The position numbers and the translations under genes are program-made. This document shows positions 1 through 64,000 of a stretch of DNA of 64,000 bases, piece by piece (the first letter of the stretch is position 1; the number at the start of each line of letters is the position of its first letter). The stretch is taken from NCBI GenBank assembly GCA_963793305.1, contig CAWBZV010000003.1:480001-544000 (forward strand). The letters are read 5' to 3'. The notes beneath the pieces are model-generated. The model was not told the origin of the DNA. It saw only the letters and a list, made by a program, of their open reading frames with translations, and did no database searches. Source of the stretch: an uncultured Gemmatimonadales bacterium. GTDB taxonomy: Bacteria > Gemmatimonadota > Gemmatimonadetes > Gemmatimonadales > Gemmatimonadaceae.

Positions 1-1
1 C

Positions 2-139
2 GATCGTTTGCTCGGCCGGCGGTTGGCGCTCGCCGTGGCGTACGGCAAGTGGGGCGAGCCCGGGTACTATCATGTGGCGGCCGTCTTGGATCCTGATGTG
101 ACGACGGCGTCGCATGCGTTCGATAGCGGCGCTCACTGA
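2..139 (+). CDS. 3' end of a CDS entering the window (hypothetical)
   Basis: Open frame ...AVLDPDVTTASHAFDSGAH* whose TGA overlaps the next ATG (TGATG). Confidence 0.4.
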   Translation, partial: DRLLGRRLALAVAYGKWGEPGYYHVAAVLDPDVTTASHAFDSGAH

Positions 140-840
140 TGGATGAACCGATCGATGAGTGGCTGCGTCGGGACCTGATCGAGGAGTTTGGCCCGGAGAA
201 GGAGCCCGTGCCATGGGCGGCCGACAAGGTGTCGCGGACCATGCAGCGCTTGTCCGCGGTCCGGGCAGCCGGTGGCCCACGGCTCGAGGCCGAGGTCTTG
301 TGGGTGCGTGAGGTGACGGCGTTCACGCTGCCGGGGCACTATGTCTACATCTCGCGCCGGCTCCTCGAGCGCTGCGCGAGCGACGAGCCGGTCGCGTTCG
401 CGTTGGCGCACGAGATCGCGCATCACGATCTCGGGCATTTGCACGGGCTCGACTCGTTGGCCGCCGCGATGCCGCGCGAGCTTCCATCATTCGCGCACGG
501 GCGTGCGGCGCTGATGGTGGCCGTCATGTTCATCGAACGGCGCGTGCACGGCCCGGAAAAAGAGATGGCTGCCGACGCCCGGGCGCTGGAGATGTGCGTG
601 GCGGCGGAGTACAACGGCGAGCACTGCCTGCAGTTGTTCGACGTGCTCGAATCGGATGCGCTCGACAAGGGCGATGTCGATGCCGTCTACGGCCTCGAGG
701 ACGCGCTCGATCCCGCGAGCCATGGCGGCGGCGCCATGGGTTGGCTGACCGAGGCGCGCGAGTGGGCGCATGAGCGGCTTCGCGGGTATATCCCGATTCG
801 CGAGCGGAAAGCGCGATTGCGCGAGCAGCTCAGGCGATGA
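139..840 (+). CDS. M48-family zinc metallopeptidase
   Basis: AFTLPG..YISRRLL, ALAHEIAHH (HExxH), E..AD..A motif. Confidence 0.8.
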   Translation: MDEPIDEWLRRDLIEEFGPEKEPVPWAADKVSRTMQRLSAVRAAGGPRLEAEVLWVREVTAFTLPGHYVYISRRLLERCASDEPVAFALAHEIAHHDLGHLHGLDSLAAAMPRELPSFAHGRAALMVAVMFIERRVHGPEKEMAADARALEMCVAAEYNGEHCLQLFDVLESDALDKGDVDAVYGLEDALDPASHGGGAMGWLTEAREWAHERLRGYIPIRERKARLREQLRR

Positions 841-1142
841 GATTCTGGCGATCGCCGGTCGGGTGGGGGTTCGCGGCCTTGTACCTGGTGGCCTTCGTCC
901 TCGTGTACCTGGACTACCTGCGCCGCCGCGGGACGTGGCTCGCGGATCTCGGGCTCGACCTCCTGGCGATCCCGTATGTTCTCGTGGGGCGGGTTCTGAC
1001 GATGAGCGCGACGTTCGAGTTGCACGGGTTCCAACCGTGGGGTCTGGTGCCGGCCGCGCTGTTCTGCGCCTGGTTGGCGTATATGCTCGGGGCCGGACTT
1101 CAGTACGCGTTTGTCAGGGTGCGCCGAGCAACGTCGAAGTAA
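837..1142 (+). CDS. small membrane protein
   Basis: Three hydrophobic segments; ATGA overlap with the upstream gene. Confidence 0.6.
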   Translation: MRFWRSPVGWGFAALYLVAFVLVYLDYLRRRGTWLADLGLDLLAIPYVLVGRVLTMSATFELHGFQPWGLVPAALFCAWLAYMLGAGLQYAFVRVRRATSK

Positions 1143-1277
1143 CGTTTGCTACACGCACAGCCTTGTGCAATCGACAATGCCATAGGCGAGTGTGAGACCC
1201 AGCCGGCGACAGGGCTAGGAAAGTGTCATGGTCCCGTCGAACGTACGTGTCCAGCCATGTCGCCCGGGTCGCCTTAA

Positions 1278-2186
1278 GTGTTGATCGCTGCTTTGATCGG
1301 TAATGTCGCCGATCGTACGAATTTCGCCGGCTCGCTCCGGCGCGAGATCACCGCGCGATTCTGCGCGGATAGCGAGGAGTTGCACTCGCTCGTCGCGACT
1401 GGCGTGGTCGACGCCATCGTGGCTGATCTCGACACGGTCCGCCATGCGAGCCTGTGGCCGAGTGTGCGGGCGATCGTCGACTGGCATCCGACGATTCCGC
1501 TGGTGCTGTGGCTCTCGCTCACCGGCAACGACATGCGCTCGCTCGTGGCGATCGCGAGCGAGATCGCGCTCGACGCGGTGATCATTCGCGAGCTCGATGA
1601 CTGCACGGCCATCATCGCCGGTGCGATCCGGTCGGCGTGTGAGGGGAGTGCGACACAGACCGTGGTGCGGGCGATCGAGCGCCTCGCGCCGCGGTCGGTC
1701 CGTTCGCTCCTCGTCATCGGTGCGCGGCACGCCGAGCGGCCGTTGACGGCGCATGCGTGGGCGGCGAGGGCGGGAGTGTCGCAGCGGACGCTGTTGGCGC
1801 GCGTGCGTGACGCCGGGCTACCTCCGGTGCATCAGCTGATTCGGTGGTTTCGGCTGCTCCATGTCGCGGCGCGGCTCGATATGCCGAAGGCAACGGTGGA
1901 GCGAGTCGTCGAGACAATGCGTTTCACATCGAGTGCGACACTCAGGCATCTGCTCAAGCGGGTGACGGGTCTCTCGCCGGGTCAGCTGCGCGACGCCGGG
2001 GGCTTCGAGTACCTGCTCGGTGTGGTCGAGCTGATGCTGTCGCCGGAGGGCGGCGATACCGCAGCAGATCAGGATTCGCCGCTGGCCGACCTTGGCCGTC
2101 TCGATCAACACCTGCAATCTGCATGGTATGAGTCTCGCGGACCTGACTCGCGCTCATCACGTATGCCGCGAAGAGCGGACCGCTGA
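1278..2186 (+). CDS. AraC-like HTH transcriptional regulator (receiver-like N-terminus)
   Basis: C-terminal AGVSQRTL...LRHLLKRVTGLSP double-HTH pattern; paralog of 3647 and 4567. Confidence 0.7.
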   Translation: MLIAALIGNVADRTNFAGSLRREITARFCADSEELHSLVATGVVDAIVADLDTVRHASLWPSVRAIVDWHPTIPLVLWLSLTGNDMRSLVAIASEIALDAVIIRELDDCTAIIAGAIRSACEGSATQTVVRAIERLAPRSVRSLLVIGARHAERPLTAHAWAARAGVSQRTLLARVRDAGLPPVHQLIRWFRLLHVAARLDMPKATVERVVETMRFTSSATLRHLLKRVTGLSPGQLRDAGGFEYLLGVVELMLSPEGGDTAADQDSPLADLGRLDQHLQSAWYESRGPDSRSSRMPRRADR

Positions 2187-3271
2187 TCTCATCCGGCACA
2201 CACGGCGTCAGCTGGACCACTCGATCGCCGCGGAAGTTGACGCGCATGCGCATTGGATCGAGGGGCAGTCGGCCGATCCGCTGCCGTACTATCATTTCGC
2301 CGAGATGTGCAGGTGGTATGGGCACTTGGACCTTTGGCGAGAGGCGGTCGACATCGCGCACGGCCTGTCGCACTACACGCCCGAGCAGCTGATCGAACGC
2401 GCGCACGCCAAGCTGCTGCTCGGCGACTGGTCCGGGTGGCGCGATCGTGAGTCACGCTTCTTTCTTGGCGGCACCGGATTGCCGTATCAGCTGCGCTCGA
2501 TACGCGAGCGCTGGGATGGTCGTGAAGATATCGTCGGCAAGTCGCTGCTCATCGTGTCTGATGGCGGGTTTGGCGACTGCATCCGAGATGCTCCGCTTCC
2601 TGCCGTGGATCACGCGCACGGCTCGTCGGGTCACGCTCGCGGTGCAGCCGGAGCTCGTCGAGCTCGCGACCTACAACTTTCCTGATACGAGTATCTGCAC
2701 GATCCAGGACGCGATCGCCACGTCGTACGACCGGTACGTGTCGGTCCTCTCATTACCAGCGATGGTCGGCGCATTGCCGCCATTCGAGGCTTTGCGAGCG
2801 CCGGTGCCCGCTCGCCACGCCGGCATCGGACTCTGTTGGGCAGGGAGCCCGCTCACGCAGATGGAGCTTCGCCAACCGCTGTCGCTCGATGCGTTCTCTC
2901 CGCTGTTGGCACGCGGCGATGTGAGTTGGTACAGCTTGCAGATTGGCCCGCGCGCGGACGAGGTCGTGAGCTATCCGACGGTCACGGTTCCACCGGAGCC
3001 GCTGTCCACGTTCGCCGAGACGGCGAACCTGATCGCGGGGCTGGACGCCGTGGTGACGGTCGACACGTCGGTGGCACACCTGGCAGGGTGTCTGGGCGTG
3101 CCGACCTTCTTGTTGCTGCATGTCGTCGCCGACCCACGATGGGGGCTTGCTGACGCGACGCCATGGTACCCCTCGATGCGCTTGATTCGGCAGCGGAGGC
3201 CGGGGGACTGGACTGGTGTGATCGACGAGCTCGCGGAGCGCATCGCGGTCACCATCCCGCGTGTGGCGTAG
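2128..3271 (+). CDS. TPR/GT9-like glycosyltransferase paralog 1 (frameshift at about 2584)
   Basis: AKLLLGDWSGWRDRE, WDGREDI..K, DGGFGDCI-EMLRF after removing one C, VDTSVAHLAG, TPWYPSMRLIRQ. Confidence 0.75.
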
Positions 3272-3314
3272 TAGAGTCATCGCGCTGTGAGGGTGAATCT
3301 TTCGCGCCCGAGGT

Positions 3315-3608
3315 ATGGGTATGCCACACGACCGATTCGCCGTCACACGGCTCACGCCGGCACAAGGGGTCCGACTCGAGCATCAGGGCAGCCAGCACCT
3401 GCTCGTGAACACCAGGAATGGTGCGCGCTGTGTGCTCAATGCGTTGGGCAAGCGGATCTGGATGCTGCTGGCCGGTCGGCCGACGTTTCCAGCGCTCGTC
3501 GGCGGATTGGGTGGCGCGTACGATCAGCGCCGGGGTGACTTAGTGCGCGACGCCGGGCGTCTGCTGCTCGCGTGGCAAGAGGCCGGCTTGATCACTTGGA
3601 CAAGCTAA
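3315..3608 (+). CDS. PqqD-family RiPP recognition element (stand-alone RRE)
   Basis: LLVNTRNG..VLNALGKRIWMLL...Y.....LVRD...L...GLI pattern, about 95 aa. Confidence 0.7.
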   Translation: MGMPHDRFAVTRLTPAQGVRLEHQGSQHLLVNTRNGARCVLNALGKRIWMLLAGRPTFPALVGGLGGAYDQRRGDLVRDAGRLLLAWQEAGLITWTS

Positions 3609-3646
3609 CGGTGCCATCGACACGGCTGCGATGATGCCCGGCTAGC

Positions 3647-4447
3647 ATGGTGACGGTCGGGGCGCTCGTCCGTGACTACGCAACGCAAGACTCGGTGGCG
3701 CTGCAGCTGGCTCGCGTCGCCAATGTGCAGTTCGTCGACAGCGCCGCGGCTCTCGTTCAGCTGGCGGTCGAGTGTCGCGTCGGCGCGTTAATCACTGAGC
3801 TGACCGACGAGGCGGGTCGTTCGGTGGCGCCGATGGTGGTTGAGCTCTTGGCGCGCGCGCCGTCCTTGCCGATCGTGCTCTACGATATCTTGAATCGCCC
3901 GGCGATCCATCGCCTGACGGAAATTCTCGTGCCGGGGCTTCGGATCGAGTTCGTGTTGCGCGACGCCGAGCCGTTAGGGACGACGATGCGTCGCGCATTG
4001 GCGGCGACGTTGCCGGCCTCGGTCGCCCCGGTCTTGCTCGAGCGCTTCTTGCCATTAGCGCCAACCTCGTTGCACGTCTTTCTCGCGGTCGCCGCGCTCA
4101 AGGCCCCGTCGGGCCGGAGCCTCGAGCACCTTGCGCATTGGAGTGGGATCACGCGTCGCACGCTGGCGCGCCGGCTCGCGGCGGCTGGTTGGCGGCCGCC
4201 GAGCGTGGTGTTGCAGACGTTTCGGGCGCTCGACGCGGTGTGGCTGATGACGGTCGATGGGCGCACGGCGCGGCGCGTGCAGGAGTTGCGCGGTCTCGGG
4301 AGTCCGAGCTCGGTGGGGCGGTTGTTGCGGCGATATCTGGGGATCGCGCCGCTCGAGCTTCGTGATGTGGGGGGATTCCCTGCGGCGCTCGACATCGCGG
4401 CGCATGCCATTACTGGTAACCATGCAAGCGCGCTTCGTCACGGCTAG
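3647..4447 (+). CDS. AraC-like HTH transcriptional regulator
   Basis: SLEHLAHWSGITRRTLARRL...LLRRYLGIAP. Confidence 0.65.
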   Translation: MVTVGALVRDYATQDSVALQLARVANVQFVDSAAALVQLAVECRVGALITELTDEAGRSVAPMVVELLARAPSLPIVLYDILNRPAIHRLTEILVPGLRIEFVLRDAEPLGTTMRRALAATLPASVAPVLLERFLPLAPTSLHVFLAVAALKAPSGRSLEHLAHWSGITRRTLARRLAAAGWRPPSVVLQTFRALDAVWLMTVDGRTARRVQELRGLGSPSSVGRLLRRYLGIAPLELRDVGGFPAALDIAAHAITGNHASALRHG

Positions 4448-4458
4448 CTCTGTCGGCC

Positions 4459-4540
4459 GTCACGCGTCGATCTCGCGTGACTCCGAGGTGCAACTCTGTC
4501 CCAATCGCGCAACTCTGTCCACCACGGCCGATTCCTGTCC
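4459..4540. promoter_or_regulatory. Intergenic hairpin plus direct repeats (candidate regulator sites)
   Basis: Inverted repeat gtcacgcg/cgcgtgac (4459-4481); GCAACTCTGTCC at 4490 and 4509; partial CTGTCC at 4535. Confidence 0.45.
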
Positions 4541-4566
4541 GAAGAGGACGTTGGTAGACTGACGCC

Positions 4567-5652
4567 GTGTCGTCGACCGCGAACGCTCGGGCCGTCCGTC
4601 GTCCGTTGGTGCAGGATGCGTGGGACAGGGCAGCGTCGGACGCGCCGATCTGTGTCGCGGCGCTGATTCGGGGGAGCGCCGAGCGCATGCGCTTCGCGAG
4701 CACGCTGTCGCGCACGATCACCGTGCAGTTCGCCGATACGGCAGCCGAGATCATTGATCAGATCACGAACGGTCGAGTAGACGCGGTCATTGTGGGTCTC
4801 CACAACGAGCGTGGTGAGAGCTTAGCGCCGGCCGCGCAATCGATTCGGCGTCGCTTTCCGTTCGTGACCCTCGTGTTCTATCTGTCGCTCGTGGGGGCCG
4901 ATGTCCACGAGGCGTTGGCGTTGGCCTCCAGCATAGCGCCGAGTGCCGTGATCATCCGGGATATCGACGACCTCACCGCGACCATTACACGGGCCGTTCA
5001 CGGCGCGCGCGAGGCCGGCGCGTCGAGCCATATCGTCGCGATGGTCAACCGCGTCGCGGCACCGGGCCTCACGGACACGCTTTCGTTCATCGCTCGCCAC
5101 GCCACTCAGCCGCTGCATGTGGCAGATGTCGCGCAGTACGCTGGTGTCTCCCATCGGACGCTGTTCAACCAGTTCAGCCGCGCGCGGCTGCCGACGGTGG
5201 CGCGCTGCATCCATTGGCTGCGGATTCTGCACGCGACGGCGCGGCTCGAGTCGCCGCACGCCACGGTCGAACAGGTGGCCGACCGGCTGGGGTTCGCGTC
5301 GAGCTCGACACTCCGGCATTTGATCAAGCGGCTCACGTCGATGACGGCGAGCGAGATCCGGCACGAAGGGGGATTCTGGTACTTGCTGCGGCGTACCGAG
5401 TCAGTGCTCAGCGCCGGGTCATCCCCGCGCAGCGATGAGGGTGCGCGCCCGTTCGGCAACGACGGCGCCCATGATGACGACGCCGCTCACGACGCGCTGC
5501 ATGGCGGGGTCGACGTTGGCGAGGTTGAGGGCATTGTTGAGGGCGCCGATGCACACGGCGCCGACGAGTGTGCCGAGTACGCCGCCGCGGCCGCCAGTCA
5601 GCGCTGTGCCGCCGATGACGACGGCCGCGATGACGTCCAGCTCGTACTGTAG
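4567..5652 (+). CDS. AraC-like HTH transcriptional regulator
   Basis: LHVADVAQYAGVSHRTLF...VEQVADRLGFASSSTLRHLIKR; 3' end overlaps the convergent permease. Confidence 0.75.
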   Translation: MSSTANARAVRRPLVQDAWDRAASDAPICVAALIRGSAERMRFASTLSRTITVQFADTAAEIIDQITNGRVDAVIVGLHNERGESLAPAAQSIRRRFPFVTLVFYLSLVGADVHEALALASSIAPSAVIIRDIDDLTATITRAVHGAREAGASSHIVAMVNRVAAPGLTDTLSFIARHATQPLHVADVAQYAGVSHRTLFNQFSRARLPTVARCIHWLRILHATARLESPHATVEQVADRLGFASSSTLRHLIKRLTSMTASEIRHEGGFWYLLRRTESVLSAGSSPRSDEGARPFGNDGAHDDDAAHDALHGGVDVGEVEGIVEGADAHGADECAEYAAAAASQRCAADDDGRDDVQLVL

Positions 5653-6322
5653 CCCGGCGTTGGGCACGCCGGCGCCGAGCCGCGACGCCATGACGGCGCC
5701 GGCGAGACCGACGAGGGCGCCGTTGGCGAGGTAGACCCAGGCAGTGACGGCGCGCGTCGGCACGCCGGCCAGCCAGGACGCCTGCTCGTTGCCTCCGACT
5801 GCGTAGACCCATCGGCCCCAGGTCGTGCGGGTGAGCACGAACCAGCCAATGGCGACGATGATGAGCATGACGATGATCGGGATCGGGCAGTCCGGCGAGT
5901 TTGGTCTGTCCGAGCCAGCCGAACTGGCGTCGGGAGGTCGCCTATCGATCGTCCGCCGCTAAAGAGGAACGCGAGGCCGCGGCAGATCGTGAGGAGCGCG
6001 AGCGTCACTAGAAACGATGGGATGCGCAGAAACGCGACCGCGGTGGCGGTTATGCCACCGGTTGCGACGCCGACCATGATGGCTGAGGCGATGGCGACGA
6101 GCGTCGCCGCGAGGCCACCCAGTGTCGGCTCGAGGGCGTGCGCCGCCAGCGCAGCCACGACGCCGGCGAGCGCGACGACGGAGCCGACGGACAGGTCGAT
6201 GCCGCCGGTGAGGATGATCGCGGTCATCCCGACGGACATGATGCCGACGATGGCGACCGAAAGTGCGACGTTGACGAGGTTGGCGAGCGAGAAGAACGTC
6301 GACAGCACGTCTAGCCGATCAT
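5419..6322 (-). CDS. Sugar ABC transporter permease (RbsC-like), frameshifted
   Basis: GGIDLSVGS, YAVGGNEQAS, YELDVIAAVVIGGT motifs split over two frames. Confidence 0.85.
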
Positions 6323-7233
6323 GGCGTCGTCGAATCCACCACGGTCATCGGCACGGCGATGACCGAGTCGTAGGGCTGCTTCGCGAAGTACGCCGCGATG
6401 GCGTCGATCGTCTCGGACCCAATGAGCTTGGGCTGCTGCGCGACATCGGCCTTGAGCGGCGTGTGCCCTTTGATCGCGCGCACGGCCTCGCTCGTGGCGT
6501 CGTAGCCGACGATGGTAAAGTTCGCGCCGGTTTTGCCGTGCGAGGTCGCTGAAGAGAGGGCACCGAGCGCGCTCTCGTCGTTGATGGCGAAGATGCCGTC
6601 GAGGGCAGGGTGCGCCTGCAGCAGGTCATCGGCGGCCTTGAGCGCGCGATCCCGCACACCGCCGCCATTGAGCACGCTCACCAGCTGCACGTGGGGATGC
6701 GACTTGGTGAGCGTCTCGCTGAACCCCAGTGCCCGGTCCGCGCCGGACTGGACCTCGGGCTGGCCGATGACGGCCACCGTCCCAGTGTCGTGCAGCGTCT
6801 TCGCCATGAACTCAGCCGCGAGCCGTCCGCCTTCGTAGCTGTTCGACGCGACGTGCGAGACGACGTGCGCGCCGAGTGCGCGAATATCGGACGTGAACAC
6901 GGGGATACCGGCGGCTTGCGCGCGAGCGATGGCGGGTCCAATGCCACGCGAGTCGACGGGGCAGGCAATGATCGCGTCGACGCGCTGCACGATGAAGTTG
7001 TCGATCTCGGCCTGTTGCTTGGCGAGGTCGAAGTCGCCGGAGGTAATAAGCAGCGTGTATCCATGTCGCTGCGCCGCGTCGCGCAGGCCGGCTTCGAGCT
7101 GGCGGTAGAACTCGTGCTCGGTGGTGAGCAGCGTGACGCCGATGCGTTTTCCATTGGCGCCGGCGCCGGCGGTAGACGCACCGGAGCCTGAGCAGGCGGC
7201 CAGCACGAGAAGCACGAGGGGTATACGACGCAT
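6319..7233 (-). CDS. Sugar ABC transporter substrate-binding lipoprotein (RbsB-like)
   Basis: Lipobox LAAC, VDAIIACPVD, GIFAINDESALG, IVGYD. Confidence 0.85.
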   Translation of the reverse strand: MRRIPLVLLVLAACSGSGASTAGAGANGKRIGVTLLTTEHEFYRQLEAGLRDAAQRHGYTLLITSGDFDLAKQQAEIDNFIVQRVDAIIACPVDSRGIGPAIARAQAAGIPVFTSDIRALGAHVVSHVASNSYEGGRLAAEFMAKTLHDTGTVAVIGQPEVQSGADRALGFSETLTKSHPHVQLVSVLNGGGVRDRALKAADDLLQAHPALDGIFAINDESALGALSSATSHGKTGANFTIVGYDATSEAVRAIKGHTPLKADVAQQPKLIGSETIDAIAAYFAKQPYDSVIAVPMTVVDSTTP

Positions 7234-9795
7234 CAAGGCAGCTCCAGCAAATTGACCTCTGACATCGTGCCCGCCGCGGATGGCGACGGTCTTGATCTCC
7301 CACGCGCCGAGCGAGACCGGATGCGACCACTTGAACCGTTCACTCGCGACGGTCGCGCGCGTTGCCTGGCCGGTCGTCTCTTGCAGGCGAACGATGAGCC
7401 GGTCGTCGTCTTCTGCGTGCTTGATGGCGGTCGTCATGACGTTGACGGGCGAGACGCTGAGGAACGACGCCTCCCACGACTCTTTCCCGGATGGCGGGAG
7501 TCGACAACGTACTCGGCCGGGGTTTGCAACTCCAAGGCACGCCGATCAAGGCTCAAGTGACTTGTAGTCGCCGACAGCACGCACTAGCCAGAATGTGCGC
7601 TCCTGGCGGCCTTGGTCCTGCCACGCGTTGTTGTCGTTCGCTGGCACAGTCGCTGGTCGGTGTCGTGCGAAGGGTGACGATCGGATGATGATCGTTCGGA
7701 AGAGCGTCCCGGCCGGCGTGGCGAGGACGTCATAGCTGTACGTCTGCGCGTTACAAATCCCCACCGTCGCCACCGAGGTACCGAGTTTCCCTTGGACAGC
7801 GACATAATCCTGCGCCGGCTCTTCGGTGCCAGCCGTGTTTCGGCTGATGGTGGCGCCCGGCACTTTGGCGAATACCTGCGGGTCAGCAAGCGCGGTGGGG
7901 ATCTCGAGCTTGAGGATCTGCTCGTGCTCGTGCCAGTCGATGACGAATTTAAGCTCGATGGCATCGAGCCCAGCACGCTCGACAATGTCCATATTAATGG
8001 TCGACGTCCGCCAAGTCGCGATTTGGCGCGTTACGCGCACCAGGGACCCGTCCTCGACGACAGTCGTCGTGACCCACGTCGGCCGCCCAATGACATTCCT
8101 GAAGCTCGCCACGTCATGCGACCAGGTATCGCTTCGGTCATCGATGACCACTAGCCCGATCGGCTCGATGAGCAATTCGAGTCCATGAGACGTGACCGGC
8201 AGTGACGTAATACCGAAGCCTCGGTCGTCGATCTTGATGCCGGTGCTGATTGAAGCGCTCGGCGCCGCTGGACCTTCGCCATGGTCGAGCGTAAAGACAC
8301 GGTACCCACATGCCGGTAACTCGACGAGCGCGGACAGTCGGGGAACGAATTGCGTCATACTATCAGCTGGCCGCCACTGGATGGGTATGCGCGTTCCGTC
8401 CTTGGCCGATAGATGTGTGATCGGTGCCGTGCCCGAGGGGTCTCGATCGGTGTGAAGTTCGAGTACCGCCGTTCGACCCCAGGGGAGTGGGTTGTACGCG
8501 AACACGCAGCCTTCTTCGACATTCGATACGTCGACGGCCCGTGCAAGGGTCTGGAGTGCTTCGATACGCGTCGTCTGTGCCACTTCGCACGCATAACCGA
8601 CTGCATCCCGCACGTCCTGGTAGTCCGAATAGAGCGACGTACCCGCCATCATGTCGTGAAATTGGCAGAACAGCACCTTCCACCACGATTCACCGAACTC
8701 GGTCGCCGGATACGGATGCTGCTCCGCCATTTGTGCGAATGCTGCGACCGTCTCCGCCTGGGTCAACCATTGCTCGGCACGCCGGTTTAGCGCTTTCCCC
8801 TCGCCGTGGGCGGAATAGCACCCTCGAGAGTGGTGCTGCAGCTCCGTGCGAACAACTGGAAGGGATGCTGCCGCCGGCGATTGTTCGACTGCGGCAAAGA
8901 ACTCGCTGAGCGTGCTGAATCGGATCTCCGGGAGCGCCGGATTGTTCTTCAGCGCCAGGATGGTGGCAAGGTGCTGTTTAGTTGGGCCACCACCATGATC
9001 GCCAACGCCGAACCAGAACATGGCGTGGTCGAGACCAGGCTGGAAGTAATCTGAGGCTCCTTCGACGATAGTGTCCGTGCGGCCGTCATGTCGCCGCAGG
9101 ATGTCCTTTGGATCACCGTCGTAGGATTCCTTGATGCGCCCGGTGAGCACGCGAGATCCATCGGGTGCTTCCCACCAGAACATCAAAGGAATACCCGGCA
9201 TCTCGTGCGCCTCCGGGCGCATGAAGCAGTAGTAGCGAAGGCCTGCTTTGCTCAGCAGTTGAGGCAGCCCCGCCCCATGGCCAAATGAGTCCGGATTGGC
9301 CCCGACGATGGCGGTCGCCCCGACGTGCTCATGGAAATAGCGCTGTCCGTACAGGGCCTGGCGGGCGAAGCTCTCCGTCGACGGAAGATTGCAATCGGGC
9401 TCGACGATCCAGCCGCCAATGACCTCGAAACGATGCTCGGCAACACGCTGCTTGATGACCGCGAAGAGTCGCGGATCGCTGCGTTCGACCCACCTGTAGT
9501 GGGCAGCGGAGGAGTGCGCGTACCGAAACTCCGGCGTCTCGCTCATGCGATCAGTGACGCTCTGCAGCGTCGCGCACGCCTCATTGGATCCATCGCGCCA
9601 TGGCCAAAGCCAGGCCGCGTCAATGTGCGCGTATCCGATCAGATGCAAGACCTTCGTGTTCCCAGGTTTTCGCGGGACCGATGGCGCGTTCAACAACGCA
9701 GTCCAACCGGGATGCGGAAGCGCGAGCCACGGTGTGAGCGCGAGGCTCGCGCTGAGGAAGTCGCGACGGGGCATGGGCATATAGAGTGTCGACAA
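7233..9795 (-). CDS. GH38 alpha-mannosidase with Tat signal (C-terminal frameshifts)
   Basis: RRDFL signal, AHIDAAWLW, PDSFGH, GVGDHGGGP, QFHDMMAGT, terminal EVNLLE. Confidence 0.9.
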
Positions 9796-9849
9796 GTGTA
9801 GTCACACTGACCCTCTTGTCAACCACTCGTAGTTCTGCCTTATTGGGGC

Positions 9850-10254
9850 ATGCCGCCAGCGCTGAGCGATCGTGAGCTCGACATCATGCGAGCCGTCTGG
9901 GACCTCGGCGCCGCGACCGTGGCGGAGGTACAACGCGCGCTCCGCGGACGACGTGTTCGACTGGCCCGGACGACGGTCGCGACGTTGCTCGATCGCCTCG
10001 AAACTAAGGGGGCGGTGCGACAGATAGAGGGAACTCGCCGTCCGGTGCGTCGATATGAGGCGGTCACGCCGCGCGAGGTGGCCGGGACCAGCGCATTGGC
10101 GCGTCTGGTCGAGACGGTTTTTGGTGGTATGCCCGGATTGGCGATGACGCACTTAGCGGGGGACGCGCGGCTGACGGGCGAGGAGTTATACGCCCTGCGA
10201 CGGATCCTGGATGAGCGACTGACGGCCCAACGTCGGAAGATGAGGCGCCCGTGA
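9850..10254 (+). CDS. BlaI/MecI/CopY-family repressor
   Basis: LSDRELDIMRAVW, TTVATLLDRLETKG. Confidence 0.9.
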   Translation: MPPALSDRELDIMRAVWDLGAATVAEVQRALRGRRVRLARTTVATLLDRLETKGAVRQIEGTRRPVRRYEAVTPREVAGTSALARLVETVFGGMPGLAMTHLAGDARLTGEELYALRRILDERLTAQRRKMRRP

Positions 10255-11337
10255 CGCAGGGTCTCATCGCTTGGGCGTGGTACGCCGCCGCCACGGGTGC
10301 CCTAGTTATAGTCGCGGCCGAGGCGCTCGATCGCGCCGCGCGGCTAGCCAGGCGGCAGACACGATGGGCGTGGCTGTCCGCGATCATCGCGACGATAGGC
10401 GTTCTCGCCTATGGCCCCCATCGTCTCGTTGCTCGCGGTCTCGCGGCTTCCGCCGCCGCCGCGATTCCGCTCAACGCGGTGTTCGTATTGCTCTGGTGCG
10501 GCGCGTCCGTCGCGCTCCTGGTGCGACTGGTCGTTTCGTTCTCGAGGGCGCGTGTGCAGCTTGTGGGTTTTTCGGTGCGCGACCTCGATGGCATTGACGT
10601 TCAGGTCAGCGATGCGATCGGTCCCGCCCTCGTGGGATTGTTCCGTCCGCGCATAGTCGTACCCTGGTGGTTCCTGGCGCTGCCCAAACCCGACCGCGTG
10701 CTCGTGATGCTCCACGAGCGAGAGCATCAGTCGGGCCCGTGATCCATTGGTCGGCGCATTCGGGGAGCTGGCACTCGCGCTCGTGCCTTGGCACGTCGCG
10801 CTCTGGTACGCGGTTCGGCGACTCCGTCGCGCCTTGGAGCTCGACTGCGACGCACGGGTGCTGCGTCGCGAGTCCAACGTCGAACGGTACGGACATCTCC
10901 TGTTGCGATGTGCGCGTTCTGGTGGCCTCGCGGGGTCGTTCACGAGTTGGCTCCGCGGACCAGCTGGCACGCTCGAATTGCGCATTCGTGCCATGACAGC
11001 CCCTCCACCGGCGCGCAGTCTGCAGCCTGCGTGTCTCTACGCCATCACGCTCTGTGCTGCGCTCATGGGGATCAGCACGCTGCATCGTCCCGCACCTCTT
11101 ATCCTCGTCCCGACCGTATCCACGGCGTCGCCGGTTGCCATGAGCGAGATCGATGATGCTGTCCGAGTGGTGGACATCGATCGTGCCGGCGCCGTGACGC
11201 ACCTGACGGGCGAGCCGCTCGATTCGCGCGATGCTGCGGCGCTGGCGAACGTGCGCGGCCCGGCGACGGTTCGATTTATTCCTGATCCCGACCGTCCATC
11301 GCAACTGGTTGCGATCGTCCGATATCAGCGGCATTAG
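10251..11337 (+). CDS. M56-family (BlaR1-like) membrane metallopeptidase, frameshift at about 10735
   Basis: GPALVGLFRPRIVVP, HEREH, ELDCDARVL; follows blaI-like gene. Confidence 0.8.
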
Positions 11338-11338
11338 C

Positions 11339-12296
11339 GTGGTTGATACCCCAACGATTATCGGGATCAACGTCGGTGGGACGAAGACAGCGATCGTCGA
11401 GGGAACGACGGGCGGCGAGATTCTGCAGCGTTCGGTCATGCCGACGAACGGCGCGCGTCCGTTCGTCGAGACGTTCCCGACCCTCGCGGAGCGTGTCGAG
11501 CATACGATCTCGGTATCGCAGTCAGTCGGCCGTCGGCCGATCGCGATTAGCGTCGCAGTGGCCGGTCCGATTGACGCAGGAGTGGGCCACTTGTTGGACC
11601 CGCCGAACTTGCCCGGCTGGCATGATGTGCCGCTCACGCGTACGCTGGAGCGTCGATTCCCAGCGTTGCCGGTGTTCGTAGAGCACGATGCGAAAGCGGG
11701 TGCGCTTGCCGAGTTCAGATTCGGTGCGGGCGCCTCACGATCCGGACTGAGAGATATGATCTTCCTAACGTTCGGAACTGGAAACGGCGCAGGCATTATT
11801 GTGGGCGGACAACTCGCGCGCGGTGCGAATGAGAATGGCCGGCGAAGTATGGGCGATGCCAGTCGCGCCTGACGACAGTGCGCGACTCAAAACAACGGAG
11901 GACGGCTGGGAGAGCGTCTCTTCCGGTCGCGGGCTCCTCTCGATCGCGCGACGGTTGTATCCGTCTCGTTGGAGCTCGGCGAATCGCATCAGCGATGTCG
12001 TTGATGCCGCGCTGGCCGGCGATGCGGATGCCCTCGAGGTGATCAATGAGGCGGGTCTTTGGCTCGGCGCAGGGTTGGCGGTGCTCGTCAGCGTCCTCAA
12101 CCCACAGCTCATCGTCATCGGCTCACTCGCGTGCGTGCTCGGGGACCGCCTCCTGGTGCCAGCACGCGCCGTGCTCGCTCGCCATGCGCTGCCACGCGCG
12201 GTTGCCGCGTGCGAGATCGTTCCGGGCCTACTCGGGAAGCGACTCGGTGACGTGCAGTCTCTGATGGCGGCGATTGTCGCGCTCGGCCCGCTGTGA
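11339..12296 (+). CDS. ROK-family sugar kinase, frameshift at about 11835
   Basis: GINVGGTKT, PNLPGW, EHDAKAGALAE, TFGTGNGAGII. Confidence 0.85.
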
Positions 12297-13651
12297 GCGA
12301 GGCGAGTAGCGGGTACGCACGTCGTCTCGGTCTATTCGATGCTGCGATGGTTACGGCCGGCGGGATCATTGGCGGCGGGATTTTCCTGAACCCGTCGGTC
12401 GTCGCCCAGCGCGTCCCAACATCGACTCTCGTTCTCGTCGCCTGGGTCTTGGGTGGCGCGATAGCGGCAACGGGTGCTTTCTGCTTCGCGGAGCTTGGGG
12501 GGCGGCGCCCCGAGGCAGGCGGAGGCTACGTCTATCTAAAGGAAGCATTCGGCCCCCTGCCCGCGTTCTTGTACGGCTGGACGTTCCTCGTGGTCATCAA
12601 TACCGGTGGAATGGCGGCGGTCGCAGTCACGTTCGCGCACTACTCGGCCGATCTCGTTCACCTTCCCGTCAGCGCCGAGCGTCCGATCGCAATCGGAGTG
12701 GTGCTGCTACTCACCGTCGTCAATGTGCTCGGCATCCGTGCCGGCGCGACGACACAGAACATTTTCACGATCTTGAAATTGATAGCCCTGGCAGCCGTCA
12801 TTGTTGCCGGTGTCGCCATTGGGTTGGGCTATCACGGTGCGGGAGCCGCTCCGGTCACTGCTGACGCGCCCGTGGTTACCGGCGACTTGATCCGCATCAT
12901 AGGCGTAGCGCTCGTGCCGATATTGTTCGCCTACGGTGGTTGGGCGCATGCCAACAACGTTGGCGGCGAGGTGCGAGATCCCGAGCGCACGCTCCCGCGG
13001 GCGATGCTCGTCGGCATGGCGATCGTGGTCGTCGTCTATCTCCTCGCCAACATTGCCTATCTCGCCGCGCTCGGCCGAGATGGCCTAGCGGTGAGCCGCG
13101 CACCGGCGACGGATACCTTGCGCCGAGCAGTCGGTCCACTGGGCGGTACGCTCGTGGGACTCGGCATTGCGTTCTCCACGTTCGGATTCGTGAACATCAC
13201 GATCCTCTCGGCACCGCGGATCCTACAGGCCATGGCGGCCGACGGGCTCTTCTTCCATCAGGCAGCCGCCCTGCATCCACGCTATCGCACGCCGGCGGTC
13301 GCGCTCTGGTGCCAGGCGGCATGGGGTGTGGTCCTCACCGCAACAGGGAGCTACGGCGCGTTGCTCGACTATGTCGTATTCGGCGACTGGCTATTCTTCG
13401 CTTTGATCGTCGCCACACTGTTCGTCTATCGTCGGCGTGAGCGCGAGAGCGGCGCGACGACTGGGGGCTTTCGGGTACCGGGATATCCGGTGGTGCCAGT
13501 AGTGTTCATCGTGGCCGCGGTGTACGTCATGGTGAGCAGCATTCGATCGGGGCCGCGCAATGCGCTCATCGGGGCAGGGCTGATCGCACTCGGCGTTCCG
13601 GTCTATCTGATCTGGCGGCGTGCGCCAGCTGGCGTTCTTTCGGGCGAATAA
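12293..13651 (+). CDS. APC-family amino acid permease
   Basis: IIGGGIF, FAELG, AGGGYVYL, FAYGGW; about 12 TM segments. Confidence 0.9.
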   Translation: MSEASSGYARRLGLFDAAMVTAGGIIGGGIFLNPSVVAQRVPTSTLVLVAWVLGGAIAATGAFCFAELGGRRPEAGGGYVYLKEAFGPLPAFLYGWTFLVVINTGGMAAVAVTFAHYSADLVHLPVSAERPIAIGVVLLLTVVNVLGIRAGATTQNIFTILKLIALAAVIVAGVAIGLGYHGAGAAPVTADAPVVTGDLIRIIGVALVPILFAYGGWAHANNVGGEVRDPERTLPRAMLVGMAIVVVVYLLANIAYLAALGRDGLAVSRAPATDTLRRAVGPLGGTLVGLGIAFSTFGFVNITILSAPRILQAMAADGLFFHQAAALHPRYRTPAVALWCQAAWGVVLTATGSYGALLDYVVFGDWLFFALIVATLFVYRRRERESGATTGGFRVPGYPVVPVVFIVAAVYVMVSSIRSGPRNALIGAGLIALGVPVYLIWRRAPAGVLSGE

Positions 13652-13654
13652 ACG

Positions 13655-14983
13655 TCACACGGCGTCGGATACGCTCGTGAACGTGAAGTCGCGTGCCTTG
13701 AGCACGGGCATGGCCGTATCGCCATCGCCGACTCGACGCACCGGCCCGAGTGCGTCGAGGTTGTTGAGCACGAACAATGGCGACTCGTTGAAGCGCAGGT
13801 TCTTGACGGCCCGCGTGATCTCACCGCGCTCAATGAGAAACACTCCGTCGCGGGTGAGCCCGGTGTGCAAGGCTGTTTGTGGGTCCACCTCAACGGTGTA
13901 CCAGAATCGAGTGACAAGCAGGCCACGGTCAGTGCTGCGGATCATGGCCTCACGCGACATCGGACCACCGGCGACCTTAGATGACGTCGCACCGCCTATG
14001 TATAGTCGGCCTTGTCTTTTCGCCCAGTACCGTGAGCTCCACAGTTGCCGCAGGACGCCACGCTCGATCCAGACCTGCCGGCTGACCGGAAACCCATCGC
14101 CATCGAACGGCGCCGCGAGCAGATCCGGATCGGAGGGATCGGAGAACAGCGTTACGCGCGGGTCGACGACTTGCTGACCAACTCTGTTCCCTCCTCCGGG
14201 TTTGGCGAATGGGCTCCGACCTTCGTCGGCCTCGCGCGCACCGAACGACAGCAGGCCAATGATGGTGTTGGTCGCCTCTGGCTCTAAAATGACTGTGTAT
14301 CGCCCGGGCTCGATTGCCGCGGCGTTCCGGGAGCAATGTGCTGTATCGAGAGCACGTGACGCGACGGCGGCTGCATCGAGGTGCGTCCAATCGTGCTCAT
14401 TCGCTGACGCCCAGCCGGAGCCCATGCCATCCACGCTTCGCACGGAGAGGGTGTAGGTCGCGCCGGTTGCGCGCCAGTAGGCGGACAGTCCCGCGCTGTT
14501 GGCGAGCAGCGAGGATGTCGCGTTCGTCTCAATGGATCCGGCGGCCACGAACCCTGAAGACCCCGATTGCCGGGCCGGCTCGAGCGCCGCGAGCGCCACC
14601 TGAGCGCGCTCGCCTGCTCCAACTGCGGCCGTCGACTCAAAGTAGGCGTTGATGTCCTGATGGGTTTGTGGACCGAGCGGCGGCATAGCCTCCGGGTCCT
14701 CGGGCACGAGCTTGGCCAGCGACTCTGCGCGGTGAACGGCGGTCCGGAGGGCATCGTCTGAAAGATCGTTCGTCTGAATGGCAGCGTGCCTCGCGCCGAA
14801 CGACGTGTCGATGACGACGTGGGTGTCACGGACATCGCCGACAGTCGTTAATTCGTTCACCGCGAATCGCGTGTTACCCGTCATGGTGCTGACGATACCG
14901 ACGACTGTGACGTTAGCGGTCGCGAATCGACAGATTCGCGCCGCGATGTCTTCCAACTCCGTGCGCGGCAATGGCGAGCTCAT
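13655..14983 (-). CDS. tldE: TldE/PmbA-family protein
   Basis: EPGRYTVILEP, PFDGDG, TGLTRDGVFLIERG, NLRFNES. Confidence 0.8.
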   Translation of the reverse strand: MSSPLPRTELEDIAARICRFATANVTVVGIVSTMTGNTRFAVNELTTVGDVRDTHVVIDTSFGARHAAIQTNDLSDDALRTAVHRAESLAKLVPEDPEAMPPLGPQTHQDINAYFESTAAVGAGERAQVALAALEPARQSGSSGFVAAGSIETNATSSLLANSAGLSAYWRATGATYTLSVRSVDGMGSGWASANEHDWTHLDAAAVASRALDTAHCSRNAAAIEPGRYTVILEPEATNTIIGLLSFGAREADEGRSPFAKPGGGNRVGQQVVDPRVTLFSDPSDPDLLAAPFDGDGFPVSRQVWIERGVLRQLWSSRYWAKRQGRLYIGGATSSKVAGGPMSREAMIRSTDRGLLVTRFWYTVEVDPQTALHTGLTRDGVFLIERGEITRAVKNLRFNESPLFVLNNLDALGPVRRVGDGDTAMPVLKARDFTFTSVSDAV

Positions 14984-16575
14984 ACGCGCCGTCCGGTGTT
15001 GATGACGTTCACTTGCGAGAACAACGCTGGCACTGAGCCATGACTCACTGCGTTGGTCTGTACCGGCTCTCCTTTGCCGTCGGCGAATGTTCCCCGGAGC
15101 TCATAACTCCGTGGCCCGCCCAGCATCCGGAGCGAGTTCCAGAAGTCGAGCGTGCGAATCTGATAGCTCACATCTCGCAGCATCCCGATGATCTTGCCCC
15201 CCCTGATCTCATAGAAGAGCTGGCCGCCGAACTGCGCGTTGTATCGTTGATGGTCGATCGAGAATGAGCCGTTGCCGATGATCGCGATGCCGTGGTCAGT
15301 CGCGGCGATCAGATCTTCCCACATCAGGTCGTGATCACCCGGCAGGAGCGACACGTTCGGCATCCGCTGGAACTGTATACTTGCCCAGTCTTGCGCGTAG
15401 GAACAGCCGTGCGAGCGTGTGGGCCGTCCCGTTTTGTCGTACCACCACCTCAGCCACTGGGCCTGCTCGCGGGTGGTTTGATAATCGTCCAGTATCCCGT
15501 TCTTGATCAGCAGGAAATCATCCGGCGCGACGCCATCATCGTCGTATCCAATTGTGGCCAAGGCGCCCGGTTGGGAGCGGTCGGCCCGCACGTTCATGAT
15601 CGAGGGCCCATATTGCAGCGCACCGAGCACTTTCTCCGGCGGTGCGACGAAGCTCGTGCCGGCCAGGTTCGCTTCATAACCCAGCGCGCGGTCGAGCTCC
15701 GTCGCGTGGCCGATCGACTCGTGAATGGTGAGCCAGAGATTCGAGGGGTGGAGCACGAGATCGTATCGCTCGATCTCGACCGGCTTCGCACGCAGCTTTG
15801 TCGCGGCCTGCTCGGCCCACTCACGGGCACGGTCGACGAGGCCAAGTTCATCGACGTATTCCCACCCACGTCCCATTGGCGCCAGCGGGATACTAATGGA
15901 TTGAAATGCGGTGCGGTCCGATGAAATCGCGGTGAGGTCCATGGACGGTCCGCTGCGGATTGCGGTCTGGGAGATCACCGAGCCATCAGTCGAGGCGTAG
16001 TGACGCTCTTCTTTGCCGAACCACAGGCTGCTGGACGCGAACTCCACCTTACGAGTTGCGAGCGCAGTCGAGTTGGCCCGCAGTAGCAGGTCGACTTCCT
16101 GTTCGACCGTTACATCGAACGGATCGATGCGGTAGGGGCTAGCCCACCGCGCGCGTTGAGCCGGCGCCGCCGCGAGCTCGACCGGCATATCACGAGCGGC
16201 ACGCGAGGACTTCGACACGGCCACCGCTTGTCGCGCGGCGGCGGTGACGCCGTCAGGCGTCAGCACGCGGGTCGCCGCGAAGCCCCAGGTGCCATCGACC
16301 AGGGCGCGGACGCCGCAGCCGACGCTGTCAGATTCGCCGACTCCCACAACCTGATGCTCTCGGGTTTGGATCCCGTGGCCGCGCAGGCGCTGGATCCGCA
16401 CATCTGCGAACCGCGCTCCAGCCGATTGCGCAGTGTCCACCGCGCGCGCGAGCAACGTCTCGATGGTTGGCGGGTCGTTCATGACTCGTTCCAGCCATCG
16501 GAGCGCACGACCACGACCAGTCGCGACAGCCGCCATCGCCGTGGTGTGGCTCAGAAAGTCGCGGCGGCTGCTCAT
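14980..16575 (-). CDS. tldD: TldD-family metalloprotease with Tat signal
   Basis: SRRDFL signal, HESIGHATELDR, QRMPNVSL; ATGA-coupled to the upstream GT gene. Confidence 0.85.
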   Translation of the reverse strand: MSSRRDFLSHTTAMAAVATGRGRALRWLERVMNDPPTIETLLARAVDTAQSAGARFADVRIQRLRGHGIQTREHQVVGVGESDSVGCGVRALVDGTWGFAATRVLTPDGVTAAARQAVAVSKSSRAARDMPVELAAAPAQRARWASPYRIDPFDVTVEQEVDLLLRANSTALATRKVEFASSSLWFGKEERHYASTDGSVISQTAIRSGPSMDLTAISSDRTAFQSISIPLAPMGRGWEYVDELGLVDRAREWAEQAATKLRAKPVEIERYDLVLHPSNLWLTIHESIGHATELDRALGYEANLAGTSFVAPPEKVLGALQYGPSIMNVRADRSQPGALATIGYDDDGVAPDDFLLIKNGILDDYQTTREQAQWLRWWYDKTGRPTRSHGCSYAQDWASIQFQRMPNVSLLPGDHDLMWEDLIAATDHGIAIIGNGSFSIDHQRYNAQFGGQLFYEIRGGKIIGMLRDVSYQIRTLDFWNSLRMLGGPRSYELRGTFADGKGEPVQTNAVSHGSVPALFSQVNVINTGRRV

Positions 16576-17705
16576 ACGGGTTTCACCGCACCTTCCCACC
16601 AGTGCGCATCGAGAGCTTCTTGTAATTGGTTTTGGACACCCAACCAGTCCCACCGGCTGCGTTGCCGGATGAACCGCATCGTCGGATACCACGGCGTGGT
16701 ATCGGCGAAGCCCCATTGGAAGTCACCGGGAAAGGGGAGAAGAGTCAGCGTTGGCGCACCGAGTGAGCCTGCCAAATGAGCGACAGAGGTGTCGACGGTG
16801 ATCACACCGTCGAGACTCGCGATCAAGTTGGCCGTGTCCGCGAATGACTCGAGTGGCGGGTCCGGCAACCGGAGGAATCGCTTATAGATAAAAGCCTCGT
16901 CCGCCCGTTCGCCGACCTGCAGGCTATAGAATTCAACATCGGGTCGCCAAAAGAACGGCATGAGAACGCGCAAGGACAACGAGCGCTCCATGTGGTCGAA
17001 CCACCCGCTGCACGCCCATGCGAGTCCGAGACGAGCGGGGTTCGTCCGTTCCGGCAACGTCAGCGGCGAGGGGGCTGACCGGCGCACGAAGGGCGGCAGC
17101 GAACCAACCAGTCGGGGCAGGAGGCTGGCGTTCAGCGCGCGATCAAAGTGGGCGTCGGTCCTGGTGCGATCCCACGCCTGCATGCCCGACAGGTGACCGA
17201 AGTTGTACTCAAAAAATCGTATCAAGTTCGCGTCGACGGCCCAGAAGATCGGCGCCGATACTCTATCGTGCAGCGCTTCGGCGAAGCGCAGCCAGCTAAT
17301 TGTTGCGCCGTAGTCAGTGAGCTCCGCGACGAGGAGCGTCTTTCCGGAGAGGTCTTCGACCCCATCCCACCAACGATCCACACCCGGAGGGAGAAACTCG
17401 GGATTGGTCGGCCATGACACGTCTTGCCAACCGTTCCAGTCGCCGAGCCGCTTCAGCGCGTCGCGTCGGTCAGCGGTGCTTTTGTCCGAGTCGTGCGGTC
17501 GAGTCAAAGCGAGAGCTACACCCCAGCGCCAGAGAGGGATGGAACCACCATCCAAGCACGCGTTGGCGAGCCGGTAGAGATGTACGGGGTTCTCGCGCTC
17601 GCGGCTGGCATGCGCGACGTATAAGTCGATCCGATGCGTCTCCGGGAGGTCCCGAAAGGCGGCGCGGCAGGCCTCGAAGTAAAAGGCGACGTTGTTCGTG
17701 GTCAT
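16572..17705 (-). CDS. TPR/GT9-like glycosyltransferase paralog 2
   Basis: WDGVEDLSGKTLL, VDTSVAHLAGSLG, TPWYPTMRFIRQ; GD motif degenerate (TDYGA). Confidence 0.75.
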   Translation of the reverse strand: MTTNNVAFYFEACRAAFRDLPETHRIDLYVAHASRERENPVHLYRLANACLDGGSIPLWRWGVALALTRPHDSDKSTADRRDALKRLGDWNGWQDVSWPTNPEFLPPGVDRWWDGVEDLSGKTLLVAELTDYGATISWLRFAEALHDRVSAPIFWAVDANLIRFFEYNFGHLSGMQAWDRTRTDAHFDRALNASLLPRLVGSLPPFVRRSAPSPLTLPERTNPARLGLAWACSGWFDHMERSLSLRVLMPFFWRPDVEFYSLQVGERADEAFIYKRFLRLPDPPLESFADTANLIASLDGVITVDTSVAHLAGSLGAPTLTLLPFPGDFQWGFADTTPWYPTMRFIRQRSRWDWLGVQNQLQEALDAHWWEGAVKPV

Positions 17706-17774
17706 CCTAAATCACGGCTCCCGGTCAGAACGACGAGCATGCGAAAGTGGCGCGGCGACGCGGCTCATCCTGGT

Positions 17775-19650
17775 TCACCGATACCCAACCGCCTGCAGCT
17801 CGAACAGCTCAGCATACAAGCCGTTCTGCTTCAGGAGGTCTTGATGCCCGCCGTCCTCGACGACGGAGCCGTGTTGGAGAACCACGATGCGGTCGGCCAT
17901 GCGGATCGTCGAAAATCGATGCGAGATGAGCATGGCCATCCGGCCGGCCATCAACTCGGAAAAGCGCAGAAAGACCTCGTACTCGGCCCGAGCGTCCAGC
18001 GCCGCGGTCGGTTCGTCGAGAATAAGCAGGTCGGCAGCCCGCAGGTACGCACGCGCCAAGGCAACTTTCTGCCATTCCCCGCCGGACAGATCGACGCCGT
18101 CATCGAACCGTTTCCCGAGCATCTGGCGATAGCCATGCGGAAAGCGAGGAATCAGAGTCGATGCGAGCGAATCTTCGGCGGCCGCGATGATCGACGGGAC
18201 GATAGTCGCGGCCGGCTCGGTTCCCGGTTCGTGGCCCGCCACAGCGTCGAGGTACGACCGCGTCTCATCGATTCGACCGACGCCGATATTTTCGTCGAGC
18301 CGCATGTCGTAGCGGACGAAATCTTGGAAGATCACGCCGATCGCTTGGCGAACGGACCCCAGGTCGTACTCACGGAGATCCAAGCCGTCGAGCAGAGATG
18401 CGGCCTTCAGTCGGGTCGTAGAGGCGAGCGATGAGCTTGGCGATCGTCGTCTTGCCAGCTCCATTCTCACCGACAAGCGCGAGGCGCTCGGCCCGGCGCA
18501 ACTCGAAGTTGATGCCGCGGACGGCCCAACGATCGGTCCCAGGATATCGGAATCCGACACTCTCGAACACGAACCCATGTCGGATGGGTGACGGAACCAA
18601 CGGTGCGCGCGGCTTGCTGACGATCGTCGGGCGGATCTCGAAAAACAGGAAGAGATCGCGCAGGTAGAGCGACTGCTCGTACACATCGCGCGCCTGGTTC
18701 ACCGAATTCTGAATGATCGATCGCACCTGCATGAAGGCGCCAGCTAGGAAGGTCATCGACCCGAGCGTAACCGCGCCGCTCATGGTCGCGATCAGGATCA
18801 TGGCGTAGCCGCCGTAATACCCCAGGGTTCCGAGGAGGGCCAAGCTGGCGCCGGCGCGAGCGCGTCGCACCGCGAGTTTTCTATTTTCATTATAGTAGCG
18901 CTGGGCAAGCGTCCGGAATCGGTCTCGGAGCCAGATGCCGAGTCCGAAGAGCTGCACCTCTTTCGCCGTTCGGTCGCACGCCCCGACGTACCGTATGTAA
19001 TCGAGCTCGCGACGCTGCGGTGTCCAACTGTAGGCAAGCGAGTAACTGAGCCCCGCGAAGTGCGCCTCGCTCACCAGGCCCGGGATCACGGCCACGAGCA
19101 GGATCACGAGCAACCACGGGTTGAACGCGAGCATAGCCGCCGCAAAGCCGACGAGGGTGAGCCAATCTTGCCCCATCGACAACAATTGGCCAATGAGATT
19201 GATGCGGGACGTCGATTGTTGGCGTGCGCGCTCGAGCAAGTCGTAGAACGTCGGATCTTCGAACTGCGTGAGGTCGAGCGTCGCGGCGTGCGCCATGATG
19301 CGCTCGCTGACGCGGTTGACGAAGAGGTCACCCAGGAGCGAGTCGACCAGCGCCGACAAGCGACCAACGACCTCTGCGGTGGCGACGATCGTCAGTTCGA
19401 TCGCAAACAGTGTCCACATCCGGTGCCAATCCGGATTGTGCCCTCGACCGGCCGCGACGACATCGATGATCAACTTGCCGACCCACAGCGTCGCGAGCGG
19501 GAGCGCGGCCCGAATGACGCGGAAACCACCCATCGTGAGGGCGAGCGCCGGGCTGGTAGACCAAACCAATCTCAGTAAGCGCGGGATGTATCGCAGCCCC
19601 GCTAGTCGCCGACGGAATCCGGACGGTAGGCCGTTGGCGCGGGTCGACAT
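17775..19650 (-). CDS. ABC exporter, fused permease-ATPase (frameshift at about 18397)
   Basis: TM domain; GENGAGKTT, LSGGEWQK, LILDEPT, SHRFST. Confidence 0.9.
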
Positions 19651-19775
19651 CGTGAGGATCAGGATATCGCACCCGCAAGCATCGTGGAATACCGCGGCGG
19701 CGGGATCGCCGATGCTACTCGAAGCCCGCCTGTACGGTCACCGAAGGGGCTCCGTCTTGAAGGTACCATCGTAGG

Positions 19776-20126
19776 ATGAGCGAAGAACACGGTAATGGTG
19801 CGATGCTATCTGGCGACCATCTCGTCACGATCCCGGAGACGGTCGCGTCGATGCAGGTTGGTGAGGACACGCTCGTCCATGATATGATCACGCAGCGGTT
19901 GCACCGACTCGATGCGGTCGGAACGCGGATCTGGGAGCTGATCGATGCTGGCCACACGGTCGAGGTCATCGTGCAGACGCTCGCCAAGGAGTACCAGTTG
20001 CCGGACGACATGCCACCATCACAGTTACATGACGATGTGTTGGCAATAGTGTCCGACCTGCATCGCCTCGGCTTGGTCCTCAGCGATCACGCCGGCTCGA
20101 GGATCTTGAAATCTACCAACTGCTGA
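19776..20126 (+). CDS. PqqD-family RRE (stand-alone)
   Basis: RLDAVGTRIWELI...IVQTLAKEY...DVLAIVSDLHRLGLV. Confidence 0.8.
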   Translation: MSEEHGNGAMLSGDHLVTIPETVASMQVGEDTLVHDMITQRLHRLDAVGTRIWELIDAGHTVEVIVQTLAKEYQLPDDMPPSQLHDDVLAIVSDLHRLGLVLSDHAGSRILKSTNC

Positions 20127-21171
20127 ACGGTCCAGTTGGAAATCCGTGTACCGGAACGCTGCGCCTGCGCCTGGATATCGGCGGTGGCACGTTGTCCATC
20201 AAAAAGTGGCAGAATGTCAACGATACCCGCCAGCACCACGAGTCGATCAGACGAGCCTAGGCTTTGAAGGTGAGCCACGCTGTCTTTGCCGTTGGTGACC
20301 CAGAACCGTCGGACGCGTAGCCGATCAGGTACCGAGTCAGACACCAACTCGTCGTACGTCTCGCGGCTAAGGCGCGCGGCAAGGCGAACCCGCGGTCCAC
20401 CAATGGCGAGAACATCCGGCCACGACAACACAGATACCAAGCGTGCCGCGCTCGAGTAAAACTCGCGCTCCCGGCCGTTCCATGTATCTCCCCAGGCTTG
20501 TCGATAGAGCGCCGGATCACTCTCATTGTCAATGTCTGCCGCGGTGACGCGCCCGGGCCGTTTGGCGTTGTCGCGCGATGCCAGGAGGTACTTCAGTGCG
20601 GCGCCGCCAATGTCCAGGTGCTCAATGCACCAGAGCTCGATGAGATGACTCGATCTCACTCAGCAAAGACAGGAGACGGCGCCAGAACTCCCGTCCGACG
20701 GATCCCCGCACGACCTGACAGTAATACGTCGAGCAGATAGCGTTTCGGTATCGCCAGAATGCCGCACAGCCCACCAGCTTCGATGTAGTGCGGGCACCTC
20801 AGCCCGCGAGCGACGCCAAAGGCGTGGTCGGCTTGAGCATAGAGCAATGCATATGTTGCTGGCGCATCCAATCCGAACGGCGTGACTCCCACCTTGGCGG
20901 CGATGCGCGCCTCGACCGAGTGACGACCGATGTCTGTTTCGGGCGATGTGTCGTTGAGTATGCCCCCGACGGCGAAGTTCGGGAGGTGGGGGAAAAATGA
21001 GCAGCACTTCACATCGGGTCGGAAGGGTGCCACGCCGGTCTCTGGGGAAGGTCGGCACATGGTGCAGTCCGAACACGTCGCGCGCGATTCGTCAGGAATT
21101 GGACCACCAAACAGGTCCTGCAACCATCTCGCGGTGAGTGGCGGCAACTGCACTGACGCTGGGGAACGCAT
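20087..21171 (-). CDS. YkgJ-like Cys-cluster (Zn/Fe-binding) protein, frameshifted
   Basis: CSDCTMC..KCC, RCPHY..LCGI, RNAICSTYYC spread over three frames. Confidence 0.6.
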
Positions 21172-21306
21172 GGCGGAATGAAGTCTATCGAGTCTGCCCT
21201 CCGCATCACGAGACTCACGGAGCGGATCTCAGACTCGCCTGCGATCGCACAATCTCGCCCATGCCGCTCGTGGGGTGCTCCCGTGAACTGGCCTAGCATT
21301 TCGCCC

Positions 21307-22455
21307 ATGGGCGAGCTAGCGACCTTTGCGGACTCTTGTGAGGTATTCTTTGCCCAGGCGCAGCTGGGAGAGCGAGCCTCGGGGCGGCTAAGCGCTATTC
21401 GTTGCGATCCAAACAATCCGATACTCATCCATGAGCTCGCCGGCGCGGCCTGGCTCAATGGGCGACCAGATCTGTGGTTGCAGGGCACGGCACTGGCTCT
21501 GCAATTGCCGCACGAGACACCTCAATCACTATTCGTACGCGCCTGCGCAAAACTACGGCTTGGTAATTGGTCTGGATGGCGAGATTACGAAGCGCGGCAT
21601 ATCGGGCCCGGCACCGTGACGTCGGAGTCGGCATATGCACGGGCCTTGGCCTGGACAGCTGTGACGTGTGAGAGTGTCGCCGATCTTCGCGACAAGACAC
21701 TGCTCGTGATTGAAGAGGGCGGATTCGGCGACAGCATTCAATCGATGTGTTTTGTTCCTGCGCTCGTCGCCGCCGCCGAGCGCGTCATCCTGATGGTCAA
21801 GCCGGAGTTGGTCACGTTTTTCGAGCACAATTTCGGAAGCGTGGCCGTGATCGCATCGTCCGAGCATCCCCGCTATGATGGCTTCGATGAGTACATCTGG
21901 AGCTCATCGGTACCGACATTGTTCGAGGAGATTCCGCCATTCGAACGGCTGACCGCTCCCAACCCTCGGCGACGATCTCGTGCCGGGACTGAGCCGTCGC
22001 GCGTGGGGATCTGTTGGGCGGCTCGGGTGTGTGAGCCACATGTGGCCATTCGCCGCTCGATTACCGCGCTCGAAGTGCTGAAGCCACTCTTCGCGCGTAC
22101 CGACATCGTTTGGCAGAGTCTTCAGATCGGTCCGCGCGCCAGCGACATAGCGACGTATCCAGCTGTGCAGGGCGCGGATCCGTCGATAACGACGTTCGCC
22201 GACCTGGCGAATCTGGTATCGGAATTGGATTGCGTCGTGAGCGTCGACACAGCGGTTGCCCATCTCGCGGGAAGGCTCGGTGTCCCGATCTATCTATTGC
22301 TTCCCTACGCAGCAGATTGGCAATGGGGGCTCCATGACACCACGCCATGGTACCCATCGATGCACCTTGTTCGCCAGCAAAGACTCGGCGACTGGGAGAG
22401 CGCGATCGACCTGCTGTTGCGAGAGCTCAGCGGCCGAGGGGTCGCCGTTGGCTGA
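21307..22455 (+). CDS. TPR/GT9-like glycosyltransferase paralog 3
   Basis: EEGGFGDSIQ, VSVDTAVAHLAGRLG, TPWYPSMHLVRQ. Confidence 0.8.
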   Translation: MGELATFADSCEVFFAQAQLGERASGRLSAIRCDPNNPILIHELAGAAWLNGRPDLWLQGTALALQLPHETPQSLFVRACAKLRLGNWSGWRDYEARHIGPGTVTSESAYARALAWTAVTCESVADLRDKTLLVIEEGGFGDSIQSMCFVPALVAAAERVILMVKPELVTFFEHNFGSVAVIASSEHPRYDGFDEYIWSSSVPTLFEEIPPFERLTAPNPRRRSRAGTEPSRVGICWAARVCEPHVAIRRSITALEVLKPLFARTDIVWQSLQIGPRASDIATYPAVQGADPSITTFADLANLVSELDCVVSVDTAVAHLAGRLGVPIYLLLPYAADWQWGLHDTTPWYPSMHLVRQQRLGDWESAIDLLLRELSGRGVAVG

Positions 22456-23461
22456 TTCGCCGGCTCCGTGCCTCGAGTACCTGGCCGGAATCGACGCGGA
22501 TCACGTGGCGATTGGGGCCGCTATTGCTCGCGCGCCTCTCGATCCATTGCCCGTGTACGACGTGGCGGACTTGTGCCGAAGTCACGGACGTATTGATCTG
22601 TGGGAACGAGCGGTCAACTGGGCGACTGAGCTGCCCCACGATTCTCGCAAGCAGATCCACCGTCGTGGCGCCATGAAGCTCCTCAGAGAGGATTGGTCGG
22701 GTTGGCTCGACTTGGAATCGAGAATCTACGATCCCGCCGCTGGTTATCTCGATACGGAGTTTGTGCGCCACCTCCGATACGAGACGCTGTTCTGGAACGG
22801 CCGCGACGATCTTGCTGGGCGGACGATCCTCGTGATCGCGGACGGAAGCCTTGGCGACTGCCTGCAAATGTTGCGATATGTGCCATTGGTCGCGCGCCGA
22901 GCGGGGCGAGTGATCCTGAGCGTGAGGCCCGAGGCCGCCCGCTTTGTCCGTGAGGTCGTCGGATCGGCGGTGACTATGATGCTCCACGGGGCCAGTCCAG
23001 ACATTGCTTATGACTACTATGTATGGTTGATGTCATTGCCAGCCCTGCTCGACACGCTCCCGCCACCTCTGCCTGTGCCGTTCCATACAACCCCAATTTC
23101 CTGCACGTATGGAGTGTATTGGACGAGCGATCTGTCTTATGAAGGTGTGCGATGGCTCAACCTGCGTGAGCCGGCGGCACCACTGGTCACTCTTTTCGAG
23201 GCGGCGAAGGTGGTGACGACGCTCAGTGGGATCGTGACCATCGATACGACGGTGGCGCACCTCGCCGGAACGCTTGGTGTACCCACATGGTTGCTGCTGG
23301 AGACGCTTGCCGATGCCCGTTGGGGACTCGGCCAGACGACGCCCTGGTATCCTTGCATGCGAATAATCCGTCAGCAGACTCGAGGCGAGTGGACTTCCGT
23401 CATTGCCGAACTACGAGCATCGATAGACGCCAGCCTCGCTTCGCCTTCGCAGTGCGCGTAG
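22448..23461 (+). CDS. TPR/GT9-like glycosyltransferase paralog 4
   Basis: ADGSLGDCLQMLRY, IDTTVAHLAG, TPWYPCMRIIRQ; shorter C-domain. Confidence 0.75.
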   Translation: MADSPAPCLEYLAGIDADHVAIGAAIARAPLDPLPVYDVADLCRSHGRIDLWERAVNWATELPHDSRKQIHRRGAMKLLREDWSGWLDLESRIYDPAAGYLDTEFVRHLRYETLFWNGRDDLAGRTILVIADGSLGDCLQMLRYVPLVARRAGRVILSVRPEAARFVREVVGSAVTMMLHGASPDIAYDYYVWLMSLPALLDTLPPPLPVPFHTTPISCTYGVYWTSDLSYEGVRWLNLREPAAPLVTLFEAAKVVTTLSGIVTIDTTVAHLAGTLGVPTWLLLETLADARWGLGQTTPWYPCMRIIRQQTRGEWTSVIAELRASIDASLASPSQCA

Positions 23462-23523
23462 CGGCGCCCACTCGCCCATCGAGTCCCTGTTCCCGCACGG
23501 GCTAAGGCGATCGATTGCAGCCA

Positions 23524-24648
23524 ATGGCGTCCATAAGTCTGATCGCTGATCTCCTCAGAACCTGTGCCGATCGACTGCCGGCGGATAGCGAGCCGGATTT
23601 CGAGGAGGTGCGCTCCTCGATGGTCGCGAAATCCAACCTGCTGGCGCTCTATCGCCTCGCGGCGTTGTGTCGCAAACACGGTTATCTCGACCTGTGGCAT
23701 CTCGTCACCAGAAGTGCCCTCGCCATGCCGCATCACGCGTTCGAGCATCTGTACCATCGCGGCAACGCGAAGCTTCTGCTCGATGATTGGTCTGGTTGGG
23801 TCGATCGAGAAGTCCGAGTCCATGATCCCGCGGCTGGATACTTGGCATCCGAATACGTGCGCCAGATCCGCTACAAAACGATCGAATGGGATGGCCAAGA
23901 AATCATCGCAGACAAGACCATCTTGATTCTGGCTGACGGTGATTGTGGTGACTGCATTCAAATGCTCCGTTTCATACCACCACTGGTCGAGCGTTGCCGT
24001 GGTGTCATACTGAGCGTGCGGCCCGAGATGGCCTCATTGGTCAAGCATAACGTTGGCCATCTTGCCTCCATCACGTTCCATGGCATCGACTGCGGCCCTT
24101 TCGAGCGATATGCGTGGTTGATGTCACTGCCCGCTTTGTTCGGCTGTCTGCCGGTATTCACGCCAATGACAGCGCTCAGGCCCAGGACGAGGGCGACGAA
24201 TGCTCGTTACCCCGTCGACATTGGTGTGTGTTGGTCCGAGGGCGGTGATCGCTCAATCGCGCTCGATGAACTTGCGCCACTCTTCGGGCGTCGCGATTGG
24301 CGATGGCATAGCCTTCAACTGGCAGGCGCTGGTGAAGGCGATGGCGACTCCTTTCGCGGGTGTCCGGCGATTCGCCTGCGCACTCTCGCCGATGCCGCGA
24401 ACTACGTGATGGGACTGGACTGTGTCGTGAGTGTCGACGCGGCAGTCGCGCACCTCGCCGGCGCGCTGGGCCTGCCGACGTTGACATTGCTGCGCTCGTC
24501 GGCAGATGCGCGATGGGGGTTGAACGATACCACGCCGTGGTATCCGTCCATGCGGCTGATTCGTCAACGCGCCGCAGGGGATTGGCGAAGCGCCATCCAG
24601 GCACTGGGCGCCGGTATCGAGGCGATCGCGGTCGACCTCGCCGCCTAA
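23524..24648 (+). CDS. TPR/GT9-like glycosyltransferase paralog 5
   Basis: ADGDCGDCIQMLRF, VDAAVAHLAG, TPWYPSMRLIRQ. Confidence 0.8.
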   Translation: MASISLIADLLRTCADRLPADSEPDFEEVRSSMVAKSNLLALYRLAALCRKHGYLDLWHLVTRSALAMPHHAFEHLYHRGNAKLLLDDWSGWVDREVRVHDPAAGYLASEYVRQIRYKTIEWDGQEIIADKTILILADGDCGDCIQMLRFIPPLVERCRGVILSVRPEMASLVKHNVGHLASITFHGIDCGPFERYAWLMSLPALFGCLPVFTPMTALRPRTRATNARYPVDIGVCWSEGGDRSIALDELAPLFGRRDWRWHSLQLAGAGEGDGDSFRGCPAIRLRTLADAANYVMGLDCVVSVDAAVAHLAGALGLPTLTLLRSSADARWGLNDTTPWYPSMRLIRQRAAGDWRSAIQALGAGIEAIAVDLAA

Positions 24649-25787
24649 TGGGTATGCCATCCTCCGCTGGGGTCGTGGAATGGGTCGATGCATGCCGACA
24701 CACTTTCGCCGATCGCGCCGAGGCCTACCGAGTCGCGTTGTACGCGTCACTCGTGGATCCTCAGGGCGATACGCCAATACCTCTGTACCGCCTCGCGAAA
24801 GCCTGCCTGGATAGTGGAGAGTGGTTGCTGTGGCACCAGGGAGTCATGTTCGCGTTCACCCTTGAACACCGAACGGCTCAATCACTCTGCGAGCGAGCGC
24901 TCGCCAAGCTCAGGTTAGGCGACTGGTCCGCATGGCGCGACTATGAGGCTCATGCAAAAAGCCCCGCCTTCAGCGTCGCCCACGCAACGTGGCTTCGCTG
25001 GCGGTACCCGCTATGGGACGGTACCCAGGATATTCGGGATCAAACACTCCTCGTCCAACGGATGGGCGGCTATGGCAATGTGATCTGGTCGCTGCGGTTC
25101 ATTCCACCCATTGCAACACGCGTTCGCCGGCTCATCTGGGATACCAGTCCGGCGCTCATGGATTTTGTGCGATACAACATGAGCCATCTGGCCGCGGTGG
25201 AATCAGTCGATCGCGACCCGCCCGACTTGGACTTCGATTGGCATGTCTGGTGTATGTCGCTTCCGCACGTCAACGGCGGGATACCGCCGTTCGTTCCGCT
25301 CACGGCTCCAGATCCAATCCAATGGCCTCGCTCCCCTGAAAGGCGACTGCGAGTTGGTCTGTGCTGGGCATGCAGCGACGAGGCGCTCGATCAACTGGAG
25401 CGGTCCATTGCATTGAGTTTCTTGGCGCCGCTTTTTTGGCATCCGGGCGTGGAGTGGTACAACCTGCAGGTCGGATCGAGAGCGCACGATAGCGACTACT
25501 ATCCAGGCGTCAAGCAACCACCATTTCCGCTCCGCACATTTGTCGACACCGCGAATTTGCTGGTCGGGTTGGATTGCGTCATCTCGGTGGACACGGCTAT
25601 CTGTCATCTAGCGGGGAGTCTCGGCGTGCCAACGCTGACACTACTCCGCTGTACCGCTGATGCGAAGTGGGGGCATCTCGACACGACGCCTCTCTATCCC
25701 TCCATGCGCTTGATTCGTCAACGGACTCCGGGCGATTGGCTCGGGGTGGCCGAGACCGTGCGTGAGGAACTCAATGCCCGTCTCTGA
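24648..25787 (+). CDS. TPR/GT9-like glycosyltransferase paralog 6
   Basis: TAATG coupling; WDGTQDI, GGYGNVIWSLRF, VDTAICHLAG. Confidence 0.8.
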   Translation: MGMPSSAGVVEWVDACRHTFADRAEAYRVALYASLVDPQGDTPIPLYRLAKACLDSGEWLLWHQGVMFAFTLEHRTAQSLCERALAKLRLGDWSAWRDYEAHAKSPAFSVAHATWLRWRYPLWDGTQDIRDQTLLVQRMGGYGNVIWSLRFIPPIATRVRRLIWDTSPALMDFVRYNMSHLAAVESVDRDPPDLDFDWHVWCMSLPHVNGGIPPFVPLTAPDPIQWPRSPERRLRVGLCWACSDEALDQLERSIALSFLAPLFWHPGVEWYNLQVGSRAHDSDYYPGVKQPPFPLRTFVDTANLLVGLDCVISVDTAICHLAGSLGVPTLTLLRCTADAKWGHLDTTPLYPSMRLIRQRTPGDWLGVAETVREELNARL

Positions 25788-26697
25788 TCCGTACCGACTC
25801 TATCAAGTCGCCGAATCGCATCGAGAGTGCGGCGATGAGGAAAGTTGGAAAGAGATCGTGATGGACGCCTTTCAGCTCCCTCATCGGACCAAGCAACAAC
25901 TCTTCTATCGAGGCCAAGCGAAGATCGCGCTCGGTGATTGGTCTGGTTGGGTCGACCGCGAGGCGCGACTGTTCAACCCCGACGAACAATTGTGGCGTTG
26001 CTCGTACTGGCGCCAGGTACGGGCGAAGACGAAGGCTTGGGATGGCAAAGAGGATATCCGGGACAAGGCACTGTTCGTCATCGCCGATGGAGATGATGGC
26101 GATTGTCTGCAAATGCTCCGATTCATTCCGGATCTCACCGCGAAGGTCGACACGCTCATCCTCGGTGTCAGTCCTGCACTGCTGTCACTCGTGAAGCACT
26201 TTTTCGCCTCAAAGGTGACGGTGACGTTTCGAGAGGTCGATCACGGGCTGCCGTTCCAGCGGTATACATGGATCATGTCGTTACCAGCGCTCTGCGGCGC
26301 ACTTCCGCCGATCGTGCCATTCACCGCGCCCAGACCGCAATCGCCCCCTCGCCTGGCAGATGGGCGTTTTCACGTCGGCCTGTGGACAGCGCCAGAATCT
26401 GTTCCTCCTGCGACACTCGCCGGCATAACAAGCGCACTGGCACGTGACGACATCCAATGGCACGACCTGCGACTGGGCACCGGCGCCATCCGAACGTATG
26501 CTGATGCCGCGAACGTTATCGTGGGCCTGGACTACGTGGTGAGTATCGACTCGCCAATTGCCCATCTCGCGGGTTTGCTCGCGGTGCCGACGCTCGTGTT
26601 TCTCAGCTGCCGAGCTGATCTCCGGTGGGGATTGACCGAGACAACGCCATGGTATCCCTCGATGCACATCACCCGACACTTTGGAGACTCCGTATGA
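25774..26697 (+). CDS. TPR/GT9-like glycosyltransferase paralog 7
   Basis: WDGKEDI, ADGDDGDCLQMLRF, IDSPIAHLAG, TPWYPSMH. Confidence 0.75.
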   Translation: MPVSDPYRLYQVAESHRECGDEESWKEIVMDAFQLPHRTKQQLFYRGQAKIALGDWSGWVDREARLFNPDEQLWRCSYWRQVRAKTKAWDGKEDIRDKALFVIADGDDGDCLQMLRFIPDLTAKVDTLILGVSPALLSLVKHFFASKVTVTFREVDHGLPFQRYTWIMSLPALCGALPPIVPFTAPRPQSPPRLADGRFHVGLWTAPESVPPATLAGITSALARDDIQWHDLRLGTGAIRTYADAANVIVGLDYVVSIDSPIAHLAGLLAVPTLVFLSCRADLRWGLTETTPWYPSMHITRHFGDSV

Positions 26698-26822
26698 CAA
26701 CCGCGTATCGAAAGCCGACGATCCTCTGCCTTGGCGCCGCCGAGGTCTTGACTCGTGGAGGGTTCGGAAACAGGCCCGAACTCCGCACAGGTCCAACTAG
26801 CATCTCCCTGCTCGATCTCTGA
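26694..26822 (+). CDS. Lasso peptide precursor A0: MTTAYRKPTILCLGAAEVLTR|GGFGNRPELRTGPTSISLLDL
   Basis: GGAG RBS, ATGA overlap with the GT7 stop; Y-17/P-14/G-8/T-2 leader; core G1..E8; homologous to the 32.5-33.2 kb array. Confidence 0.88.
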   Translation: MTTAYRKPTILCLGAAEVLTRGGFGNRPELRTGPTSISLLDL

Positions 26823-26831
26823 GGCAGGTAC

Positions 26832-27992
26832 ATGCCATCGAGCGAACAGCTCCTCGATGAGTGTATTCGTCGGTTGAGTCCAAGCAATGCGGCGGCGCTA
26901 CTGCCACGGTTCCGATCGGCATTCGAGCGGTATCCCATCGCGCCGCCGCTCCTGTATAGCATCGCGACCCTGTGCCTGCAGTTCGGATACGAGGAGTTGT
27001 GGGAGCACTACGATCGTCTCGCCTTTGCCCTGCCTCACGCCACCAACGAGGATTTTTATTTTCGATCCGTGGCGAAGCTTCGTCGGAGCGACTGGTCCGG
27101 GTGGTTGGACCGAGAAGCCAGGCTCATCAGCCCGCATGAAGCGCCGATCTGGTACCCGCACTTCCTCGAAATGCAATGGACGACGCGCGCCTGGGACGGT
27201 GTAGAACCGATTCAGGATAAAACACTGTTGGCGATCGCCAATGGCGGGTTCGGCGACTGCTTGCAGATGATACGGTATATGCCGCGTCTGGCGGCAATAG
27301 CTGGTTCGCTCATCATCGCGGTGCGGCCGCAAATCCTCTCGTTGGTCGAGCACAATTTCGGGCGGATCGCCACGGTCGTGTCGACAGAGCGCTTACCATT
27401 GATACCCTTTCAGCGGTACGTGTGGATGATGTCCCTTCCCGCATTGATCGGATCCATACCGGCCTTCGACGCGCTCAGGACTCCCAGCGCGACTCCGGCC
27501 GCTCCGCGTGAGGGCCGGTTGCGAGTCGGTCTCAATTGGGCCGGCACTTCACATCATCCGAACGATCGCGACGACAACCTCCGCTCCATCACACTCGACG
27601 ACCTCTCACCGCTGCTGGAGCTCGAGTGGGTCACATGGTATAGCGTGCAAGTTGGGCGGTGGGCCTCCGACGCCGATCACAATGCCCGCATCGTGCAACC
27701 CTCGACGCCGATCCGAAGTTTTGAAGATTCCGCCAATCTCGTCGCTGCTCTAGACTGCGTCGTGACGATCGACACGGCGGTTGCGCATTTGGCCGGCAGC
27801 CTCAATGTACCAACGTTAGTACTCCTGACATGGCTGCCGGAATTTCGCTGGGGTCTCGTCAGCGAGCGTACGCCATGGTACCCAAGCCTTCTGTTGATCC
27901 GACAAACGTCGCCCGGCGACTGGCCTGGCGTGTTCGATCGAACCTTCCAGCATCTGCGGGCGCTTTATACCGGGGCAGCTGCTTCAGCGTAA
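26832..27992 (+). CDS. TPR/GT9-like glycosyltransferase paralog 8
   Basis: ANGGFGDCLQMIRY, RVGLNWAG, IDTAVAHLAG, TPWYPSLLLIRQ. Confidence 0.8.
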   Translation: MPSSEQLLDECIRRLSPSNAAALLPRFRSAFERYPIAPPLLYSIATLCLQFGYEELWEHYDRLAFALPHATNEDFYFRSVAKLRRSDWSGWLDREARLISPHEAPIWYPHFLEMQWTTRAWDGVEPIQDKTLLAIANGGFGDCLQMIRYMPRLAAIAGSLIIAVRPQILSLVEHNFGRIATVVSTERLPLIPFQRYVWMMSLPALIGSIPAFDALRTPSATPAAPREGRLRVGLNWAGTSHHPNDRDDNLRSITLDDLSPLLELEWVTWYSVQVGRWASDADHNARIVQPSTPIRSFEDSANLVAALDCVVTIDTAVAHLAGSLNVPTLVLLTWLPEFRWGLVSERTPWYPSLLLIRQTSPGDWPGVFDRTFQHLRALYTGAAASA

Positions 27993-29105
27993 GTCTCATC
28001 GAGCAGCGTATTCACCTGAGCGATCGAGCTCGACCAGTCGCCTGGTGCGCATTGCCGAATGAGCCGCATCGCGGGATACCACGGCGTGACGTCCCCTAGT
28101 CCCCACCGCCAGTGGGAATCGTATTGCAAGAGCAGCCATGTTGGAACGCCGAGATTCCCCGCCAGAATGACACACTGAGGTGTCCACGCTGACCACGTAG
28201 TCCAGTTCCGTGATCAGGTCCGCCGTGTCGCCGTAAGTGACGAGTGGCGGATCAGGATTGATCAATGCGGGGTAATCGTTGGCGTCCGCGACGCGATCGC
28301 CGACTTGGAGGCTGTACCATTCCACGTCATCTCGTGCGAGCAACGGCACCGTCTCGGCGATAGGCATTGACCGATCTGGATCCTGCGTGAAGTCGGGACT
28401 GCCGGCCCAGCAGACGCCGGCCCGGATGGGTCGCGTCCGTGGCGGCATTTTGGGACGCCGTCGTGGTGCGGCAAGCGCGGTGAAATCGGGAAGCCGGCCG
28501 AACGTACCTGGCAGCGACATGCTCCACACATACCGGTCGAACGGTATCGTGGGTTTGATCCCATCCAGCCATATTTTGGCGAGTGAGCCGAAGTTGAATC
28601 GAGCGAGAGGGGCCAATCGCGGATACACCATCATGAAGACGGCGCTGGCTATTTCGGTCAACGGCGGAATGAATCGCCACATCTGGAGGCAATCGCCGTA
28701 TCCCTGCTCCGGCAGCACCAGGATAGACTTGTCCGCGAGATCCTCCTTGCCGTCCCACATGCAATGCTTCCAGCAGATATCTCGATATTTGTCCAGATCT
28801 TCGATGGTGTCCGGCGCCCCCAGGCGCGCGCTGTACTCAGCCCATCCGTTCCACTCGCCGCGCTCGATCTTGGCCAGGGCGCGCGCGTAGGTCTGTTGTG
28901 GTGTCACGTGGGGTAGCGCCAGCGCGAGATCGACCTGGTGCTGCCAATCGGGATCGCCTCGCCGTCGAAGCGTGAACGCGAGGAGATAGCGCGGCATGGG
29001 GTTGGCCGGCTGCTGCTCGGCGACGGTTGTCAATTCTTCCGCCGTATAAATGGTGCGGGGGCAACGTCGGTGTGTCGGCACCGGTTCGGAGGTCGGCGCC
29101 GTCAT
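27965..29105 (-). CDS. TPR/GT9-like glycosyltransferase paralog 9 (frameshift at about 28167)
   Basis: Best-conserved EQGYGDCLQMWRF; GVCWAGSP; VDTSVCH then HWRWGL..TPWYPAMRLIRQ in the adjacent frame. Confidence 0.8.
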
Positions 29106-29449
29106 GGTTCGGCGTGACCAGAGGCGACGTTGGGCTCGGTTTCCAGCAATCCGTATTCGCTGAGCGCGGTGACGATCGTCAACACATCGCGTTGCACTTG
29201 CCCCGGCGCGACATCCACGGGCATGGCGTATTCGGCTTCGATCGTCGCGACGATTGATCGTATCGTCGCGCCGCCTTCCAGCAATTCCCAAATGCGGCTG
29301 CCAATGTCATTGAGCCGGTAATTTGCGTGAGTTTGAAGATTGTGAACCACGGTATCGGTATCACCTGGCGCGGCCACCGCATATGCGGAAACCGTGACAC
29401 CGCTGTTGATATCGAGTCGTGCGCGTGTCGTACCTTCAAGCTCGCTCAT
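29102..29449 (-). CDS. PqqD-family RRE coupled to GT paralog 9
   Basis: NYRLNDIGSRIWELLE...IVATIEAEY..DVLTIVTALSEYGLL; ATGA overlap with the GT gene. Confidence 0.8.
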   Translation of the reverse strand: MSELEGTTRARLDINSGVTVSAYAVAAPGDTDTVVHNLQTHANYRLNDIGSRIWELLEGGATIRSIVATIEAEYAMPVDVAPGQVQRDVLTIVTALSEYGLLETEPNVASGHAEP

Positions 29450-29787
29450 GGTCGCGTCCTCGATGCCCGGGTGTGCGAATTGGTGCTCGGCATTCACGCG
29501 ACAGATTCTAAGAGTCACGGGCGAGACGCCTGAACCCCGCCCACAGGCGAATCACTTCCGCCGCTGGCGGATTCGGTGATCGACGCATTGGCGTGTGCCC
29601 CACCTGCCCGGCATCGCAGTCATTTGCTGATTCCAGCACGTCAGTGTTACGCGACGACGTATCACACTGATGGCACGCGACATAGGCGCTGCATCCGCCG
29701 CATATCTCAGCAACCCGCCTTCCAAGCGCTGGGTCTCGTGTTCCAGGCCCCGTAGAGTGTTTCTGCGTACACACGCGGAGTCGCCCA

Positions 29788-30099
29788 GTGTTGTTCACCC
29801 AGCGACCCCAACCAGTGTCTCCGACGGACGCGCGGCGATATCGCGCGATCCCTGGAGTGCTGTCGGGGTGCTTTGAGGAAGAAACCTTCCTGTTGAGTCT
29901 CGCGACAGGTCGGTACTACAAGCTCGACAACGTCGGAACTGAGGTGTGGCAGCTGCTGCGCCAACCGAAGGCGTTTCCCGACATCGTGAGCGACTTGGGG
30001 CAGGTCTATGACATCGCTCCGTCGACGCTAGCGGCGGATGTCGCTGAGCTCATGAACCGCCTCCTTGGCTACAGGGTCATCGAGGTCATCAACTCATGA
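29788..30099 (+). CDS. Lasso peptide B1 protein (RRE, PqqD family)
   Basis: LLSLATGRYYKLDNVGTEVWQLL...YDI...LAADV; directly upstream of B2 and C. Confidence 0.9.
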   Translation: MLFTQRPQPVSPTDARRYRAIPGVLSGCFEEETFLLSLATGRYYKLDNVGTEVWQLLRQPKAFPDIVSDLGQVYDIAPSTLAADVAELMNRLLGYRVIEVINS

Positions 30100-30479
30100 C
30101 ACTACCGAGTGTGATGCACTGTTTCGGACGAATGCTGGCCATAAAAGTGTCGCTCAAAACTCGCGGCTTGGGCGCGACGCTCTCGCGGTACTGCCAATCG
30201 CCGACGGACGTTCGTCGCGACGACTCGATCAGCGATGACCTCGTCGACCAAGTGGCGTTTCAGGTCGCCGGCGCCGCCGCGCTGTTTCCGGGGCGCGCCC
30301 TCTGTCTCGAGCAAACGCTCGTACTGCATGGAGAGTTGCTGCGCATCGGTGTCGACTCTCGGATCCGGTTCGCTGTCACGCCGTATCCATTCAAAGCGCA
30401 CGCGTGGATCGAAGTGCGAGGTCGTCCGATCAATGAGAATCTGCATTGGCTCAGCCAGATGACACTTCTCGAGACTTAA
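30096..30479 (+). CDS. Lasso peptide B2 leader peptidase (transglutaminase-like)
   Basis: ALCLEQTL (catalytic Cys) and PFKAHAWIE (His) motifs. Confidence 0.9.
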   Translation: MTLPSVMHCFGRMLAIKVSLKTRGLGATLSRYCQSPTDVRRDDSISDDLVDQVAFQVAGAAALFPGRALCLEQTLVLHGELLRIGVDSRIRFAVTPYPFKAHAWIEVRGRPINENLHWLSQMTLLET

Positions 30480-30484
30480 TCACC

Positions 30485-32299
30485 GTGGATACCTTCGTCT
30501 GCCTGATGAATACGCGTGGCCACGGTGTCGTCCCCGAGTCACGTCGGCGGTACGGGCTCGATGACACCGGCTGGCAGTCAGCTGGACCATGCAGCATGTA
30601 TGTCTCAAATGATGGATACGGTCCCGTGGCATCGATCTATCGCGGATCGATTGGCATCGCCGCAGGCATCATCCGCCTCGACAACCGCGTCGAGATCCGG
30701 CGCCAACTTCGGGCAAGCGACGACCAGTCCGATATCGCGTTGGTCGCCGCCGTGCTGCATCGCCGAGGCGTCGACGGCGTGCAGGAGCTCGTGGGCGATT
30801 TTGCGCTGGCGTATTGGGACGTTGCGCGGTCGGAATTGATCATCGCGCGGGACTTCATCGGAGTTCGCCCGCTTTATCGCGTACAGGACGGTGATCTGTG
30901 GGGGTTCGCCTCCCACGCGGGCGTTCTTGGCCGGGGACGGGAGCTGTCGCTCGAATTCGTCGCGGACTACATCGCGTTCAATGTGTCGAGACAGCGCACA
31001 CCATATGCCGGCGTGTTTGCCGTCCCTGCCGGAACCGCCCAGGTGCTCAACGGTCGGCGGAGCACCGAGCATCGGTATTGGTCCGCCTATCGGTTCTCGA
31101 CCGATGATCGGATCGACAGCAACGAGGCGGTCGAAGCGTTCAGGCCTTTATTCACCGAAGCGATTCGGCTGCGTCTGACCGGAAAGCAGGACTGCTGGGC
31201 AGATCTCTCTGGTGGTCTCGATTCGTCATCGGTTGTCTCGATGAGTCAGTGGCTCGCGAAGCACGACGGCGCCGTGCACGGCTTGGCGGGAACCTTGACG
31301 TACGCAGACACGCTCGGCACTGGCGACGAGCGGCCGTACGCGAACGCGGTGATTCGCGATTGGCCTCTGCCGAATGAACAATTGATCGACTACGGATTGT
31401 GGCAGGACGACGGCGAGCCGCCCCTTGTCGCGGATATTCCGGACCAGTCGTCCGCGTCGTACGCTCGAGAGCGGCGAGTCTGTCGGATCGTTCGGTCAGC
31501 GGGCGGCCGCGTGCTATTCACCGGAGTGGGCCCCGATCAAATGCTCTTCGGCAACTATGTGTATTTCGCTGATTGGCTCGTGCGGGGGCGAATTCGCGAG
31601 GCGGCTCGGGGGATGTTTCGACTCGCCGCGCTGGGCAGAGGGTCATTCTGGAAATTCGCGTATGAGAACGCCATCAGGCCGTTCTTTGGATCGCCGGCGC
31701 TGAAACGTGAAGCGTGGCCGGCATGGGTTCGGCCCGAGTTCGCACGTCGATTCGCGATCCACGAACGCAATCCAATGGCGTGGACCCCTCGCGGCCGACC
31801 GGGCCGCTACTTTGCCACGGACCTTGCGGGCAACATCGACATCATCACACATGCGATGATCCGCGGCGTGGTCGGTGATATGCTCGACATCCGGAGTCCC
31901 TTCCTGCATCGCCCGCTGGTCGAGCTCTGTCTGCAACTCTCTCCGCAGGTGCTGGCGAGGCCGCGGGACCAGAAGTGGGTCCTCCGCCAAGCGATGCGAG
32001 GCATCACGCCGGAAGAGGTGCTGGAGAGAAGGACGAAGGGGTTCGTCGACGCGAGAATGCAACGATCGTTTGTCGATGAGCACGATCGACTGAATGTGTT
32101 GCTGGATCATTCGGTACTCGCCGAAATGGGTTGCATTGACGCGCGGCTCGCCAAACAATCATTGGCGAACGTGAAGAGCACGACCCTGGGCGAGAATGGG
32201 CGATTACGACATGCACTGACGCTTGAGACGTGGTTGACGGCGAGATCGGGCCGATGGATCGCACGTGATGTGGCACGGCCGGCGTCTGCGGTGGCATGA
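30485..32299 (+). CDS. Lasso cyclase (asparagine synthetase-like, C protein)
   Basis: GDFALAYWD, ARDFIGVRPLY, DLSGGLDSSSV, RSPFLHRPLVE, KWVLRQAM; no N-terminal catalytic Cys. Confidence 0.92.
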   Translation: MDTFVCLMNTRGHGVVPESRRRYGLDDTGWQSAGPCSMYVSNDGYGPVASIYRGSIGIAAGIIRLDNRVEIRRQLRASDDQSDIALVAAVLHRRGVDGVQELVGDFALAYWDVARSELIIARDFIGVRPLYRVQDGDLWGFASHAGVLGRGRELSLEFVADYIAFNVSRQRTPYAGVFAVPAGTAQVLNGRRSTEHRYWSAYRFSTDDRIDSNEAVEAFRPLFTEAIRLRLTGKQDCWADLSGGLDSSSVVSMSQWLAKHDGAVHGLAGTLTYADTLGTGDERPYANAVIRDWPLPNEQLIDYGLWQDDGEPPLVADIPDQSSASYARERRVCRIVRSAGGRVLFTGVGPDQMLFGNYVYFADWLVRGRIREAARGMFRLAALGRGSFWKFAYENAIRPFFGSPALKREAWPAWVRPEFARRFAIHERNPMAWTPRGRPGRYFATDLAGNIDIITHAMIRGVVGDMLDIRSPFLHRPLVELCLQLSPQVLARPRDQKWVLRQAMRGITPEEVLERRTKGFVDARMQRSFVDEHDRLNVLLDHSVLAEMGCIDARLAKQSLANVKSTTLGENGRLRHALTLETWLTARSGRWIARDVARPASAVA

Positions 32300-32488
32300 A
32301 CGTGGGTCACCATGGGTGCTCGGGTCGCAACAAAGAGTGGTGCGTAGTGCCGATAACCGGGACTGGTCACTAGGCTCATCCTAGGCAAAGTCCGTCGTGG
32401 CTCGCCGGTATCGCGTACGAGACCGCGGATGTGTTCTGATAAGCGCTCTTACAAAATCCGCTCGACGTTCGCTCAACAGGAGAAGACA

Positions 32489-32620
32489 ATGGCCAAGACC
32501 TATCGCACACCGAGTGTTGTGACACTTGGTAACGCCGAAGTTCTGACGACCGGCTCCCCGAAGGGGAACCACGCCGAGGTGAGGACTGGCTCGACCTCGA
32601 TCACCATGCTGGACCTCTAA
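32489..32620 (+). CDS. Lasso precursor A1: MAKTYRTPSVVTLGNAEVLTT|GSPKGNHAEVRTGSTSITMLDL
   Basis: AGGAG RBS; canonical leader; core G1..E9. Confidence 0.92.
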   Translation: MAKTYRTPSVVTLGNAEVLTTGSPKGNHAEVRTGSTSITMLDL

Positions 32621-32647
32621 CCACTTCTTGACTTAACGGAGACTACA

Positions 32648-32782
32648 ATGACCAAGACCTATCGCACGCCCAGTGTCGTGACACTTGGTAACGCCGAAGT
32701 GTTGACGACCGGCGCACCGAAGCCGTGGAATCACGCCGAGGTGAAGACTGGCTCGACCTCGATCACGTTGCTCGACCTCTAA
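32648..32782 (+). CDS. Lasso precursor A2: MTKTYRTPSVVTLGNAEVLTT|GAPKPWNHAEVKTGSTSITLLDL
   Basis: GGAG RBS; manual translation; leader near-identical to A1; Glu at core position 10. Confidence 0.92.
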   Translation: MTKTYRTPSVVTLGNAEVLTTGAPKPWNHAEVKTGSTSITLLDL

Positions 32783-32899
32783 GAACTTCACCGCAATGCT
32801 CGTAGCACGGCACTAGTGAGACACTGGCGACCATTGGCCCGATCTCCAGCGTTCTCATCGCCCCGACCCCGATCGCGTTCCTGAATCCTTAGCTACTTC

Positions 32900-33028
32900 T
32901 TGACCTTTCGCCCGCCGAGCGCCGTGACACTTGGTAGCGCCGCAGTACTGACGACCGGCATCAACAAGCCGTGGAACGCGAACGAGCCACACGTCGGCTC
33001 GACCTCGATCACCTTGCTCGACCTCTAA
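32900..33028 (+). CDS. Lasso precursor A3 (TTG start, possibly silent): (M)TFRPPSAVTLGSAAVLTT|GINKPWNANEPHVGSTSITLLDL
   Basis: Manual translation; in-frame stop at 32882 upstream; no RBS; Tyr-17 replaced by Phe. Confidence 0.7.
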   Translation: MTFRPPSAVTLGSAAVLTTGINKPWNANEPHVGSTSITLLDL

Positions 33029-33036
33029 GTACCACC

Positions 33037-33169
33037 GTGACCAAGATCTATCGCACACCGCGCGTCATCGCGCTTGGACCCGCCGATCAGCTGACGACTG
33101 GTCTCGTATGCTCGTCCAATAGATACGAGACCATCGGCTCGAACGTCCATCGCGTTGCTCGATCTCTGA
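33037..33169 (+). CDS. Lasso precursor A4 (1-nt insertion at 33142/3): MTKIYRTPRVIALGPADQLTT|GLVCSSNRYETIGSTSIALLDL
   Basis: GTG start; deleting one A from tcgAacgtcc restores STSIALLDL-TGA, ending flush against the convergent peptidase stop. Confidence 0.78.
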
Positions 33170-35314
33170 CTACCGCTTCTCCGCCTCTCCCGCGCGTAAG
33201 TAGGTGTCGAACCACGCCAAGCGTCGTCGCCACACATCGCGAACGTTCGCGGGAGATGTGATGGCGTGACCCTCTCCCCAGTACCGCACGAACTCGACAC
33301 GTTTCCCCTGGCGAGCGAGCGACGAGAACATCTCCTCCCCTTGTTGGATCGAAACGAAATCCATATCGCCCTGAACGATCATCACTGGCGTATCGATCCG
33401 ATCGACGTAGTTGATGGGATTGTTCCTCGCATAACGCAATGCATTCTCCCATGGCGGCCCACCCATTCGAGTCTGGCCTGATTCTCCACCGGGCAGGCCA
33501 CCAATCCAATCTCCAGTGGCGGCGTCTCGGTAACGGCGAAAGGTGGAGAAAGCACCGAATTCCGATATGAGGTCCGACGGAGCACACTCGGCGATGGCGG
33601 CTTTGAACCGATGGGTGAATTCGATGATCCCATACGTGCTATACCCGCCATAGCTACACCCTTCGATTCCAATCCGATCAGGATCGGCGTATCCCATCTC
33701 GATCGTCTTATCCACCGCGGGTAATACGCCCTTCGGCAGATCGATGAAATTGTCACCGGGCTGTGTCCTGTCGCCGACGAACGGCATGCTCGGATACAGG
33801 ACAAGATAGCCAGCACCCGTCCAGAGTGCGTCCTCCAGACTCGGGTTGGTATCCGCCGCGCTTTGTACGCTTCCGTCGTATACGATCGTCACCATGGGAT
33901 ACCGTCGGCCGGCGACGTATCCAACTGGCAGCTGGAGCGTTGCCGTTAACGAATCGCCCTCCATTCCAAGATATCGGAGCGCGATCTTTCGGCCACGATC
34001 GATTTGCTCGGCGCCAGCATTGAGCGTGAGCACGGTATCGCGCTCGTGCAGCACCAAGTCAACTCGACCATCCGGTCGTGCCTGAACTGCAAGCGGTAGC
34101 GGCTTCCGACCTTCGATCGCGGACGGCGTCGCCTCGATCGGCGTTAATACGGCGTCTCCGTGCGCGCTGATCCGATACCACCGGTCGTCCTTCGGCACAT
34201 TGCGCTGCACGTGAACCACTACGGATCGTCCATTGGTTGCCCACACGGGCCGCGCGGGCCCAAAGTTGAATATCTGACTTTCCATGCCGCCGACAACGGC
34301 GTCGAGTGAGCCGGTTGAATCGACCCCCACCCAACTCGGTGACGTGGCACGGTCGAGCGGGATAATCGCTATGCGAAACCCGGGAATGTATTCTCCATAG
34401 AGTGCGGACGTACCCTTCCACTCGGATATCGGCACGGGGACGACAATCGCAAGGGTATGACCGTCCGGAGACACGGCGCCGACGGACGGCCAGTAGTCCG
34501 GAACGTGCCGGTAGTCACCGATGGGAATGGGTGCGAGCGCGGTGCTCGTGTGCGACCTGACGTTGACCAGGGTGAGCTTCAAAGGCGCAAACGATAGCGG
34601 CGGCGCGCCCGGTCCCGCGTCGAGTACGCTGGCAGTCGATACCGTGCCACGTTCCTGCAGTGGCCAGGCGCGTTCGGTGATCCGCTGGGGTTCGGTCGTT
34701 TCGTGATACCACTCGCCGGTCGCGCCAGCAGGAAGCGCGGCGAAAATCAATGTGCTGTCGCTCAGCCACCGGCAGTGGGCGAACGTTGCGCCCTGGACGC
34801 CATCGTACAGCCCACGCTCGTATTGCGCCAACTGCAGCCTGACCTGCTGATCCACGCCTTGTTGCGTCGACAGTTCGAGCCGATCGCGCTGTCGGTCCCA
34901 GACATAGAGGTGAACGTTCTCCCCTCCCTTGCTGGAAAGCATCGCCAGTCGGCGGCCATCGGGCGACCAAACCGGATCCCAGTACCCACTGGCGTCGGAT
35001 TTACCTTGCGTGAGATTCCGGCGCACCTGTCCGGTCGAGGAGAATACCCACACGTCGGACCGCTCGTGCTCCATGCCGGTGTATCGCTCTCCTGGTGTCG
35101 CGGGTCGATCGATCGTGACCGCCACCCAAGCGCTATCTGGGGACGCGGTGACCTGTCGCGGAGCGGGAATCAGCGTGAGCAGATCATTGACCACTGCCGG
35201 TCGCTTGTTCGCGTGAGTGACATTGACAGAACGTGCGACGTGGTTTACTTGCGCTCGAGCCCAGCCCAAGACGAAGAATTGCAATGCGCACGCGAGGGTC
35301 ACCAATTTAAGCAT
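33170..35314 (-). CDS. Secreted S9-family peptidase, putative lasso isopeptidase
   Basis: Signal peptide; WSPDG propeller repeats; GCSYGG, VQGDMDFV, YWGEGH catalytic triad. Confidence 0.85.
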   Translation of the reverse strand: MLKLVTLACALQFFVLGWARAQVNHVARSVNVTHANKRPAVVNDLLTLIPAPRQVTASPDSAWVAVTIDRPATPGERYTGMEHERSDVWVFSSTGQVRRNLTQGKSDASGYWDPVWSPDGRRLAMLSSKGGENVHLYVWDRQRDRLELSTQQGVDQQVRLQLAQYERGLYDGVQGATFAHCRWLSDSTLIFAALPAGATGEWYHETTEPQRITERAWPLQERGTVSTASVLDAGPGAPPLSFAPLKLTLVNVRSHTSTALAPIPIGDYRHVPDYWPSVGAVSPDGHTLAIVVPVPISEWKGTSALYGEYIPGFRIAIIPLDRATSPSWVGVDSTGSLDAVVGGMESQIFNFGPARPVWATNGRSVVVHVQRNVPKDDRWYRISAHGDAVLTPIEATPSAIEGRKPLPLAVQARPDGRVDLVLHERDTVLTLNAGAEQIDRGRKIALRYLGMEGDSLTATLQLPVGYVAGRRYPMVTIVYDGSVQSAADTNPSLEDALWTGAGYLVLYPSMPFVGDRTQPGDNFIDLPKGVLPAVDKTIEMGYADPDRIGIEGCSYGGYSTYGIIEFTHRFKAAIAECAPSDLISEFGAFSTFRRYRDAATGDWIGGLPGGESGQTRMGGPPWENALRYARNNPINYVDRIDTPVMIVQGDMDFVSIQQGEEMFSSLARQGKRVEFVRYWGEGHAITSPANVRDVWRRRLAWFDTYLRAGEAEKR

Positions 35315-36593
35315 TTGAGTCAATGCACCCGTGGTAGTTCGGATTATACTGATCGCCAGCGACGGGAAAGACGACGCTCGAGCCGTACATGGCCGGGCCA
35401 CCCCGATAGGGTCCCATGGGGAACACCGAGTTCGCGCTCAGGCCGTACTGACGAACGAGACGACGCAAATCACCCTGGCGATGGCCCGTTCCGAACAACC
35501 AAAAAGCTCGCTCGCGGAACATGACGGACAGTTGCATGCTCGCCGACGCCGTGGTCGTCGAATCGGACGTGAGTGTGTCCATGGCCGGTGTTATCGCATT
35601 CTGCCGAAGCGAGTTCAAGATTCCCGACCACGTAGAGACTTGGCCGCCCTTGAGCGCCGCCTCCGCTATCAACAGCTGGGCTTCAATGCCGCTCGCCATG
35701 GTCAATGACGAGGCGCCGGTTGTCACCAACCCATCGGCGTACGTCGTGGTGCCAGAGCCCGAAACGGCGAGAATAGGGAGTCGTGGGTCGCCCGCGCTGA
35801 CGAACGGCAACCCATTCTCACCTTCGCGATCGGACACCGAAACGATCGGGTTCGCGATCGTATTGTTGTAGATCGCGTTGATGTCGGTCGCGCCATCCAA
35901 CTCGGCCGTGTAGACAAAGCCGAGCGACACGTTGGCGACGGCGGCGGCGGCGGCGGTGAAATCGCCGCTATCCGCATAGGCTCGCCCACGCAGAACGGCA
36001 ATCAAGGCGGCGATGGAATCACTGCCAGTCGTGGAGGTCGCCGCGGAATCCAGATCCTCGAGCGCCTGGGTGAGTAATTGCTGGCGGTTGAACACGGGAC
36101 CGTAGCTCGGCGTCGACCCGTCGACGATCGCGAGTGACACTCCAGAGCAGAGGTTCTCGGCAAACTCGAGCTCCACGGCCGCGCTCAGCGCGCGCAATTC
36201 GCCAATGTGCCACACTGGCTCTGGGGCATACTGGCGCAGCGTGGCAATAGCCGCGAGCGCGTTGACTCGCCCACTGCTCAAGTTACCGAACGGGAACCCC
36301 CCGGGATTGCCGAGCGATAAGACCCGCTGATCTTCAGGGAGATTGCCGACTTCTGATTGGGTCGCGACGGTGAACTCGTCAGCCAAAAGGCCGGTGTGGA
36401 ACGACTGGGACGAGAACGCGTTGAAGAGTGTACCCAGCGCACCCGCCCTGAGAGCGGCGGCGCCCGACGCGTTTTGAAGACCACCCTGTGTGATGACCGA
36501 GGGGTCTTGTACGCGGGTTAGGTCGCAAGCGGTAGTCGAGACGAGCAATGCCGGTAGAAAAGCCGCCGCGATTGCGCGCACGAATCGAATCAT
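35307..36593 (-). CDS. SusD/RagB-like lipoprotein
   Basis: Lipobox TTAC, GLLADE, EAQLLIAEA, FRERAFWLFGTGHRQGDLRR. Confidence 0.8.
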   Translation of the reverse strand: MIRFVRAIAAAFLPALLVSTTACDLTRVQDPSVITQGGLQNASGAAALRAGALGTLFNAFSSQSFHTGLLADEFTVATQSEVGNLPEDQRVLSLGNPGGFPFGNLSSGRVNALAAIATLRQYAPEPVWHIGELRALSAAVELEFAENLCSGVSLAIVDGSTPSYGPVFNRQQLLTQALEDLDSAATSTTGSDSIAALIAVLRGRAYADSGDFTAAAAAVANVSLGFVYTAELDGATDINAIYNNTIANPIVSVSDREGENGLPFVSAGDPRLPILAVSGSGTTTYADGLVTTGASSLTMASGIEAQLLIAEAALKGGQVSTWSGILNSLRQNAITPAMDTLTSDSTTTASASMQLSVMFRERAFWLFGTGHRQGDLRRLVRQYGLSANSVFPMGPYRGGPAMYGSSVVFPVAGDQYNPNYHGCIDSNA

Positions 36594-36615
36594 GGCAGGA
36601 CACCTCACGAGTGAG

Positions 36616-39600
36616 TCAGAAGCTGAGATTGATGCGTGCGAGCCAATACTGGGCGGGCGGCAACCCTCCACCTGCGAAGTAGGTGTTGTTGACCGGCCCG
36701 GATGGGCTAGGTGCCGTTTCGGGATCGCCGCCGTTGAAGTGACTCCAAATGGCGATGTTGCGGGCCGACAAGGTCACGCTCATCGATCGCGCCCTGAACG
36801 CTCGCGCCACCGCGTCCGGAGCCGCATACGTGAGAGAGAGCTCGCGGAACCGAATAAATGCTCCGTCCGAGATGACACCGCGATTGGTAAACGCGGTGCC
36901 ATTGTACGCGACACACACTGCTTGGTCGGCGAGCGACGCCTGCCTGCTCACGGTCGCGAACGCGGTGCCCAGGGCGCATTGTGCAGCGAGCGCTTGGTTC
37001 GGAATGACGAATTGCCCACGATAGTCGAAGAGCGCGCCCACCCGAACGCGATTGCCGAATAGCCCGACATGCGTTCCAGCCGTGACCTGAACCGGCGGTA
37101 TGGTGGGCCCATAAAAGCGCTCACCGCTGGCGATCGTGAGTTCATTCGGCTCGATAATTCCATTCCCATTCGCGTCGCGGTACGTGTACGGCTGGGCGAA
37201 CATCGAATAGATGGGGTATCCGGCCACGATACTTGGGGCGCCACCCTGGCCATAGATCGGCTGAAAGTATGGGCCCAACGTCACCACTTGATTGTGGTTG
37301 ACCGACCCATTGAGGCTCACGTCCCAGGACAGCGGGCGCGTATCCAGCATGACCGCGGAGAGCTGCGCCTCGTATCCCCAATTGAGGACGGTCCCCACAT
37401 TCTCCAGAATGGAGGCCACGCTGCCCAGCGACGATCCGAGCGGGGCATTGTACAAGGCGTTGACGTTCCGCTTCCGGTAGTACGTGAATTCCATGTGCAC
37501 GCGGCTATCCGCCATGTCGAGATCGGCGCCCGCCTCGAGCTCCTTCTGTCGCTCGGGTTGCACGTGAGGGTTCGCGAGTGATGACAACGTCATTCCGGGT
37601 TGCAGCGCGCCGTCAATCGTAACGGGCACGGACGAATACGTCGTCAGCACTTGGCCGGGTTGCGTCCCGGACTCGCCGTATGCTGCCCGGAGTCGAAGGA
37701 GGCTGAGCCAGCTCGGATGTGGGAAGAAATGCTCGCGAGAGATCAGCCACGATACGCTGCCCTTGGGATAGGCGGCCGACCTGAAATCGTGGCCGAAGTC
37801 ATTCGCGCCGTCAACGCGAACCGCGCCGGTCAAGAACAACCGGTCATCCCACGCGAACTCCTCCTCGGCATACACCCCAGCCACCACGCCCTCGCTGTCG
37901 ACCTGCGCGCCCTGCGATACGCCGCCGCCAACAAAGCTCGAACCCGTGGTCAAGTTCGACGCCGTTGCGGTCGCGGTCTTCGTCTCCGCGCGATGATATT
38001 GTGCGCCGACTGATGTGTTGGACACCAAGGACGAAAACAGCGGCGCCCGCGCCGTGCCGCCAACGTCAACGCTGTAAATGTTCGTTGTTCCCCGAGCATC
38101 GATGATGTTTCCGCCATTGACGAAGGTGATCGGAGCGGCGGCGGGGGGAATGAACTGGGAGAAGCCGCTTGCCGACTCGTCAATGCCCGCGGTGAGGCGT
38201 CCGGTAAACCATGAGGTCGGCAGCCAATGCGCTGTGCCCGACCCAGTGAAATGCTGGTTGGTCTCATTCTCGATGGATCCGAAGAATGAGCCTGGGGTCG
38301 CGCCGAAAAGCCAATCGGCGGACGGATCCCGATATCCCACACCACCGGCCCAATTCTGAATCGCGCCGCTATAGGGGATGGATCCGGATTCCGATAGGTA
38401 GCTGCCCGAGACGGAGACATCGCCACTGCGTCCGAGAGGCGCAGAGAGATTCACGCGCCCGTCGTATTTGCTTATGCCATTCGGGTGGCGCACGTTGCCG
38501 GCGCCGGCGGCTGGACCGACCAACGAGTCCAGTGTGTGTTGGTCGTATGCGTCATCCTTTAGATACCCGATCTCGGACGTGTAATTGCCGGATACGAAGT
38601 ACCGAATGTTGGAACCACCGCCAGAGACCTGCACACCGACGTCGGCTCGATTGCCAGTTCCAAGCGGAGTCAATCCGGGATCACGCAGCGGATTGAACTT
38701 GGTGATGCTGTCCTGGGTGCATGCCTGGGCGGCAATCGCGGCCAGCGTGCAGGAGTTGGTCACTTGACCAGCACTTTGACCCCAGCCGCTGTAGTTGTAC
38801 CCGAATTGATCCGGATCGATGGTCAACGCACCGCCTTCAACATGCATGCTCCACCGCGGTGCGCCCGAGACTCCTTGCTTGGTCGTGACGACAATAACGC
38901 CATTCGCCGCGTCCGTCCCGTACAGCGTAGCCGCCGACGGGCCTTTAACGATCTCGATGGATTGAATCTCATCCATTGATAAGTCATTGAACCGACCACT
39001 CGATTCTTCGTATCCGGCAGGGCCCGCGGTTGAGTTCGCGACGCGAACGCCATCGATGTACAACAGCGGCTGCACTGATAGCGTCAGGGATCCAGGCCCG
39101 CGGATGTAGATGTACGGAGATGCACCGGTCAGACCGCCGGGATTGATGACTTGCACACCCGGTGCGCGGGCGTTGATGATATCGCTCAACGACGTAACCG
39201 GAGTGTTTGGAACAATCGAATCAGCGTTGATCGTGGCAATCGTATTTCCGATCGTGCTCAGTCGCTGATTGCCCGTTACGGTTGTTACCACCTGATCGAG
39301 TACCGTGGGCACCGGCACCAGCGCGATGTCTCGCGTGTACACACCCGCCGATGGCGTTACCTGCACCGTGGTCACAGCGTATCCGAGTCGTCTGACGACC
39401 AGCGTGTACGTACCAGCCGTCAGGCCGTTGATTGTATATGCGCCGTCGGGTCCAGTGATGGCCCCCTTTCCGGCCACGCGGACCGTCGCATCGGTCACCG
39501 GTTTGTGGGTGGACGAATCCGAGATCGTGCCACGCACGACGACGGTGTCTCTCGATTGCGACCGAGCGGTGAGACGGTCGCGAGCAACGAGCGTTGCCTG

Positions 39601-39979
39601 ACCGTACGGAGCTATCTCGACATCGACATCCGCGTCGAGCAAGATCTGTGTAAGCGCCGCGGCGACGGTAATGTCCGATGCGTTCGAGCCTCACCGTGGC
39701 GCCGGCAGGGAGGATCGACGGCTTGTAGGTGAACCGCAGTGAGGTCTGTTCTTGGATCGCCGTCAACGCCTCGGGAATCGTGGCGTTGTGCAGACGAAGC
39801 ACAAGCCGCTCTCGCAGCGCCGCAAAACTTCCAGCTTCGGCACGTTCAATGTGGGTGCCGACAATCGCGTAGAATGCCGGTTCTCGTGAGGCCAGGTGTA
39901 GTGGCTGGGGCCCTTGCGCGCCCGCGCCGCTACAGAGAATGACTCCGACACTGATGCCGCAGACGACGCCGCGCATCAT
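36616..39979 (-). CDS. SusC/RagA-like TonB-dependent transporter with N-terminal signalling domain (frameshift at about 39690)
   Basis: IEIVKGPSAATLYGTDAANGVIVVTTK, LRLRAAYGESG, terminal Phe. Confidence 0.9.
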
Positions 39980-39982
39980 GCA

Positions 39983-40990
39983 TTACCTCCTGGAGACAAG
40001 AGTCACAGTTTGCCCTGAGCGGACGACGCTCGCATCGAGCGCCCGAGCGATGACATCGAGGGCTACGTCCGCTGGGATATCGCTAATCGTCACCGTCAGT
40101 CGATCGTCAGCGAGTTTCGCGCTGCCGAGATGCACATCGATGTCGTACCAACGGTCGAGCTCAGGGATGACCTCGCGCATCGGCGCGTTCACGAACGTGA
40201 GATTCCCCTGCGACCAGGCCAGGTATCGGTCGACCGCCACGCCTTGTGTGACTCGAGCGGCACCGGTCGAGTCGACGACACCAAGGGCGCCCCGCGTCAG
40301 AATGACGGGCTTGGTGCCCTGTATCGATACCGACCCGTCCGCGACGACGACGCGCACGGTTTTGTCATAGGCCCGCACATCGAACTGCGTGCCGATGTCC
40401 TCAACGGTCGTGCCGCTGGGAGCAGTGACACGAAACGGTTGCGTGGGATCATGCGTCACGCTGAACACCGCCTCGCCGCTGAGATAGATGTGCCGCCCCA
40501 CCGCAGCAACGCGGATTTCCGTTCCCGGGGCGAGAGTCACCCGTGTGCCGTCGCGCAATTCCACCGTCGCGCGCTCGCCGCGTGCCGTGACGTAGGTGGC
40601 GCGAATCGCGGGCGCCTCTGCGCGAGTGGTCGGCGACGGTCGCAGCGCATGCCACGAGGCGTATGCCGTCCCAGCGATGAGAAGCACCGCTGCCGCCCAA
40701 CCCACGAGCGGGCTCACTCCGCGCGATCTCGGCGTTGGTGGGATCAACGTTAGCGGTTCGTGACGGCGATCGACCCCGAGTCGCCCAGCCAAAGCGCGCC
40801 AGGCCTGATCGGTGTCCGCGGGCGCGTTTGCTTGGGACGAGGCGCGTCGTGAGGAGCGCATGACTTCGACAATCGCCGTCAACGTCGGAGATGCTTGGAT
40901 GCGTCGTCGCATCATCTCACGCTCGCCCGGCGTACCCTCGCCGCTGACATATCGATCGAGCGCTACCCAATCGATGTCGCCGTCCCTCAT
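39983..40990 (-). CDS. FecR-family anti-sigma factor
   Basis: LRDGTRVTLAPGT, LSGEAVFSVTHD, DIGTQFDV, LDRWYDI. Confidence 0.9.
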   Translation of the reverse strand: MRDGDIDWVALDRYVSGEGTPGEREMMRRRIQASPTLTAIVEVMRSSRRASSQANAPADTDQAWRALAGRLGVDRRHEPLTLIPPTPRSRGVSPLVGWAAAVLLIAGTAYASWHALRPSPTTRAEAPAIRATYVTARGERATVELRDGTRVTLAPGTEIRVAAVGRHIYLSGEAVFSVTHDPTQPFRVTAPSGTTVEDIGTQFDVRAYDKTVRVVVADGSVSIQGTKPVILTRGALGVVDSTGAARVTQGVAVDRYLAWSQGNLTFVNAPMREVIPELDRWYDIDVHLGSAKLADDRLTVTISDIPADVALDVIARALDASVVRSGQTVTLVSRR

Positions 40991-41161
40991 CAGGCGATCG
41001 CCCAGGGTGTCATGGCACAGCTACACGCGCCTCGCTCAAGTCCCGACCGCTGTAGCACTGGTGGTGCAGAAGTGTTGCCAAACACCAGTTGCTTTTTTCG
41101 CGGACGCGAAGTCGCACGGTCTTGACAGGCTGACGCGAATACGTCACCATGGGCGACACAC

Positions 41162-41746
41162 ATGTCCGCCCCACGCCAGCTAGTAGGATCTGACCAGTCC
41201 GAGAATGAACAAGTCGCCCGCATTCGGGCGGGTGACGTGCTGGCGTTCGAATCACTCTTCAGGGCGTACTATCCCGACCTCCGTACCTTCGTCGACACAT
41301 ACGTCGATCGCGCAACAAGCGAGGAAGTGATCCAGGAGCTCTTTCTCGCGCTGTGGCGGCGGCGGGAAGCGTGGATTCCGGCAGGTGGCGTCCGCGCGTA
41401 TTTGTTCGCGGCAGCACGCAATCAGGCGCTCAACGCGATTCGTCAGCGAAAAAGCGCTTCACGCGTTGTGGAAGAATGTGCCGCGGATGGATCCATCCCC
41501 GGGACGAATCAATCCGATCGGAATCCCGCGCAGCAGCTCTCGACGAACGAGATCGAGTCCGCCTGTCGCGAAGCGATCCACCATCTGCCAGAGTCAAATC
41601 GTCTGGTGATGATGCTCCGCTGGGACTACGGAATGAGCCACGCCGAGATCGCGTTCGTCCTCGGCACGTCCATTAAAGGAGTAGAGGCGGAACTGGGCCG
41701 CGGCCTCAAGACACTCGGCACTCGACTGAGCTGGATTCGCGCGTAG
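41162..41746 (+). CDS. ECF sigma-70 factor (FecI-like)
   Basis: AFESLFRAYY, EEVIQELFLALW, region-4 GMSHAEIA; divergent from fecR. Confidence 0.9.
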   Translation: MSAPRQLVGSDQSENEQVARIRAGDVLAFESLFRAYYPDLRTFVDTYVDRATSEEVIQELFLALWRRREAWIPAGGVRAYLFAAARNQALNAIRQRKSASRVVEECAADGSIPGTNQSDRNPAQQLSTNEIESACREAIHHLPESNRLVMMLRWDYGMSHAEIAFVLGTSIKGVEAELGRGLKTLGTRLSWIRA

Positions 41747-41858
41747 TCACCGCGATCCGCCAGGTGGGTCATAAGCCCGCCCGTAGACATGCTTTGCGCC
41801 CACTATAGGAACGCATAGCTTCGGCTGTCCGTTTGTTTACCTCTCGGCCGGAGGTCGC

Positions 41859-41990
41859 ATGCGTCCCCGCGTTGCCCTGCTCCTCGTAGTTGTTACCGCG
41901 GTCCTAGCAGCATGCACGAGCGCAACCGCACCTGTTCACCAGGACTGCGGCGGTGGCGGAGGGATGACGTCAGGTAGTACCTGCAGCTAA
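41859..41990 (+). CDS. 43-aa lipoprotein-signal peptide MRPRVALLLVVVTAVLAA|CTSATAPVHQDCGGGGGMTSGSTCS
   Basis: GGAGG RBS, hydrophobic signal, LAAC lipobox; below the ORF-track size cutoff. Confidence 0.7.
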   Translation: MRPRVALLLVVVTAVLAACTSATAPVHQDCGGGGGMTSGSTCS

Positions 41991-43252
41991 GCGATCGCTA
42001 TCTGACACTCCGACCGGCGGCCGTTTTGCCACGCCATTACGGCCGCCGGCGTCCGGTCAATCAGCAGTCTCAGGTCGGGTGGCGCGAGCGGCGGCGTCTC
42101 GACAACGGGCGCCTTCGACTCCAGTGACTGGAACGACGCCGTGACATTGTCGTCGAGCTCCGTGATGCGGTAGCGGCGCACCATATACTGTGCCCGCGTG
42201 AGTTCGCGCCGGGCCAACAGCGGCTGATCGAAACGGAGCCACCCCCACGCCGCGAACAGGTGATAGTGCGCCTGCTGGCGAACCGGCAGTCGGACGCGGG
42301 CCAAGGTCCGGCGGTATCCGTCGAACAGTTGCTCGTTGTCATCGAGCGTGGCGATGCGCATGAGGTTCACCGTCGCACCCCAGCGCTGCACCCGCTCCAC
42401 CGAATCTCGCTCGAGTATCACCAGGACATCGCGAGCGATGTCGTGATAGCCGAATTTCAGTATCGCTAACGCGATATCGGCGAGCACGCGGTCCGCCCCG
42501 GCATCGGTGCCGTACTCGCGGAGCGCCTGGAAATAGAGCGAGAGCGCGCGAACGTTGTCGCCGCGATGGAACGCGGTGACGCCGCGATCGTGCGTCGCCC
42601 GCGCGCGCACATCCGGCAACTCCGCGAACGTCGCGTCGGCGATGACGTTGTCCAGGATGCACTCGGCGGCCAAATAGTTGCCCCGGATCCGGTCGATACT
42701 CGCCTCGGAAATCCGCAAGCACAGATCGGATCGGAAGTCACCCCGGGCCGAGGCGAATGAGCGGCCGGCCTGGAATGTCTCCATGGCCCTGTCTTGTCGC
42801 CCGCGCGCCAGTAAGCAGTGACCGAGTCGGTCGTAAGCCTGCGGCACGATCAGCTGCTCAGCGGCCGTGCGCGCGTTGCGAATGATCGTTCGGCACGCAT
42901 CGCTCGCGAGCGCCCATTCGGCAGTGAGCCAGAGCGACTCGCCATATGCGCGGGTGCGGTCGAGCACACGGGAGTCTTCGTTGTCCGTGCGCCCGCCCGC
43001 CTCGCCGTGTAGTGCCTCGCCGAGCGACCGAAGGGTGCCCCGTTCCGGGGCGTCCACGTCCATCATGTTGATCGCGCGCTCCAGGGCGCGCAGCCCGGCG
43101 TCGGGGAGGGGGTCTTCAGTCGCCCATGCGTCGATCAACCGCATCGCGACCAGCCCGGCCAGTGTGCATCGCCACCCTGAGCTCTGCTCGCTCGGTGCAT
43201 CCGCGAGGGCCCGGAAATACGCCATATGCGGAAGACCGGGCCGGTAGCTCAC
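41987..43252 (-). CDS. TPR-like helical repeat protein
   Basis: Repeating A/G/L helical motifs (LGHCLLARG, HDRGVTAFHRGD..AL..YFQAL). Confidence 0.65.
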   Translation of the reverse strand: MSYRPGLPHMAYFRALADAPSEQSSGWRCTLAGLVAMRLIDAWATEDPLPDAGLRALERAINMMDVDAPERGTLRSLGEALHGEAGGRTDNEDSRVLDRTRAYGESLWLTAEWALASDACRTIIRNARTAAEQLIVPQAYDRLGHCLLARGRQDRAMETFQAGRSFASARGDFRSDLCLRISEASIDRIRGNYLAAECILDNVIADATFAELPDVRARATHDRGVTAFHRGDNVRALSLYFQALREYGTDAGADRVLADIALAILKFGYHDIARDVLVILERDSVERVQRWGATVNLMRIATLDDNEQLFDGYRRTLARVRLPVRQQAHYHLFAAWGWLRFDQPLLARRELTRAQYMVRRYRITELDDNVTASFQSLESKAPVVETPPLAPPDLRLLIDRTPAAVMAWQNGRRSECQIAIA

Positions 43253-43434
43253 GCGCGCCCCGCGGCGTTAGCGGCACTGGGACAGTATTGGGACCGTTTC
43301 ACAGCCTTGTGAGTGGAAAACACGCGCCCATTTTAGGGTGGCGCTGTCTCTGCTGCAAGACGTGACAAACTGAACAGTGCGGTCCGCCCCTTCCTTGCCG
43401 AAATACGTCGGTTTGCTCACCTTACTGAATTGTG

Positions 43435-44169
43435 ATGTCGGTTGCGACCAGTTCGGCCTGCGTCCTGATCGTCGATGACGATGATGCAGTGCGCTCAATG
43501 CTCGCTGCGTGCCTGCGCGCAGCCGGGTTCGATGTTGTCGCGGCCGCCGACGGTGAGGCGGGCGTGGCCGAGGCCATCCGCGCGAGACCCGACGTCATGC
43601 TCGTCGATCTCGTGCTGCCCAACAAGCACGGCCTGGATGTCATCGCCGAACTGCGCGCGCGCGGCGTCCGCGAGCACATCATCGCGATCTCCGGCATCGA
43701 GCCCGATCGATACGCCGTGGCCGCCATCGAGTCCGGCGCCGATGCGTGGCTCACCAAGCCGATGGACATTCACGTCCTCGAGGCCCACGTCCGCAGTGGC
43801 CTGCGCCGCGCGCGTGAGTACGCATCGACGACGCCAGTCACGACCGGCGATCTGACCTACGACCCGGTCACCGGTGCGGCACTGCGCGGTGCTCGCCGGT
43901 TCAGCCTATCGCTGATCGAGCGCACGATCACCGCACTCGGCATCCGCCATTCCGGCCGCGTGCTCAGCGTCGATGAGCTCTGGCGCGCCGCGTGGCCGCA
44001 ACGCGCGGACGATGCGCCGCTCCGCGCGCGCGAGATTCACTCCGTCGAAGTCGCGATGTCGCGCCTCGCCGCGAAACTCAACGGACCCCACGAACCACCC
44101 TTCGTCGTCACCGTCGCCGACGCTCGGCGCCGACGACTCGGGTACGTCTTTCAGACGCCTACGCCTTGA
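43435..44169 (+). CDS. OmpR-like response regulator
   Basis: LIVDDD, PDVMLVDLVLP, GADAWLTKP; winged-helix C-terminus. Confidence 0.85.
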   Translation: MSVATSSACVLIVDDDDAVRSMLAACLRAAGFDVVAAADGEAGVAEAIRARPDVMLVDLVLPNKHGLDVIAELRARGVREHIIAISGIEPDRYAVAAIESGADAWLTKPMDIHVLEAHVRSGLRRAREYASTTPVTTGDLTYDPVTGAALRGARRFSLSLIERTITALGIRHSGRVLSVDELWRAAWPQRADDAPLRAREIHSVEVAMSRLAAKLNGPHEPPFVVTVADARRRRLGYVFQTPTP

Positions 44170-44277
44170 CTGACACGCTGTCATAGCGGCAGTTTGGCAC
44201 CTCGGCCTCGATATTCGGGACTTGCCCGGCCCCCTCGCGATCAGCGAGTTCGCGATTCGTGCCGACGACCGTACCTC

Positions 44278-45875
44278 ATGCTGCGACTCATCACGCTCGG
44301 TGGCCTCGCGCTCTATCGCGACGGAACCGCCCTCGCCGGTAGCGCGACGCAACGGCTGCGTCTCGCGCTGCTGGCGCGAGTCGCGAGCGCTGGGCCACGT
44401 GGCGTGCGGCGAGACGCGCTGATCTCGCTCCTGTGGCCCGACAGCAACCCGGAACGTGGCCGACATTCGCTGGAGCAGGCAATGCACGCGGCACGTCGGT
44501 CGCTGTCGGTCGATGCGTTGTTCACGGGCACCGCGGTCGTCTGCATCAACCCTGACGTTGCCACCTCAGACGTTGCCGACTTCGACGCGGCGGTCGCCCG
44601 TGGGGCAGCCGACCGCGCCGTCGAACTGTACGCCGGCGCGTTCCTCGATGGCTTTCATCTGCCGAACGCCCCGGAGTTCGAGCAATGGGTCGCCGGCGAG
44701 GCCGCGCGCTGTGCCCGGCAATACGCGGCGGCCGTCGAGACGTTGGCGCGCACGGCCGCCGATCGAGCGGATCACGTGACGGCCGTGCACTGGTGGCGGC
44801 GCTTGAGCGTCGCCGATCCGCTGAGTGCGCGGGTGGCGGTGGCCGTGATCGAGGCCCTCGTTGCCAGTGGCGATCGGAGCGGAGCGCTGCAACACGCGTC
44901 GGTGCACACGTCGCTCGTGCGCGCCGAGCTGGACTCGCCAGCCGATCCCGAGATCATCGGCTGGATCGCTCGACTCAAGTCGGGCGCTTCGCCTGCCGGG
45001 TCGCGCGCCGCGCCGTTGTCCGTGACCACATTGGGTCAAAAGACTGGGTCGGATGCGGAGCAGCGCTTGCGATCGCGACTCGAAGCCTCGCTCGCCGAAC
45101 GATACACGCTCGCGACGCGCGCTGATGCATCCAAGACCGTGATCACCTTCGCGGCCGTCGACCGCCACACGAGCGGCCCCGTGCACGTCCACGTCGTGCG
45201 TCCGTGGATCTCGGCCATGGTCGACGTCCAGCACGCGGCGCGCATCCTGGCGTCGGTCGGCGCGGTCGACGACCCGTGCGTGGTGCCGGTCTTGAGTGTC
45301 GGCATCGCCGACGAGGATCTCATCTATTTTGTCGGCCCGCCGCGGTCCGATCCTTCGCTCCGCGACCGCCTCGCGCGCGAGGGAGCGCTACCGGTCTCCG
45401 ATGCGATCCGGATCGCGGTCGACGTGTGTTCGGCCCTCGCGTGCGCCACGGCGACCTTCGACCGCGACATATTGGGTTGGGCGCCCGGCGCGCAGCGGTC
45501 GGCGCGTTCGGTCTCGTCGACGCACTCCGCTGGACACCCGAATCCAGTCCGGTCACGACCGCGGTCACCCTGGGCGCGCCGGCCTACTTGAGCCCCGACG
45601 TGCTCGCCGGCCAATCCGAGGCAGACGCGCGCAGCGGCGTGTATGCTGTTGGGTGCATCGTGTTCGAGATGCTGACCGGCGCGCCGCCGTTCGCGGCCGG
45701 CGGGACCCAAGCGTTGGTCGCTCGCAAGCTGACCGGAGCCGCGCCGCACGTGCGGGACGTCCGCCCGAGCGTTCCGGACGCGGTCGACCGTCTTCTTCTG
45801 ACGTGTCTGGCGCCGCTGGCGGCCGATCGCTACCAAACGGCCGCCGAGCTGCGCGCGGCCGTAACTGCCCTTTAG
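44278..45875 (+). CDS. SARP/BTAD transcriptional activator fused to a degenerate Ser/Thr kinase domain (frameshift at about 45445)
   Basis: LITLGGL, LLWPDS, LYAGAFLDGF, DPLS; then HGDLRPRHI, GAFG, GAPAYLSPD. Confidence 0.7.
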
Positions 45876-48431
45876 TCTAGCGGCCGCGTCCACGCGCGAA
45901 ATGCTGCCTGCGCGCGCAGCGACTCGAAATCCATGTCGGCGTGAAAATCCGGATCCATCGCCTGACCCTGCGCCGCCGCCTCGGTCAGCAACGGCATGGC
46001 GCCCTCGGCGTCGCCCAGCACCGCCGCGATCTTGGCGCGCCAGAACGTCGCTCCCGTACCCGTACGGCTGACGCGCGCGCGCCAGCAACGCGGAGACCTG
46101 CTCAGACTGAGCGCGGTTGCCCTCGCGCGCGGCGATCGCGCCACGATATCCGAGATACTCGACGTTATTGGGATGTGCCGCGGCCAGGAGCGCGAACAAC
46201 GAATCGGCCGCCGCCCACTGGCCGGCCACATACAGGATGCGCGCGCGTCCAGCCTGCGCCCACTCGTGCTCGGCCTCCGACTCGGGTAACTCACGATACC
46301 ATTGGATCGCCCGTTGGACGACTGCGCGTGATGCGCTGCTGTATCCGTGCGCGCGAAGCTCGCTGGCGGCCGTGTACCACGCGAGGTCGGGCGTCGTCTT
46401 CACGTCTCCCGGCATGGCCATGGCGGCGTCGAGCGTGCGCTGCACGTCGTCGAGCCGTCCGACCGCCGCCAATGCCCGGATGCGCACCACCTCGCTCCGG
46501 AGACCGGGTGCGAAGCGTCGCGCGTTGTCAGCGATGGCGAGCTCGCGGGCGTGATCGCCGAGCCGGTGATACGCGTCGGCCTGGTTCCACCAGAAATCGA
46601 ACACGCCGCTCAGCTCGTTCCGCTCCGGCCGAATATCCTCCAGTGCGGCGATCGCATCACGCGGGCGATTAATCGCCAGCGCATCCTGCGCCAGCTTCAT
46701 GCGCGTGAGCTCCGACGATGGATCGGCCGCCGCAGTTGCACGGATCGCGCGATAGCGGCTGCCCAAGTCGCCGTGGATCGCGGCGAGCAGCTCATCCGTC
46801 CAGGCGCGCTCGTACGGCGTGATCTCTCCGCGATAGCGCCCGACCGCTTGGGCCAGGGAGTCGGCCGCGGCAGGGCGCCGCAATGCGTACGAGCCGTACG
46901 CTTCCATGAACACCGGAGTGATGAACCCGGAGTCGGCCACCGCCGCCGCGTGCCAGTGCGGTATCGCCCCGACGAAGTCGGCATGTGCCCACCGCTCGTT
47001 CCCCGCCATGAACTCGCGATACGCGGTGAACGTCGGCGGCTGCTCGCTGGCGGTCGGATCGATCACGTGGAGACGTGGATCGACCGAGCGCGCGAGTGCG
47101 CCGGCGATGCGATCCGCCAGCTCTCGGATGCCGCTCAACGGATCGGCGGTCGGTGACGCGACCAGTTCCACGCGCTGCAGCACACGACCTGACCTGGCAT
47201 TGGTGACCGCGGTCCTGAACCACAGCGAGTCGCGTTGCCGGTAGTACGCGCCAGACACGACAATCGTCGCTCCCGTCGCCTCGGCCCATGCCCGCTCGAT
47301 GTTCCCGTCGCGCGCCTGGCGCGGAAGGACGGCCGTCCGCGTATCGACAACGTCGACGATCCGCGTTTGCGCGATGCCATTCGTCGCCCAATCCGCGGCC
47401 ATCGCGCCAACGAGCTCTAACGCCGAGTCGCCAGTTGCATTGACGAACGGGACGACGATGGCGCGAGGAGGAAGTGAGGTGCGACGCTGGGCGATGGCGA
47501 CGATGACAACCGCCGCGACGAACGCCAGTGTCGCGGCCATCGCGCTGCGGCGCCACGTCCAACGCGACCGTGACACGACGGGCGATGCGGGAGTGGCACT
47601 CAATACCCGCAGCAACTCGTCCGCCGACTGGGGCCGATCCGCGGGGCTCTTCTCCAGACACTGCATCACGAGGCTGGCAAGCGCGGGCGGGACACTCGCT
47701 CGGCGCCGCTCGACCGGAACCGGCTGCTCGAGCGCGTGCGCTGCGAGCAACTCCCGCGCGGGACGTCCAGCGAACGGCGGTGCGCCGGTCAGAAGCTCGT
47801 ACGCGACGACTCCGACTGCGTATAGGTCCGCCCGATGGTCGGTCGCGGCATCGCCCGCGGCCAACTCGGGCGCCATGTACGCGGCAGTGCCGAAGACCGT
47901 GCCGGCCGTTGCCGCACCGGTCGCATCTTCCGTCGCGATGTGAGAGCCGGCGAGTGCCTTGCCGATGCCGAAATCGACGACGAGCGCGCCTCCGTCGGCG
48001 AGCAGCACGTTCCCGGGCTTGATGTCGCGATGAACGACACCTGACCGGTGGGCGTACGCGAGCGCCTCGGCAATGTCCCGCAGTACCGACACCGCATCGG
48101 CGATCGGGAGCTCGCCGCTCGTGAGGCGTTCGCGCAGCGACTGGCCGGGCACAAACGGCATCGTGTAGTAGAGCAACCCGTCCGACTCGCCGGCGGTCAG
48201 GACCGGAACGATGTGCGGATGCTGCAGCTGCGCCGCGATCTGTATCTCGCGACGAAAGCGATCCGCATCGAGATCGATCGCCAGCTCCGGCGGGAGCAGT
48301 TTGACGACGACCCGCCGCCCGAGCGCCAGGTCGTCGGCCAGAAAGAGGCGGCTCATGCCGCCGCCCATCAGCTCCGGTCCGACGGTGTAGGCAGCGCCGA
48401 GCATGGCCTGTACCCTGTCCCGCAGGTCCAT
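45872..48431 (-). CDS. Ser/Thr protein kinase with TM segment and TPR C-terminus (frameshift at about 46070)
   Basis: GGGMSRLF, VVVK, HRDIKPGN, DFG, YMAPE. Confidence 0.9.
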
Positions 48432-48610
48432 ATCGCTTCGAGGCTTGCCAGCGCGCACGCGACCTCCGATGGGCCAACTCCAAGCATACGGCACGCGGTC
48501 ACTTGAGCAAGACATGAGCGGTGGCTGGGCGGCGTCGAGAACATTCTGGGATCGTGTTCGCTTGGCTTGAGGAACCCCTCAGCCTGGCGCTACGTTACAC
48601 ACTGGCTTCC

Positions 48611-48687
<77 letters not shown>

Positions 48688-48976
48688 TGGTACATAACGA
48701 CTTACGTCGCCTTTGGGTTTTGCACCGTGCGGGGCGATGGCGGGTGATTTGGCGGGTCGCTGGAGCCTAACGCGCGCAGCCGCTGACTTTTGCGACTGGC
48801 GCAGCCCACGACCGTTCGTCGTCAACGCACGCCCAACTAGCTGCGCGACCTCGCCCTTCGCGCGAGGCATCTCGTATCGCCGTGTCATCGCGAGAATACG
48901 AAGGAAGAGCGCGTCGTCGGCGTTAAGCAGTTGGCGCCAGGCTCACGAAGTAGAGCTCAACGGAATGTCTAAGGAC

Positions 48977-50461
48977 TCAAGCCCGACGACTAGGCCGACT
49001 GCTGCGGCGGCGAGGCGGACGAGGGCCGTAAAGGTCGTCCAACGTCCAGGTTACTACGGGATGGCCGCTTGCCTGCATGACCGCGGCAACGTCAAGCGCA
49101 AACCCGGCACCAGTGACGTAGATCAACGGTGCGTTGGACTCTAGCGCCGCGTGAGCCCAAGCGCGGCCGGACTCCGCTAGGGCCTCGAGGTCCCGCAGGT
49201 GCCGGATGTGGACGCTGCCGTCGAGGACTCCCCATTTGACCGCGCCGGTCATCATGCGTCCGTCGCTGAGCCGCGCAACTATATCTATCTCGCGCGGCGT
49301 GCCGGCTCGGTCGGTGCCCTCCCACCGACCCCACTGCTCGAGCATCGGCAAGTCTCGGGATTCGCGAAGCCGATGGTACGCTTGCTCAGCCATGCGCTCG
49401 AAGACGAGGCCCATGTATTGATCGATCTGGCGCTCGACATATGCGCGCCAGACTGCCTGCGGCTCGCTCGTGGCTAGCTCCGAGCGATACCGCGACACAA
49501 CGGCAGCCTGAAACCGGAGCGCCGGGTCCGCCAGCCCGTAGCGATAGGGCGCGTTGCGTGGTGCGTCGAGGTTGCGATGGGTCGTGAGGTAACTGAGATC
49601 GACAAGCGTGTCGAGGACGGAGCGCAGGGCGGTGCCGGTCTCGAGTCCCGCGAACTGTGCGATATCGTTCGCCAGCGTGCGCCCACGGCCTACAGCGCGA
49701 AGCACCGCGTTGTAGGCTTCGGCATTGCGCAGTCCGCGCTCCTGATCGATGACTGATTCGACTTGCAGCCGCACCTGTCCGTTCGGAGCGAGGACATCGG
49801 CGGCGACGTTATCAGCGAACGAGCGATCGCCGCGCAGTGATGCCAGGTAACGCGGCGTGCCTCCATACAGCCCATAGGCGATGGCCTTGGTTCGCGCGTC
49901 GGCGAACGGTACCATCTCGGCCGCGTCCCAGTAATCGAACGGATCCAGACGGAGCGTGGTGGACAGCCGGCCATAGAGCGGTGCCCCTCCGGCGGCGAGC
50001 TGCTCCATGGTCCGCACGACGGACCCGCTCAGCGCGAGTACGAATGGCCTCCGGTCGCGGGTGACATCGAGCACGGCGGCGAGCTGGGAAGGGAGCGACG
50101 GGTCACCGTCTACGAGGTATTGGAACTCATCGAGCACGACGGCGAGCGGGCCGACTTTTGGGGTGGGCAGATCGACAAGTAGACGAAAGACCGTGCGCCA
50201 GGTGGGGAAGTCTGCAGGGTCGAGCTCGAGGTTGAAGTGACGCGCCACCGCGTCGAGAAGCTCGACTCGATTCACAGCCGCAGTCGTGTCGGCCGCGACG
50301 AAATAAAAGGTCTGACTGTCTGGCCACGTATGGCTCAGGAGAAACGTTTTGCCGACGCGGCGACGACCGTAGACGAGTGCCAGTGATGGGCCCGGGCGAG
50401 TGAGCAGCTCGCGCAGGGCGTCGCGCGGGGCATCGCGGTCAACGAAAGCAGTAGGCGGCAT
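48977..50461 (-). CDS. AAA-family (archaeal-type) ATPase with wHTH and DUF234-like C-terminal domain
   Basis: FVDR, YGRRRVGKT, VLDEFQYL, PLYGR, GGTPRYL, REIDIVA..KW. Confidence 0.85.
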   Translation of the reverse strand: MPPTAFVDRDAPRDALRELLTRPGPSLALVYGRRRVGKTFLLSHTWPDSQTFYFVAADTTAAVNRVELLDAVARHFNLELDPADFPTWRTVFRLLVDLPTPKVGPLAVVLDEFQYLVDGDPSLPSQLAAVLDVTRDRRPFVLALSGSVVRTMEQLAAGGAPLYGRLSTTLRLDPFDYWDAAEMVPFADARTKAIAYGLYGGTPRYLASLRGDRSFADNVAADVLAPNGQVRLQVESVIDQERGLRNAEAYNAVLRAVGRGRTLANDIAQFAGLETGTALRSVLDTLVDLSYLTTHRNLDAPRNAPYRYGLADPALRFQAAVVSRYRSELATSEPQAVWRAYVERQIDQYMGLVFERMAEQAYHRLRESRDLPMLEQWGRWEGTDRAGTPREIDIVARLSDGRMMTGAVKWGVLDGSVHIRHLRDLEALAESGRAWAHAALESNAPLIYVTGAGFALDVAAVMQASGHPVVTWTLDDLYGPRPPRRRSSRPSRRA

Positions 50462-50495
50462 GATGTGGTAACACGCTATTATAGTAGAACGCTAA

Positions 50496-50515
50496 TATGA
50501 TAGCGTACTATCATA
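50496..50515. promoter_or_regulatory. Palindromic operator candidate TATGATAG-N4-CTATCATA
   Basis: Perfect 8-bp inverted repeat in an AT-rich patch upstream of the ATPase. Confidence 0.5.
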
Positions 50516-50589
50516 CATTCATGCTACCCACGGCGGCAACCGGGGTGCCCAATAGAGTTAGTTATGCACCCCACCCCACCCGGGGTGGG

Positions 50590-50617
50590 TTGACACCGGG
50601 TGCTTGTGCGTTATTAT
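50590..50617 (+). promoter_or_regulatory. Sigma70 promoter candidate for the hut operon
   Basis: TTGACA-N16-TATTAT about 40 nt upstream of the hutH GTG. Confidence 0.6.
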
Positions 50618-50657
50618 CGCCAGGAGATCTTCTGGCCACTTCTTTCCAAGCGTCCCA

Positions 50658-52196
50658 GTGCTCCAAATTGACGGCAACTCGCTCACTGTGGATCAGGTCG
50701 CTTCGGTTGCCGAAGCGGGCAGTGCCGAAATTAGGCTGACGCCGGAGGCAGAGGCCCGGGTGAGGCGGTCGCGTGACTTCATTGAAGAGCTGCTCAGAGG
50801 TAATGAGCGCATCTATGGAGTCACGACTGGCTTCGGCCGCCTGGCTGAGGTGTTCATTCCGCCGGCACGTCGGCGCGAGCTGCAGCTCAACCTTGTGCGG
50901 AGTCACTCGAGTGGCTTCGGCGCACCGATGCCCCGGGAAGTGGTGCGGGTCATCATGCTGCTGCGCGCCAACGCGCTTGCCCGCGGCAACTCTGGGTGCC
51001 GTCTCGAGGTGATCGAACGGCTGCTCGACTTCCTGGAGCTCGGGATTCACCCGGTCGTTCCGGAAGTGGGCTCCGTTGGAGCGAGCGGCGACCTCGCTCC
51101 GCTCGCGCACATCGCCCAGGCGCTGATCGGTGAAGGTGACGTCGAAATCGACGGCGTGGTGCGGCCGACAGCGACCGTGCTCGCGTCACATGATCTCGTT
51201 CCCCTGCAGCTGGTCGAGAAGGAAGGGCTCGCGCTGATCAACGGGACGCAGGGGACGACCGCGCTTGCGCTGTTGAGTCTTCTGAGCGCGGAGCGGACGC
51301 TGGAAGCGCTGGAAGTGGCGGGAGCGATGAGTCTCGAAGGATTGCGCGGCACGCCGGATCCCTTCCGGCCCGAGATCCACGCCGCCCGACCGCATGCCGG
51401 ACAAGCTGCGAGCGCCGCGCGTCTCTGGGAGCTCCTCGACGACTCCGAGATTCGCGAGTCGCATCGCTACGGCGATCCGCGCGTGCACGACGCGTACTCC
51501 CTGCGGTGCATGCCTCAGGTGCACGGCGCTTCGCGCGAAGTGCTGCGCTACGTGCGCGGAGTCATCGAGACGGAAATCAATAGCTCAACCGACAATCCGT
51601 TGATCTTCCCGGAGCAGGGGATGGTCGTCAGCGCGGGCAACTTTCACGCGCAGATCGTTTCGCAAGCGCTCGACTTTCTCGCGATCGCGGTCGCCGATTT
51701 GGCCAGCATCAGCGAGCGACGGGTCGAGCGGCTCCTCAATCCCGACCTTTCGGAGCTGCCCGCTTTCTTGGCTCGGGACGCCGGTGTGCAGTCTGGGTTT
51801 ATGATCGCCCAGGTCGCGATCGCGGATGCACTCTCCGAGCTCCGCGTGCTTGCGCACCCGGCGAGCGTCGACTCGGTGCCGACGAGCGGAAACAAGGAAG
51901 ACCACGTGTCGATGGGATTCGCGGCGGGGCGCAAAGCCAGGCGCGCGGTCCAGCTGCTGGAGTACGTGGTCGCGGTCGAACTCATGTGCGCGGCACAAGC
52001 GCTGGAGTTTCGGAAGCCGCTCAAGCCGGGGCGCGGCGTGCGCGAGGCCTACGCCATTGTCCGAGAGCAAGTGCGTCCGCTCGATGGCGACCGTGCTCTG
52101 TCGCGTGACATTGAGCTGTTCCGTGACGCTATTCGCTCCGGCCGGTTTACGTCGGTCGGCCGGGCACGAGTGGCCACGGCTGGAGCGCCGGCGTGA
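50658..52196 (+). CDS. hutH: Histidine ammonia-lyase
   Basis: [17 protein letters not shown] (MIO motif), [16 protein letters not shown]. Confidence 0.97.
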
Positions 52197-53848
52197 GCCA
52201 CCACGACATCAGGGCGCCGCGCGGGCGAACGCTCTCGTGCAAGGGGTGGCAGCAGGAAGCCGCGTTGCGCATGCTGATGAACAACCTGGATCCGGAGGTC
52301 GCCGAGCGACCTGAAGATCTTGTGGTGTATGGCGGCACCGGTAAGGCGGCGCGGAATTGGGACTGCTTCGCGGCCATTGTCAATGCACTGCGCGCCCTCG
52401 AAGACGATGAGACGCTGCTCGTCCAGAGCGGAAAGCCGGTCGCGGTCTTTCGTACGCACGCGAGCGCGCCGCGTGTCTTGATCGCCAACAGCAACCTGGT
52501 CGGCCGGTGGGCGACTTGGGATGTCTTCCGCGATCTCGAGCGCCAGGGGCTCACGATGTACGGTCAGATGACGGCCGGGTCGTGGATCTACATCGGATCC
52601 CAGGGCATCTTGCAAGGGACGTACGAGACGTTCGGCGCCGTGGCGCGAGCGCACTTCGGCGGCACATTGGCCGGACGGTTGGTCCTCACCGCGGGACTCG
52701 GCGGCATGGGCGGCGCACAACCGCTGGCTGCTACCATGAATGGCGCTGCGTTCCTCGGTATCGATGTCGATCGTGCGCGAATCGAAAAGCGCGTCGCGAC
52801 GGGATACTGCGATCGGCTGTGTTCCGATCTCGATGAGGCGCTCGCCTTGGTGATGGCCGCTCGCGCGGAGAGGCGCGCCCTGTCCGTGGGCTTGGTCGGG
52901 AATGCCGCTACCATCTTGCCCGAACTCGTGCGGCGTGGCGTCACACCCGATGTGCTCACTGACCAGACGAGCGCCCACGACACGTTGAACGGATACGTCC
53001 CGGCCGGACTGTCGCTCGAACAGGCAGCTGCCCTGCGCACGAGCGATCCGTCGCAATACGTGCAGCGGAGTGTCGCCGCCATCGCCGACCACGTGCGGGC
53101 AATGCTCGACATGCAGCGGCGTGGGGCGGTGACCTTTGATTACGGCAACAACCTGCGCACAGTTGCGTTCGACGCGGGTGTCGCGGACGCGTTCAATTTC
53201 CCGGGATTCGTGCCGGCGTATGTGCGGCCGCTCTTCTGTGAGGGCAAGGGGCCGTTTCGCTGGGTCGCGCTCTCTGGCGATGAGCGCGATATCCACCGCA
53301 CCGACGACCTTGTGCTGGAGCTCTTCCCCGACGATGCGCATCTACACCGGTGGATCGCGATGGCACGCGACAAGGTCCACTTTCAGGGACTTCCGGCCCG
53401 GATTTGTTGGCTCGGCCAGGGCGAACGCGCACGGTTCGGCGTCGCGCTCAATGACCTGGTTGCATCGGGGGAGTTGTCGGCCCCGATCGTGATCGGGCGC
53501 GATCACCTCGATACGGGGAGCGTGGCGTCGCCTTTCCGCGAGACGGAGGCGATGAAGGACGGCAGCGATGCAATCGCCGACTGGGCGATTCTCAACGCCT
53601 TACTCAATGTCGCGAGCGGCGCGTCGTGGGTGTCGTTCCATCACGGCGGGGGCGTGGGCATCGGCAACTCGCTGCACGCCGGCCAGGTGATCGTCGCCGA
53701 CGGTACGCCCGAGATGCGGCTGCGCCTCGAGCGCGTGCTGACCAACGATCCTGGTATCGGTGTCGCGCGACACGCCGATGCGGGGTACGAGACGGCGCAG
53801 CAGGCTGCCGCGACGCACGGCATCTGCCTGCCGATGCGCGCGAGCTGA
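52193..53848 (+). CDS. hutU: Urocanate hydratase
   Basis: [40 protein letters not shown]. Confidence 0.98.
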
Positions 53849-53858
53849 CGGCTCGCCC

Positions 53859-55082
53859 GTGCCGGTCCTGCGGAACATTGGCGTCCTGGCCACCTGTCGC
53901 GGCGAGGGCGGGCAGGGCGAAGTGAACGAAGTGGCGCGCGCCGCACTCGCATGGACCGACGACACCATACAGTGGGTCGGTCCGGAACACGCGCTGCCCG
54001 CGGAGTATCGGGGTTGGGACGCGATGGACGCGGGGGGTCGCCTCGTGATTCCCGGCCTCGTGGACTGTCACACGCATCTGGCGTTCGGTGGATGGCGGGC
54101 AGACGAGTTCACTCAGCGGCTGACGGGTCGGAGCTACCAGGAGATCGCGGCCGCCGGTGGTGGCATCCTTGCCACGGTTCGAGCCACGCATGCCGCGAGC
54201 GAGGCGGAGTTGATCGCGCGCGCCGCGGGGTTCCTCGATTGCATGGTCGCGTTGGGTGTCACGACCGTCGAGTGTAAGAGTGGCTACGGCCTCAGTCTCG
54301 ACGAGGAGCTCAAGTTGCTGCGCATCTACAAGGCGCTGCAAGAACGACACGCGATACGGGTCGTGCCGACCCTCCTGGCCGCGCACGCGCTGCCGCCGGA
54401 GTATTGCGATGACCGTTCGTCGTATATCCACCTTGTTGTCGACGAGCTGATTCCCGCGGTAGTGACCGCGGGGTTGGCGGAAGCGTGCGATGTGTTCGTC
54501 GAGAACGGGGCGTTCACGGTCGACGAAGGGCGCCGGGTGTTGCTCGCCGGGCGTGCGGTCCGTCTTGCCGCGCACGTTCACGCCGACCAGCTCAGTGCGT
54601 CCGGCGGCGCGCTCCTGGCCGCGGAAGTTGGCGCGTTGTCGGCGGATCATCTCGAGCACGTGACGCCGGCGGGCATTCGCGCATTGGCGGACGCGAGCGT
54701 CGTTGCCGTGAGCTTACCATTGGCGACGTTGTACCTCGGCCAACGGCCAATGCCGGCTCGTGACCTCATGAGCTCCGGCGTTCACGTGGCCGTGGCGACA
54801 GACTTCAACCCTGGCTCGGCGCCGAGTTATGACTTGCCACTGGCCATGATGCTGGCATGTACGCTGCAGCGGATGACGCCTGCTGAGGTGCTGAAGGGTG
54901 CAACTTTGTACGCGGCGCAGGCAGTCGGACGGATGCGCGATGTCGGATCTCTGGAAGTGGGTAAGAAGGCTGACTTTGCGGTGATCGACGCGTCGGATCC
55001 TACACAGTGGCTCTACCATTTTCGGCCCAACGCGTGCGTCATGACCGTGATCGGTGGACGTGTCGTGCGGGTCAATGCGTGA
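53859..55082 (+). CDS. hutI: Imidazolonepropionase
   Basis: PGLVDCHTH, ECKSGYGL, SADHL, ATDFNPGS. Confidence 0.95.
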   Translation: MPVLRNIGVLATCRGEGGQGEVNEVARAALAWTDDTIQWVGPEHALPAEYRGWDAMDAGGRLVIPGLVDCHTHLAFGGWRADEFTQRLTGRSYQEIAAAGGGILATVRATHAASEAELIARAAGFLDCMVALGVTTVECKSGYGLSLDEELKLLRIYKALQERHAIRVVPTLLAAHALPPEYCDDRSSYIHLVVDELIPAVVTAGLAEACDVFVENGAFTVDEGRRVLLAGRAVRLAAHVHADQLSASGGALLAAEVGALSADHLEHVTPAGIRALADASVVAVSLPLATLYLGQRPMPARDLMSSGVHVAVATDFNPGSAPSYDLPLAMMLACTLQRMTPAEVLKGATLYAAQAVGRMRDVGSLEVGKKADFAVIDASDPTQWLYHFRPNACVMTVIGGRVVRVNA

Positions 55083-55999
55083 TTAAGATGTCCGAGCGGC
55101 TCCGCGCGGTGATCGGGACAGCTGTCCGTGCGGGAGCGGCGCCACGCGCGGTTATCGTGGGGTTCCCGTGTGACGAGGGTGTGCGACGGAATGGTGGTCG
55201 AGTGGGCGCGGCGCGTGCACCGGGCGCGATCCGGGAGGCGCTCTACCGCATGCTGCCCGACCCGCGATCGGGCGACGCGCACGTCGATCTCCTCGCGCAC
55301 ACGCTCGATTTGGGAGACGTGCCATTGTCCGGGGACCTGGAGGCTGACCAGGTGTGTCTCGGCGCGATGCTCGCGCCGTATATCGAACACGACGTGCTCC
55401 CCATCGTGCTCGGTGGTGGTCACGAGACAGCGTATGGGCACTTCCTCGCGTATGCCGCCGTTGGACGCGCGGTGACGCTCCTCAATTGGGACGCGCACAC
55501 CGACGTGCGGGAGTTGCGGGACGGTGAGGGACACTCGGGTTCGCCGTTTCGCCAGGCGCTAAGTCATGGGAGCGGCGTGGCTCGCGGATACACAGCGGCC
55601 GGTCTGCAAGCGCATCAAGTGTCGCAAGGGGCACTCGAGTTCATCTCTACTCATGATGGCGACTGGGTCTGGCGTGAAGACGTAAGTCCTGCCACAGTCG
55701 ACGGTGTGTACGCGGCCCTTACGTCACCGGCGTTGGTGAGCTTTGACATGGATGTGGTCGACCAGTCGCAGGCCCCTGGTGTGAGCGCGCCGGCGGTCGG
55801 GGGAATCTCCGCCGAGCTCTGGCTGCGCGCCGCCGATCAGGCGGGACGCTGCCCAGCCGTTCGTTCGGTCGATATTGTGGAAGTCAATCCCGCGTTCGAT
55901 CTCGATGGTCGCACGGCGCGCCTGGCCGCACTGGCGGTGTGGGCGATCCTTCGTGGTCGTGCGCTTTCCGGAGGAGTCGATGGTTCAGCCGCTCGGTAA
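55079..55999 (+). CDS. hutG: Formimidoylglutamase (arginase family)
   Basis: DEGVRRNGGRVGA, GGGHETAY, DAHTD, APGVSAP. Confidence 0.9.
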   Translation: MIKMSERLRAVIGTAVRAGAAPRAVIVGFPCDEGVRRNGGRVGAARAPGAIREALYRMLPDPRSGDAHVDLLAHTLDLGDVPLSGDLEADQVCLGAMLAPYIEHDVLPIVLGGGHETAYGHFLAYAAVGRAVTLLNWDAHTDVRELRDGEGHSGSPFRQALSHGSGVARGYTAAGLQAHQVSQGALEFISTHDGDWVWREDVSPATVDGVYAALTSPALVSFDMDVVDQSQAPGVSAPAVGGISAELWLRAADQAGRCPAVRSVDIVEVNPAFDLDGRTARLAALAVWAILRGRALSGGVDGSAAR

Positions 56000-56249
56000 C
56001 AAGCGCCAACTCATTCATCGCGTGGCCGGTATCGAGGGGCACGTGGGGTCGCTCAAAAAGATGATGCTGGAGGATCGCGACAGTCTTGAAGTGCTGGAGC
56101 AAATCGCGGCCATCCGTGGCGCGATCGAACGACTGTCGCACGTCATCTTCGAGGAGTACGTGGAAGGCGTCTTGCAGGACCTGCAGTCGACCAGCGAACG
56201 ACCCGCAGCGGTCGCAGAGATTCGGGCGGCGATCGAGACGCTGCGCTAG
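55980..56249 (+). CDS. CsoR/RcnR-family transcriptional repressor
   Basis: RVAGIEGHVGSLKKM...VLEQIAAIRGA; GGAGG RBS. Confidence 0.75.
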   Translation: MVQPLGNKRQLIHRVAGIEGHVGSLKKMMLEDRDSLEVLEQIAAIRGAIERLSHVIFEEYVEGVLQDLQSTSERPAAVAEIRAAIETLR

Positions 56250-56259
56250 AACTTTCGGG

Positions 56260-56671
56260 TCAACTGAGTACCACGTCGTGAGTGATCGCCATATCACCCG
56301 CCAGCGAATGCACGACCGAACAGTACTTGTCGAGTGCGAGCTCGACGGCACGGCGCACCTTTGCCTCATCCAGGCCCTCGCCGTGCACGGCGTAGATCAG
56401 AATGCAATGCGACGAGGCGACGTGGCTCGGCCTCACGCCGGGTGCCTGAGGCGTAGACCGTCAGGGACTTGAGCCCCATGCGCATCTTTTCGATCATCGA
56501 GACGACATCGGACGCCGAACACGCCGCCGCGGCGAGGAGCAGGGTGGGTAATGGCCCTGGTGCGGCGACGTTGTTCGCATCGATCATCACCGTGCCGGTA
56601 CCGGGCGCGGTTCCCTCGAAGCGGAGGTCGCCGACCCAACGCAAGGTTGCCTGCTTGATTTCTTGTGTCAT
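56260..56671 (-). CDS. OsmC-family protein (frameshift at about 56400)
   Basis: AAAACSASDV...KYCSVVHSL. Confidence 0.8.
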
Positions 56672-58245
56672 ACCATGCGCCGCACCCGGCGGACGAGGAG
56701 GTAGGCACCGGTCACGGCGGACGTGGCGCCGCCGAGGAGCAGCGGCAGCACGACGGCGTACCAGAGGAGCCGTCTGGTGTTGAGGGCCGGATAGTCGAAG
56801 CTGTGGATGGCGTCCCGTGCCCAGCGCCACACCCGGATCGCGTGATCGGTGAAACCGACGGGTGTGCCGTTCACGGCGTCGAGGTACACCACCGAGCCGA
56901 CGGCGTCCGCGAACGTCACGCGCCATGCGGGCAGATGGCGCTCGCGGCCCGGCCGCGCGTAGTAGTACGAGTCGTAGCGTGTGAGGAAGTCCGCACGTGC
57001 GATCGGGGCGGACCCACCCATCACACGCGACGCGATCCGGTCGGCGTCGTCGGCCGCCAGTACGCTTCTCGAGTGTCCGGTCGTGGCGTCCACCCAAAAT
57101 TCCCAGCCATCGGCGAGATGGATGTCGTAGCCGGGCTGATCATCGAGTTGCACCAGATCGATGGCGACCGGTCGCGAGCGATCGCTTAACTGGGCCAGCG
57201 CACCAGCTTCGGTGATGCGGATCTGGTCCCAGTGGACGCGGTCCCCGCGCGCCCGGGCCACTTGGGTGCCGGTCGGGAAACTCGAGGGACCGAGGTTCTC
57301 GAGAATCCCGGTGAATGTCCAGGTGAGGACCAGCAGTCCGAAAATGACGCCAGCGAGATGGTGCCACTTCGAAACGCCCCGGTAGGCAGTCGGACGCCAG
57401 CGTCCGCGCTTCCGATTGGGAAATAGCTGCACCAACCCCAACGTGATGCCGGTGAGTGCGATTAACACCGCGATCGCAGGCAGGACGACGCTCAGCTGTT
57501 GCCAGAGGGCCTCGCGGTCTTGCAAGAGCCACTGGAAGTACATCCAGTGCGGTACCGTACCCAGCCAGGTGGTGAGTCGTGTCGTCGAGGTCGCGCGACC
57601 AAATGCGGTGCCGCCTCGCTGCTCGACGTAGACGGCCGTCGCGCTGGGGTTGGCGAAGCGGACCCGATAGGCGGGATATTCGTGCGCGTAGTCCCTGTTC
57701 ATTAGATAGTGATCACCGCGCGCGAGCAGATCGACTCCTTTGACCCGGGCACCCGCCTCGACGCGCTCGGCCGCAATCGCCGATGCGGCTGCGGGGTCAA
57801 TCGGCGACAGCACCGATCCCGTCCTCGCGTCCACGAGCGCGAGCGCCACGGGGTGGTAGGCGAGCTCACCCCAGATCTGGTACGCCGGGCGGTCATGCCA
57901 CCAGAAGAGCCGGCCGCCGATCGGCGTGCGATCGGTGACCTTCGCCGGAAAGGTCAGCGAGGGAATGCGACCCTGCGCCGCGCGAGTCGCCGCGGCGAAG
58001 CCGACGAGAGAGTCCGTTGGATCGAACGGCGTGAGTTGACTGAGCAGCTGCGAGTCGGTGTAGGCCGGCCAATCGTAGAACGCCATGGCGATGCCGCTCG
58101 TGAACCAGACGAACACCAGCGTACCGAGCACGATCCCGATCCAGCGGTGTGTGAGGTACAGCAGGCGCTTCCAGCCTAGCGCGGCCGGCGCCCGTTGCGG
58201 GATGTGGCCAGCCACGCTGGCGATCTGAACTGCCATCTCCGTCAC
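56668..58245 (-). CDS. PepSY-associated TM protein
   Basis: THRWIG..WFTSG, WHHLAG..TWTFTG. Confidence 0.85.
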   Translation of the reverse strand: MTEMAVQIASVAGHIPQRAPAALGWKRLLYLTHRWIGIVLGTLVFVWFTSGIAMAFYDWPAYTDSQLLSQLTPFDPTDSLVGFAAATRAAQGRIPSLTFPAKVTDRTPIGGRLFWWHDRPAYQIWGELAYHPVALALVDARTGSVLSPIDPAAASAIAAERVEAGARVKGVDLLARGDHYLMNRDYAHEYPAYRVRFANPSATAVYVEQRGGTAFGRATSTTRLTTWLGTVPHWMYFQWLLQDREALWQQLSVVLPAIAVLIALTGITLGLVQLFPNRKRGRWRPTAYRGVSKWHHLAGVIFGLLVLTWTFTGILENLGPSSFPTGTQVARARGDRVHWDQIRITEAGALAQLSDRSRPVAIDLVQLDDQPGYDIHLADGWEFWVDATTGHSRSVLAADDADRIASRVMGGSAPIARADFLTRYDSYYYARPGRERHLPAWRVTFADAVGSVVYLDAVNGTPVGFTDHAIRVWRWARDAIHSFDYPALNTRRLLWYAVVLPLLLGGATSAVTGAYLLVRRVRRMV

Positions 58246-58256
58246 CGCCGCCTGTG

Positions 58257-60980
58257 CTAAAACTTTGCCCCGAGCTGAAAGATCACACGCCGCGGCGCTC
58301 CTGCGAACGCAAACTGTGCGGTGCTGAGATCTCCATCCGTCAGGTACTTCTCGTCGAAGATGTTGCTTACTACGACCGCCGCCGTGTATCGGCGGAACTG
58401 CCAGCTCAGGCGGGTGTTGGTCACGAAGTACGACGGCATGAGGAACGTGTTGGCGTAGTCGAGGTAGGCTGAGCCAGAGAAGTGGCCGTCGACGTACAAC
58501 CCGAAGCCGGCGGGTCCGTTCAGGTCCGCGCCGATATCGTAGTTGTCCTTCGGTGCGAGGGCGACGCGATGGCCGGTGAAGTCGTAATCGGTGCCATTCG
58601 AATTGAACCGATAGGAGCCGAAGTGCGCGCCGTAGTATGCGTACTTGGCGAACAGCAGGACATCCGACGTGATCTGGCTGTTCACGCCCGCCTCGATGCC
58701 GGGAAATTTCTCTACCCCGCCGTTCGAGGTCGCAAACGTGTTCCCGCTCGTGCGGACCTGGAGCTCGATCCCGTCACGCTGCAGCCAGAACGCCGATGCG
58801 TCGAAACCGAGGAGCCCTCGCAGGAGGCTGCCCTTGAAGCCGCCTTCGTAGTTGGTGATCGTCTCGGGCGTCGGCGAAGTCGGGGCGAGAGACTGTGGGT
58901 CAACCGATGAGGGTGGAGGCAGGAAGCCTTCCGCGTACTGCACGTACACGCTCAGCTGGTCGTCACTCGACGATGCTCCGTTCAGTACCCGATAACTCAA
59001 CCCGACTTTGGGAGTGAACTTCCGATATGTGCCGTTCTGGGGCGCTTGGGTCCCGCCGAGGATCGAGTGTGACGAGATCTCGTTCAGGTCGTACCGTCCG
59101 CCGAGCGAGAGGCGCAACCGGTCGAAGAACGCGAGCTCGTCCTGCAGGTAAGCCGAATAGAACGTGGTGTAGTACGTACTGCCGCCGATGTCGACGGCCC
59201 GGAGATCATAGAGGCCCGGGTACTGCGGGTGCCGATAGTCGACGTACACGCCATCTTGGATCGAGTCAGCCGTGGTCGGCCCATACGGCAGGAGAGAATT
59301 GCGGTTGCCCGTGTTGCGCTCGAAGCTCACGCCGGTGATGAGCCGGTTCCGGAACTCCTTGGGGCCGAACCGCCCTTCGAGCTGCAGGTCATTGAAGTAG
59401 GCGTCCTCCTCGCGATGTGAGGTGAACGGAAAGAGGAGCACATCAAACGAGCCGGGCGATGGCGGCGAGAGCACGTCACCGTCGTTGAGAAAGTCGTAGC
59501 GGCTGTGTCGATAGCCGAATGTATTCGTGAGCCCGAACCCCTCGGTGAGCGCCCGCTTGACTCGCAGCGTCGTGCGCACGTCTTCTTGATTGTACTGCGC
59601 CTCGGGCAGGTTCAGGTTGGTGTAGAAGAGCGCGGGGTCGATGTTGGATAGCAGCTGTCCATTCTGAATCGGGATCGGCGCTGGTGTGCCGCCATAGTTC
59701 GTGACGTAGTTCGCCGTCACCATGATGTTCGTCTTGTCATCAGGTTTCGATACGAACTTCCCGAACAGCGCTTCGGACTGCCGCTGAATCGAGGGAAACG
59801 CGAACCCGTCATGACGGTCGCCCTGCCAGGATACGACGTATCCATTCTGGCTGCCGAGTGGACCGGTTGCCGTCGCCGAGCCACGGACATAACCGAGATC
59901 ACCGAACTCGGCGTTCGCGGCGAACTCGGGTTGCGATGTAGGCTGCGGTGTCAGGATGTTGATCGTGCCGCCGATCGCCGTTCGTCCGTACAGGGCAGAG
60001 CTCGGCCCCCGGACGACTTCGACCTGGTCGATCATGTTCACCGGAATGTTATTGATCTGGGCGCTGTTTCGGGCGTCGGTCTGCGGCACTCCATCGATAA
60101 GAATGAGCACGGTCTCGTTCTCATTGCCCAATCGTGGGAGCCCGCGGAGTTGAATCGATTGGAAATTCTCACCGAACTGTGCCGCCGTCACGCCGGTCGT
60201 CGTTTGTACGACCTGCATTAACGTCTGCGCGCCACTCTGCTGGATGATCATCGCCGGCACGACTTCGACTGGAGCCGGCACGTCGCGCACTTGGGTCGGC
60301 GCTTTCGATGCGGTCACGACGACTTGGGTCAATGCGCTGGGGACGGCAGTGAGTTTAAAGTCCAGCGTCGCTTGCTGATCAGCGATGACCGTAACGGACA
60401 GCGTCAACGCCTGGAACCCGATCCGCTGCACGGTGACACGGTAGGCTCCAGTCGGAAGACCGACGACATGATAGCTGCCATCCGCGCCGGTGACGGCGTG
60501 TGCCGATGTCTCGAGGACCTGCACCGTCGCATCGCTGATTGGTTCATTCGTCTGGGCATCGCTGACACGGCCAGCGAGCATACCGGTCGGCTGAGGTGCG
60601 GGGGGATCCTCTGGTGGGTCGCGGCGAAGCACCACGATATCGCCGGTAGGGTTCGCCACCGCACGAAGAGGGCTGTCTTTCAACACGGCGAGCAGCGCCG
60701 TCGCCAATGTGACGCGACCAAGATGCGCCGTCACGTGCTGGGAAAGGCCTTGCAAATCAGTGGCGAACGTAATGCTGACGTGGCCTAACCGGGCGATGCT
60801 CTGGAGTGCGCTCGTGCGCGGCTGATCGGCGAGATCGACCGTTACCATGCGCTGCAGAGCAGGGACTTCGGAGACGTCGCGCTGGGCCGACGCCAGCATG
60901 GGCGTCGGCGTTGCCGACGCGGGCGGTTGAGCCGCCACGCGCAGCACGAACATCGCAACCGCAGCAATCGCAAAACGCAT
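58257..60980 (-). CDS. TonB-dependent receptor with signalling and carboxypeptidase-regulatory-like domains
   Basis: VVVTAS, IDQVEVVRGPSSALYG, NIFDEKY, terminal Phe. Confidence 0.92.
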   Translation of the reverse strand: MRFAIAAVAMFVLRVAAQPPASATPTPMLASAQRDVSEVPALQRMVTVDLADQPRTSALQSIARLGHVSITFATDLQGLSQHVTAHLGRVTLATALLAVLKDSPLRAVANPTGDIVVLRRDPPEDPPAPQPTGMLAGRVSDAQTNEPISDATVQVLETSAHAVTGADGSYHVVGLPTGAYRVTVQRIGFQALTLSVTVIADQQATLDFKLTAVPSALTQVVVTASKAPTQVRDVPAPVEVVPAMIIQQSGAQTLMQVVQTTTGVTAAQFGENFQSIQLRGLPRLGNENETVLILIDGVPQTDARNSAQINNIPVNMIDQVEVVRGPSSALYGRTAIGGTINILTPQPTSQPEFAANAEFGDLGYVRGSATATGPLGSQNGYVVSWQGDRHDGFAFPSIQRQSEALFGKFVSKPDDKTNIMVTANYVTNYGGTPAPIPIQNGQLLSNIDPALFYTNLNLPEAQYNQEDVRTTLRVKRALTEGFGLTNTFGYRHSRYDFLNDGDVLSPPSPGSFDVLLFPFTSHREEDAYFNDLQLEGRFGPKEFRNRLITGVSFERNTGNRNSLLPYGPTTADSIQDGVYVDYRHPQYPGLYDLRAVDIGGSTYYTTFYSAYLQDELAFFDRLRLSLGGRYDLNEISSHSILGGTQAPQNGTYRKFTPKVGLSYRVLNGASSSDDQLSVYVQYAEGFLPPPSSVDPQSLAPTSPTPETITNYEGGFKGSLLRGLLGFDASAFWLQRDGIELQVRTSGNTFATSNGGVEKFPGIEAGVNSQITSDVLLFAKYAYYGAHFGSYRFNSNGTDYDFTGHRVALAPKDNYDIGADLNGPAGFGLYVDGHFSGSAYLDYANTFLMPSYFVTNTRLSWQFRRYTAAVVVSNIFDEKYLTDGDLSTAQFAFAGAPRRVIFQLGAKF

Positions 60981-62010
60981 CTACGACTTCCTCGGCGAGA
61001 GCAGGATGATCTGGCCTTCGCGGGTATAGCCGGCGTGTAACGCGACCGTGAGCGACCTCAGGACACGCGTCAGGTCCGGGTCGGGGAAGACGATGGTGAC
61101 GTGCCGCGCCGCAAGCGTCGAGTCGGTGATCTGAATATCAACGTCGTACCAGCGTCCGAGGTCTGCGGCGACTGACCGCAGCGGCACATCGTCGAAACTC
61201 AACTCGCCCCGCGTCCACGACAGATAGCGCGTGACGTTGACGCCGCGCAGCACGGCGATATCGCCTGCCGGGGTGCGCTGCGCGAGATCGCCGGGGTGGA
61301 GCGCGACTCGCGAGTCGCCGAATGCGACCTCGCCGCTCGCGACCACGACCTGCGTGCGATCATCATCCGCGTACGAGCGTAGCGTGAATGCGGTGCCAAC
61401 GTCTCGCACCACCGCACCCCCAGCCACGGCAGCGAAAGGCCGCGCGGGGTCGTGCCGGACGTTCGAAGTATGCCTCACCGTCGAGAGAGACGTCTCGGCG
61501 CCCCTCGCCATAGCCCGCTGCCACGTGCAGCACGCTGCCTGGCCCCAACATCACATGCGTGCCATCGGCGAGCGTGATGTCCGTGCGATGACCGCGTGGA
61601 CTCGTGAACGTGCGCGCTTGCGCTACCTCGCGCGCGCGGCCCGGGCGGTCGTTGATCGAGCGCGCGAGTACCACGGCGCTCGCCGCGAGAACGACCGCGG
61701 CCGCGAGTCCCCAGCGGAGGTACGTCGGGCGCACGGTCGAGAACCGCTCAACCGCCCCTGACGATCTGACAACGCGCAACGCAGGGCCTCGACGAATCCC
61801 CGGCGCGATGTGTTTCCAGGCGGCACCGGAGTCGAAGCGCCGCTCAGTCTGTCCCGCTTCGCTCCACGTTGCCTCGAGCTCTGCAAGGAGCTTCTCATTT
61901 TGCGGATCCGATGCAGTCCAACGACGGACCGCCTCGATCTCGACTTCACTGCACTGGCCAGCGAGAAATCGCTCTAACAGGCCCCAATCGGGGTCATGAT
62001 CGCTTGTCAT
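60981..62010 (-). CDS. FecR-family anti-sigma factor (frameshift at about 61470)
   Basis: LADGTHVMLGPGS, LDGEAYF, DVGTAF, LGRWYDV. Confidence 0.85.
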
Positions 62011-62124
62011 GTGAACACACAACGACCGAGCGATTCCAAACCCTTCATGACCGTTGCCGTATTGTGACTTGCCAGACACGGCATTATCGTGCGATTGCCG
62101 AAGTGCAATCCAGCCTGACCCTTC

Positions 62125-62731
62125 ATGACTTTTTCTGCGCGCCACGATCCGATCGTTCCACCGCATGTCGAGCATAAGGCGGCGCATCGGGATGCCGAGT
62201 TGCTGGCGCGCGCACGAACGGGCGACTCGGCGGCTTTCGAGGCGCTCTTTCACGCCTACTACGACCCACTGTGCCGGCTCGTCGATCGCTATGTGCGTTC
62301 GGCGGAGACGGCTGAAGAGGTCGTACAGAGCCTATTTCTCAGGCTGTGGGAGCAGCGTGAGACGTGGATGGTGCGAGACACGGTGCGCGTCTATTTGTAC
62401 TCCGCGGCCCGCCGGCGGGCACTGGATCATCTCAAGCACGAGCGCGTCACCCGCCGGTTCCGGGAGGCCGCCATTGCCGATCCGAGTCTCGTGGGCAACG
62501 ATGCCTCCGCTCCGTCCGTCGTGGAAAGGCTCGAGACGGCGGATCGCGTCAAACGCGTCCGCGACGCGATCGATGGGCTACCGGATCGCTATCGGGCGGT
62601 GCTCGTGCTTCGCACCGAACATCATCTCGACGGTTCCCGATATTGCGCGGATTCTCGGCATTCCGATCAAGACGGCCGAGACGCGCGCGGCACGCGCGCT
62701 CAAGTTGTTGCGTGCCGCGCTGTCGCGATGA
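62125..62731 (+). CDS. ECF sigma-70 factor (frameshift at about 62630)
   Basis: AFEALFHAYY, AEEVVQSLFLRLW, IARILGIPIKT. Confidence 0.88.
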
Positions 62732-64000
62732 TCAAAAGGCCGCTCTGAGCTCGACCAGGACGCGACGCGGGGCGCCGGGGAACACGTACAGTGGTGCGGT
62801 GATCTCGCCATCGTAGAAGTTGAGCCGATTGAGAATGTTCTCGACGGCGACCGCGAGGGTGTATTGGTGCCAGCGGTAGCTCATGCGGCCATTCAGCGTA
62901 AAGCTGGGTGGTATCAAGTACACGTTCTCCGGGTCGAGGGCTTTGTTCCCCTCGTACAGGCCGGACATGACGACACCGAACGGTCCGTATCCGTAGTTCC
63001 CGGAGACGTTGATCATGTCATGTGGGGAGAGGTTCACGCGCAGGCCCCGAAGACTGACCAACGTGTCGTTTTGCTGGAAGTTGAACCGTCCGTACACCCC
63101 GTTGTAGTAGGCGTAGAACGCGTGCAACGCGAACTGCGTCACCGGTTGGAAGTCGACTTCCGTCTCCACGCCCGTGAACTTCTCTTGGCCGCCTGGGGAC
63201 GTCACGAACGTATTCGGGTGCGGGCCCGGCAGCAGGATCTCGATGCCGTCGCGCAGCATGCTGAACGCGGAGACGTTGAACGCGACCATATCGTTCAGCA
63301 CACTACCCTTCATGCCGCCTTCGTAGTTCGTGATGTTCTCGGGAGCGATCGGGTTGTTGGGGTTGACGGCGACGGTGACCGTCGTCGGTTCCGAGCCCGG
63401 GCGGAACGCCGTCGCGTATTGTGCGTAAACGCTCAGTTGTGGAGCCTGAGGATCCGCCGCATCGAGCACGCGGAGGGTTGCACCGGCCTTCGGGCTGAAC
63501 TTGTGCCCGCTGACGGCGATAGGGCTGGGCGGCGAGCCTGGGATCAGGAACGTCGCATCAATGGCATCGTGGTCGTATCGCAGGCCAGCGTTCAGTCGGA
63601 GGCGACCGAAGATCGTAATCTCGTCCTGGATGTACGCACTCAAGAATGTGCCTTGATAATCGACCGAGCCGTTGTCGATCTCGAGCAGCTGGGTTGCGTT
63701 GGGAAATACGGGGTTGTGGTAGTCGATCGGCACACCCTGCGACACGGGATCCGAGTACACGGTCTGCGTGCCCTCGGTGCCGGTGTTGCGGTCCAGCGTT
63801 CCGCCGAACAGGATCCGGTTCTGGAACGCAGACGGGCCGAAGTGAACTTCCGCGCGCATGTCGTCGTACCAGGCGTCTTCCTGACGTAGTCGCGAAAACG
63901 GATACAGCGTGACGGTATCGCCGCCCGGTGCTGATGGTCCTACCAGATAGTCGCCGTCGTCCTGGAAGTTGTACAGCGAGTGCCGGAAGCCAAAGACGTT
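62732..64000 (-). CDS. TonB-dependent receptor, 3' part (paralog of 58257-60980)
   Basis: AYIQDEI, FSPKAG, PENITNYEGG, GAPRRV..F. Confidence 0.9.
   Translation of the reverse strand, partial: NVFGFRHSLYNFQDDGDYLVGPSAPGGDTVTLYPFSRLRQEDAWYDDMRAEVHFGPSAFQNRILFGGTLDRNTGTEGTQTVYSDPVSQGVPIDYHNPVFPNATQLLEIDNGSVDYQGTFLSAYIQDEITIFGRLRLNAGLRYDHDAIDATFLIPGSPPSPIAVSGHKFSPKAGATLRVLDAADPQAPQLSVYAQYATAFRPGSEPTTVTVAVNPNNPIAPENITNYEGGMKGSVLNDMVAFNVSAFSMLRDGIEILLPGPHPNTFVTSPGGQEKFTGVETEVDFQPVTQFALHAFYAYYNGVYGRFNFQQNDTLVSLRGLRVNLSPHDMINVSGNYGYGPFGVVMSGLYEGNKALDPENVYLIPPSFTLNGRMSYRWHQYTLAVAVENILNRLNFYDGEITAPLYVFPGAPRRVLVELRAAF

Follow-up and report, generated by a model that had tools for sequence, protein, structure and literature searches.

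Lasso peptide genes of one Gemmatimonadaceae genus are linked to a clade of short TPR/GT9-like glycosyltransferases (GTs), which probably glycosylate the lasso peptides, possibly with heptose. This is probable because in relatives one GT gene lies within the core peptide operon. The fuller reading, that these enzymes O-glycosylate lasso precursors under the guidance of RREs, has in our estimate a probability of roughly 0.6.

A lasso locus with five precursors

The window is the whole 64,000-nt stretch of DNA analysed here. The predicted lasso locus (Table 1) was confirmed by Pfam and NCBIfam profile matches, a genome-wide search with a precursor profile and pairwise alignments of the GTs. An RRE (B1), a B2 protease and an Asn-synthetase-like cyclase (C) occur together, matching PF05402, NF033537 and PF00733, respectively; against its best NCBIfam profile, NF033535, the cyclase scored 173.6 bits, below the cut-off of 525. 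The ABC exporter, TldD/E and the S9 peptidase/TonB uptake genes are likewise all present by profile matches. The S9 peptidase best matches NF033523 (AtxE2-family isopeptidase), at 86 bits versus a cut-off of 400, and is accompanied by a TonB-dependent transporter and a sigma/anti-sigma pair, as is typical of an isopeptidase-type cluster; this block is also found in congeners G001 and G005. The astexin, sphingopyxin I and rubrinodin clusters, as outlined in PMC9266682, share these three features, and that of rubrinodin also has an ABC exporter. Compared with those outlines, the present locus differs in its SusC/SusD-type transporter, GT array, extra RREs, gene X and TldD/E. TldD/E was rejected as a core part because it is missing from the equivalent slot in G001 and G005; two further pairs lie elsewhere in the source genome, and TldD also adjoins an ABC gene in L035. 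Promoter and terminator scans gave results below chance.

Table 1. Features of the lasso locus and of the separate GT-RRE pair, with positions in the window
Feature	Position	Strand	Basis and remarks
GT9th, ninth clade GT, frameshifted	2128-3271	+	tblastn, PF01075; between two AraC-type regulators
RRE4, stand-alone PqqD-type	3315-3608	+	PF05402 E 2e-7; directly after ninth GT
TldE/PmbA-like protease subunit	13655-14983	-	PF19289
TldD-like protease	14980-16572	-	profile match; start overlaps GT1 stop
GT1, Ala in place of the predicted catalytic Asp	16572-17705	-	PF01075 23.8 bits
ABC exporter, permease and ATPase, frameshifted in this assembly	17775-19650	-	profile matches; intact orthologues in L032, L035
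RRE1	19776-20126	+	PF05402
Gene X, Cys-rich (CxxCxxCC-like), frameshifted here	20087-21171	-	C-terminal RRE-like domain
GT2	21178-22455	+	paralogue alignment; start may be 21307
GT3, internal C-lobe deletions	22448-23461	+	paralogue alignment; orthologue P0016 at 65%
GT4	23524-24648	+	PF01075 26.6 bits
GT5, Asn in place of the predicted catalytic Asp	24648-25787	+	PF01075 24.9 bits
GT6, short N-terminus	25774-26697	+	lacks last helix present in orthologue P0013
Precursor A5	26694-26822	+	precursor profile; clean ORF; weak NF033522 match
GT7	26832-27992	+	model pLDDT 89.9: helical TPR-like N-domain and GT-B
GT8, frameshifted near 3' end	27965-29105	-	orthologue P0002 at 76-85%
RRE2	29102-29449	-	PqqD-type match; stop overlaps GT8 start
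Lasso B1 (RRE)	29788-30099	+	PF05402, NF033536; start codon uncertain
Lasso B2 leader peptidase	30096-30479	+	NF033537 53.1 bits, cut-off 33
Lasso cyclase C	30506-32299	+	PF00733, PF13537; NF033535 best NCBIfam match
Precursor A1	32489-32620	+	precursor profile; clean ORF
Precursor A2	32648-32782	+	precursor profile; clean ORF
Precursor A3	32900-33028	+	precursor profile; begins with TTG, leader short, ribosome-binding site not clear
Precursor A4	33037-33169	+	precursor profile; GTG start, tail frameshifted
S9 peptidase, candidate lasso isopeptidase	33170-35401	-	PF00326; NF033523
SusD-like lipoprotein	35307-36671	-	PF07980, weak
SusC/RagA TonB-dependent transporter	36616-39642	-	TIGR04056 above cut-off
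FecR anti-sigma factor	39983-40990	-	PF04773
ECF sigma factor	41162-41746	+	profile matches

All five of the homologous precursors originally predicted were found, but only A1, A2 and A5 are clean, A3 and A4 being qualified as in Table 1. Over the whole genome, the precursor profile gave exactly five matches (E 2e-29 to 3e-5), with the next at 1.4. Purine-rich sequence lies upstream of A1, A2 and A5. The coupling of one precursor between two GT genes also held: A5 shares ATGA with the GT6 stop, and 9 nt separate its end from GT7. The YxxP leader motif named for lasso precursors in PMC12710340 occurs in A1, A2, A4 and A5, and takes the form FxxP in A3. PMC9266682 places the ring Asp/Glu of lasso peptides at core position 7-9. 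Counting Gly as residue 1, the candidate ring Glu here falls at position 9 (A1), 8 (A5) or 10 (A2-A4), and at position 8-9 for A1-A4 if cleavage is assumed one residue later. The conserved tail of A1-A3 carries the motif GSTSIT. Ser/Thr-rich cores were considered as a sign of glycosylation and rejected: with the leader/core boundary set by our own rule, and with A4 and a G001 candidate excluded, Ser/Thr content did not differ between 12 GT-linked (62/237) and 9 GT-less cores (57/215).

The glycosyltransferase array and its accessory genes

The eight predicted paralogues are present between 13655 and 41746, at 29-44% pairwise identity over full-length alignments. A ninth GT, at about 2128-3608 with its RRE, had been overlooked; it is 92-95% identical to an intact orthologue in G004, with dN/dS of 0.09-0.14. 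The lasso-linked GTs (336-415 aa) form one clade on a branch of their own, known from a single Gemmatimonadaceae genus. Three of the eight window GTs exceed the PF01075 gathering score (22 bits), over only 36-61 residues, three fall below it and two have no match; none matches a Pfam TPR family singly. Compared with consensus TPR proteins, the clade profile matches over positions 13-87, about two repeats. The model of GT7 is closest in fold to 3tov (Z 17.7, rmsd 3.2, 243 aligned), followed by WaaF (Z 16.5), TibC (Z 16.4) and WaaC (Z 16.2), versus about 10 or less for the next GT-B families. This GT-B fold nearest WaaC/WaaF, together with a C-lobe D-T-x-x-x-H signature, marks the fold as GT9-type, sequence-level alignment to WaaC and WaaF spanning only the signature. 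Model residues 130-379 align with WaaC 1-320 and, if no gap intervenes, Asp142 falls on WaaC Asp13, which we take to be the catalytic residue. The predicted catalytic Asp after the first strand is found in 6/8 window GTs and is missing in GT1 and GT5; GT1 orthologues (69-71% identity, dN/dS about 0.2) retain it. About five to six of the eight window GTs seem to have kept their catalytic machinery. Close orthologues exist elsewhere (62-76%) for GT1, GT3, GT6, GT7 and GT8. Across 8 GT comparisons, dN/dS was 0.09-0.25, versus 0.25 for lasso C; by this measure the clade is under purifying selection.

Frameshifts affect the tail of A4 and also GT8, the ABC exporter, gene X and the ninth GT. The breaks in these last four genes are probably assembly errors, because three of the seven flanking genes compared (rbsC, M56 and ROK) are also split here, yet intact in G001. 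One of the public contigs, nearly identical and at depth 2.8, is 1 nt shorter within gene X; at the ABC, GT8 and A4 breaks, the public contigs gave no match. The same frameshifts would be expected if the array were a decaying duplication and the locus non-functional, a reading that we find scarcely credible and rejected: besides the broken flanking genes and the one-base difference in the public contig, the orthologues have unbroken frames and evolve under purifying selection, and the paralogues are old.

The original prediction counted three RREs. Three PqqD-type RREs do lie in the locus, but a fourth, RRE4, outside it was overlooked; it has orthologues in G004 and in G001, where no GT adjoins it. 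As predicted, one RRE (RRE2) is coupled to a GT gene, GT8. RRE1 groups with RRE2, and RRE1, RRE2 and RRE4 are all distinct from B1. Gene X was absent from the genes originally listed. An intact homologue (L075:15208-16371) lies within a GT-less lasso cluster, and PF03692 matches weakly, in 11/68 members. Residues 305-387 resemble RRE-type domains (Z 5.0-7.1, the N-terminal part barely covered), and Foldseek gave no match at E up to 0.001. Gene X is a candidate for a further tailoring enzyme.

With E up to 1e-10 as the limit, a profile search of 1.84 billion representatives retrieved 35,298 from the parent TPR-GT9 family; long multi-module proteins dominated and the search did not delimit the clade. 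These canonical proteins share the motifs of the clade GTs but are longer, with many TPRs and often several modules. Scans for clade GTs returned distant relatives alone in viruses (28-38% identity) and canonical proteins alone in plasmids; within short flanks, lasso or RRE matches numbered 0/80 at viral and 0/41 at canonical loci. In the literature searched, we found neither a parent-family protein that has been characterised biochemically nor any description of a GT9-type RiPP enzyme.

Linkage to lasso genes and modelled docking on the RRE

The GT clade was expected to co-occur with lasso B/C genes elsewhere, and it does so within one genus. In G001, G005 and metagenome contig L034, RRE and B2 are separated by a clade GT; the operon holds one GT in G001 and L034 and two in G005, and in all three an operon GT adjoins the sole RRE found at the locus. 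GT8 belongs to the same subclade as these GTs in the tree. Among nine distinct loci with context, an RRE lies within 100 nt of the GT in 6/9 and B2/C within 1 kb in 4/9. One contig, of 524 kb, holds four clade members. The linked genomes are not independent, because all come from one genus and one chromosomal slot. The link spans two diverged lasso systems, the window cyclase being 34-35% identical to those of G001 and G005 and the leaders differing. The clade GT is absent from 11/14 lasso B2 loci of the genus, and the permease-adjoining slot in G003 and G002 (G002 contig 9 kb) holds no lasso or GT gene.

We modelled a G005 GT with its RRE and precursor, rather than the window proteins. The complex passed at 0.81, whereas the best of three controls, among them one with the RRE replaced (0.00), gave 0.00; that mark was reached by 116/157 solved and 2/215 mismatched pairs, counts that apply only approximately to three chains. 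At least 38% of contacts were common to runs, with partner pLDDT of at least 83, and the precursor made few confident contacts, at residues 13-16 only. On the RRE, the modelled face includes Val32 and Phe43. The model supports binding of the operon GT to its RRE. The second G005 GT, from another subclade and 36% identical overall, has 10 of 17 modelled interface residues in common (post hoc comparison); for the 37 members of the clade that fall outside the GT8 subclade, the mean share is 26%.

Operon position and the GT-RRE model agree with the original prediction that the GTs decorate lasso peptides, but not that all eight do. GT1 and GT5 lack the predicted Asp, GT6 is truncated, relatives carry one or two operon GTs and one six-GT array (L030) has no lasso gene in view. 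There is a real, if minority, chance that glycosylation of the precursors is confined to one or two paralogues, of the GT8 and perhaps the GT7 type, giving a product with one or two sugars, while the others are inactive, act as scaffolds or serve other substrates. The C-lobe deletions of GT3 and the poor conservation of the modelled RRE interface outside the GT8 subclade fit this idea as well, but the close orthologues of five paralogues, including GT1 orthologues that retain Asp at low dN/dS, and the extra RREs and precursor within the array speak against it. It is compatible with RRE-guided glycosylation and competes only with multiple glycosylation by all eight.

We consider it unlikely that the GTs and extra RREs serve another substrate (a non-lasso RRE-bound peptide or TPR-recognised surface proteins, in the way FlmG acts on flagellin) and only share the slot with the lasso genes. 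In L030, no RRE, precursor, B2 or C was found in 15.6 kb, lasso genes beyond SusC being possible; GT-RRE pairs lie between regulators in G004, with no B2/C within 20 kb, and at 2128-3608 of the window. The RREs distinct from B1 point the same way, and co-located RiPP pathways with separate RREs, as well as RiPP clusters in GT-rich loci, are described in PMC13381572. Against this stand the GT beside the sole RRE found in three core operons, the model placing a GT on the operon RRE and a search with the lasso-precursor profile, which would miss an unrelated peptide and gave no further peptide near GT loci.

Candidate sugar donor, proposed pathway and significance

Donor genes were predicted to lie outside the window, and the candidates can now be narrowed. 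ADP-heptose genes occur elsewhere in the source genome (hldD, hldC, hldA-like and gmhA-like) and beside a sister array: the six clade GTs of L030, the only locus with this neighbourhood link, adjoin a HAD gene, an hldA-like kinase gene and both hldC and hldD, whose matches exceed the cut-off. LPS accounts for the hld genes of the source genome itself, which has separate WaaC/WaaF-like genes. Given glycosylation, we put ADP-heptose as the likeliest donor at about even odds. The broader proposal, that RRE-dependent heptosyltransferases divert ADP-heptose from LPS onto ribosomal peptides and here make multiply heptosylated lasso peptides, we regard as doubtful. The LPS heptosyltransferase folds and the heptose genes beside L030 could also mean that the GTs act, like WaaC/WaaF, on the LPS core or another glycan of the cell envelope, for instance in self-protection against the peptide. 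This is quite improbable: the TPR N-domain points to protein acceptors, the genome has its separate WaaC/WaaF-like genes and the RRE coupling would be left unexplained.

From gene content, clade, fold and operon position, we infer the following steps for RRE-guided glycosylation. The genus would have recruited a protein-directed TPR-GT9 enzyme into an isopeptidase/TonB-type lasso cluster as an optional tailoring enzyme, which would have retained about two TPRs only and would dock on an RRE. The RRE would bind the YxxP leader and present the linear precursor to the GT, which, using the Asp equivalent to WaaC Asp13, would transfer sugar from a nucleotide donor to Ser/Thr hydroxyls, most likely in the conserved precursor tail. 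B2 and C would then cut and cyclise, the ABC exporter would secrete the product, and SusCD and the S9 peptidase would re-import and open it. The minimal form would be RRE-GT-B2-C (G001, L034). The window paralogues probably differ in sites, precursors or chain positions, because the set is old and expanded, with extra RREs.

Glycosylated RiPPs are rare. The lasso cases described in PMC11912497 use a GT2 enzyme or a nucleotidyltransferase. Davasins share with our proposal a lasso peptide O-glycosylated on Ser by a cluster-encoded GT; as described there, the enzyme IgtG combines deacetylase and GT2 in a single protein, depends on Ca2+, uses glucose by preference and modifies the mature lasso, whereas here a GT-B/GT9-fold family of up to eight copies is predicted to work via an RRE. 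None of the eight window GTs has Pfam matches of the polysaccharide deacetylase/GT2 architecture. Pseudomycoidin, also a glycosylated lasso peptide, carries a hexose placed on phosphoserine by the nucleotidyltransferase-like PsmN and needs a kinase (PMC11912497, PMC9266682), which was not seen in the window cluster. Among protein glycosyltransferases, the BAHT enzymes TibC/AAH share the WaaC-like GT-B fold and catalytic Asp and act on protein Ser; PMC4358343 describes iron-finger cysteines, a dodecamer, an autotransporter substrate and ADP-heptose as donor. The clade GTs differ in their TPR N-domain and RREs, and no Cys occurs among their invariant or near-invariant columns that would correspond to the four-cysteine finger. 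FlmG (596 aa) resembles them in its N-terminal TPR and C-terminal GT-B, though with a long TPR region rather than about two repeats; in the accounts of PMC7591256 and bioRxiv 2022.03.25.485807, its TPR binds the acceptor flagellin, which receives O-linked sugar from Pse/Leg donors.

If the heptosyltransferase proposal is true, no GT9-type enzyme would have been known before to tailor RiPPs and no glycosyltransferase outside GT2 to dock on an RRE, and the TPR-GT9 family of over 35,000 representatives would gain its first assigned function and substrate; gene X would contribute another RRE-fused chemistry, based on Fe-S or Zn. Because relatives hold the system in a five-gene operon, the idea lends itself to direct tests in E. 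coli K-12, a host with its own ADP-heptose. With a GT9-fold enzyme guided by an RRE, glycosylated and perhaps heptosylated peptides could be made in a new way, and leader swaps could redirect the enzyme.

Gene content of the locus and its glycosyltransferase family

The original prediction described lasso B1 (RRE), B2 (leader peptidase) and C (cyclase) genes, an S9 peptidase/TonB uptake operon, and eight paralogous TPR/GT9-like glycosyltransferases (GT1-GT8). All of these were recovered, together with the SusD, SusC, FecR and ECF genes, the GTs being 307-425 aa long with a mutual identity of 29-44%. The proposed couplings are also present: precursor A5 overlaps the stop of GT6, and RRE2, a PqqD-type RRE, overlaps the start of GT8. 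Five homologous precursors had been proposed (A1-A5), and a profile built from four of them and run on the six-frame translated genome gave five matches, all within the lasso locus (sixth-best match, E = 1.4). A1, A2 and A5 are intact ORFs; A3 requires a TTG start and the tail of A4 is frameshifted. A YxxP-type leader and an S/T-rich tail terminating in LDL are common to A1-A3 and A5. Two features had escaped the earlier description: a ninth GT with a fourth RRE directly downstream, and gene X, which encodes a Cys-rich protein.

Coordinates of features in the window, elsewhere in its genome (G000) and at related loci (L-numbers; G001-G005, congeners)
Feature	Location	Content
Lasso core	29788-32299	B1, B2, C
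Ninth GT, then RRE4	about 2128-3608	between AraC-type genes
AraC-type block	1278-5652	three regulators surrounding ninth GT and RRE4; same block with GT in G004, without GT in G001
Sugar-use block	5400-13651	rbsC/rbsB-like ABC parts, GH38 alpha-mannosidase, M56 peptidase, ROK kinase, APC permease; next to the lasso slot of both G000 and G001, and represented in G005 by ROK and permease
ABC exporter	17775-19650	
Gene X	20087-21171 (-)	RRE-like C-terminal domain
Downstream genes	41987-48515	TPR protein, response regulator, a convergent pair of kinase-like genes, one of them encoding a BTAD domain
Canonical long TPR-GT9 gene	L002:9141-10589 (G000:C2 about 17-18 kb)	outside lasso-linked clade
Second lasso cluster of G000	L003:14306-14880 (G000:C3 about 766 kb)	S9 and SusCD, no GT; two precursors with long Ser/Thr-rich tails, possible in trans substrate
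Third lasso cluster of G000	L004:9692-12260 (G000:C5 about 655 kb)	conserved genus-wide; single short precursor
Apparent insertion-sequence remnant	L030:2490-3915	separates SusC from GT array; array also flanked by rbsB homologue (64% identity)
403-aa gene, G005 GT-lasso cluster	L028:5199-6410	weak methyltransferase match; upstream of ABC
GT-less lasso cluster, congener	L075:7106-16371	Ser/Thr kinase, DUF6065 protein, gene X; adjoins TrbI/TrbL-like conjugation genes (judged from translations)
GT-less lasso cluster, congener	L069:11310-12209	Ser/Thr kinase; adjoins TrbI/TrbL-like conjugation genes (judged from translations)

Reading frames are broken in the ABC exporter, gene X, GT8, A4 and the ninth GT. 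Because the flanking rbsC, M56 and ROK genes are likewise broken (three of seven genes compared with intact G001 orthologues) and one near-identical public contig (depth 2.8) is 1 base shorter within gene X, we read the breaks as assembly errors, an origin that we infer for every break except that in X. An intact homologue of gene X lies within a GT-less lasso cluster of G005. The family of gene X (458 matches at E up to 1e-20) has invariant cysteines, CxxCxxCC being matched weakly by 11 of 68 members, and the top structural matches of its C-terminal domain are mostly RRE-type domains (MccB, TigE, MibB, PbtF, TbiB1) at Z of 5.0-7.1, below the tool's reliability level. We consider gene X a candidate second tailoring enzyme.

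The GT7 model (pLDDT 89.9) combines a GT-B body with a helical N-domain that resembles consensus TPR proteins across about two repeats. Among 48,161 chains, its top structural match was a Veillonella GT9 (Z 17.7, rmsd 3.2, 243 aligned), followed by WaaF (16.5), TibC (16.4) and WaaC (16.2), with remaining GT-B enzymes at about 10 or less; Foldseek was concordant with these GT9-type matches. Within the very large parent TPR-GT9 family, for which 35,298 representatives matched at E up to 1e-10, the lasso-linked GTs are set apart, with 17 matches at E <1e-107 before a jump to 4e-56; clade members are 336-415 aa long (n=42). In the tree, a branch with support 99 separated 46 short from 62 canonical sequences with one long-branch intruder, and support was 100 after removal of the intruder row and half of the canonical rows (two fragments were left out of both trees). 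An Asp matching WaaC Asp13 in the structural register is retained in nearly all clade members. At this predicted catalytic position GT1 carries Ala and GT5 carries Asn, the orthologues of both retaining Asp, and GT6 is without its last helix. Eight GT comparisons gave dN/dS of 0.09-0.25; of the control genes, lasso C gave 0.25 and three others 0.05-0.14. It is unlikely that all eight GTs are active.

The clade was present in three of the five congeners. With four candidates per genome scored, no further genome scored better than 1e-70 in a 400-genome family sample (including the unpublished G161, the sole basis of no claim), and none of 400 phylum genomes did so at 1e-75. Named records and NCBI labels of clade proteins are Gemmatimonadaceae. 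Distant TPR-GT9 relatives occurred in 454 viral stretches (L082-L161), indicating that the wider family is widely phage-borne.

Linkage of the glycosyltransferases to lasso genes

The proposed co-occurrence of these GTs with lasso genes was found in G001, G005 and contig L034, with a GT within the core operon, and was not seen in the stretches covered at locus L030 and in G004. Gene order is ABC-RRE-GT-B2-C-precursors-S9-SusC-FecR-ECF in G001, ABC-GT-RRE-GT-B2-C followed by the same S9-SusC-FecR-ECF block in G005, and ABC-RRE-GT-B2 in L034. At each, the core-operon GT adjoins the sole RRE found at the locus, and the GTs cluster in the tree with window GT8, the GT coupled to RRE2. Since the cyclases are 34-35% identical to window C and the leaders differ, the link spans two lasso systems that have diverged from each other, albeit within a single chromosomal slot.

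Nine distinct loci offered gene context, two of seven metagenome loci that duplicate genome loci being counted once. At six of the nine, a GT and an RRE are less than 100 nt apart, and at four B2/C is within 1 kb. Contigs of 2-8 kb (L032, L035, L036) carry orthologues of X, RRE1, ABC or TldD. The six GTs of L030 have no RRE or lasso gene within 15.6 kb, and the GT-RRE pair of G004 has no B2/C within 20 kb. No lasso or RRE matches were found at 80 viral and 41 canonical control loci (flanks of 5 kb and mostly 1.5 kb). The GT is missing from 11 of the 14 B2 loci of the genus, the sister cluster of G002 among them, and is therefore optional. The GT-less clusters L075 and L069 of congeners may encode lasso peptides that are phosphorylated or carry some other modification.

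A modelled RRE-GT contact and the possible sugar donor

RRE-GT binding is supported by a model that combines three G005 chains (RRE, precursor and GT) and scored 0.81 versus 0.00 for the best control and 0.00 when the RRE was replaced. This mark was attained by 116 of 157 solved pairs and by 2 of 215 mismatched ones, a calibration only roughly applicable to three chains. Contacts shared between model runs amount to at least 38%, with a partner pLDDT of at least 83. The RRE sheet (residues 29-52) contacts GT residues 154-177 and 278-282, and the precursor peptide has few confident contacts. The second G005 GT (36% identical overall) has 10 of the same 17 modelled interface residues; in a post hoc comparison, sharing averages 26% in the 37 members outside the GT8 subclade, the branch holding GT8 and the GTs placed between RRE and B2 in relatives. 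The contacted RRE face is presumably the one that B2 also uses, and such sharing would fit hand-over. Core Ser/Thr content gave no support for glycosylation (62/237 in GT-linked versus 57/215 in GT-less cores).

The L030 array adjoins hldC, hldD, a HAD hydrolase and an hldA-like kinase. The low identity (39%) between the hldD beside this array and that of G000 suggests a separate copy. Genes for hldD, hldC, hldA-like and gmhA-like proteins occur elsewhere in G000, and LPS synthesis also explains these heptose-pathway genes. Overall, heptose is a tentative and rather doubtful choice for the attached sugar.

Relation to known systems

The lasso core and S9/TonB/sigma block of the window resemble known isopeptidase-type clusters (PMC9266682). 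Known glycosylated lasso peptides include davasins, via the GT2 enzyme IgtG, and pseudomycoidins, via PsmN (PMC11912497). Protein glycosylation is known for the same fold in TibC (PMC4358343), whose cysteines are absent from the lasso-linked clade, and for the TPR-GT-B layout in FlmG (PMC7591256; bioRxiv 2022.03.25.485807). RRE fusions to GT2 (PF00535) have been catalogued (PMC12710340), and 29 Gemmatimonadota MAGs carry lasso clusters, the GT link not being noted in the accessible text (PMC11316326). Co-located RREs may belong to separate pathways, as cautioned in PMC13381572. No GT9-type RiPP enzyme was found in the literature searched, which covered few subscription papers, and supplementary tables (e.g., of PMC12710340) could list such proteins. 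The system is real and unusual, joining a tailoring family without a RiPP report in that literature to a lasso cluster of known kind, and our best reading of it, with a probability of roughly 0.6, is RRE-guided glycosylation of lasso precursors.

Follow-up and report, generated by a model that had tools for sequence, protein, structure and literature searches.

A relocated fifth lasso precursor gene lies among TPR/GT9-like genes whose products may glycosylate lasso peptides

Why does a small lasso precursor gene, A0, lie within a run of glycosyltransferase-like (GT) genes at a distance from the main precursor array, and do the two sets of genes serve one pathway? We addressed these questions in a 64-kb stretch of DNA (the window) from a soil bacterium, in which the following features were located.

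2186..3608 (+): GT1, frameshifted, then a third RRE (3321-3608); between AraC-family genes
16572..20126: block with GT2 (-), Ala at the predicted catalytic position; ABC exporter (-), frameshifted; second RRE (19776-20126, +)
21307..22455 (+): GT3; alternative start at 21178
22448..23461 (+): GT4; internal deletion in the C-terminal domain
23524..24648 (+): GT5
24648..25787 (+): GT6; Asn replaces the predicted catalytic Asp
25774..26697 (+): GT7, TPR/GT9-like, 307 aa
26683..26686 (+): ribosome-binding site of A0, GGAG, in the last codons at the 3' end of GT7, 7 nt upstream of A0
26694..26822 (+): A0, lasso precursor paralogue, 42 aa; predicted leader 1-21, Thr at -2; core with Gly1 and Glu8; tail ending in SISLLDL
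26832..27992 (+): GT8, TPR/GT9-like, 386 aa; GT-B fold (model), predicted catalytic Asp142
27965..29105 (-): gene GT9, frameshifted near 28165; in the orthologue group of RRE-coupled or RRE-fused GTs
29102..29449 (-): RRE (PqqD, PF05402, E 2e-13); stop overlaps the start of gene GT9 as ATGA
29788..30099 (+): lasso B1 (RRE)
30096..30479 (+): lasso B2 leader peptidase; NF033537 above cut-off
30485..32299 (+): lasso cyclase C; best match NF033535, under its cut-off
32489..33170 (+): main precursor array, A1 (32489-32620), A2 (32648-32782), A3 (~32900-33028) and A4 (~33037-33170, frameshifted)
33170..41746: block with S9 peptidase, SusD-like protein, TonB-dependent receptor, FecR and ECF sigma factor

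RESULTS

A0 is a fifth precursor gene

The lasso genes B1, B2 and C are present in the cluster, with matches to PF05402, to NF033537 (53.1 bits against a cut-off of 33) and, for C, to NF033535 (173.7 against 525). The window holds four RREs in all, as well as TldD/PmbA. The best match of the S9 peptidase is an AtxE2-type isopeptidase, below the cut-off; the SusD-like protein, which we take to be such from its position and likeness, had no match in a Pfam scan that covered 48 window proteins.

The A0 ORF (26694-26822, + strand, 42 aa) begins with an ATG that overlaps the GT7 stop codon (TGA, 26695-26697) as ATGA. Its end is separated by 9 nt from the GT8 ATG (26832) and by 5,667 nt from the A1 start. 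These positions, including a distance to the array of about 5.7 kb, had been given correctly in the initial annotation, which named A0 a fifth precursor. A six-frame search of the 5.72-Mb genome for the tail pattern S[IT][TSA][LM]LDL-stop gave five matches, A0 to A4, and none elsewhere, so A0 is not a chance ORF. A called gene on record (P0243) encodes a protein identical to A0 (42 aa).

Lasso leaders follow the motif YxxPxLxxxGxxxxxT, with Thr at -2, and lasso cores have a small residue at position 1 and Asp or Glu at positions 7-9. A0 leader residues Y5, P8, G14 and T20 fit the motif, with Ile where the motif has L, and Gly22 and Glu29 supply core residues 1 and 8 as the core rule predicts; the Glu is invariant in A0-A3. 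Against the curated precursor model NF033522, A0 scored 18.3 bits (cut-off 33). A0 is 55, 57 and 50% identical to A1, A2 and A3, respectively. In the comparison with A1, pS was 0.81 and pN 0.35, with different codons at 15 of the 22 identical residues, a pattern that shows the signature of purifying selection. The shared leader, Glu8 and tail motif and the excess of pS over pN bear out the earlier naming: judged by sequence, A0 and the four array precursors are true paralogues, and we conclude that A0 represents a fifth copy of the precursor gene of this cluster, relocated and with a predicted lasso product.

A0 is likely co-transcribed with its GT neighbors

A0 sits in a run of six GT-like genes (GT3-GT8), all on one strand, with successive gaps, A0 included, of -8, 62, -1, -14, -4 and 9 nt. 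We found no terminator-like sites on the + strand between 23.2 and 32.4 kb, and a promoter scan returned one site where 5.5 were expected by chance, an outcome that carries no information on promoters here. Because these genes share a strand, are separated by short gaps and have no terminator-like site on the + strand of that interval, A0 is likely co-transcribed with GT7 and GT8. The gene unit formed by gene GT9 and its RRE, on the opposite strand, stands between A0's unit and B1-B2-C-A1..A4, so the genes fall into at least three predicted transcription units. A GT-precursor-GT order was seen at none of the other three lasso loci that carry this enzyme.

RRE coupling and lasso context in relatives

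Start/stop overlap of an RRE gene with a GT gene is found in the window and in the relatives G001 and G005, where the GT is placed between the RRE and B2, inside the RRE-B2-C run, and P0013 is a natural RRE-GT fusion. A fourth locus of lasso type, L026, adds a third, different precursor family to those whose lasso loci contain the clade enzyme (see below); B1/B2 did not appear in the part of the L026 contig read. In a metagenome scan, 77 of 79 loci, among the matches listed, were those of generic TPR-GT9s and were used as a control; among these matches, B1/B2 accompanied 0/77. Since the searches were dominated by generic or multi-domain TPR-GT9s, clade contexts are under-sampled. P0244, a precursor of the A0 family, and three clade GTs each have a longest contig of 523,951, which suggests that they share one contig; equal contig sizes are the sole basis for the co-location of P0003/P0004/P0249/P0244 and of P0001/P0015, for which that size is 5,160 bp. 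In G004, a GT and an RRE lie between AraC genes and the contig ends before the expected lasso site, and the L025 locus spans only 1.7 kb. Counting against a link, such a GT accompanies 3 of 14 lasso B2 loci in six genomes of the genus; furthermore, G000, G001 and G005 are not independent, because they represent one genus and one chromosomal site.

These contexts bear on whether the GTs might instead be cargo of a hotspot, modifying some other target (a surface glycan, for instance, or a protein like the TonB receptor), with an A0 duplicate that landed in GT7, within a variable cassette, and no enzyme-substrate link. The arrival of A0 truncated GT7 (see below), a GT stands ahead of the TonB receptor in L026, and the cassette is highly variable, B2 and C being 33-37% identical to those of G001/G005 vs. 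68-92% for flanking genes. The wider TPR-GT9 family is also huge (42,199 sequence clusters in a profile search of 1.84 billion representatives, which was filled by large multi-domain TPR-GT9 proteins), and TibC, the nearest characterised polypeptide-acting fold match, modifies large proteins. We nevertheless regard this explanation as unlikely, given the RRE-GT overlap in three genomes and the fusion, the GT within the RRE-B2-C run of G001/G005, the association with three unrelated precursor families, the control count among the matches listed, and the purifying selection on A0.

The TPR/GT9-like proteins have a predicted GT-B fold

The predicted model of GT8 has a pLDDT of 90.2. Its best fold matches were the GT9-family enzymes WaaC, WaaF and TibC (Z 15-17), with which Foldseek agreed, and the top four VIA-align rows were all GT9-type (rmsd 3.2-3.5, 231-248 aligned residues); as modelled, the GT8 fold is clearly GT9-like, of the GT-B type. 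Residues 1-117 of the model form helices, and about two TPR-like repeats can be recognised at the N-terminus by their match to consensus TPRs. In an hhalign comparison with six canonical GT9-family proteins of the genome, the GD motif was aligned with theirs (probability 80%, E 1.6e-6). With a PF01075 gathering score of 22, GT8 scored 21.7, GT5 26.6 and GT6 24.9, with only 34-61 residues aligned, and GT7 had no match. The clade (37 rows) stood apart from 12 generic TPR-GT9s with an SH-aLRT of 99 in a quick tree, and nine of the genome's ten homologous genes detected by tblastn fall within the window.

The genome contains hldE-like and gmhA-like genes, the gmhA and hldE-kinase matches being under curated cut-offs. 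We rejected pseudaminic acid as the donor: both PF03102 matches are DAHP synthases, and the genome (92% complete) yielded no NeuB/PseI synthase. The Ser/Thr-rich tail was also rejected as specific evidence, as S/T make up 27-41% of the last 22 residues in the lasso cluster of this genome that lacks GTs.

Less likely again is that these are lasso-pathway proteins but not mainly GTs, with many paralogues acting in peptide binding or scaffolding, their TPR-like helices holding on to the invariant C-terminal LLDL, or with transfer of a group other than a simple sugar. The N-terminal match to TPRs would fit, as would the invariant LDL C-terminus in 7/7 precursors of the A0 family, the absence of the predicted catalytic Asp from GT2 and GT6, and the C-terminal-domain deletions of GT4, GT5 and GT7. 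Against this stand the Asp after strand 1 in 43/46 clade members, the late His (D-T-x-x-x-H) in 46/46, and the GT9-like fold itself.

GT7 is truncated at the A0 junction

GT7 has 12 residues after its YP motif, compared with 24-60 in 44 relatives. Its C-terminus is truncated exactly at the A0 start, with the last ~20-25 residues gone and the C-terminal helix missing, a feature that the initial annotation does not mention. The GT7 orthologue P0015 (62% identical) retains those residues and has the same short N-terminus. Given this exact match between the GT7 truncation and the start of A0, the ATGA overlap is probably a by-product of rearrangement, and the insertion of A0 probably damaged this one GT paralogue. 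That the junction is an assembly error that removed the GT7 tail and a spacer, leaving no overlap in the organism, is very improbable: the window has several frameshifts (an extra base at 20642 is absent from an X1-run contig) and contigs of runs X1 or X2 leave 26630-26789, including the junction, uncovered, but the errors seen are single-base indels rather than losses of 70-100 nt, the missing tail occurs in no reading frame downstream of the junction, the ribosome-binding site of A0 is intact, and a contig of the second public DNA run (X2) spans the A0 3' end to GT8 (26790-26940), so that A0's place in the GT run stands either way.

The overlap had been put forward as the strongest direct evidence that the GT and lasso genes form one pathway. 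As evidence of design it is weak, the tail lost there being kept in P0015, and A0's placement by itself is a modest point. The one-pathway conclusion is probably right, and RRE-GT coupling and fusion, plus recurrence in lasso loci, are on present gene arrangements the better evidence for it.

DISCUSSION

The best explanation, to which we assign a probability of about 58%, is that A0, a relocated fifth precursor, likely shares a transcript with the six TPR/GT9-like genes around it, and that their products likely attach sugars to lasso peptides. The likely route is leader-guided O-glycosylation by GT9-fold enzymes, with donor and site putative. Counting against it, nine enzymes exceed the need of a 21-23-residue core, GT2 and GT6 are without the Asp, GT7 is truncated, and GT1 is distant (~26 kb from B1/B2/C).

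From the direct results (the sequence, position and paralogy of A0 and the GT-B/GT9-type model of GT8), we infer the following steps. A0, with its own ribosome-binding site, would have replaced the GT7 3' end, creating the ATGA overlap and probably impairing GT7. It would now be expressed by read-through along the GT3-GT8 transcript, and B1, B2 and C would process its product in trans to a Gly1-Glu8 macrolactam. A second RRE, coupled or fused to a GT9-type enzyme, would grip the leader and present the still-linear precursor. GTs with an Asp142-type residue may then activate hydroxyls of Ser/Thr in the tail, where T/S-T-S-I is conserved, and pass on to them a sugar carried by a nucleotide; ADP-heptose is the leading guess for this donor because of the fold. 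Paralogues might add different sugars, use different sites or serve as partner subunits. After release through the ABC exporter, the product would be re-imported by the TonB receptor and opened by the isopeptidase.

More speculatively, and with some doubt, a GT9-fold clade may have been recruited for leader-directed RiPP tailoring, an RRE handing the precursor to up to nine paralogues to give lasso peptides that bear several sugars, heptose among them, and in some cases a ten-residue ring. If true, a branch of the largely uncharacterised TPR-GT9 family (~42,000 sequence clusters) would gain a peptide substrate.

The glycosylated lasso peptides described in the available text of PMC11912497 and PMC13352647 depend on either a GT2 enzyme or a nucleotidyltransferase. 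An RRE survey names RRE fusions to GT2 (PF00535), GT9 being unmentioned in its main text (PMC12710340); PF01075 is absent from one supplement of PMC12710340, whose large data tables could contain such a fusion. In the literature searched, mostly papers open without subscription, we found no GT9-type route of RiPP or lasso glycosylation. If true, an RRE-guided GT9-type enzyme would represent a new RiPP tailoring class, could be re-targeted by a leader tag, and would open a direct test of the role of the very large TPR-GT9 family.

Comparison with known systems

Astexin-type clusters have a TonB receptor/FecR/ECF context. The present cluster resembles them in its multi-precursor array, convergent S9 peptidase, TonB receptor, FecR and ECF sigma factor, but differs in its split B1/B2, four RREs in the window, ABC exporter, TldD/PmbA and GT array. 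Astexin-type clusters carry the isopeptidase AtxE2 (PMC13352647).

The Caulobacter flagellin O-glycosyltransferase FlmG (596 aa, 313-aa TPR part, pseudaminic acid) combines a substrate-binding TPR N-terminus with a GT-B domain and modifies polypeptide Thr/Ser (PMC7591256). The likeness of TPR plus GT-B is by architecture only; unlike FlmG, the present proteins have ~380 aa and about two TPR-like repeats, with no NeuB/PseI found in the genome. TibC, one of the BAHT protein heptosyltransferases (TibC/AAH), glycosylates polypeptides with ADP-heptose (PMC4358343). TibC and the LPS heptosyltransferases WaaC/WaaF (GT9) share with GT8 the fold and an Asp base after the first strand; the present proteins differ in having a helical TPR-like N-terminus in place of the beta-barrel of TibC, an identity of 9-15%, and a locus that is neither LPS nor autotransporter. 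As for the BAHT four-Cys iron finger, no Cys occupies an invariant or nearly invariant column of a 28-sequence alignment.

Pseudomycoidin (psm) is a glycosylated lasso peptide with its sugar on phosphoserine, for which a nucleotidyltransferase is needed (PMC11912497); none of that type turned up in the Pfam scan of 48 window proteins. The davasins of Streptomyces davaonensis come from a lasso cluster with a glycosyltransferase, IgtG, and are O-glycosylated on Ser; IgtG is a single polysaccharide-deacetylase/GT2 protein that acts on the mature lasso (PMC11912497). Pfam detected no IgtG-type GT2 or polysaccharide deacetylase domains in the window GTs. The present locus is likewise a lasso cluster with GTs, but its enzymes are of a GT-B/GT9-like type, contain TPR-like helices, number up to nine paralogues and show RRE coupling or fusion, and this coupling or fusion points to a leader-bearing precursor as the substrate, in contrast to the mature lasso of IgtG.

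The A0 gene and its junction with GT7

A0, a lone lasso precursor gene among the window's TPR/GT9-like (putative glycosyltransferase) paralogues GT1-GT9, lies where the initial annotation placed it: a 42-codon ORF (26694-26822) starts in an ATGA overlap with the GT7 stop, GT8 follows 9 nt on, and A1 of the main array (A1-A4) starts 5,667 nt downstream, confirming the claimed distance of ~5.7 kb. Its product, MTTAYRKPTILCLGAAEVLTRGGFGNRPELRTGPTSISLLDL, is 50-57% identical to those of A1-A3, and a GGAG site sits 7 nt upstream of the A0 start codon. Across all six frames of the genome, the precursors' common tail pattern is found in five places, which are exactly A0-A4. An identical protein is on record (P0243), together with two additional members of the A0 family (P0244 and P0245; five matches among 11 candidates), and a contig from the public sequencing run X2 spans the last 33 bases of A0 into GT8. 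At the DNA level A0 is the most distant copy (46-54% identity, vs. 57-79% within the array). A0 and A1 share the residue at 22 of 41 codons, with different codons at 15 of these 22, and such codon differences (pS 0.81, pN 0.35) fit an old copy under purifying selection. Judged by its sequence, A0 is a real gene, and it is very probably translated.

GT7 ends 12 residues past a conserved YP motif, vs. 24-60 in 44 other members with an intact end of the clade formed by GT1-GT9 and their close relatives; in the GT8 model the missing part matches the final helix (364-385). P0015, a GT7 orthologue that is 62% identical and shares the short N-terminus, retains 37 residues after the motif, and the lost tail was absent from every frame after the junction. 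The bases right before A0 resemble those before A2, with GGAGACT in both. We infer that the 3' end of GT7 was supplanted by a precursor cassette that brought its ribosome-binding site along. Since A2 likewise starts with ATGA, such a joint yields an in-frame stop about one third of the time, so the GT7/A0 overlap is explicable without selection. Synteny of GT-precursor-GT in relatives did not hold up, as a precursor lies between two GTs in none of the three other lasso loci with these enzymes (related genomes G001 and G005, and metagenomic locus L026). The A0 placement is a lineage-specific detail.

All genes from GT3 to GT8 share a strand, and the successive gaps between them are -8, 62, -1, -14, -4, and 9 nt. 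A terminator scan of 16-34 kb returned 6 sites vs. 10.4 expected by chance, with no + strand site between 23.2 and 32.4 kb. We consider co-transcription of A0 with GT7 and GT8 highly probable, if slightly less so than its translation. An opposite-strand unit separates A0's unit from B1-B2-C-A1..A4 (B1, RiPP recognition element, RRE; B2, leader peptidase; C, cyclase). The placement of A0, put forward as evidence of co-expression in one pathway, speaks for shared transcription; taken alone, it does not speak for a shared pathway.

The GT proteins

The GT8 model is confident (pLDDT 90.2, pTM 0.89). Its helical N-terminal part matches consensus TPRs, and its GT-B domain is closest in fold to GT9 enzymes and to TibC, a protein heptosyltransferase (Z 15-17 across 231-248 residues). 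The GD motif in the canonical GT9s of the genome lines up with GT8 Asp142, whose equivalent is present in 43 of 46 clade members (exceptions GT2, GT6, and P0012); the TibC catalytic base is an Asp, located by superposition with WaaC according to an excerpt of PMC4358343. In a quick tree the clade splits from 12 generic TPR-GT9s (SH-aLRT 99). A profile search of 401 family genomes, with four candidates scored per genome, matched 95, including the unpublished G153; E was ≤5e-146 in the window's genome (G000), G001, G004, and G005 only and ≥7e-72 in the rest. An all-species genome scan gave three loci, all Gemmatimonadaceae, and nine of the ten homologous genes in G000 lie at 2.2-29.1 kb of the window. 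Several of the ESM Atlas clusters nearest to GT8, made up of short TPR-GT9-like proteins, come mostly from tailed phages.

Linkage of the clade to lasso pathways

Gene content of the GT-associated lasso loci
Window cluster: B1, B2 (above cut-off), cyclase, S9 peptidase, TonB receptor, FecR, ECF sigma factor
Window 29102-29449: RRE (PF05402, E 2e-13), overlapping the GT9 start as ATGA
G001: ABC-RRE-GT-B2-C-five precursors; RRE/GT overlap ATGA
G005: ABC-GT-RRE-GT-B2-C-four precursors; RRE/GT overlap GTGA

P0013 is an RRE fused to a GT from the same branch as the RRE-coupled GTs. L026 holds a clade GT, TonB receptor, S9 peptidase, lasso-type precursor array, and the end of a cyclase; B1/B2 were not found in the locus range examined. 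Three of these four lasso loci represent one site in one genus. The four loci carry three different precursor families, and from G000 to G001/G005 the identity of B2/C is only 33-37%, against 68-92% for the flanks, which argues that the GT link outlasted exchange of cargo. For P0244 and three clade GTs the longest contig has the same length (523,951), from which we infer co-location. As a control, B1/B2 appeared in none of 77 generic TPR-GT9 loci listed (tblastn or HMM; median length 9.8 kb, with 37 reaching 10 kb or more), three of which had asparagine-synthetase-like matches only. A GT accompanies only 3 of the 14 B2 loci in genomes of the genus, and tails in a GT-free lasso cluster of G000 are equally Ser/Thr-rich. 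We put the probability that the window's lasso peptides are glycosylated by at least one GT at about 0.6.

In run X1, one contig from a different organism links a GT7-like stretch with precursor-like ones (joints 25975>32472 and 32508>32824; short sides of 27-37 bases) and may represent a further GT-lasso locus. The genome has two other lasso clusters that lack these GTs (G000:C3:764061-767400, three precursors with long Ser/Thr-rich tails; G000:C5:654985).

Precursor cores

If the first Thr is taken as position -2, the ring Glu sits at position 8 in A0, 9 in A1, and 10 in A2, A3, A4, and P0244; cleavage one residue later would put the position-10 Glu at 9. In the usual lasso register, A0 would close a Gly1-Glu8 ring. 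An Asn stands three residues ahead of the ring Glu (N-x-x-E) in all five cores and in P0245, with Asp in P0244, and is a possible modification site. L026 (18800-20800, minus strand) encodes about six 68-aa precursors whose long common tail ends SRSNE; by eye, an 11-base stretch that ends with the first copy's ribosome-binding site is identical to the one before A0, which may be chance. A ten-residue ring may not be unprecedented, given that fusilassin enzymes tolerate one (PMC13352647) and that the metanodin ring fragment is b10 (PMC12670498; excerpts of both).

Other features

13655-16716, minus strand: TldD/PmbA protease pair at the start of a variable cassette, downstream of GT2
20087-21171, minus strand: Cys-rich ORF, split by a frameshift
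50604-55999, plus strand: ordinary histidine utilisation operon
~2580 (GT1), ~18400-18690 (ABC exporter), ~28165 (GT9), ~33135 (A4), 60981-62253 (FecR gene): frameshifts

The five frameshifts in the last line are likely single-base assembly errors. An X1 contig has one base fewer at 20642, so the Cys-rich ORF is probably intact in nature; with no Pfam match and atlas leads below 0.9, it is a candidate further tailoring protein. Members of the TldD/PmbA family act in leader removal in other RiPP systems. An AraC-RRE-AraC-AraC module is conserved at window 1278-5652 and at two other loci (L017, L018). A clade GT precedes its RRE in G000 and G004, not in G001; the module could be a peptide-sensing regulator set.

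Proposed mechanism and comparison with known systems

The GT-coupled RRE would bind the precursor leader, and the GT would move a sugar onto Ser/Thr in the conserved tail, either ahead of ring closure or together with it, a leader-guided O-glycosylation. ADP-heptose as donor is a guess from the GT fold and hldE-like and gmhA-like genes in the genome, two of whose three matches fall below cut-off. An FlmG-type nonulosonate donor is unlikely because NeuB/PseI was not found in the genome.

Literature searches found no GT9-like RiPP tailoring enzyme. Glycosylated lasso peptides as such are already known: excerpts describe davasins, glycosylated by the GT2 protein IgtG, and pseudomycoidin, whose glycosylation involves a nucleotidyltransferase (both PMC11912497); a 2026 review, seen in part, lists Ser glycosylation of lasso peptides with the davasin paper as reference (PMC13352647), and RRE fusions to GT2 have already been reported (PMC12710340, excerpt).

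Follow-up and report, generated by a model that had tools for sequence, protein, structure and literature searches.

Organization of the lasso peptide locus

The window, i.e. the whole stretch of 64,000 nucleotides that was analyzed, harbors a lasso peptide cluster with five paralogous precursors (A0 to A4), an RRE, a B2 protein, a cyclase, an S9 peptidase, SusC/D and FecR/ECF proteins and eight glycosyltransferases (GTs) of the GT9 fold. Its assignment as a lasso cluster is based on the leader, an RRE (B1), B2 and an Asn-synthetase-like cyclase, all of which are present. B1 (PqqD; 29788..30099, plus strand) matches PF05402 with an E value of 7.7e-15, and the leader peptidase B2 (30096..30479, plus; PF13471) reaches 53 bits with NF033537 (cut-off 33). 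For cyclase C (30446..32299, plus; PF00733, E 6e-30) the lasso cyclase model NF033535 is the top NCBIfam match, though its 174 bits lie below the cut-off of 525. A second RRE (29102..29518, minus; PF05402, E 2e-13), whose stop overlaps the start of GT7, and a third one (19776..20126, plus; PF05402, E 6e-13) are also encoded. GT6 (26832..27992, plus) combines a TPR-like helical N-terminal domain with a GT9-like GT-B domain that carries a G-D motif at Asp142. GT1 to GT5 (21178..26697, plus) are five tandem paralogues of the GT6 clade, and GT7 (27965..29105, minus; frameshift near 28160) is sister to P0034, an RRE-GT fusion protein. The motif Asp is retained in 33 of 36 GT rows, being replaced by Asn in GT4 and by Ala in the paralogue GT0 (16572..17705, minus).

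The gene of an ABC exporter (17775..19650, minus) is split by a frameshift. The S9 peptidase (33170..35401, minus; PF00326) is a candidate isopeptidase, its top match being the AtxE2-family model NF033523 at 86 bits, below the cut-off of 400. It is accompanied by a SusD-like protein (weak PF07980 match) and a SusC-type TonB-dependent receptor (TIGR04056, 377 bits, cut-off 368), together at 35307..39642 (minus), by a FecR anti-sigma factor (minus) and an ECF sigma factor (plus) at 39983..41746, and by a protein weakly matching TPR profiles at 41987-43252. None of the 27 proteins scanned is a GntR regulator, and the precursors follow the cyclase gene. A search for kinase motifs within the locus was negative. 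A long-range inverted repeat (32242..32846, plus) has its arms in the 3' end of the cyclase gene (32242-32257) and in the A2-A3 spacer (32831-32846); the predicted RNA stem encloses A1 and A2.

Precursor copies, predicted rings and the C-terminal tag

Precursor A0 (26694..26822, plus) has its own GGAG ribosome binding site (RBS), its start overlaps the GT5 stop and it lies 9 nt 5' of GT6. Its core begins at 26757, with the acceptor Glu8 at 26778 and the C-terminal tag T-S-I-S-L-L-D-L at 26796..26819 (plus); it matches the benenodin family weakly, below cut-off. The other copies, all on the plus strand, are A1 (32489..32620; Glu9 at 32576, tag at 32594-32617), A2 (32648..32782; Glu10 at 32738, 10-residue ring predicted, tag at 32756-32779), A3 (about 32900..33028; Glu10, tag at 33002-33025) and A4 (33037..33169; Glu10, tag at 33143-33166). 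Of the five copies, only A0, A1 and A2 are intact. Compared with A2, A3 lacks 26 nt upstream, including the RBS, the start codon and the first codons. A4 starts with GTG without an upstream GGAG, and one extra base near 33141 shifts its tail into another frame. Since the assembly is rich in indels (12 of 68 relative-ORF rows are split across two frames, shadow ORFs counted), the break in A4 may be an assembly error; its site near 33141 lies outside the coverage of three public runs. A Ser/Thr-rich tail ending in LDL, ascribed to all five cores in the first-pass annotation, is thus in frame in four, as a 13-residue tail closing with G(S/P)TSIx(L/M)LDL and the stop codon and free of Phe, Tyr and Trp.

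The leaders are of the Y-x-x-P type, and Tyr, Pro, Leu-Gly, Thr(-2) and Gly1 are invariant in all 17 aligned precursors. In follower lasso peptides of the triculamin type, the core is N-terminal, the recognition sequence lies behind it and a canonical leader is absent. This type was rejected for the locus, where every core follows a canonical leader with Thr(-2). Counted from the Gly that follows L-T-x (residue 1), the acceptor Glu occupies positions 8, 9, 10, 10 and 10 in A0 to A4. In the precursor family it lies at position 8 or 9 in 23 of 28 members and at position 10 in five, counted from a predicted cleavage site. Glu10 is the sole acidic candidate in the natural cores of A2 to A4, P0007 and P0009, for which 10-residue rings are predicted.

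An Asn three residues before the acceptor occurs in 5/5 window cores (codons at 26769, 32567, 32729, 32975 and 33118) but in only 5/24 homologues outside, and is therefore a local feature. Outside, Thr is the commonest residue at this position (8, besides Pro 4, Lys 3, Asp 2, Ala 1 and Gly 1), even though 15 of the 24 homologues were retrieved by profiles favouring Asn, and a Gly precedes it in 20/24. N-glycosylation or another modification of this Asn, as initially proposed, would fit its presence in every window copy; however, none of the five cores contains an N-x-S/T sequon (N-R-P, N-H-A twice, N-A-N, N-R-Y), and none of the nine GT-associated precursors of two related loci, L060 and L062, has the Asn, which makes such a site very unlikely indeed. 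The Asn is most likely just one of the residues accepted in a ring turn of the form G-[T/N/D]-x-x-E.

The C-terminal motif is conserved far more widely. T-[T/S]-x-x-[M/L]-[LIV]-[D/E]-[LIV]-stop, anchored at the C-terminus, was found in all 24 homologues outside the window, on about 15 contigs, nine of which homologues had been retrieved by a tail-blind pattern covering the leader only. Thr at -8, Thr/Ser at -7, Met/Leu at -4 and Asp/Glu at -2 are each present in 24/24. The invariance first noted for G(S/P)TSIx(L/M)LDL thus holds for the eight-residue core, whereas the literal form recurs in one homologue. The window copies, with 73% mean DNA column identity, are paralogues and not independent (n = 5), and two of them are damaged, so that recent tandem duplication might leave shared motifs without function; it does account for the Asn, G-S/P and Ile parts of the literal motif. 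For the motif as a whole this is most improbable: the tag is kept where cyclases share 49% identity, and its synonymous changes are as common as elsewhere (pS 0.39-0.53), whereas replacements are rare, which for the eight-residue core already contradicts a lack of function. For the last eight codons pN/pS was 0.33 (four window copies) and 0.26 (seven L024 copies), 0.26-0.37 overall; for ring codons 2-7 it was 1.01 and 0.93, respectively. As judged from these alignments, the tail ends in a real, C-terminus-anchored motif that is under purifying selection.

It had been suggested that sugars attached to Thr/Ser of the tail lock a large ring sterically, in place of the usual aromatic side chains. 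Natural rings are given as 7-9 residues (PMC9266682), and one of 10 would presumably call for a bulkier lock; moreover, Phe, Trp and Tyr occur in none of the five tails of precursors with a 10-residue ring, and 13-residue tails place the Thr/Ser pair 6-7 residues past the acceptor, a plausible crossing point. However, the tag occurs equally with predicted rings of 8 (5), 9 (18) and 10 (5) residues, its invariant Thr lies anywhere from 5 to 12 residues past the acceptor, and the lack of aromatics, true of the in-frame window tails, does not extend to the family (Phe, Trp or Tyr in 10/24 outside tails). The tails also contain Arg, Lys, His, Ile, Leu and Met, and ring-crossing residues are reportedly drawn from 14-17 of the 20 amino acids (PMC12214591). 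In addition, glycosylation prior to threading would require the sugar to get through the cyclase, and glycosylation after it would presuppose a lasso that is already stable. A sugar lock is therefore improbable.

Glycosyltransferases and the proposed reading of the tag

The predicted model of GT6 (pLDDT 91.8) resembles GT9 enzymes, TibC and WaaF/WaaC most closely (Z 17.5, 16.9, 16.6 and 16.1; rmsd 3.1-3.4 over 230-248 residues); the top five rows of the fold search have Z 14.4-17.5 and the next one 10.6. PF01075 gave short C-terminal matches only, barely above cut-off in four of nine scanned GT ORFs and barely below it in GT6, and a PDB sequence search returned no match. GT6 forms one clade with its nearest homologues P0024/P0025 and P0028 (support 96/97), which apparently lie on the same contigs as precursors P0014 and P0005, as judged from equal contig sizes (523951 and 114075), the DNA itself being unseen. 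On a third contig above 10 kb (16609, three precursors), no GT was among the 47 matches listed (8000 candidates scored). RRE-GT pairs adjoin a lasso cyclase in two genomes of the genus. These associations tie the neighbouring GT clade to lasso clusters at the level of sequence and gene order. The clusters of those two genomes, L060 and L062, carry the same clade, one of them with a sister of GT6 (44% identical). All nine of their precursors lack the tag, which is thus no general requirement of the GT clade.

The favoured interpretation, to which we assign a probability of roughly 40%, is that the last eight residues are a tag bound by a GT6-type enzyme and that its Thr/Ser are likely O-glycosylated. 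RRE and B2 would remove the leader after Thr(-2), and cyclase C would join Gly1 to Glu8, Glu9 or Glu10. The hydrophobic-Asp-hydrophobic end of the tail may then dock on the helical N-terminal domain of GT6, where the Asp of the G-D motif would act as base and activate the hydroxyl group, leading to O-glycosylation of the invariant Thr and the neighbouring Thr/Ser. The product would exit via the ABC exporter and re-enter via SusC/D to meet FecR/ECF and the S9 peptidase, a route that has been suggested for isopeptidase-type clusters as well. GT6 is the best candidate reader, and the A0 gene sits within the GT operon, flanked by GT5 and GT6. Prediction of a GT-tail complex, suggested at the outset, gave weak support, with 0.37 for GT6 and A1 residues 14-43 compared to 0.01 for the best control (contact agreement between runs at least 19%, partner pLDDT at least 35); the modelled peptide also comprised the ring and eight residues of the leader, and no interface is given. 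Among solved complexes 116 of 157 attain the score mark, against 2 of 215 mismatched pairs; 18 of the 157 and both mismatches do so with values no higher than 0.60. The tool rates a pass of this kind as more often wrong than right unless the pairing is likely beforehand.

The original proposal of the tail as GT recognition or modification site is thus strengthened by a selected tag and a lasso-tied, TibC-like clade, and weakened by the tagless L060 and L062. TibC reportedly uses Asp110 as base and acts on Ser instead of Thr (PMC4358343), and the RRE-linked GTs suggest leader-based recognition as an alternative route. The tag also follows the cyclase clade equally well, being confined to the one that unites the window, L023 and L024 (support 100/100); the L023 and L024 sequences stop short of the region where GTs would lie.

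This distribution is in line with a tag that is read not by a GT but by the core machinery, which we consider a close, somewhat less probable alternative. The cyclase would hold the C-terminal segment and thereby fix loop and tail while the ring may comprise 8, 9 or 10 residues. Otherwise the segment would be bound on uptake, by SusC/SusD or by the S9 peptidase. It may be trimmed later. Indeed, tail length is nearly fixed per cluster while ring size varies (13 residues in 4/4 in-frame window copies with rings of 8-10, 19 in 7/7 L024 copies with rings of 8-9), although the two L023 precursors differ (16 and 18). FusC is described as accepting changes in the ring more readily than in the loop, and also a ring size altered by one residue either way (bioRxiv 2020.11.25.399105, PMC13352647). 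A downstream S9 gene is common to L023, L024 and the window, SusD/SusC-like genes to L024 and the window, and isolated benenodin-1 has lost five tail residues (PMC13352647). On the other hand, an isopeptidase has been reported to recognize the shape of the loop and to bind astexin-3 with a truncated tail (PMC9266682), lasso machinery is described as usually tolerating tail deletions below the lock (PMC13352647), and this reading alone leaves the invariance of two hydroxyl residues unexplained. C-terminal ends shared without a GT, which favour it, are seen in other lasso loci of these genomes, each with an end of its own, e.g. G-x-V-G-F-G-L in the L068 precursors.

Cleavage of the conserved end might also release a short signal peptide that acts on a TPR-containing regulator or on FecR/ECF, with the lasso as mere carrier. 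RRNPP pheromones resemble such a C-terminal signal, the tag, hydrophobic with a single acidic residue, directly precedes the stop codon, and the weakly TPR-matching protein is encoded nearby. This is quite doubtful, as homologues of that protein flank loci with very different tails (L061, L064, L065, L069) and domain-profile scans found no DNA-binding domain in it.

A bolder, rather unlikely extension of glycosylation by a GT6-type enzyme combines natural 10-residue rings with an octapeptide serving as label and scaffold, whose Thr-Thr/Ser would receive a glycan, perhaps of heptose, from a TibC/GT9-fold array. These would be the first enzymes of that fold to act on a RiPP, and the glycan would either lock the ring or be cargo for SusC/SusD. 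One HldE-kinase-like match below cut-off (317 vs 345 bits) was found in the genome, which has no specific bearing on the donor.

Comparison with known systems

Few RiPP glycosyltransferases have been characterized, most of them GT2 enzymes (PMC11912497). A lasso-tied clade of GT9/TibC fold, with members fused to an RRE, would add a new type to the enzymes that glycosylate peptides, and an eight-residue tag that directs it could be transferred to other peptides. The literature search, which left most subscription journals outside, found no paper on a lasso cluster with such GT9-type GTs. It is likely that the GT group next to the lasso precursors is previously undescribed; the cluster would be a glycosylated lasso system with predicted 10-residue rings. 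The precursor family offers natural test cases for such rings and bears on the role of isopeptidase/TonB-type lasso peptides.

The davasins of Streptomyces davaonensis share a lasso cluster with its own GT and are O-glycosylated, possibly iteratively, at a Ser outside the ring; their IgtG is a deacetylase/GT2 fusion with a DXD motif that uses UDP-glucose (PMC11912497). An enzyme of this type was rejected here, where Pfam matches are to GT9 only and the fold is GT-B; unlike the single IgtG, the GTs of the locus are eight paralogues of the GT9 type of GT-B fold that have a helical N-terminal domain and in some cases an RRE link, and their acceptor is putative. In pseudomycoidin and paeninodin a conserved C-terminal hydroxyl residue is likewise the tailoring site, but there a kinase and a nucleotidyltransferase act on a terminal Ser (PMC9266682), whereas the last residue here is Leu. 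Like TibC/AAH autotransporter heptosyltransferases and WaaC/WaaF (GT9; PMC4358343), GT6 is of the GT-B fold (Z 16-17.5), and as in TibC a G-D motif ends the first strand, its Asp being, as judged from the motif, the presumed base. It differs in sequence (9-15% identity), in its helical N-terminal domain and in a probable peptide acceptor instead of autotransporter or LPS. The isopeptidase-type clusters of astexin, sphingopyxin, benenodin and rubrinodin also encode an S9 peptidase, a TonB-dependent receptor, FecR/ECF and several precursors, and rubrinodin an ABC exporter (PMC9266682, PMC13352647). Unlike these, the window has split B1/B2, SusC/SusD-type uptake, three RREs, a GT array, predicted 10-residue rings and an S9 peptidase below the AtxE2 family cut-off. 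As for fusilassin variants, one cyclase would serve several ring sizes up to 10; the 10-residue fusilassin ring was engineered (PMC13352647, bioRxiv 2020.11.25.399105), whereas Glu10 here is natural and its ring predicted.

Cluster layout and state of the five precursors

The lasso core genes of the window encode an RRE (29788-30099), B2 (30096-30479) and the cyclase (30446-32299). Convergent genes for an S9 peptidase, a SusD-like protein, a SusC-type receptor, FecR and an ECF sigma factor are located 3' of this core, and an ABC exporter, two further RREs and eight paralogous glycosyltransferase-like genes (GT0-GT7) lie 5' of it. A ninth glycosyltransferase-like gene of the same clade is an orphan (2092-3271), frameshifted in the window and whole in G004:C175; three regulator-like genes flank it (1278-5652). 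A Cys-rich protein without a Pfam or NCBIfam family (20087-21171, minus strand) is split in two in the window and forms a single 393-aa frame in locus L067; there, too, its neighbor is a lasso ABC exporter. The same genome harbors a third lasso cluster (G000:C5:654700-657250) with a short-tailed precursor and a cyclase split by a frameshift.

The precursor genes A1-A4 are placed after the cyclase gene; A0, which has an RBS of its own, is flanked by GT5 and GT6. When the residue directly after L-T-x is taken as Gly1, the acceptor Glu falls at position 8 in A0, 9 in A1 and 10 in each of A2-A4. A register shifted one residue later (rings of 8-9) was rejected, as it would give A0 an Arg at -2; it is also contradicted by the Gly at that place, which is kept in 27 of 28 sequences. 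The Asn three residues ahead of the acceptor Glu, reported in the first-pass annotation, was found in all five copies. The LDL tail reported with it is in frame in four of them and lies in another frame in A4, and A3 lacks the RBS and start that are present before A2. The assembly is indel-prone, with 12 of 68 relative-ORF rows split over two frames (shadow ORFs included), and contigs of three public runs leave the A3 and A4 sites uncovered; the breaks in A3 and A4 are thus regarded as apparent. Since the five copies are paralogous, their agreement does not constitute independent evidence.

Conservation of the C-terminal octapeptide

Related precursors were collected in two ways. Profile searches, which favor sequences sharing the tail and the Asn, yielded 15 outside precursors; P0004 and P0011 were repeat proteins and were removed as spurious. 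A DNA pattern of the leader only led to five metagenome loci, among them two syntenic relatives with cyclases 49% identical, L023 (two precursors) and L024 (seven). L021, L022 and L025 from the same scan have leaders of different lasso families that lack the tag, and the counts exclude them; L022 and L025 contain Cys-rich precursor arrays (G-C-x-x-D-G-x-D/E-C) of another family. Outside their own genome, the precursor profiles had no match among 60 relatives or among 400 genomes of the phylum. In the genomes' contig collection the leader pattern gave no match and the cyclase search no locus.

The Asn proved to be a local variant. It occupies position -3 from the acceptor in only five of the 24 outside sequences (Thr in 8, Pro in 4, Lys in 3, Asp in 2, Ala and Gly in 1 each) and in none of the nine found blind with the leader pattern, so that its proposed role as an invariant motif is rejected. 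The preceding Gly at -4 is present in 20 of 24. Counted from the stop codon, all 24 outside sequences have Thr at -8, Thr or Ser at -7, Met or Leu at -4, Leu, Ile or Val at -3 and -1, and Asp or Glu at -2, with a strict LDL in 20. The tails are 12-19 residues long, and ten of the 24 contain Phe, Trp or Tyr. Predicted ring sizes among all 28 in-frame sequences are 8 in five, 9 in 18 and 10 in five; the tagged precursor P0014 has Asp7 as an alternative acceptor. For the final eight codons, pN/pS is 0.33 in the window, 0.26 in L024 and 0.37 over all 13 sequences with DNA; the corresponding values for ring codons 2-7 are 1.01, 0.93 and 0.94. Together with the outside counts, this indicates that the element truly kept is a C-terminally fixed octapeptide, T-[T/S]-x-x-[M/L]-[LIV]-[D/E]-[LIV]. 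The conserved tail is thus real and C-terminally anchored, although the motif as originally written, G(S/P)TSIx(L/M)LDL, recurs in only one of the 24. The observation is confirmed in part; the mechanism around the tag we infer.

Glycosyltransferases and the reading of the tag

The predicted structure of GT6 (pLDDT 91.8) combines a helical N-domain with a GT-B domain. In a structure search this domain was nearest to GT9, TibC, WaaF and WaaC at Z 16.1-17.5, with the following, unrelated row at 10.6; a GT6 sequence search of the PDB gave nothing significant. In PMC4358343, TibC is described as a protein glycosyltransferase that modifies Ser and uses Asp110 as its base. The Asp of a G-D motif after the first strand, probably equivalent to Asp110, is kept in 33 of 36 glycosyltransferase rows and absent in GT4 and GT0. 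These two paralogues, at 24648-25787 (Asn) and 16572-17705 (Ala), group together and are possibly inactive or altered copies.

A GT6 search found 20 close matches, 35-100% identical across the greater part of the sequence, among them the 490-aa RRE-GT fusion P0034, followed after a gap by generic TPR-GT proteins; a search with profile A5 gave TPR matches only, stemming from long outgroup rows. A split RRE and GT pair of the P0034 subclade occurs in the window (29102-29518 with 27965-29105), L060 and L062. Three close matches lie on contigs equal in size to those with two tagged precursors, a putative co-location based on size match. In a phylogenetic tree they form one clade with GT6 (GT7 was placed in a separate FastTree phylogeny); as kin share labels, this is no proof of co-evolution.

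The glycosyltransferase clade is present in three of five other genomes of the genus. In two (L060, L062) it adjoins RRE, B2 and cyclase genes; the third has an orphan member that corresponds to the copy at 2092-3271. By context, it is a lasso-tailoring clade. The nine precursors of L060 and L062 are mostly Thr/Ser-rich, with another leader and another cyclase clade; neither Asn at -3 nor the LDL tag occurs in any of them, and three have the first acidic residue at position 10. The tag is thus not a general signal of the clade. L060 13400-14150 (G005:C241) and L062 13731-14700 (G001:C90) represent a second GT-linked lasso family with the leader ...SDVVR(A/S)T(E/D); some cores have Glu10, and they would begin with the unusual first residues Lys, Ile, Cys, Thr, Leu or Met.

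The distribution of the tag coincides equally with that of the GT6 subclade and that of a single cyclase clade, and does not separate the two. Reading by a GT6-type glycosyltransferase is preferred, at a probability of roughly 0.4, because of the two invariant hydroxyl residues, the position of A0 within the GT operon and the distribution of the GT6 clade. Complex prediction of GT6 with A1 residues 14-43 scored 0.37 versus 0.01 for the best control and lends this weak support: passes at 0.60 or lower comprised 18 of 157 solved complexes and both mismatches that passed. The runs shared at least 19% of contacts at a partner pLDDT of at least 35 and showed no interface. A somewhat less probable reader is the cyclase or the receptor, which would fit the observation that tails keep their length inside a cluster although ring size varies, as well as the ring tolerance described in PMC13352647 and bioRxiv 2020.11.25.399105. 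That tail sugars act as a steric lock, as also proposed initially, is improbable: the lack of aromatic residues in all five tails behind 10-residue rings is the sole point in its favor, and several points from the outside counts and PMC12214591 speak against it.

Candidate modification of another kind occurs elsewhere. L070 (G000:C3:763700-767200), L064 and L067, further lasso clusters of the genus, have long Ser/Thr-rich tails and an adjoining Ser/Thr protein kinase gene, and are candidates for tail phosphorylation. The long tails of loci in which a kinase motif is present contain 6-9 Ser/Thr, and those of loci with neither enzyme 0-4, in a comparison of few, related loci that missed the L060, L062 and L067 precursors and carries no test value.

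Inverted repeat around the precursor genes and comparison with known systems

The last codons of the cyclase gene (R-S-G-R-W) are complementary to a conserved spacer that follows the first precursor genes, and the two arms form a predicted RNA stem that encloses precursor genes. The arms are located at 32242-32257 and 32831-32846 in the window (16 nt each, 573 nt apart), 2543-2557 and 2933-2947 in L023, 7089-7104 and 6762-6777 in L024, 13343-13366 and 13710-13733 in L060, and 13631-13651 and 14365-14385 in L062. Two pairs are changed on both sides between families and represent compensatory changes. Of these five regions, the window, L023 and L024 were compared with shuffled sequence: pairing exceeded all 40 shuffles each, and arm pairing probability was near 1 in whole-region folds. 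No such excess over shuffles was seen in L064-L067, L069, L070, L025 and the C5 cluster of the same genome, and Rfam gave no match across 26000-34000. In L062, additional copies of the arm from the cyclase gene's end, all non-coding, precede later precursor genes (13916-13937 and 14120-14141), as if duplicated along with them. At a guess, the stem might process or stabilize the precursor mRNA.

A literature search, with most subscription papers outside its reach, found no description of such a cluster type, and the metanodin supplement had no GT or LDL entry. The enzymes of the window resemble BAHT by fold, a likeness that does not establish membership. In its predicted way of working the cluster resembles isopeptidase/TonB-type lasso clusters (PMC9266682). 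It shares glycosylation in a lasso cluster, here predicted from the genes, with the davasins (PMC11912497), but unlike in the davasins, the enzymes are not GT2.

Follow-up and report, generated by a model that had tools for sequence, protein, structure and literature searches.

A tandem array of predicted lasso peptide precursor genes, in part decayed, behind a single maturation gene set in a Gemmatimonadales bacterium

Organization of the locus

The window analysed here is a stretch of 64,000 nucleotides from an uncultured Gemmatimonadales bacterium. It carries on the forward strand three maturation genes (B1, B2 and C), followed by four homologous small reading frames (A1 to A4) at positions 32489-33169, which were localized by tblastn and repeat searches in the window's own genome. 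The relic of another copy lies between A2 and A3, and one more precursor, A0, is located 5.7 kb upstream of the array, inside an array of TPR/GT9-like genes.

26694..26822, forward strand: A0, sixth precursor, intact, 42 aa; Gly1-Glu8
29788..30099, forward strand: B1, PqqD-like leader-binding protein (RRE), 103 aa; Pfam PqqD, E 7.7e-15
30096..30479, forward strand: B2, transglutaminase-like lasso leader peptidase, 127 aa; NF033537 lasso_biosyn_B2, 53.1 bits (cutoff 33)
30446..32299, forward strand: C, Asn-synthase-like lasso cyclase, 617 aa; Pfam Asn_synthase, E 6e-30, plus GATase_7
32489..32620, forward strand: A1, intact precursor, 43 aa; GGAG 5 nt before ATG; Gly1-Glu9
32648..32782, forward strand: A2, intact precursor, 44 aa; GGAG before ATG; Gly1-Glu10
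32783..32893, forward strand: relic of a fifth copy; internal stop; tail remnant APTPIAFLNP and a stop
32900..33028, forward strand: A3, 5'-truncated; TTG as the only start, no GGAG; Gly1-Glu10; tail intact
33037..33169, forward strand: A4; GTG start at 33037; Gly1-Glu10; extra base near 33146

With A2 as the tblastn query, the genome returned A2 itself at 100% identity, A1 at 88% (E 1.4e-18), A3 at 71% (E 1.7e-12), A4 at 52% over residues 1-31 (E 3e-3) and an extra copy at 26694-26819 (57%, E 1e-6). The repeat search found an 85-nt leader block in four copies and a 25-nt tail block in five, the fifth tail block being 68% identical and situated at 32866-32890, between A2 and A3. Nucleotide identities in the leader, ring and tail are 90, 80 and 90% for A1-A2, 75, 75 and 81% for A2-A3, and 71, 48 and 63% for A1-A4.

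These results bear on an initial annotation of the locus, made from the sequence alone, which had described a four-copy precursor repeat right downstream of the cyclase. The homologous frames are indeed found there, and translation reproduces all of the cores it had proposed for A1 to A4 (GSPKGNHAE, GAPKPWNHAE, GINKPWNANE and GLVCSSNRYE). Its remark that A2 and A3 were missing from the list of open reading frames fits the 60-aa minimum of that list, as A2 encodes 44 aa and A3 42 aa. A1 and A4 are mis-delimited there as it had said, A1 appearing as a 63-aa frame that begins at an upstream ATG and A4 within a frame of 96 aa. The count of four precursor genes needs qualification: all four frames are homologous, but only A1 and A2 are intact, A3 being truncated at its 5' end and A4 frameshifted. 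Variation had been thought to concentrate in the ring; judged by the identities of the aligned copies, it does so only moderately. The relic, A0, the lost start of A3 and the frameshift of A4 had been overlooked.

Assignment to the lasso peptide class

B1, B2 and C follow one another with overlapping starts and stops, the start of B2 overlapping the stop of B1, and A1 begins 189 nt past C. B2 also matches Pfam Transglut_core3 (E 2.9e-17). The top NCBIfam match of C is the lasso isopeptide-bond cyclase at 173.6 bits, under its cutoff of 525, and B1 reaches 50 bits against lasso_PqqD_Bac, under its cutoff of 80. These scores of the cyclase and of B1 below the curated lasso cutoffs speak against a lasso assignment. 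The precursor frames matched no family model in Pfam or NCBIfam.

Cyclase homologues of 34-41% identity with precursors after them were found in 16 of 400 genomes sampled from the phylum; a wider tally, with 86 of 401 genomes at E 1e-20, also takes in common Asn synthases as well as an unpublished genome (G012) that supports none of the claims made here. In a quick tree, which is a hint only, C sits at the end of a long branch, surrounded by clusters whose spacing is 8 residues. We searched these 16 cyclase loci, three loci with weaker cyclases (L030-L032) and the other lasso loci of the same genome (L033 and L034) for a precursor pattern consisting of [YFW]xxP, five residues, G, five residues, T and one residue. 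It returned 25 frames, two of them chance-like and 23 directly after a cyclase (L014-L031 and L033). The leader spacing Y-17/P-14/G-8/T-2 of A0-A4 is identical to that of the 23 cyclase-linked precursors. In the register set by G-8, P-14 and Y-17, all of A0-A4 have T at -2; the residues at -17 and -14 are Y and P in A0, A1, A2 and A4, and F and P in A3. Y-x-x-P is a named leader motif of lasso precursors. The Thr at the penultimate leader position is described as important (PMC10368454). The fixed spacing places the cut before Gly.

Codon comparisons point in the same direction. The leaders of A1 and A2 share 15 identical codons and differ in 5 synonymous ones and 1 non-synonymous one, and the tails of A0 and A1 have 2 identical, 7 synonymous and 4 non-synonymous codons. 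Synonymous changes dominate in leader and tail, and these codons show that selection acts on the peptide. A0, A1 and A2 each have a GGAG and an ATG, 5-7 nt apart in A1 and A2, and A1 is present in the protein collection as a 43-aa protein. That the repeats are non-coding DNA with frames open by chance, as the shortness of the frames and their want of a family-model match might suggest, is practically untenable: the synonymous excess, the GGAG and ATG of A0-A2 and a motif common to 13 metagenomic proteins and the 23 cyclase-linked precursors already contradict it.

The lasso-precursor reading of the initial annotation is well supported by the B1, B2 and cyclase genes upstream, by the leader spacing common to the 23 precursors and by the synonymous excess. 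We consider it highly probable that the locus is a tandem lasso precursor array after B1-B2-C, in which the leader would be cut after Thr-Thr and a ring closed between Gly1 and Glu, of 9 residues in A1 and likely of 10 in A2-A4. In such a pathway the PqqD-like B1 would bind the Y-x-x-P part of the leader and B2 would cleave after T(-2)-x(-1); C would then adenylate the Glu side chain and join it to the amine of Gly1 around the tail. Set against this reading is the demand that one cyclase close rings of 8, 9 and 10 residues.

Damaged copies and the history of the array

The copies differ in their state of preservation. The relic aligns with A2 at 70% identity over 108 columns, a score reached by 7 of 500 shuffles. 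Compared with A2, A3 has suffered a 26-nt deletion, situated between two GAC triplets, which removed the GGAG, the ATG and four codons; with neither ATG nor GTG left, the TTG at 32900 is its only possible start. In A4, the distance from the GTG to the TGA at 33169 is 133 nt and is not divisible by 3. Its own frame continues as GSNVHRVARSL and stays open until 33261, into the convergent peptidase gene, and the family tail IALLDL with its stop lies in the +1 frame. A contig from a soil DNA run (X5), 88% alike and read by eye, has N-K-Y-E-I-V-G-S-T-S before 33149 and runs in frame into IALLDL and the stop, so that A4 of this related strain is unbroken. Three other genes are likewise disrupted by single extra bases, namely the ABC exporter (near 18394), the cyclase of a third lasso cluster and a GT9-like gene (near 28165). 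Either an error of assembly or decay of recent date may explain the break in A4.

It is conceivable, on these grounds, that A0-A4 are all live, the extra base of A4 being an assembly error and A3 using its TTG, so that a library of five members is made. The three other genes of the assembly broken by single extra bases suggest assembly errors, and when one base is ignored the break in A4 still encodes G-S-T-S, in synonymous codons that differ from those of the relative. The core and tail of A3 are fully open and conserved. The missing GGAG is not disqualifying, since a GGAG-like site is present in just 5 of 28 rough gene models of the window. Against this, the ATG or GTG of A3 was lost through a 26-nt deletion, which is no simple sequencing error, and a TTG is a weak start when no ribosome-binding site precedes it; positions 33140-33148 are covered by no read or contig at 100% identity, the 100%-identical DNA contigs (runs X1 and X2) covering the edges of the array only. 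We regard a fully live set of five as doubtful, if by no means negligible. Taken as a whole, the array looks like a series in which copies duplicate, diverge and decay.

Core spacing of 8, 9 and 10 residues

The spacing from Gly1 to the invariant Glu is 8 in A0, 9 in A1 and 10 in A2, A3 and A4. An Asp or Glu acceptor at core positions 7-9 is present in A0 (E8) and A1 (E9) and absent from A2-A4, where E10 is the only acidic residue within the first 12 core positions. The same series recurs in 12 aligned metagenomic relatives, of which two are spaced at 8, seven at 9 and three at 10 (P0009, P0011 and P0017); these last three have no other acidic residue within their first ten core positions. Among the 23 cyclase-linked precursors, when acidic residues are counted from position 7 onward, the first one stands at 8 in 17, at 9 in four and at 7 in two, and in none of the 23 at position 10. 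The core of A0, GGFGNRPE, resembles GRFGNRPE of one of these loci (L020). Insertions in the ring may have moved an ancestral 8-residue type, as in A0, to 9 and then to 10.

Natural lasso rings are described as having 7-9 residues (PMC8498205, PMC9266682, bioRxiv 10.1101/2020.11.25.399105), and these sources together with PMC13352647 describe a 10-residue ring only as an engineered fusilassin variant. The full-text literature searched yielded no natural 10-residue lasso ring. Making the ring one residue larger or smaller usually lowers the yield strongly (PMC13352647). The initial annotation had suggested that one enzyme set processes a small library of diversified peptides, which is possible; processing of the 10-spaced cores cannot be assumed, because their sole acidic residue stands at position 10 and falls beyond the range of 7-9. 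In the assembly both A3 and A4, two out of three copies with this spacing, carry damage, which counts against a 10-residue ring.

The cores of A2-A4 might not be closed as 10-residue rings at all, either because B2 cuts one residue later, after Thr-Gly, or because they belong to decaying copies that are processed poorly or not at all. The later cut would put Ala, Ile or Leu at the head of a 9-residue ring. Besides the reported limit of 7-9 residues and the damage to A3 and A4, this explanation can draw on the sequence T-T-G in A1-A4, as compared to T-R-G in A0, since a cut one residue later keeps Thr at -2; first residues other than Gly are known, and one cyclase is described as taking almost any residue at position 1. 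The later cut would break the Y-17/P-14/G-8 spacing that is fixed in 23 of 23 related precursors, however, and would leave no Thr at -2 in P0009, P0011 and P0017, which have T-L-G, T-F-G and T-S-A. The intactness of A2, with its strong GGAG, and the recurrence of the 10-spaced form in relatives also speak against this explanation. We judge this explanation unlikely, though it retains a real share of the probability. If processing takes place, the chances of a 10-residue ring appear to be roughly even.

A rare peptide family

When 1.84 billion representative proteins were searched with a profile, 15 matched at E up to 1e-3, namely A0, 13 short relatives and one repeat protein of 2712 aa; the last was regarded as a chance match and rejected as a family member. 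The 13 relatives align end to end, twelve of them being 42-49 aa and one 82 aa in length, and the ten that were looked up are all metagenome singletons, hypothetical or unnamed. In an alignment of 16 rows, made of four window peptides and 12 of the 13 relatives, the invariant positions are M1, P-14, L-9, G-8, T-2, one Glu, one tail Thr and the C-terminal LDL. Judged from this alignment, the family is real but rare, with a conserved Ser/Thr-rich tail ending in LDL. The idea that it is private to this genome was refuted by the exhaustive profile search.

Other searches added little. Among 5.8 billion proteins, a word-indexed search retrieved nothing beyond A1 and A2 of the window. A search for the peptides in 60 relatives gave one weak match, inside a 382-aa frame, and in 400 genomes of the phylum it gave four weak matches (E 0.002-0.009, in frames of 91-409 aa), which were taken as chance; 400 genomes of the same family gave none. 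Pattern scans of genome and metagenome contigs led to no confirmed further locus.

Expression and regulatory signals

In the Logan contigs of a soil RNA library (X3), five of the seven contigs matching positions 22000-41000 fall on the array (32255-32842), with depths of 7.6-15.8 and a likeness of about 90-95% or lower; the remaining pair consists of a piece of 218 nt at 26161-26384 and one of 35 nt. One of the contigs, of 593 nt, holds an A1-like gene followed by a second gene, whose leader matches 32475-32550 and whose tail matches from 32747 onward, with 37 other letters between. Its ring, read by eye, is GGVPPFNKAE with a spacing of 10. We count this library as a weak hint only that the array may be transcribed, as the RNA comes from a relative and an RNA library can hold DNA. 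Scans of 29400-33400 gave no sigma-70 promoter site and one terminator-like site, no more than in shuffles. The spacer between C and A1 has an ordinary fold (z = +0.59).

Peptidase, receptor and sigma factor genes

Convergent on the array lies a peptidase gene, followed by genes for uptake and regulation:

33170..35401, reverse strand: S9 serine peptidase, 743 aa, candidate lasso isopeptidase; Pfam Peptidase_S9; convergent on the array
35307..36671, reverse strand: SusD-like protein, weak match; Pfam SusD_RagB, E 0.0045, below cutoff
36616..39642, reverse strand: SusC/RagA-type TonB-dependent outer-membrane receptor; TIGR04056, 376.9 bits (cutoff 368)
39983..40990, reverse strand: FecR-type anti-sigma factor; Pfam FecR and FecR_C
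41162..41746, forward strand: ECF sigma factor; Pfam Sigma70_r2 and r4_2

The receptor also matches the Pfam Plug and TonB barrel models. Against the NCBIfam Atxe2 family (NF033523) the S9 protein scores 86 bits, short of the cutoff of 400, with only its C-terminal catalytic domain aligned; against AtxE2 in the PDB the match has E 8e-8 and ranks under generic S9 peptidases. Its placement, near the lasso genes, a TonB receptor gene and a pair of sigma and anti-sigma factors, is that of an isopeptidase gene. In 9 of 16 related loci an S9 homologue follows the precursors in convergent orientation, and the second lasso cluster of this genome (L033) has one upstream. The S9 protein may work like an isopeptidase; we do not file it as a member of the AtxE2 family. 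In line with what is proposed for clusters of the isopeptidase type, the SusC/SusD-type receptor and the S9 peptidase, together with the FecR/ECF pair, might import and open a lasso peptide, or sense it.

TPR/GT9-like genes and a possible tail modification

The region upstream of B1 is occupied by a family of paralogous genes, by two further PqqD-like genes and by an exporter:

17775..19650, reverse strand: ABC exporter, permease and ATPase, split by an extra base near 18394
19776-20126, forward strand: third PqqD-like protein
21178..29291, six on the forward and one on the reverse strand: seven TPR and GT9-like paralogs, with A0 among them
29102..29518, reverse strand: second PqqD-like protein

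The reverse-strand paralog, at 27996-29291, is itself frameshifted, and the whole window holds nine TPR/GT9-like paralogs. Farther upstream lie two genes of no assigned kind, another GT9-like gene and a TldD/PmbA pair. A profile of the paralogs shows TPR repeats in the N-termini (E 1.7e-9) and a weak likeness to heptosyltransferase I in the C-termini. The AlphaFold model of a GT9-like protein has a pLDDT of 79.4, and a phmmer search of the PDB with one GT9-like protein gave chance matches only. The ABC transporter would export the product.

The neighbourhood of A0 raises the possibility that the Ser/Thr-rich tail is mainly a substrate mark for the TPR/GT9-like enzymes and the extra PqqD proteins, the chief product being glycosylated and the lasso fold optional. 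A0 is translationally coupled to these genes, its ATG overlapping the stop of the upstream GT9-like gene, and the next GT9-like gene begins 10 nt past its own stop. The nine paralogs with their TPR N-termini and weakly heptosyltransferase-like C-termini, the presence of three PqqD proteins for one B2/C set and the invariance of the tail T and the C-terminal LDL would all fit, and a glycosylated lasso peptide is known (PMC11912497). The matches of the GT9-like proteins, however, are near or below cutoffs, the paralogs were not found in 5 related lasso-cluster genomes, and no sugar-nucleotide genes were identified. A product defined by glycosylation in this way is, in our view, distinctly improbable. 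A bolder form of the lasso reading would make these peptides the first natural lassos with 10-residue rings, with one cyclase for 8, 9 and 10, TPR/GT9-like proteins that glycosylate the tail and sugars that perhaps serve as a steric plug; we think this combination rather unlikely.

Comparison with known systems

Lasso clusters with several precursors are well known and include those of the caulonodins, xanthomonins and astexin-2/-3 (PMC7549694), so that the array as such is ordinary. In Caulobacter segnis, one enzyme set makes caulosegnins I-III with rings of 8 and 9 residues (PMC13352647). Clusters of the caulosegnin type, like the present one, have tandem precursors beside one maturation set, and A0-A4 have one leader type and a single B1-B2-C set. 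The present cluster differs from that type in its gene order B1-B2-C-A with a split B, in its spacings of 8, 9 and 10, in two damaged copies and one relic, and in a leader and LDL tail that form a separate rare family. Among the related loci, tandem precursor pairs occur in L014, L016, L019 (one with a stop in the leader) and L020, and the second lasso cluster of this genome has three precursors. What is unusual here is the series of 8, 9 and 10 around an invariant Glu, the rare LDL family and the position of one member among TPR/GT9-like genes.

A ring size of 7-9 is taken to delimit the lasso peptides and is used by genome-mining rules to call cores; rules with such a range would mis-cut or miss precursors of the present kind. 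With sister genes that place the invariant Glu at 8, 9 or 10, the locus would provide a natural test of the ring-size tolerance of a cyclase, and the birth, divergence and decay of precursor genes would be visible side by side in one array. The cyclase of fusilassin/fuscanodin can close a 10-residue ring, as described for laboratory variants of a native 9-residue ring; the spacing of 10 found here is naturally encoded and recurs in relatives.

In isopeptidase-type clusters, an S9 peptidase, a TonB-dependent receptor and sigma/anti-sigma genes stand by the lasso genes (PMC9266682, section 12). The clusters of astexins with AtxE2 and of sphingopyxin with SpI-IsoP, mainly from alpha-proteobacteria, have the same architecture of neighbours as the present locus. 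In contrast to the AtxE2 type, the S9 protein here is only distantly alike, the receptor is of the SusC type with a SusD-like partner, no GntR gene is seen and the ABC exporter lies 13 kb away. Such a locus would extend the association of lasso genes with a peptidase and a TonB receptor to a lineage whose uptake genes are of the SusC/SusD type. The davasins, finally, come from a lasso cluster with a glycosyltransferase (IgtG) that acts on Ser (PMC11912497), whereas the candidates at the present locus are TPR and GT9-like paralogs in seven to nine copies.

A further precursor among GT9-like genes

A sixth precursor, A0, is intact and lies outside the tandem precursor array, on its upstream side and 5.7 kb away from it.

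26694-26822 (+): A0, core GGFGNRPE, with Glu8 (the predicted ring partner of Gly1)

The ATG of A0 overlaps the stop codon of the preceding GT9-like gene, and the next GT9-like gene begins 10 nt past the A0 stop. Ring GRFGNRPE at L020, a cyclase-homologue locus in a genome from another family, is near-identical to that of A0.

Gene content around the cluster

2260-3244; 16572-17705 (-); 21178-29291: nine TPR plus GT9-like (heptosyltransferase-like) paralogs
19776-20126 (+); 29102-29518 (-); 29788-30099 (+): three PqqD-like (RRE) genes
20087-21171 (-): two neighbouring genes of 190 and 171 aa, with the third PqqD gene on one side and the GT9-like array on the other
13655-16716 (-): TldD/PmbA metallopeptidase pair, bordering the cluster region

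The TPR/GT9-like paralogs, which could be peptide glycosyltransferases, share pairwise identities of 34-43%; a tenth is carried by contig 2, and none was found in five related genomes with lasso clusters. The window contains three PqqD-like genes but only one pair of leader peptidase (B2) and cyclase (C) genes, and the GT9-like array is bracketed by both surplus PqqD-like genes. Neither of the two neighbouring genes matched Pfam or NCBIfam; the product of the second (171 aa) is Cys-rich.

Single extra bases

~18394 (-): extra base in the ABC exporter gene
~28165 (-): extra base in one GT9-like gene
~33146 (+): extra base in precursor A4
L034 ~3952-3957: extra base in the cyclase of the third lasso cluster of this genome

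All four genes are disrupted by these extra bases, which reflect either an error-prone assembly or decay of the clusters.

Other lasso precursors

L033 (G000:C3:761500-769500): second lasso cluster of the same genome, with S9 (serine peptidase), B1 (leader-binding), B2 and C

At L033, these genes are followed by three tandem precursors of a family different from that of the window, with rings GSGGDTAD, GANGDTVD and GAGGATVD and long, Ser/Thr-rich tails. Related precursors from other genomes (L014, L015, L025 and L027) have a common C-terminal ending, G-F-G-L or G-F-Q-L, and their cores begin with Met, His or Gln, first residues that look unusual among lasso peptides.

Follow-up and report, generated by a model that had tools for sequence, protein, structure and literature searches.

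The window, by which we mean the whole 64,000-nucleotide stretch of DNA that was analysed (G+C content 64%), contains what is, by its gene content, a complete lasso-peptide cluster. Three of its genes encode biosynthetic proteins on the plus strand. The first, B1 (29788..30099), is a leader-binding PqqD/RRE protein that matches Pfam PF05402 with 55.4 bits against a cut-off of 23.4, and among NCBIfam models it matches the lasso PqqD model best, with a score below the cut-off of that model. The second, B2 (30096..30479), is a transglutaminase-like leader peptidase (NCBIfam NF033537, 53.1 bits, cut-off 33) that keeps Cys70 and His102, both of them invariant across 40 aligned B2 sequences, and that carries Thr74, Leu82 and Ala93 where 67-68 of the 70 related sequences aligned have Ser, Arg and Gly. 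The third, C (30446..32299), is an asparagine-synthetase-like lasso cyclase (PF00733) with an SGGLDSS motif; its best NCBIfam match is NF033535, at 173.7 bits under the cut-off of 525, and among solved structures it matched asparagine-synthetase relatives only. Relatives of C adjoin B2 and precursor genes, and the nearest named ones belong to Gemmatimonadota, which is accordingly the likely phylum of the host. Private changes in C number 8 of 142, as against 2-8 in sister cyclases, and C is, judging by these counts, not visibly decayed.

Adjoining the cluster on the minus strand is the gene for an S9 peptidase (33170..35401; PF00326) that is a candidate lasso isopeptidase, and the region 35307..41746 encodes, according to domain searches, a SusD-like protein, a TonB-dependent receptor (36616-39642, minus strand; PF00593 and PF07715) and a FecR protein, all on the minus strand, together with an ECF sigma factor on the plus strand. 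Astexin-type clusters (those with the isopeptidase AtxE2) likewise have an S9 peptidase and a TonB receptor beside tandem precursors; FecR and the ECF sigma factor are also found here. The present cluster differs from that type in its split B1 and B2, in its glycosyltransferase-like array and in its peptidase, which scores 86 bits against NF033523 (far below the cut-off of 400) and is closer to general S9 peptidases; AtxE2 was matched with an E of 8e-8, tenth among solved structures and below those general enzymes. The array, delineated by tblastn, consists of eight related glycosyltransferase-9-like (GT9-like) genes at 16572..29291, and short PF01075 matches were obtained for four of the six GT9-like genes scanned, two of them above the cut-off. 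(A ninth GT9-like gene, which is split, lies at 2272-3244, outside the main array.) A second PqqD/RRE protein is encoded on the minus strand at 29102..29518 (PF05402, 50.9 bits), and a third PqqD-like match lies at 19776-20078.

Open reading frames and their alignment revealed five paralogous precursor genes, A0 to A4, in this one cluster, all on the plus strand. The leader features YxxP at -17/-14, Gly at -8 and Thr at -2 are present in all five copies (with Phe for Tyr in A3), and under this register each core starts with Gly. The only Asp or Glu upstream of the penultimate residue is then Glu8 in A0, Glu9 in A1 and Glu10 in A2, A3 and A4, exactly as the earlier note had assigned them, such that A0 and A1 have an acceptor at core positions 7-9 whereas A2-A4, in the usual register, do not. 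A0 (26694..26822) sits within the GT9-like array and its leader ends in Leu-Thr-Arg; the leaders of A1-A4 end in Leu-Thr-Thr. All five precursors share an Asn-x-x-Glu motif. Because A0-A3 align on this motif with exactly 13 residues following the Glu in each, the difference in length must lie inside the ring, where the alignment attributes it to whole-codon insertions or deletions.

The copies differ in their state of preservation. A1 (32489..32620) is intact, and its sequence also occurs in a second, short contig. A2 (32648..32782; 44 amino acids) is likewise intact, with Gly1 at 32711, the Glu10 codon at 32738-32740 and a predicted 10-residue ring. The ribosome-site-like sequence CGGAGA lies 5 nt upstream of its start, the identical protein occurs in three sources, and comparison with A1 over the 34 codons outside the indel gave 8 synonymous and 2 non-synonymous differences (pN/pS 0.09). 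A3 (32900..33028) lacks 26 nt relative to A2, namely the stretch with the ribosome-binding site and the ATG, which leaves TTG as its only start; its pN/pS is 0.68-0.80 against A1 and A2, its exact sequence had no match in the protein collection, and it is likely silent or decaying. A4 (33037..33169) starts with GTG, lacks a clear ribosome site and has an additional A at 33142-33143 by which the family tail is thrown out of frame; it is either a pseudogene or an assembly error. The latter is conceivable because two other genes of the window, at 10731 and 11835, are interrupted by +1 insertions when compared with a close relative, and the several split genes make indel errors in the assembly likely. 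Contigs from three DNA sequencing runs spanned neither A3 nor the additional A of A4. (The genes split by frameshifts, at 10731, 11835, ~18370-18686 and ~28160, encode a peptidase, a ROK protein, an ABC transporter and one GT9-like protein.) Thus, what had been noted as three precursors with Glu10 comes down to one clearly intact gene, A2, and two doubtful ones, although in all three the sole usable acid is indeed at position 10. Note that a contig from run X1 with unlike flanks overlaps 32472-32850 at a depth of ~9 and represents a sister precursor locus of another organism. A scan for promoters and terminators gave no signal above chance.

We searched 1.84 billion representative sequences with a profile built from A0-A4 and obtained 16 matches: A0 itself, a 2712-aa repeat protein that was dropped, and 14 relatives. 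A second profile search returned 27 proteins, of which 3 were self matches, 13 had already been seen and 11 were new, bringing the outside relatives to 25 (a longer-called copy of A1 was excluded). All 25 end in Leu-Asp-Leu or Leu-Asp-Phe, and we refer to them and A0-A4 as the Leu-Asp-Leu family. Other searches had smaller yields: A2 as a single sequence retrieved A1 and A2 only, a search with A2 of the genomes of 100 relatives gave no credible match, the precursor profile gave one weak match (E 6e-4, with no lasso genes at its locus) in 400 genomes of the taxonomic family, and the ESM Atlas offered, as a lead only, a lasso-leader cluster at 0.87 besides three clusters without a name at 0.90-0.92.

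The leader features listed above recur in 25/25 relatives, including Thr-2, which is followed at -1 by any of ten different residues; 23 have Gly and 2 have Ala as core residue 1. Position 8 holds the conserved Glu in 2 relatives, position 9 in 17 and position 10 in 6, and precursors with Glu7 only or with Glu11 were absent among the 25. (Three further cluster members that were read had Glu9 each.) Five of the six relatives with Glu10, two of which are close kin, have no acid at positions 7-9, and their residue at -1 is Phe, Leu, His, Ser or Asn; the sixth has a Thr-Thr leader and Asp7 besides Glu10. Since the tail after the Glu varies from 12 to 19 residues and the standard deviation of the Glu position is 0.54 from the N-terminus as compared with 2.58 from the C-terminus, the Glu is fixed relative to the N-terminus and not the C-terminus. 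Note that the search profile included the Glu column, so that conservation of the Glu is partly built in, which does not hold for where the Glu stands with respect to the leader; the profile also exaggerates the outcome of a shuffle test (25/25, as compared with an average of 5.0), on which we place little reliance. The placement of Glu at position 10 is not due to chance, given the tandem and nearby paralogs beside B1, B2 and C and the 25 outside relatives.

Eleven cyclases that are 47-73% identical to C form with it a clade of 12 (support 100/100). Only three columns hold residues diagnostic of this clade, too few to interpret. Seven of the eleven can be paired with family precursors by equal contig size and source, which is circumstantial evidence, and other precursors may share those contigs. 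Among these pairs, the Glu10 precursors P0143 and P0130 go with the cyclases P0005 and P0007, respectively, and no other precursor was found for those contig sizes. Because P0005 and P0007 branch early, on opposite sides of the basal split of the clade, Glu10 is either old or has arisen three times. A precursor tree built without the ring columns (26 columns, with little signal) requires ~7 changes to account for the 8 Glu10 rows, A2 and A3 included, and rejects a single Glu10 clade (AU p 6e-5); with the ring columns included, 4 changes suffice. Cyclases more than 43% identical to C were not found in samples of the class, family and order (400, 400 and 390 genomes), in three metagenome and genome scans (the latter two of which took in 6 of the 64 parts) or among plasmids.

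The reading that we favour, with a probability of roughly 55%, is that A2 is cut at the canonical site and cyclised into a predicted Gly1-Glu10 macrolactam, so that a single cyclase would close rings of 8, 9 and 10 residues. As in known lasso biosynthesis, B1 would bind the YxxP leader, B2 would cut immediately ahead of Gly1, with the conserved Thr at -2, and C would adenylate the Glu and form the isopeptide bond to the new N-terminus. We propose further that cyclases of this clade have a native ring of 9 residues and accept rings larger or smaller by one residue, a tolerance that FusC shows in vitro, and that in-frame indels between Gly1 and the Asn-x-x-Glu motif switch the ring size among 8, 9 and 10. 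The ordinary cut is favoured because Thr-2 is fixed, -1 is free and Gly1 is fixed, which leaves no need for a shift at a Thr-Thr doublet. With a 10-residue macrolactam (32 ring atoms by our own count), the Leu-Asp-Leu family would likely have a ring one residue larger than that of any structurally characterised natural lasso peptide. Evidence against this reading is that 9 is the most common position in the family, that no outgroup precursor has its acid at 10 alone (0/60, below) and that two of the three local Glu10 genes look damaged. The possibility of such a ring, first raised from the sequence of the window, is nevertheless, on comparative grounds, better supported than the single locus suggested, since Glu10 recurs across the family without Thr-Thr: six of the 25 relatives have it, five of them with neither an acid at 7-9 nor a second Thr. 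Its novelty is lessened in that a 10-residue ring has already been made by engineering.

It is also conceivable that the cut is canonical and that cores with Glu10 are cyclised barely or not at all, being drifting duplicates in a cluster whose actual products are the 8-residue ring of A0 and the 9-residue ring of A1. The damaged appearance of A3 and A4 would fit such drift, as would the prevalence of Glu9 (17/25) and the finding that P0137, which has Glu10, is on a contig of the same size as a Glu9 precursor. Moreover, production usually falls sharply when the ring is made larger or smaller by one residue, according to the available part of a 2026 review (PMC13352647). A2, however, has kept its ribosome site and bears the mark of purifying selection, several lineages carry Glu10 while Glu7-only and Glu11 forms are missing from the 25, and a Glu10 ring with Lys4-Pro5 recurs beside cyclases that are 50-60% identical. 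We consider failure to cyclise unlikely, though by no means negligible.

As a control, we read the precursors encoded beside more distant cyclases (~31-43% identical), which gave 54 loci and 62 distinct candidates, from a sample that comprised the 16 closest of 160 scan loci and included 3 candidates from the same genome and 1 from the unpublished genome G217. An acid at 7-9 was present in 60 of the 62, and the remaining 2, with an acid neither there nor at 10, lie inside the cyclase gene; an acid only at 10 was thus found in 0/60 credible control precursors. Under a second filter (76 partly redundant loci, 59 candidates), the acid was at 8 in 49, at 9 in 9 and only at 10 in none, with 1 false candidate. 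The outgroup counts thus show the usual register to work in the phylum and make position 10 a peculiarity of the Leu-Asp-Leu family. These results bear on the idea that the cut lies one residue further on in the entire family (leaving Thr at -3 and Gly at -1), or that Gly1 is trimmed, which would yield ordinary rings of 7, 8 and 9 residues. Subtracting one from 8, 9 and 10 does give the known range, with 2, 17 and 6 relatives at 7, 8 and 9 and a mode of 8 as in the outgroup (49/59), and outgroup cores open with 13 different residues. B2 departs from its relatives at three otherwise conserved sites, an S9 peptidase adjoins the cluster, and leader spacing is one residue shorter in some outgroup clusters. 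But a later cut would put ten different residues at -2, the recognition position that is occupied by Thr, rarely by Ile or Val, in the lasso leaders described in the available part of PMC10368454. In addition, Thr-x-Gly is the commonest pattern in the outgroup too (Gly1 in 30/58), and no credible outgroup leader is one residue longer than Y-17. The ring of A0 equals an outgroup Glu8 ring in the usual register at 7 of 8 positions (5 of the 6 inner positions; p ~0.002), which ties the family to that register. A cut displaced throughout the family, or a trimmed Gly1, is therefore quite improbable.

A narrower version, put forward in the earlier note, confines the displaced cut to A1-A4, where the Thr-Thr doublet would allow B2 to act one residue further on and rings of 8 and 9 residues would result. 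All of A1-A4 do end in Thr-Thr, the shift would bring all five rings to 8 or 9, and a Tyr-Thr spacing shorter by one is found in some outgroup clusters. The family did not bear this out: only 3 of 25 relatives have a Thr-Thr leader end and two of those three have Glu9, which argues that the doublet reflects common descent rather than the size of the ring, the second Thr is absent from five of the six outside Glu10 precursors, and Gly1 is conserved throughout. We regard a shift confined to A1-A4 as very unlikely. (Four credible outgroup leaders with Thr-Thr have the second Thr at the Y-17 spacing; they cannot separate recognition of spacing from recognition of the last Thr, and were not counted.) Least likely of all is the use of another acceptor, such as the penultimate Asp of Leu-Asp-Leu, which A0-A3 share with every one of the 25 relatives and which could close an unthreaded macrocycle of large size or add a second cross-link, but which lies 20 to 27 residues from the N-terminus where the Glu stays at 8-10, and lasso cyclases, in the available text of PMC12480086, are mostly specific for one acceptor.

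Of the known systems, fusilassin (fuscanodin), made by FusB, FusC and FusE, is among the closest in kind: B1 and B2 are split as they are here, the native acceptor is Glu9, and the cyclase spans rings of 7-10 residues. The primary paper on its ring variants is reportedly that of DiCaprio and dates from 2019. The 10-residue ring of fusilassin was engineered in vitro, whereas Glu10 is here naturally encoded and recurs across a family. Citations of that engineered ring appear in the accessible portions of PMC8498205 and bioRxiv 10.1101/2020.11.25.399105, and the review mentioned above, as far as it was available (PMC13352647), states both that the fusilassin enzymes accept rings of 7-10 residues and that the caulosegnin enzymes natively make 8 and 9. 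Caulosegnins I-III of Caulobacter segnis resemble the present case in that several precursors share one enzyme set; the range here would be 8, 9 and 10, with a different leader and core family and likely in another phylum. The same review lists rings of 7, 8 and 9 amino acids only among structurally characterised natural lasso peptides (PMC13352647), which agrees with the range given in the earlier note for characterised rings, engineered fusilassin having reached 10. A literature search, in which subscription papers were thinly covered and supplements (a possible place for predicted position-10 acceptors) were outside the scope, found no report of a natural 10-residue lasso ring, and literature listings contained no characterised lasso peptide from the Leu-Asp-Leu family. 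The accessible parts of PMC12480086, PMC13632552, PMC11371967, 10.64898/2026.03.30.715466 and 10.64898/2026.10.14.759041 hold nothing on a 10-residue ring, and the 'unprecedented ring' of metanodin refers, in the text available of PMC12670498, to Asn1 and not to an enlarged ring.

A ring of 7-9 residues belongs to the working definition of natural lasso peptides in the available review text (PMC13352647) and is built into prediction tools; LassoPred, as described in the part available of PMC12214591, accepts an acceptor at 7-9 only. A natural family with 10-residue rings, if real, would therefore be missed or mis-annotated by tools with that limit, and peptide engineering would gain a wider scaffold from a cyclase that natively closes such rings, although the engineered fusilassin ring tempers the surprise. 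With precursors that are nearly identical but have their Glu at 8, 9 or 10, the one cluster also offers a ready-made series on the limits of ring size and the retention of the tail.

Whether a 10-residue ring would hold its tail is a separate matter. Tails free of Phe, Trp and Tyr occur in 7 of 8 Glu10 sequences, 9 of 18 Glu9 sequences and all of A0-A3, and threading is doubtful because the tail of A2 has none of these residues. In the available part of PMC13352647, locks tend to be bulky aromatics, one added ring atom caused a lihuanodin variant to unthread, and threaded peptides are the only substrates of isopeptidases. Rings with Glu10 contain less Gly than those with Glu9 (0.06 vs 0.19) and are richer in Pro and Lys/Arg, albeit in few and related sequences, a composition that might narrow the ring opening. 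We put the odds that the predicted ring of A2 stays threaded at about even, and hold it rather doubtful that a natural 10-residue ring is stably threaded by any means.

Sugars are a possible lock for the Glu10 peptides, by analogy with two known cases. Pseudomycoidin, in the portion available of PMC6993621, has a 9-residue ring with no bulky lock in the tail and is unthreaded unless Phe is inserted, and the authors propose sugars as the lock; in davasins, according to the available text of PMC11912497, a Ser is glycosylated after ring closure. These systems use a kinase and PsmN, and IgtG, respectively, with no 10-residue ring reported, whereas here the proteins are GT9-like and their link to the peptide is putative. 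One tail Thr is invariant in the family, and GT9-like genes flank A0; a GT9-like match was found in only 2 of the loci examined, most of which are short, and one of the two is the window itself. The combined proposal, in which one cyclase would make rings of 8, 9 and 10 residues and the oversized ones would be threaded without aromatic plugs through sugars that GT9-like enzymes add to the invariant Ser/Thr stretch of the tail, is in our estimation improbable.

The end of the tail is itself distinctive. The C-terminal Leu-Asp-Leu (32771-32779 in A2), invariant in the family, is preceded by a conserved Ser/Thr stretch, and the outgroup families have a conserved Gly-x-Val-Gly-Phe/Tyr-x-Leu end in its place. 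Leu-Asp-Leu and the Ser/Thr stretch together are likely a recognition tag, which might be read by a receptor, a peptidase or a tailoring enzyme. Two of the Glu10 relatives, P0137 and P0138, have Cys-x-Cys within the predicted ring.

The chromosomal site of the window recurs in a relative (L042:8065-15514), where the flanks are 73-83% identical and the lasso cassette is a different one, consisting of B1, one GT9-like gene between B1 and B2, B2, C and five precursors, and followed by an S9 peptidase and a TonB receptor. The precursors of that cassette have leaders shorter by one residue and an acid at 9. This arrangement suggests that cassettes have been exchanged at the site and that GT9-like genes are genuinely associated with lasso clusters. 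Two other clusters lie in the same genome as the window: one at C3:763726-767200 has three precursors with Asp8, and in the one at C5:654692-657200 the cyclase is split and the precursor, with Glu8, has a shorter leader.
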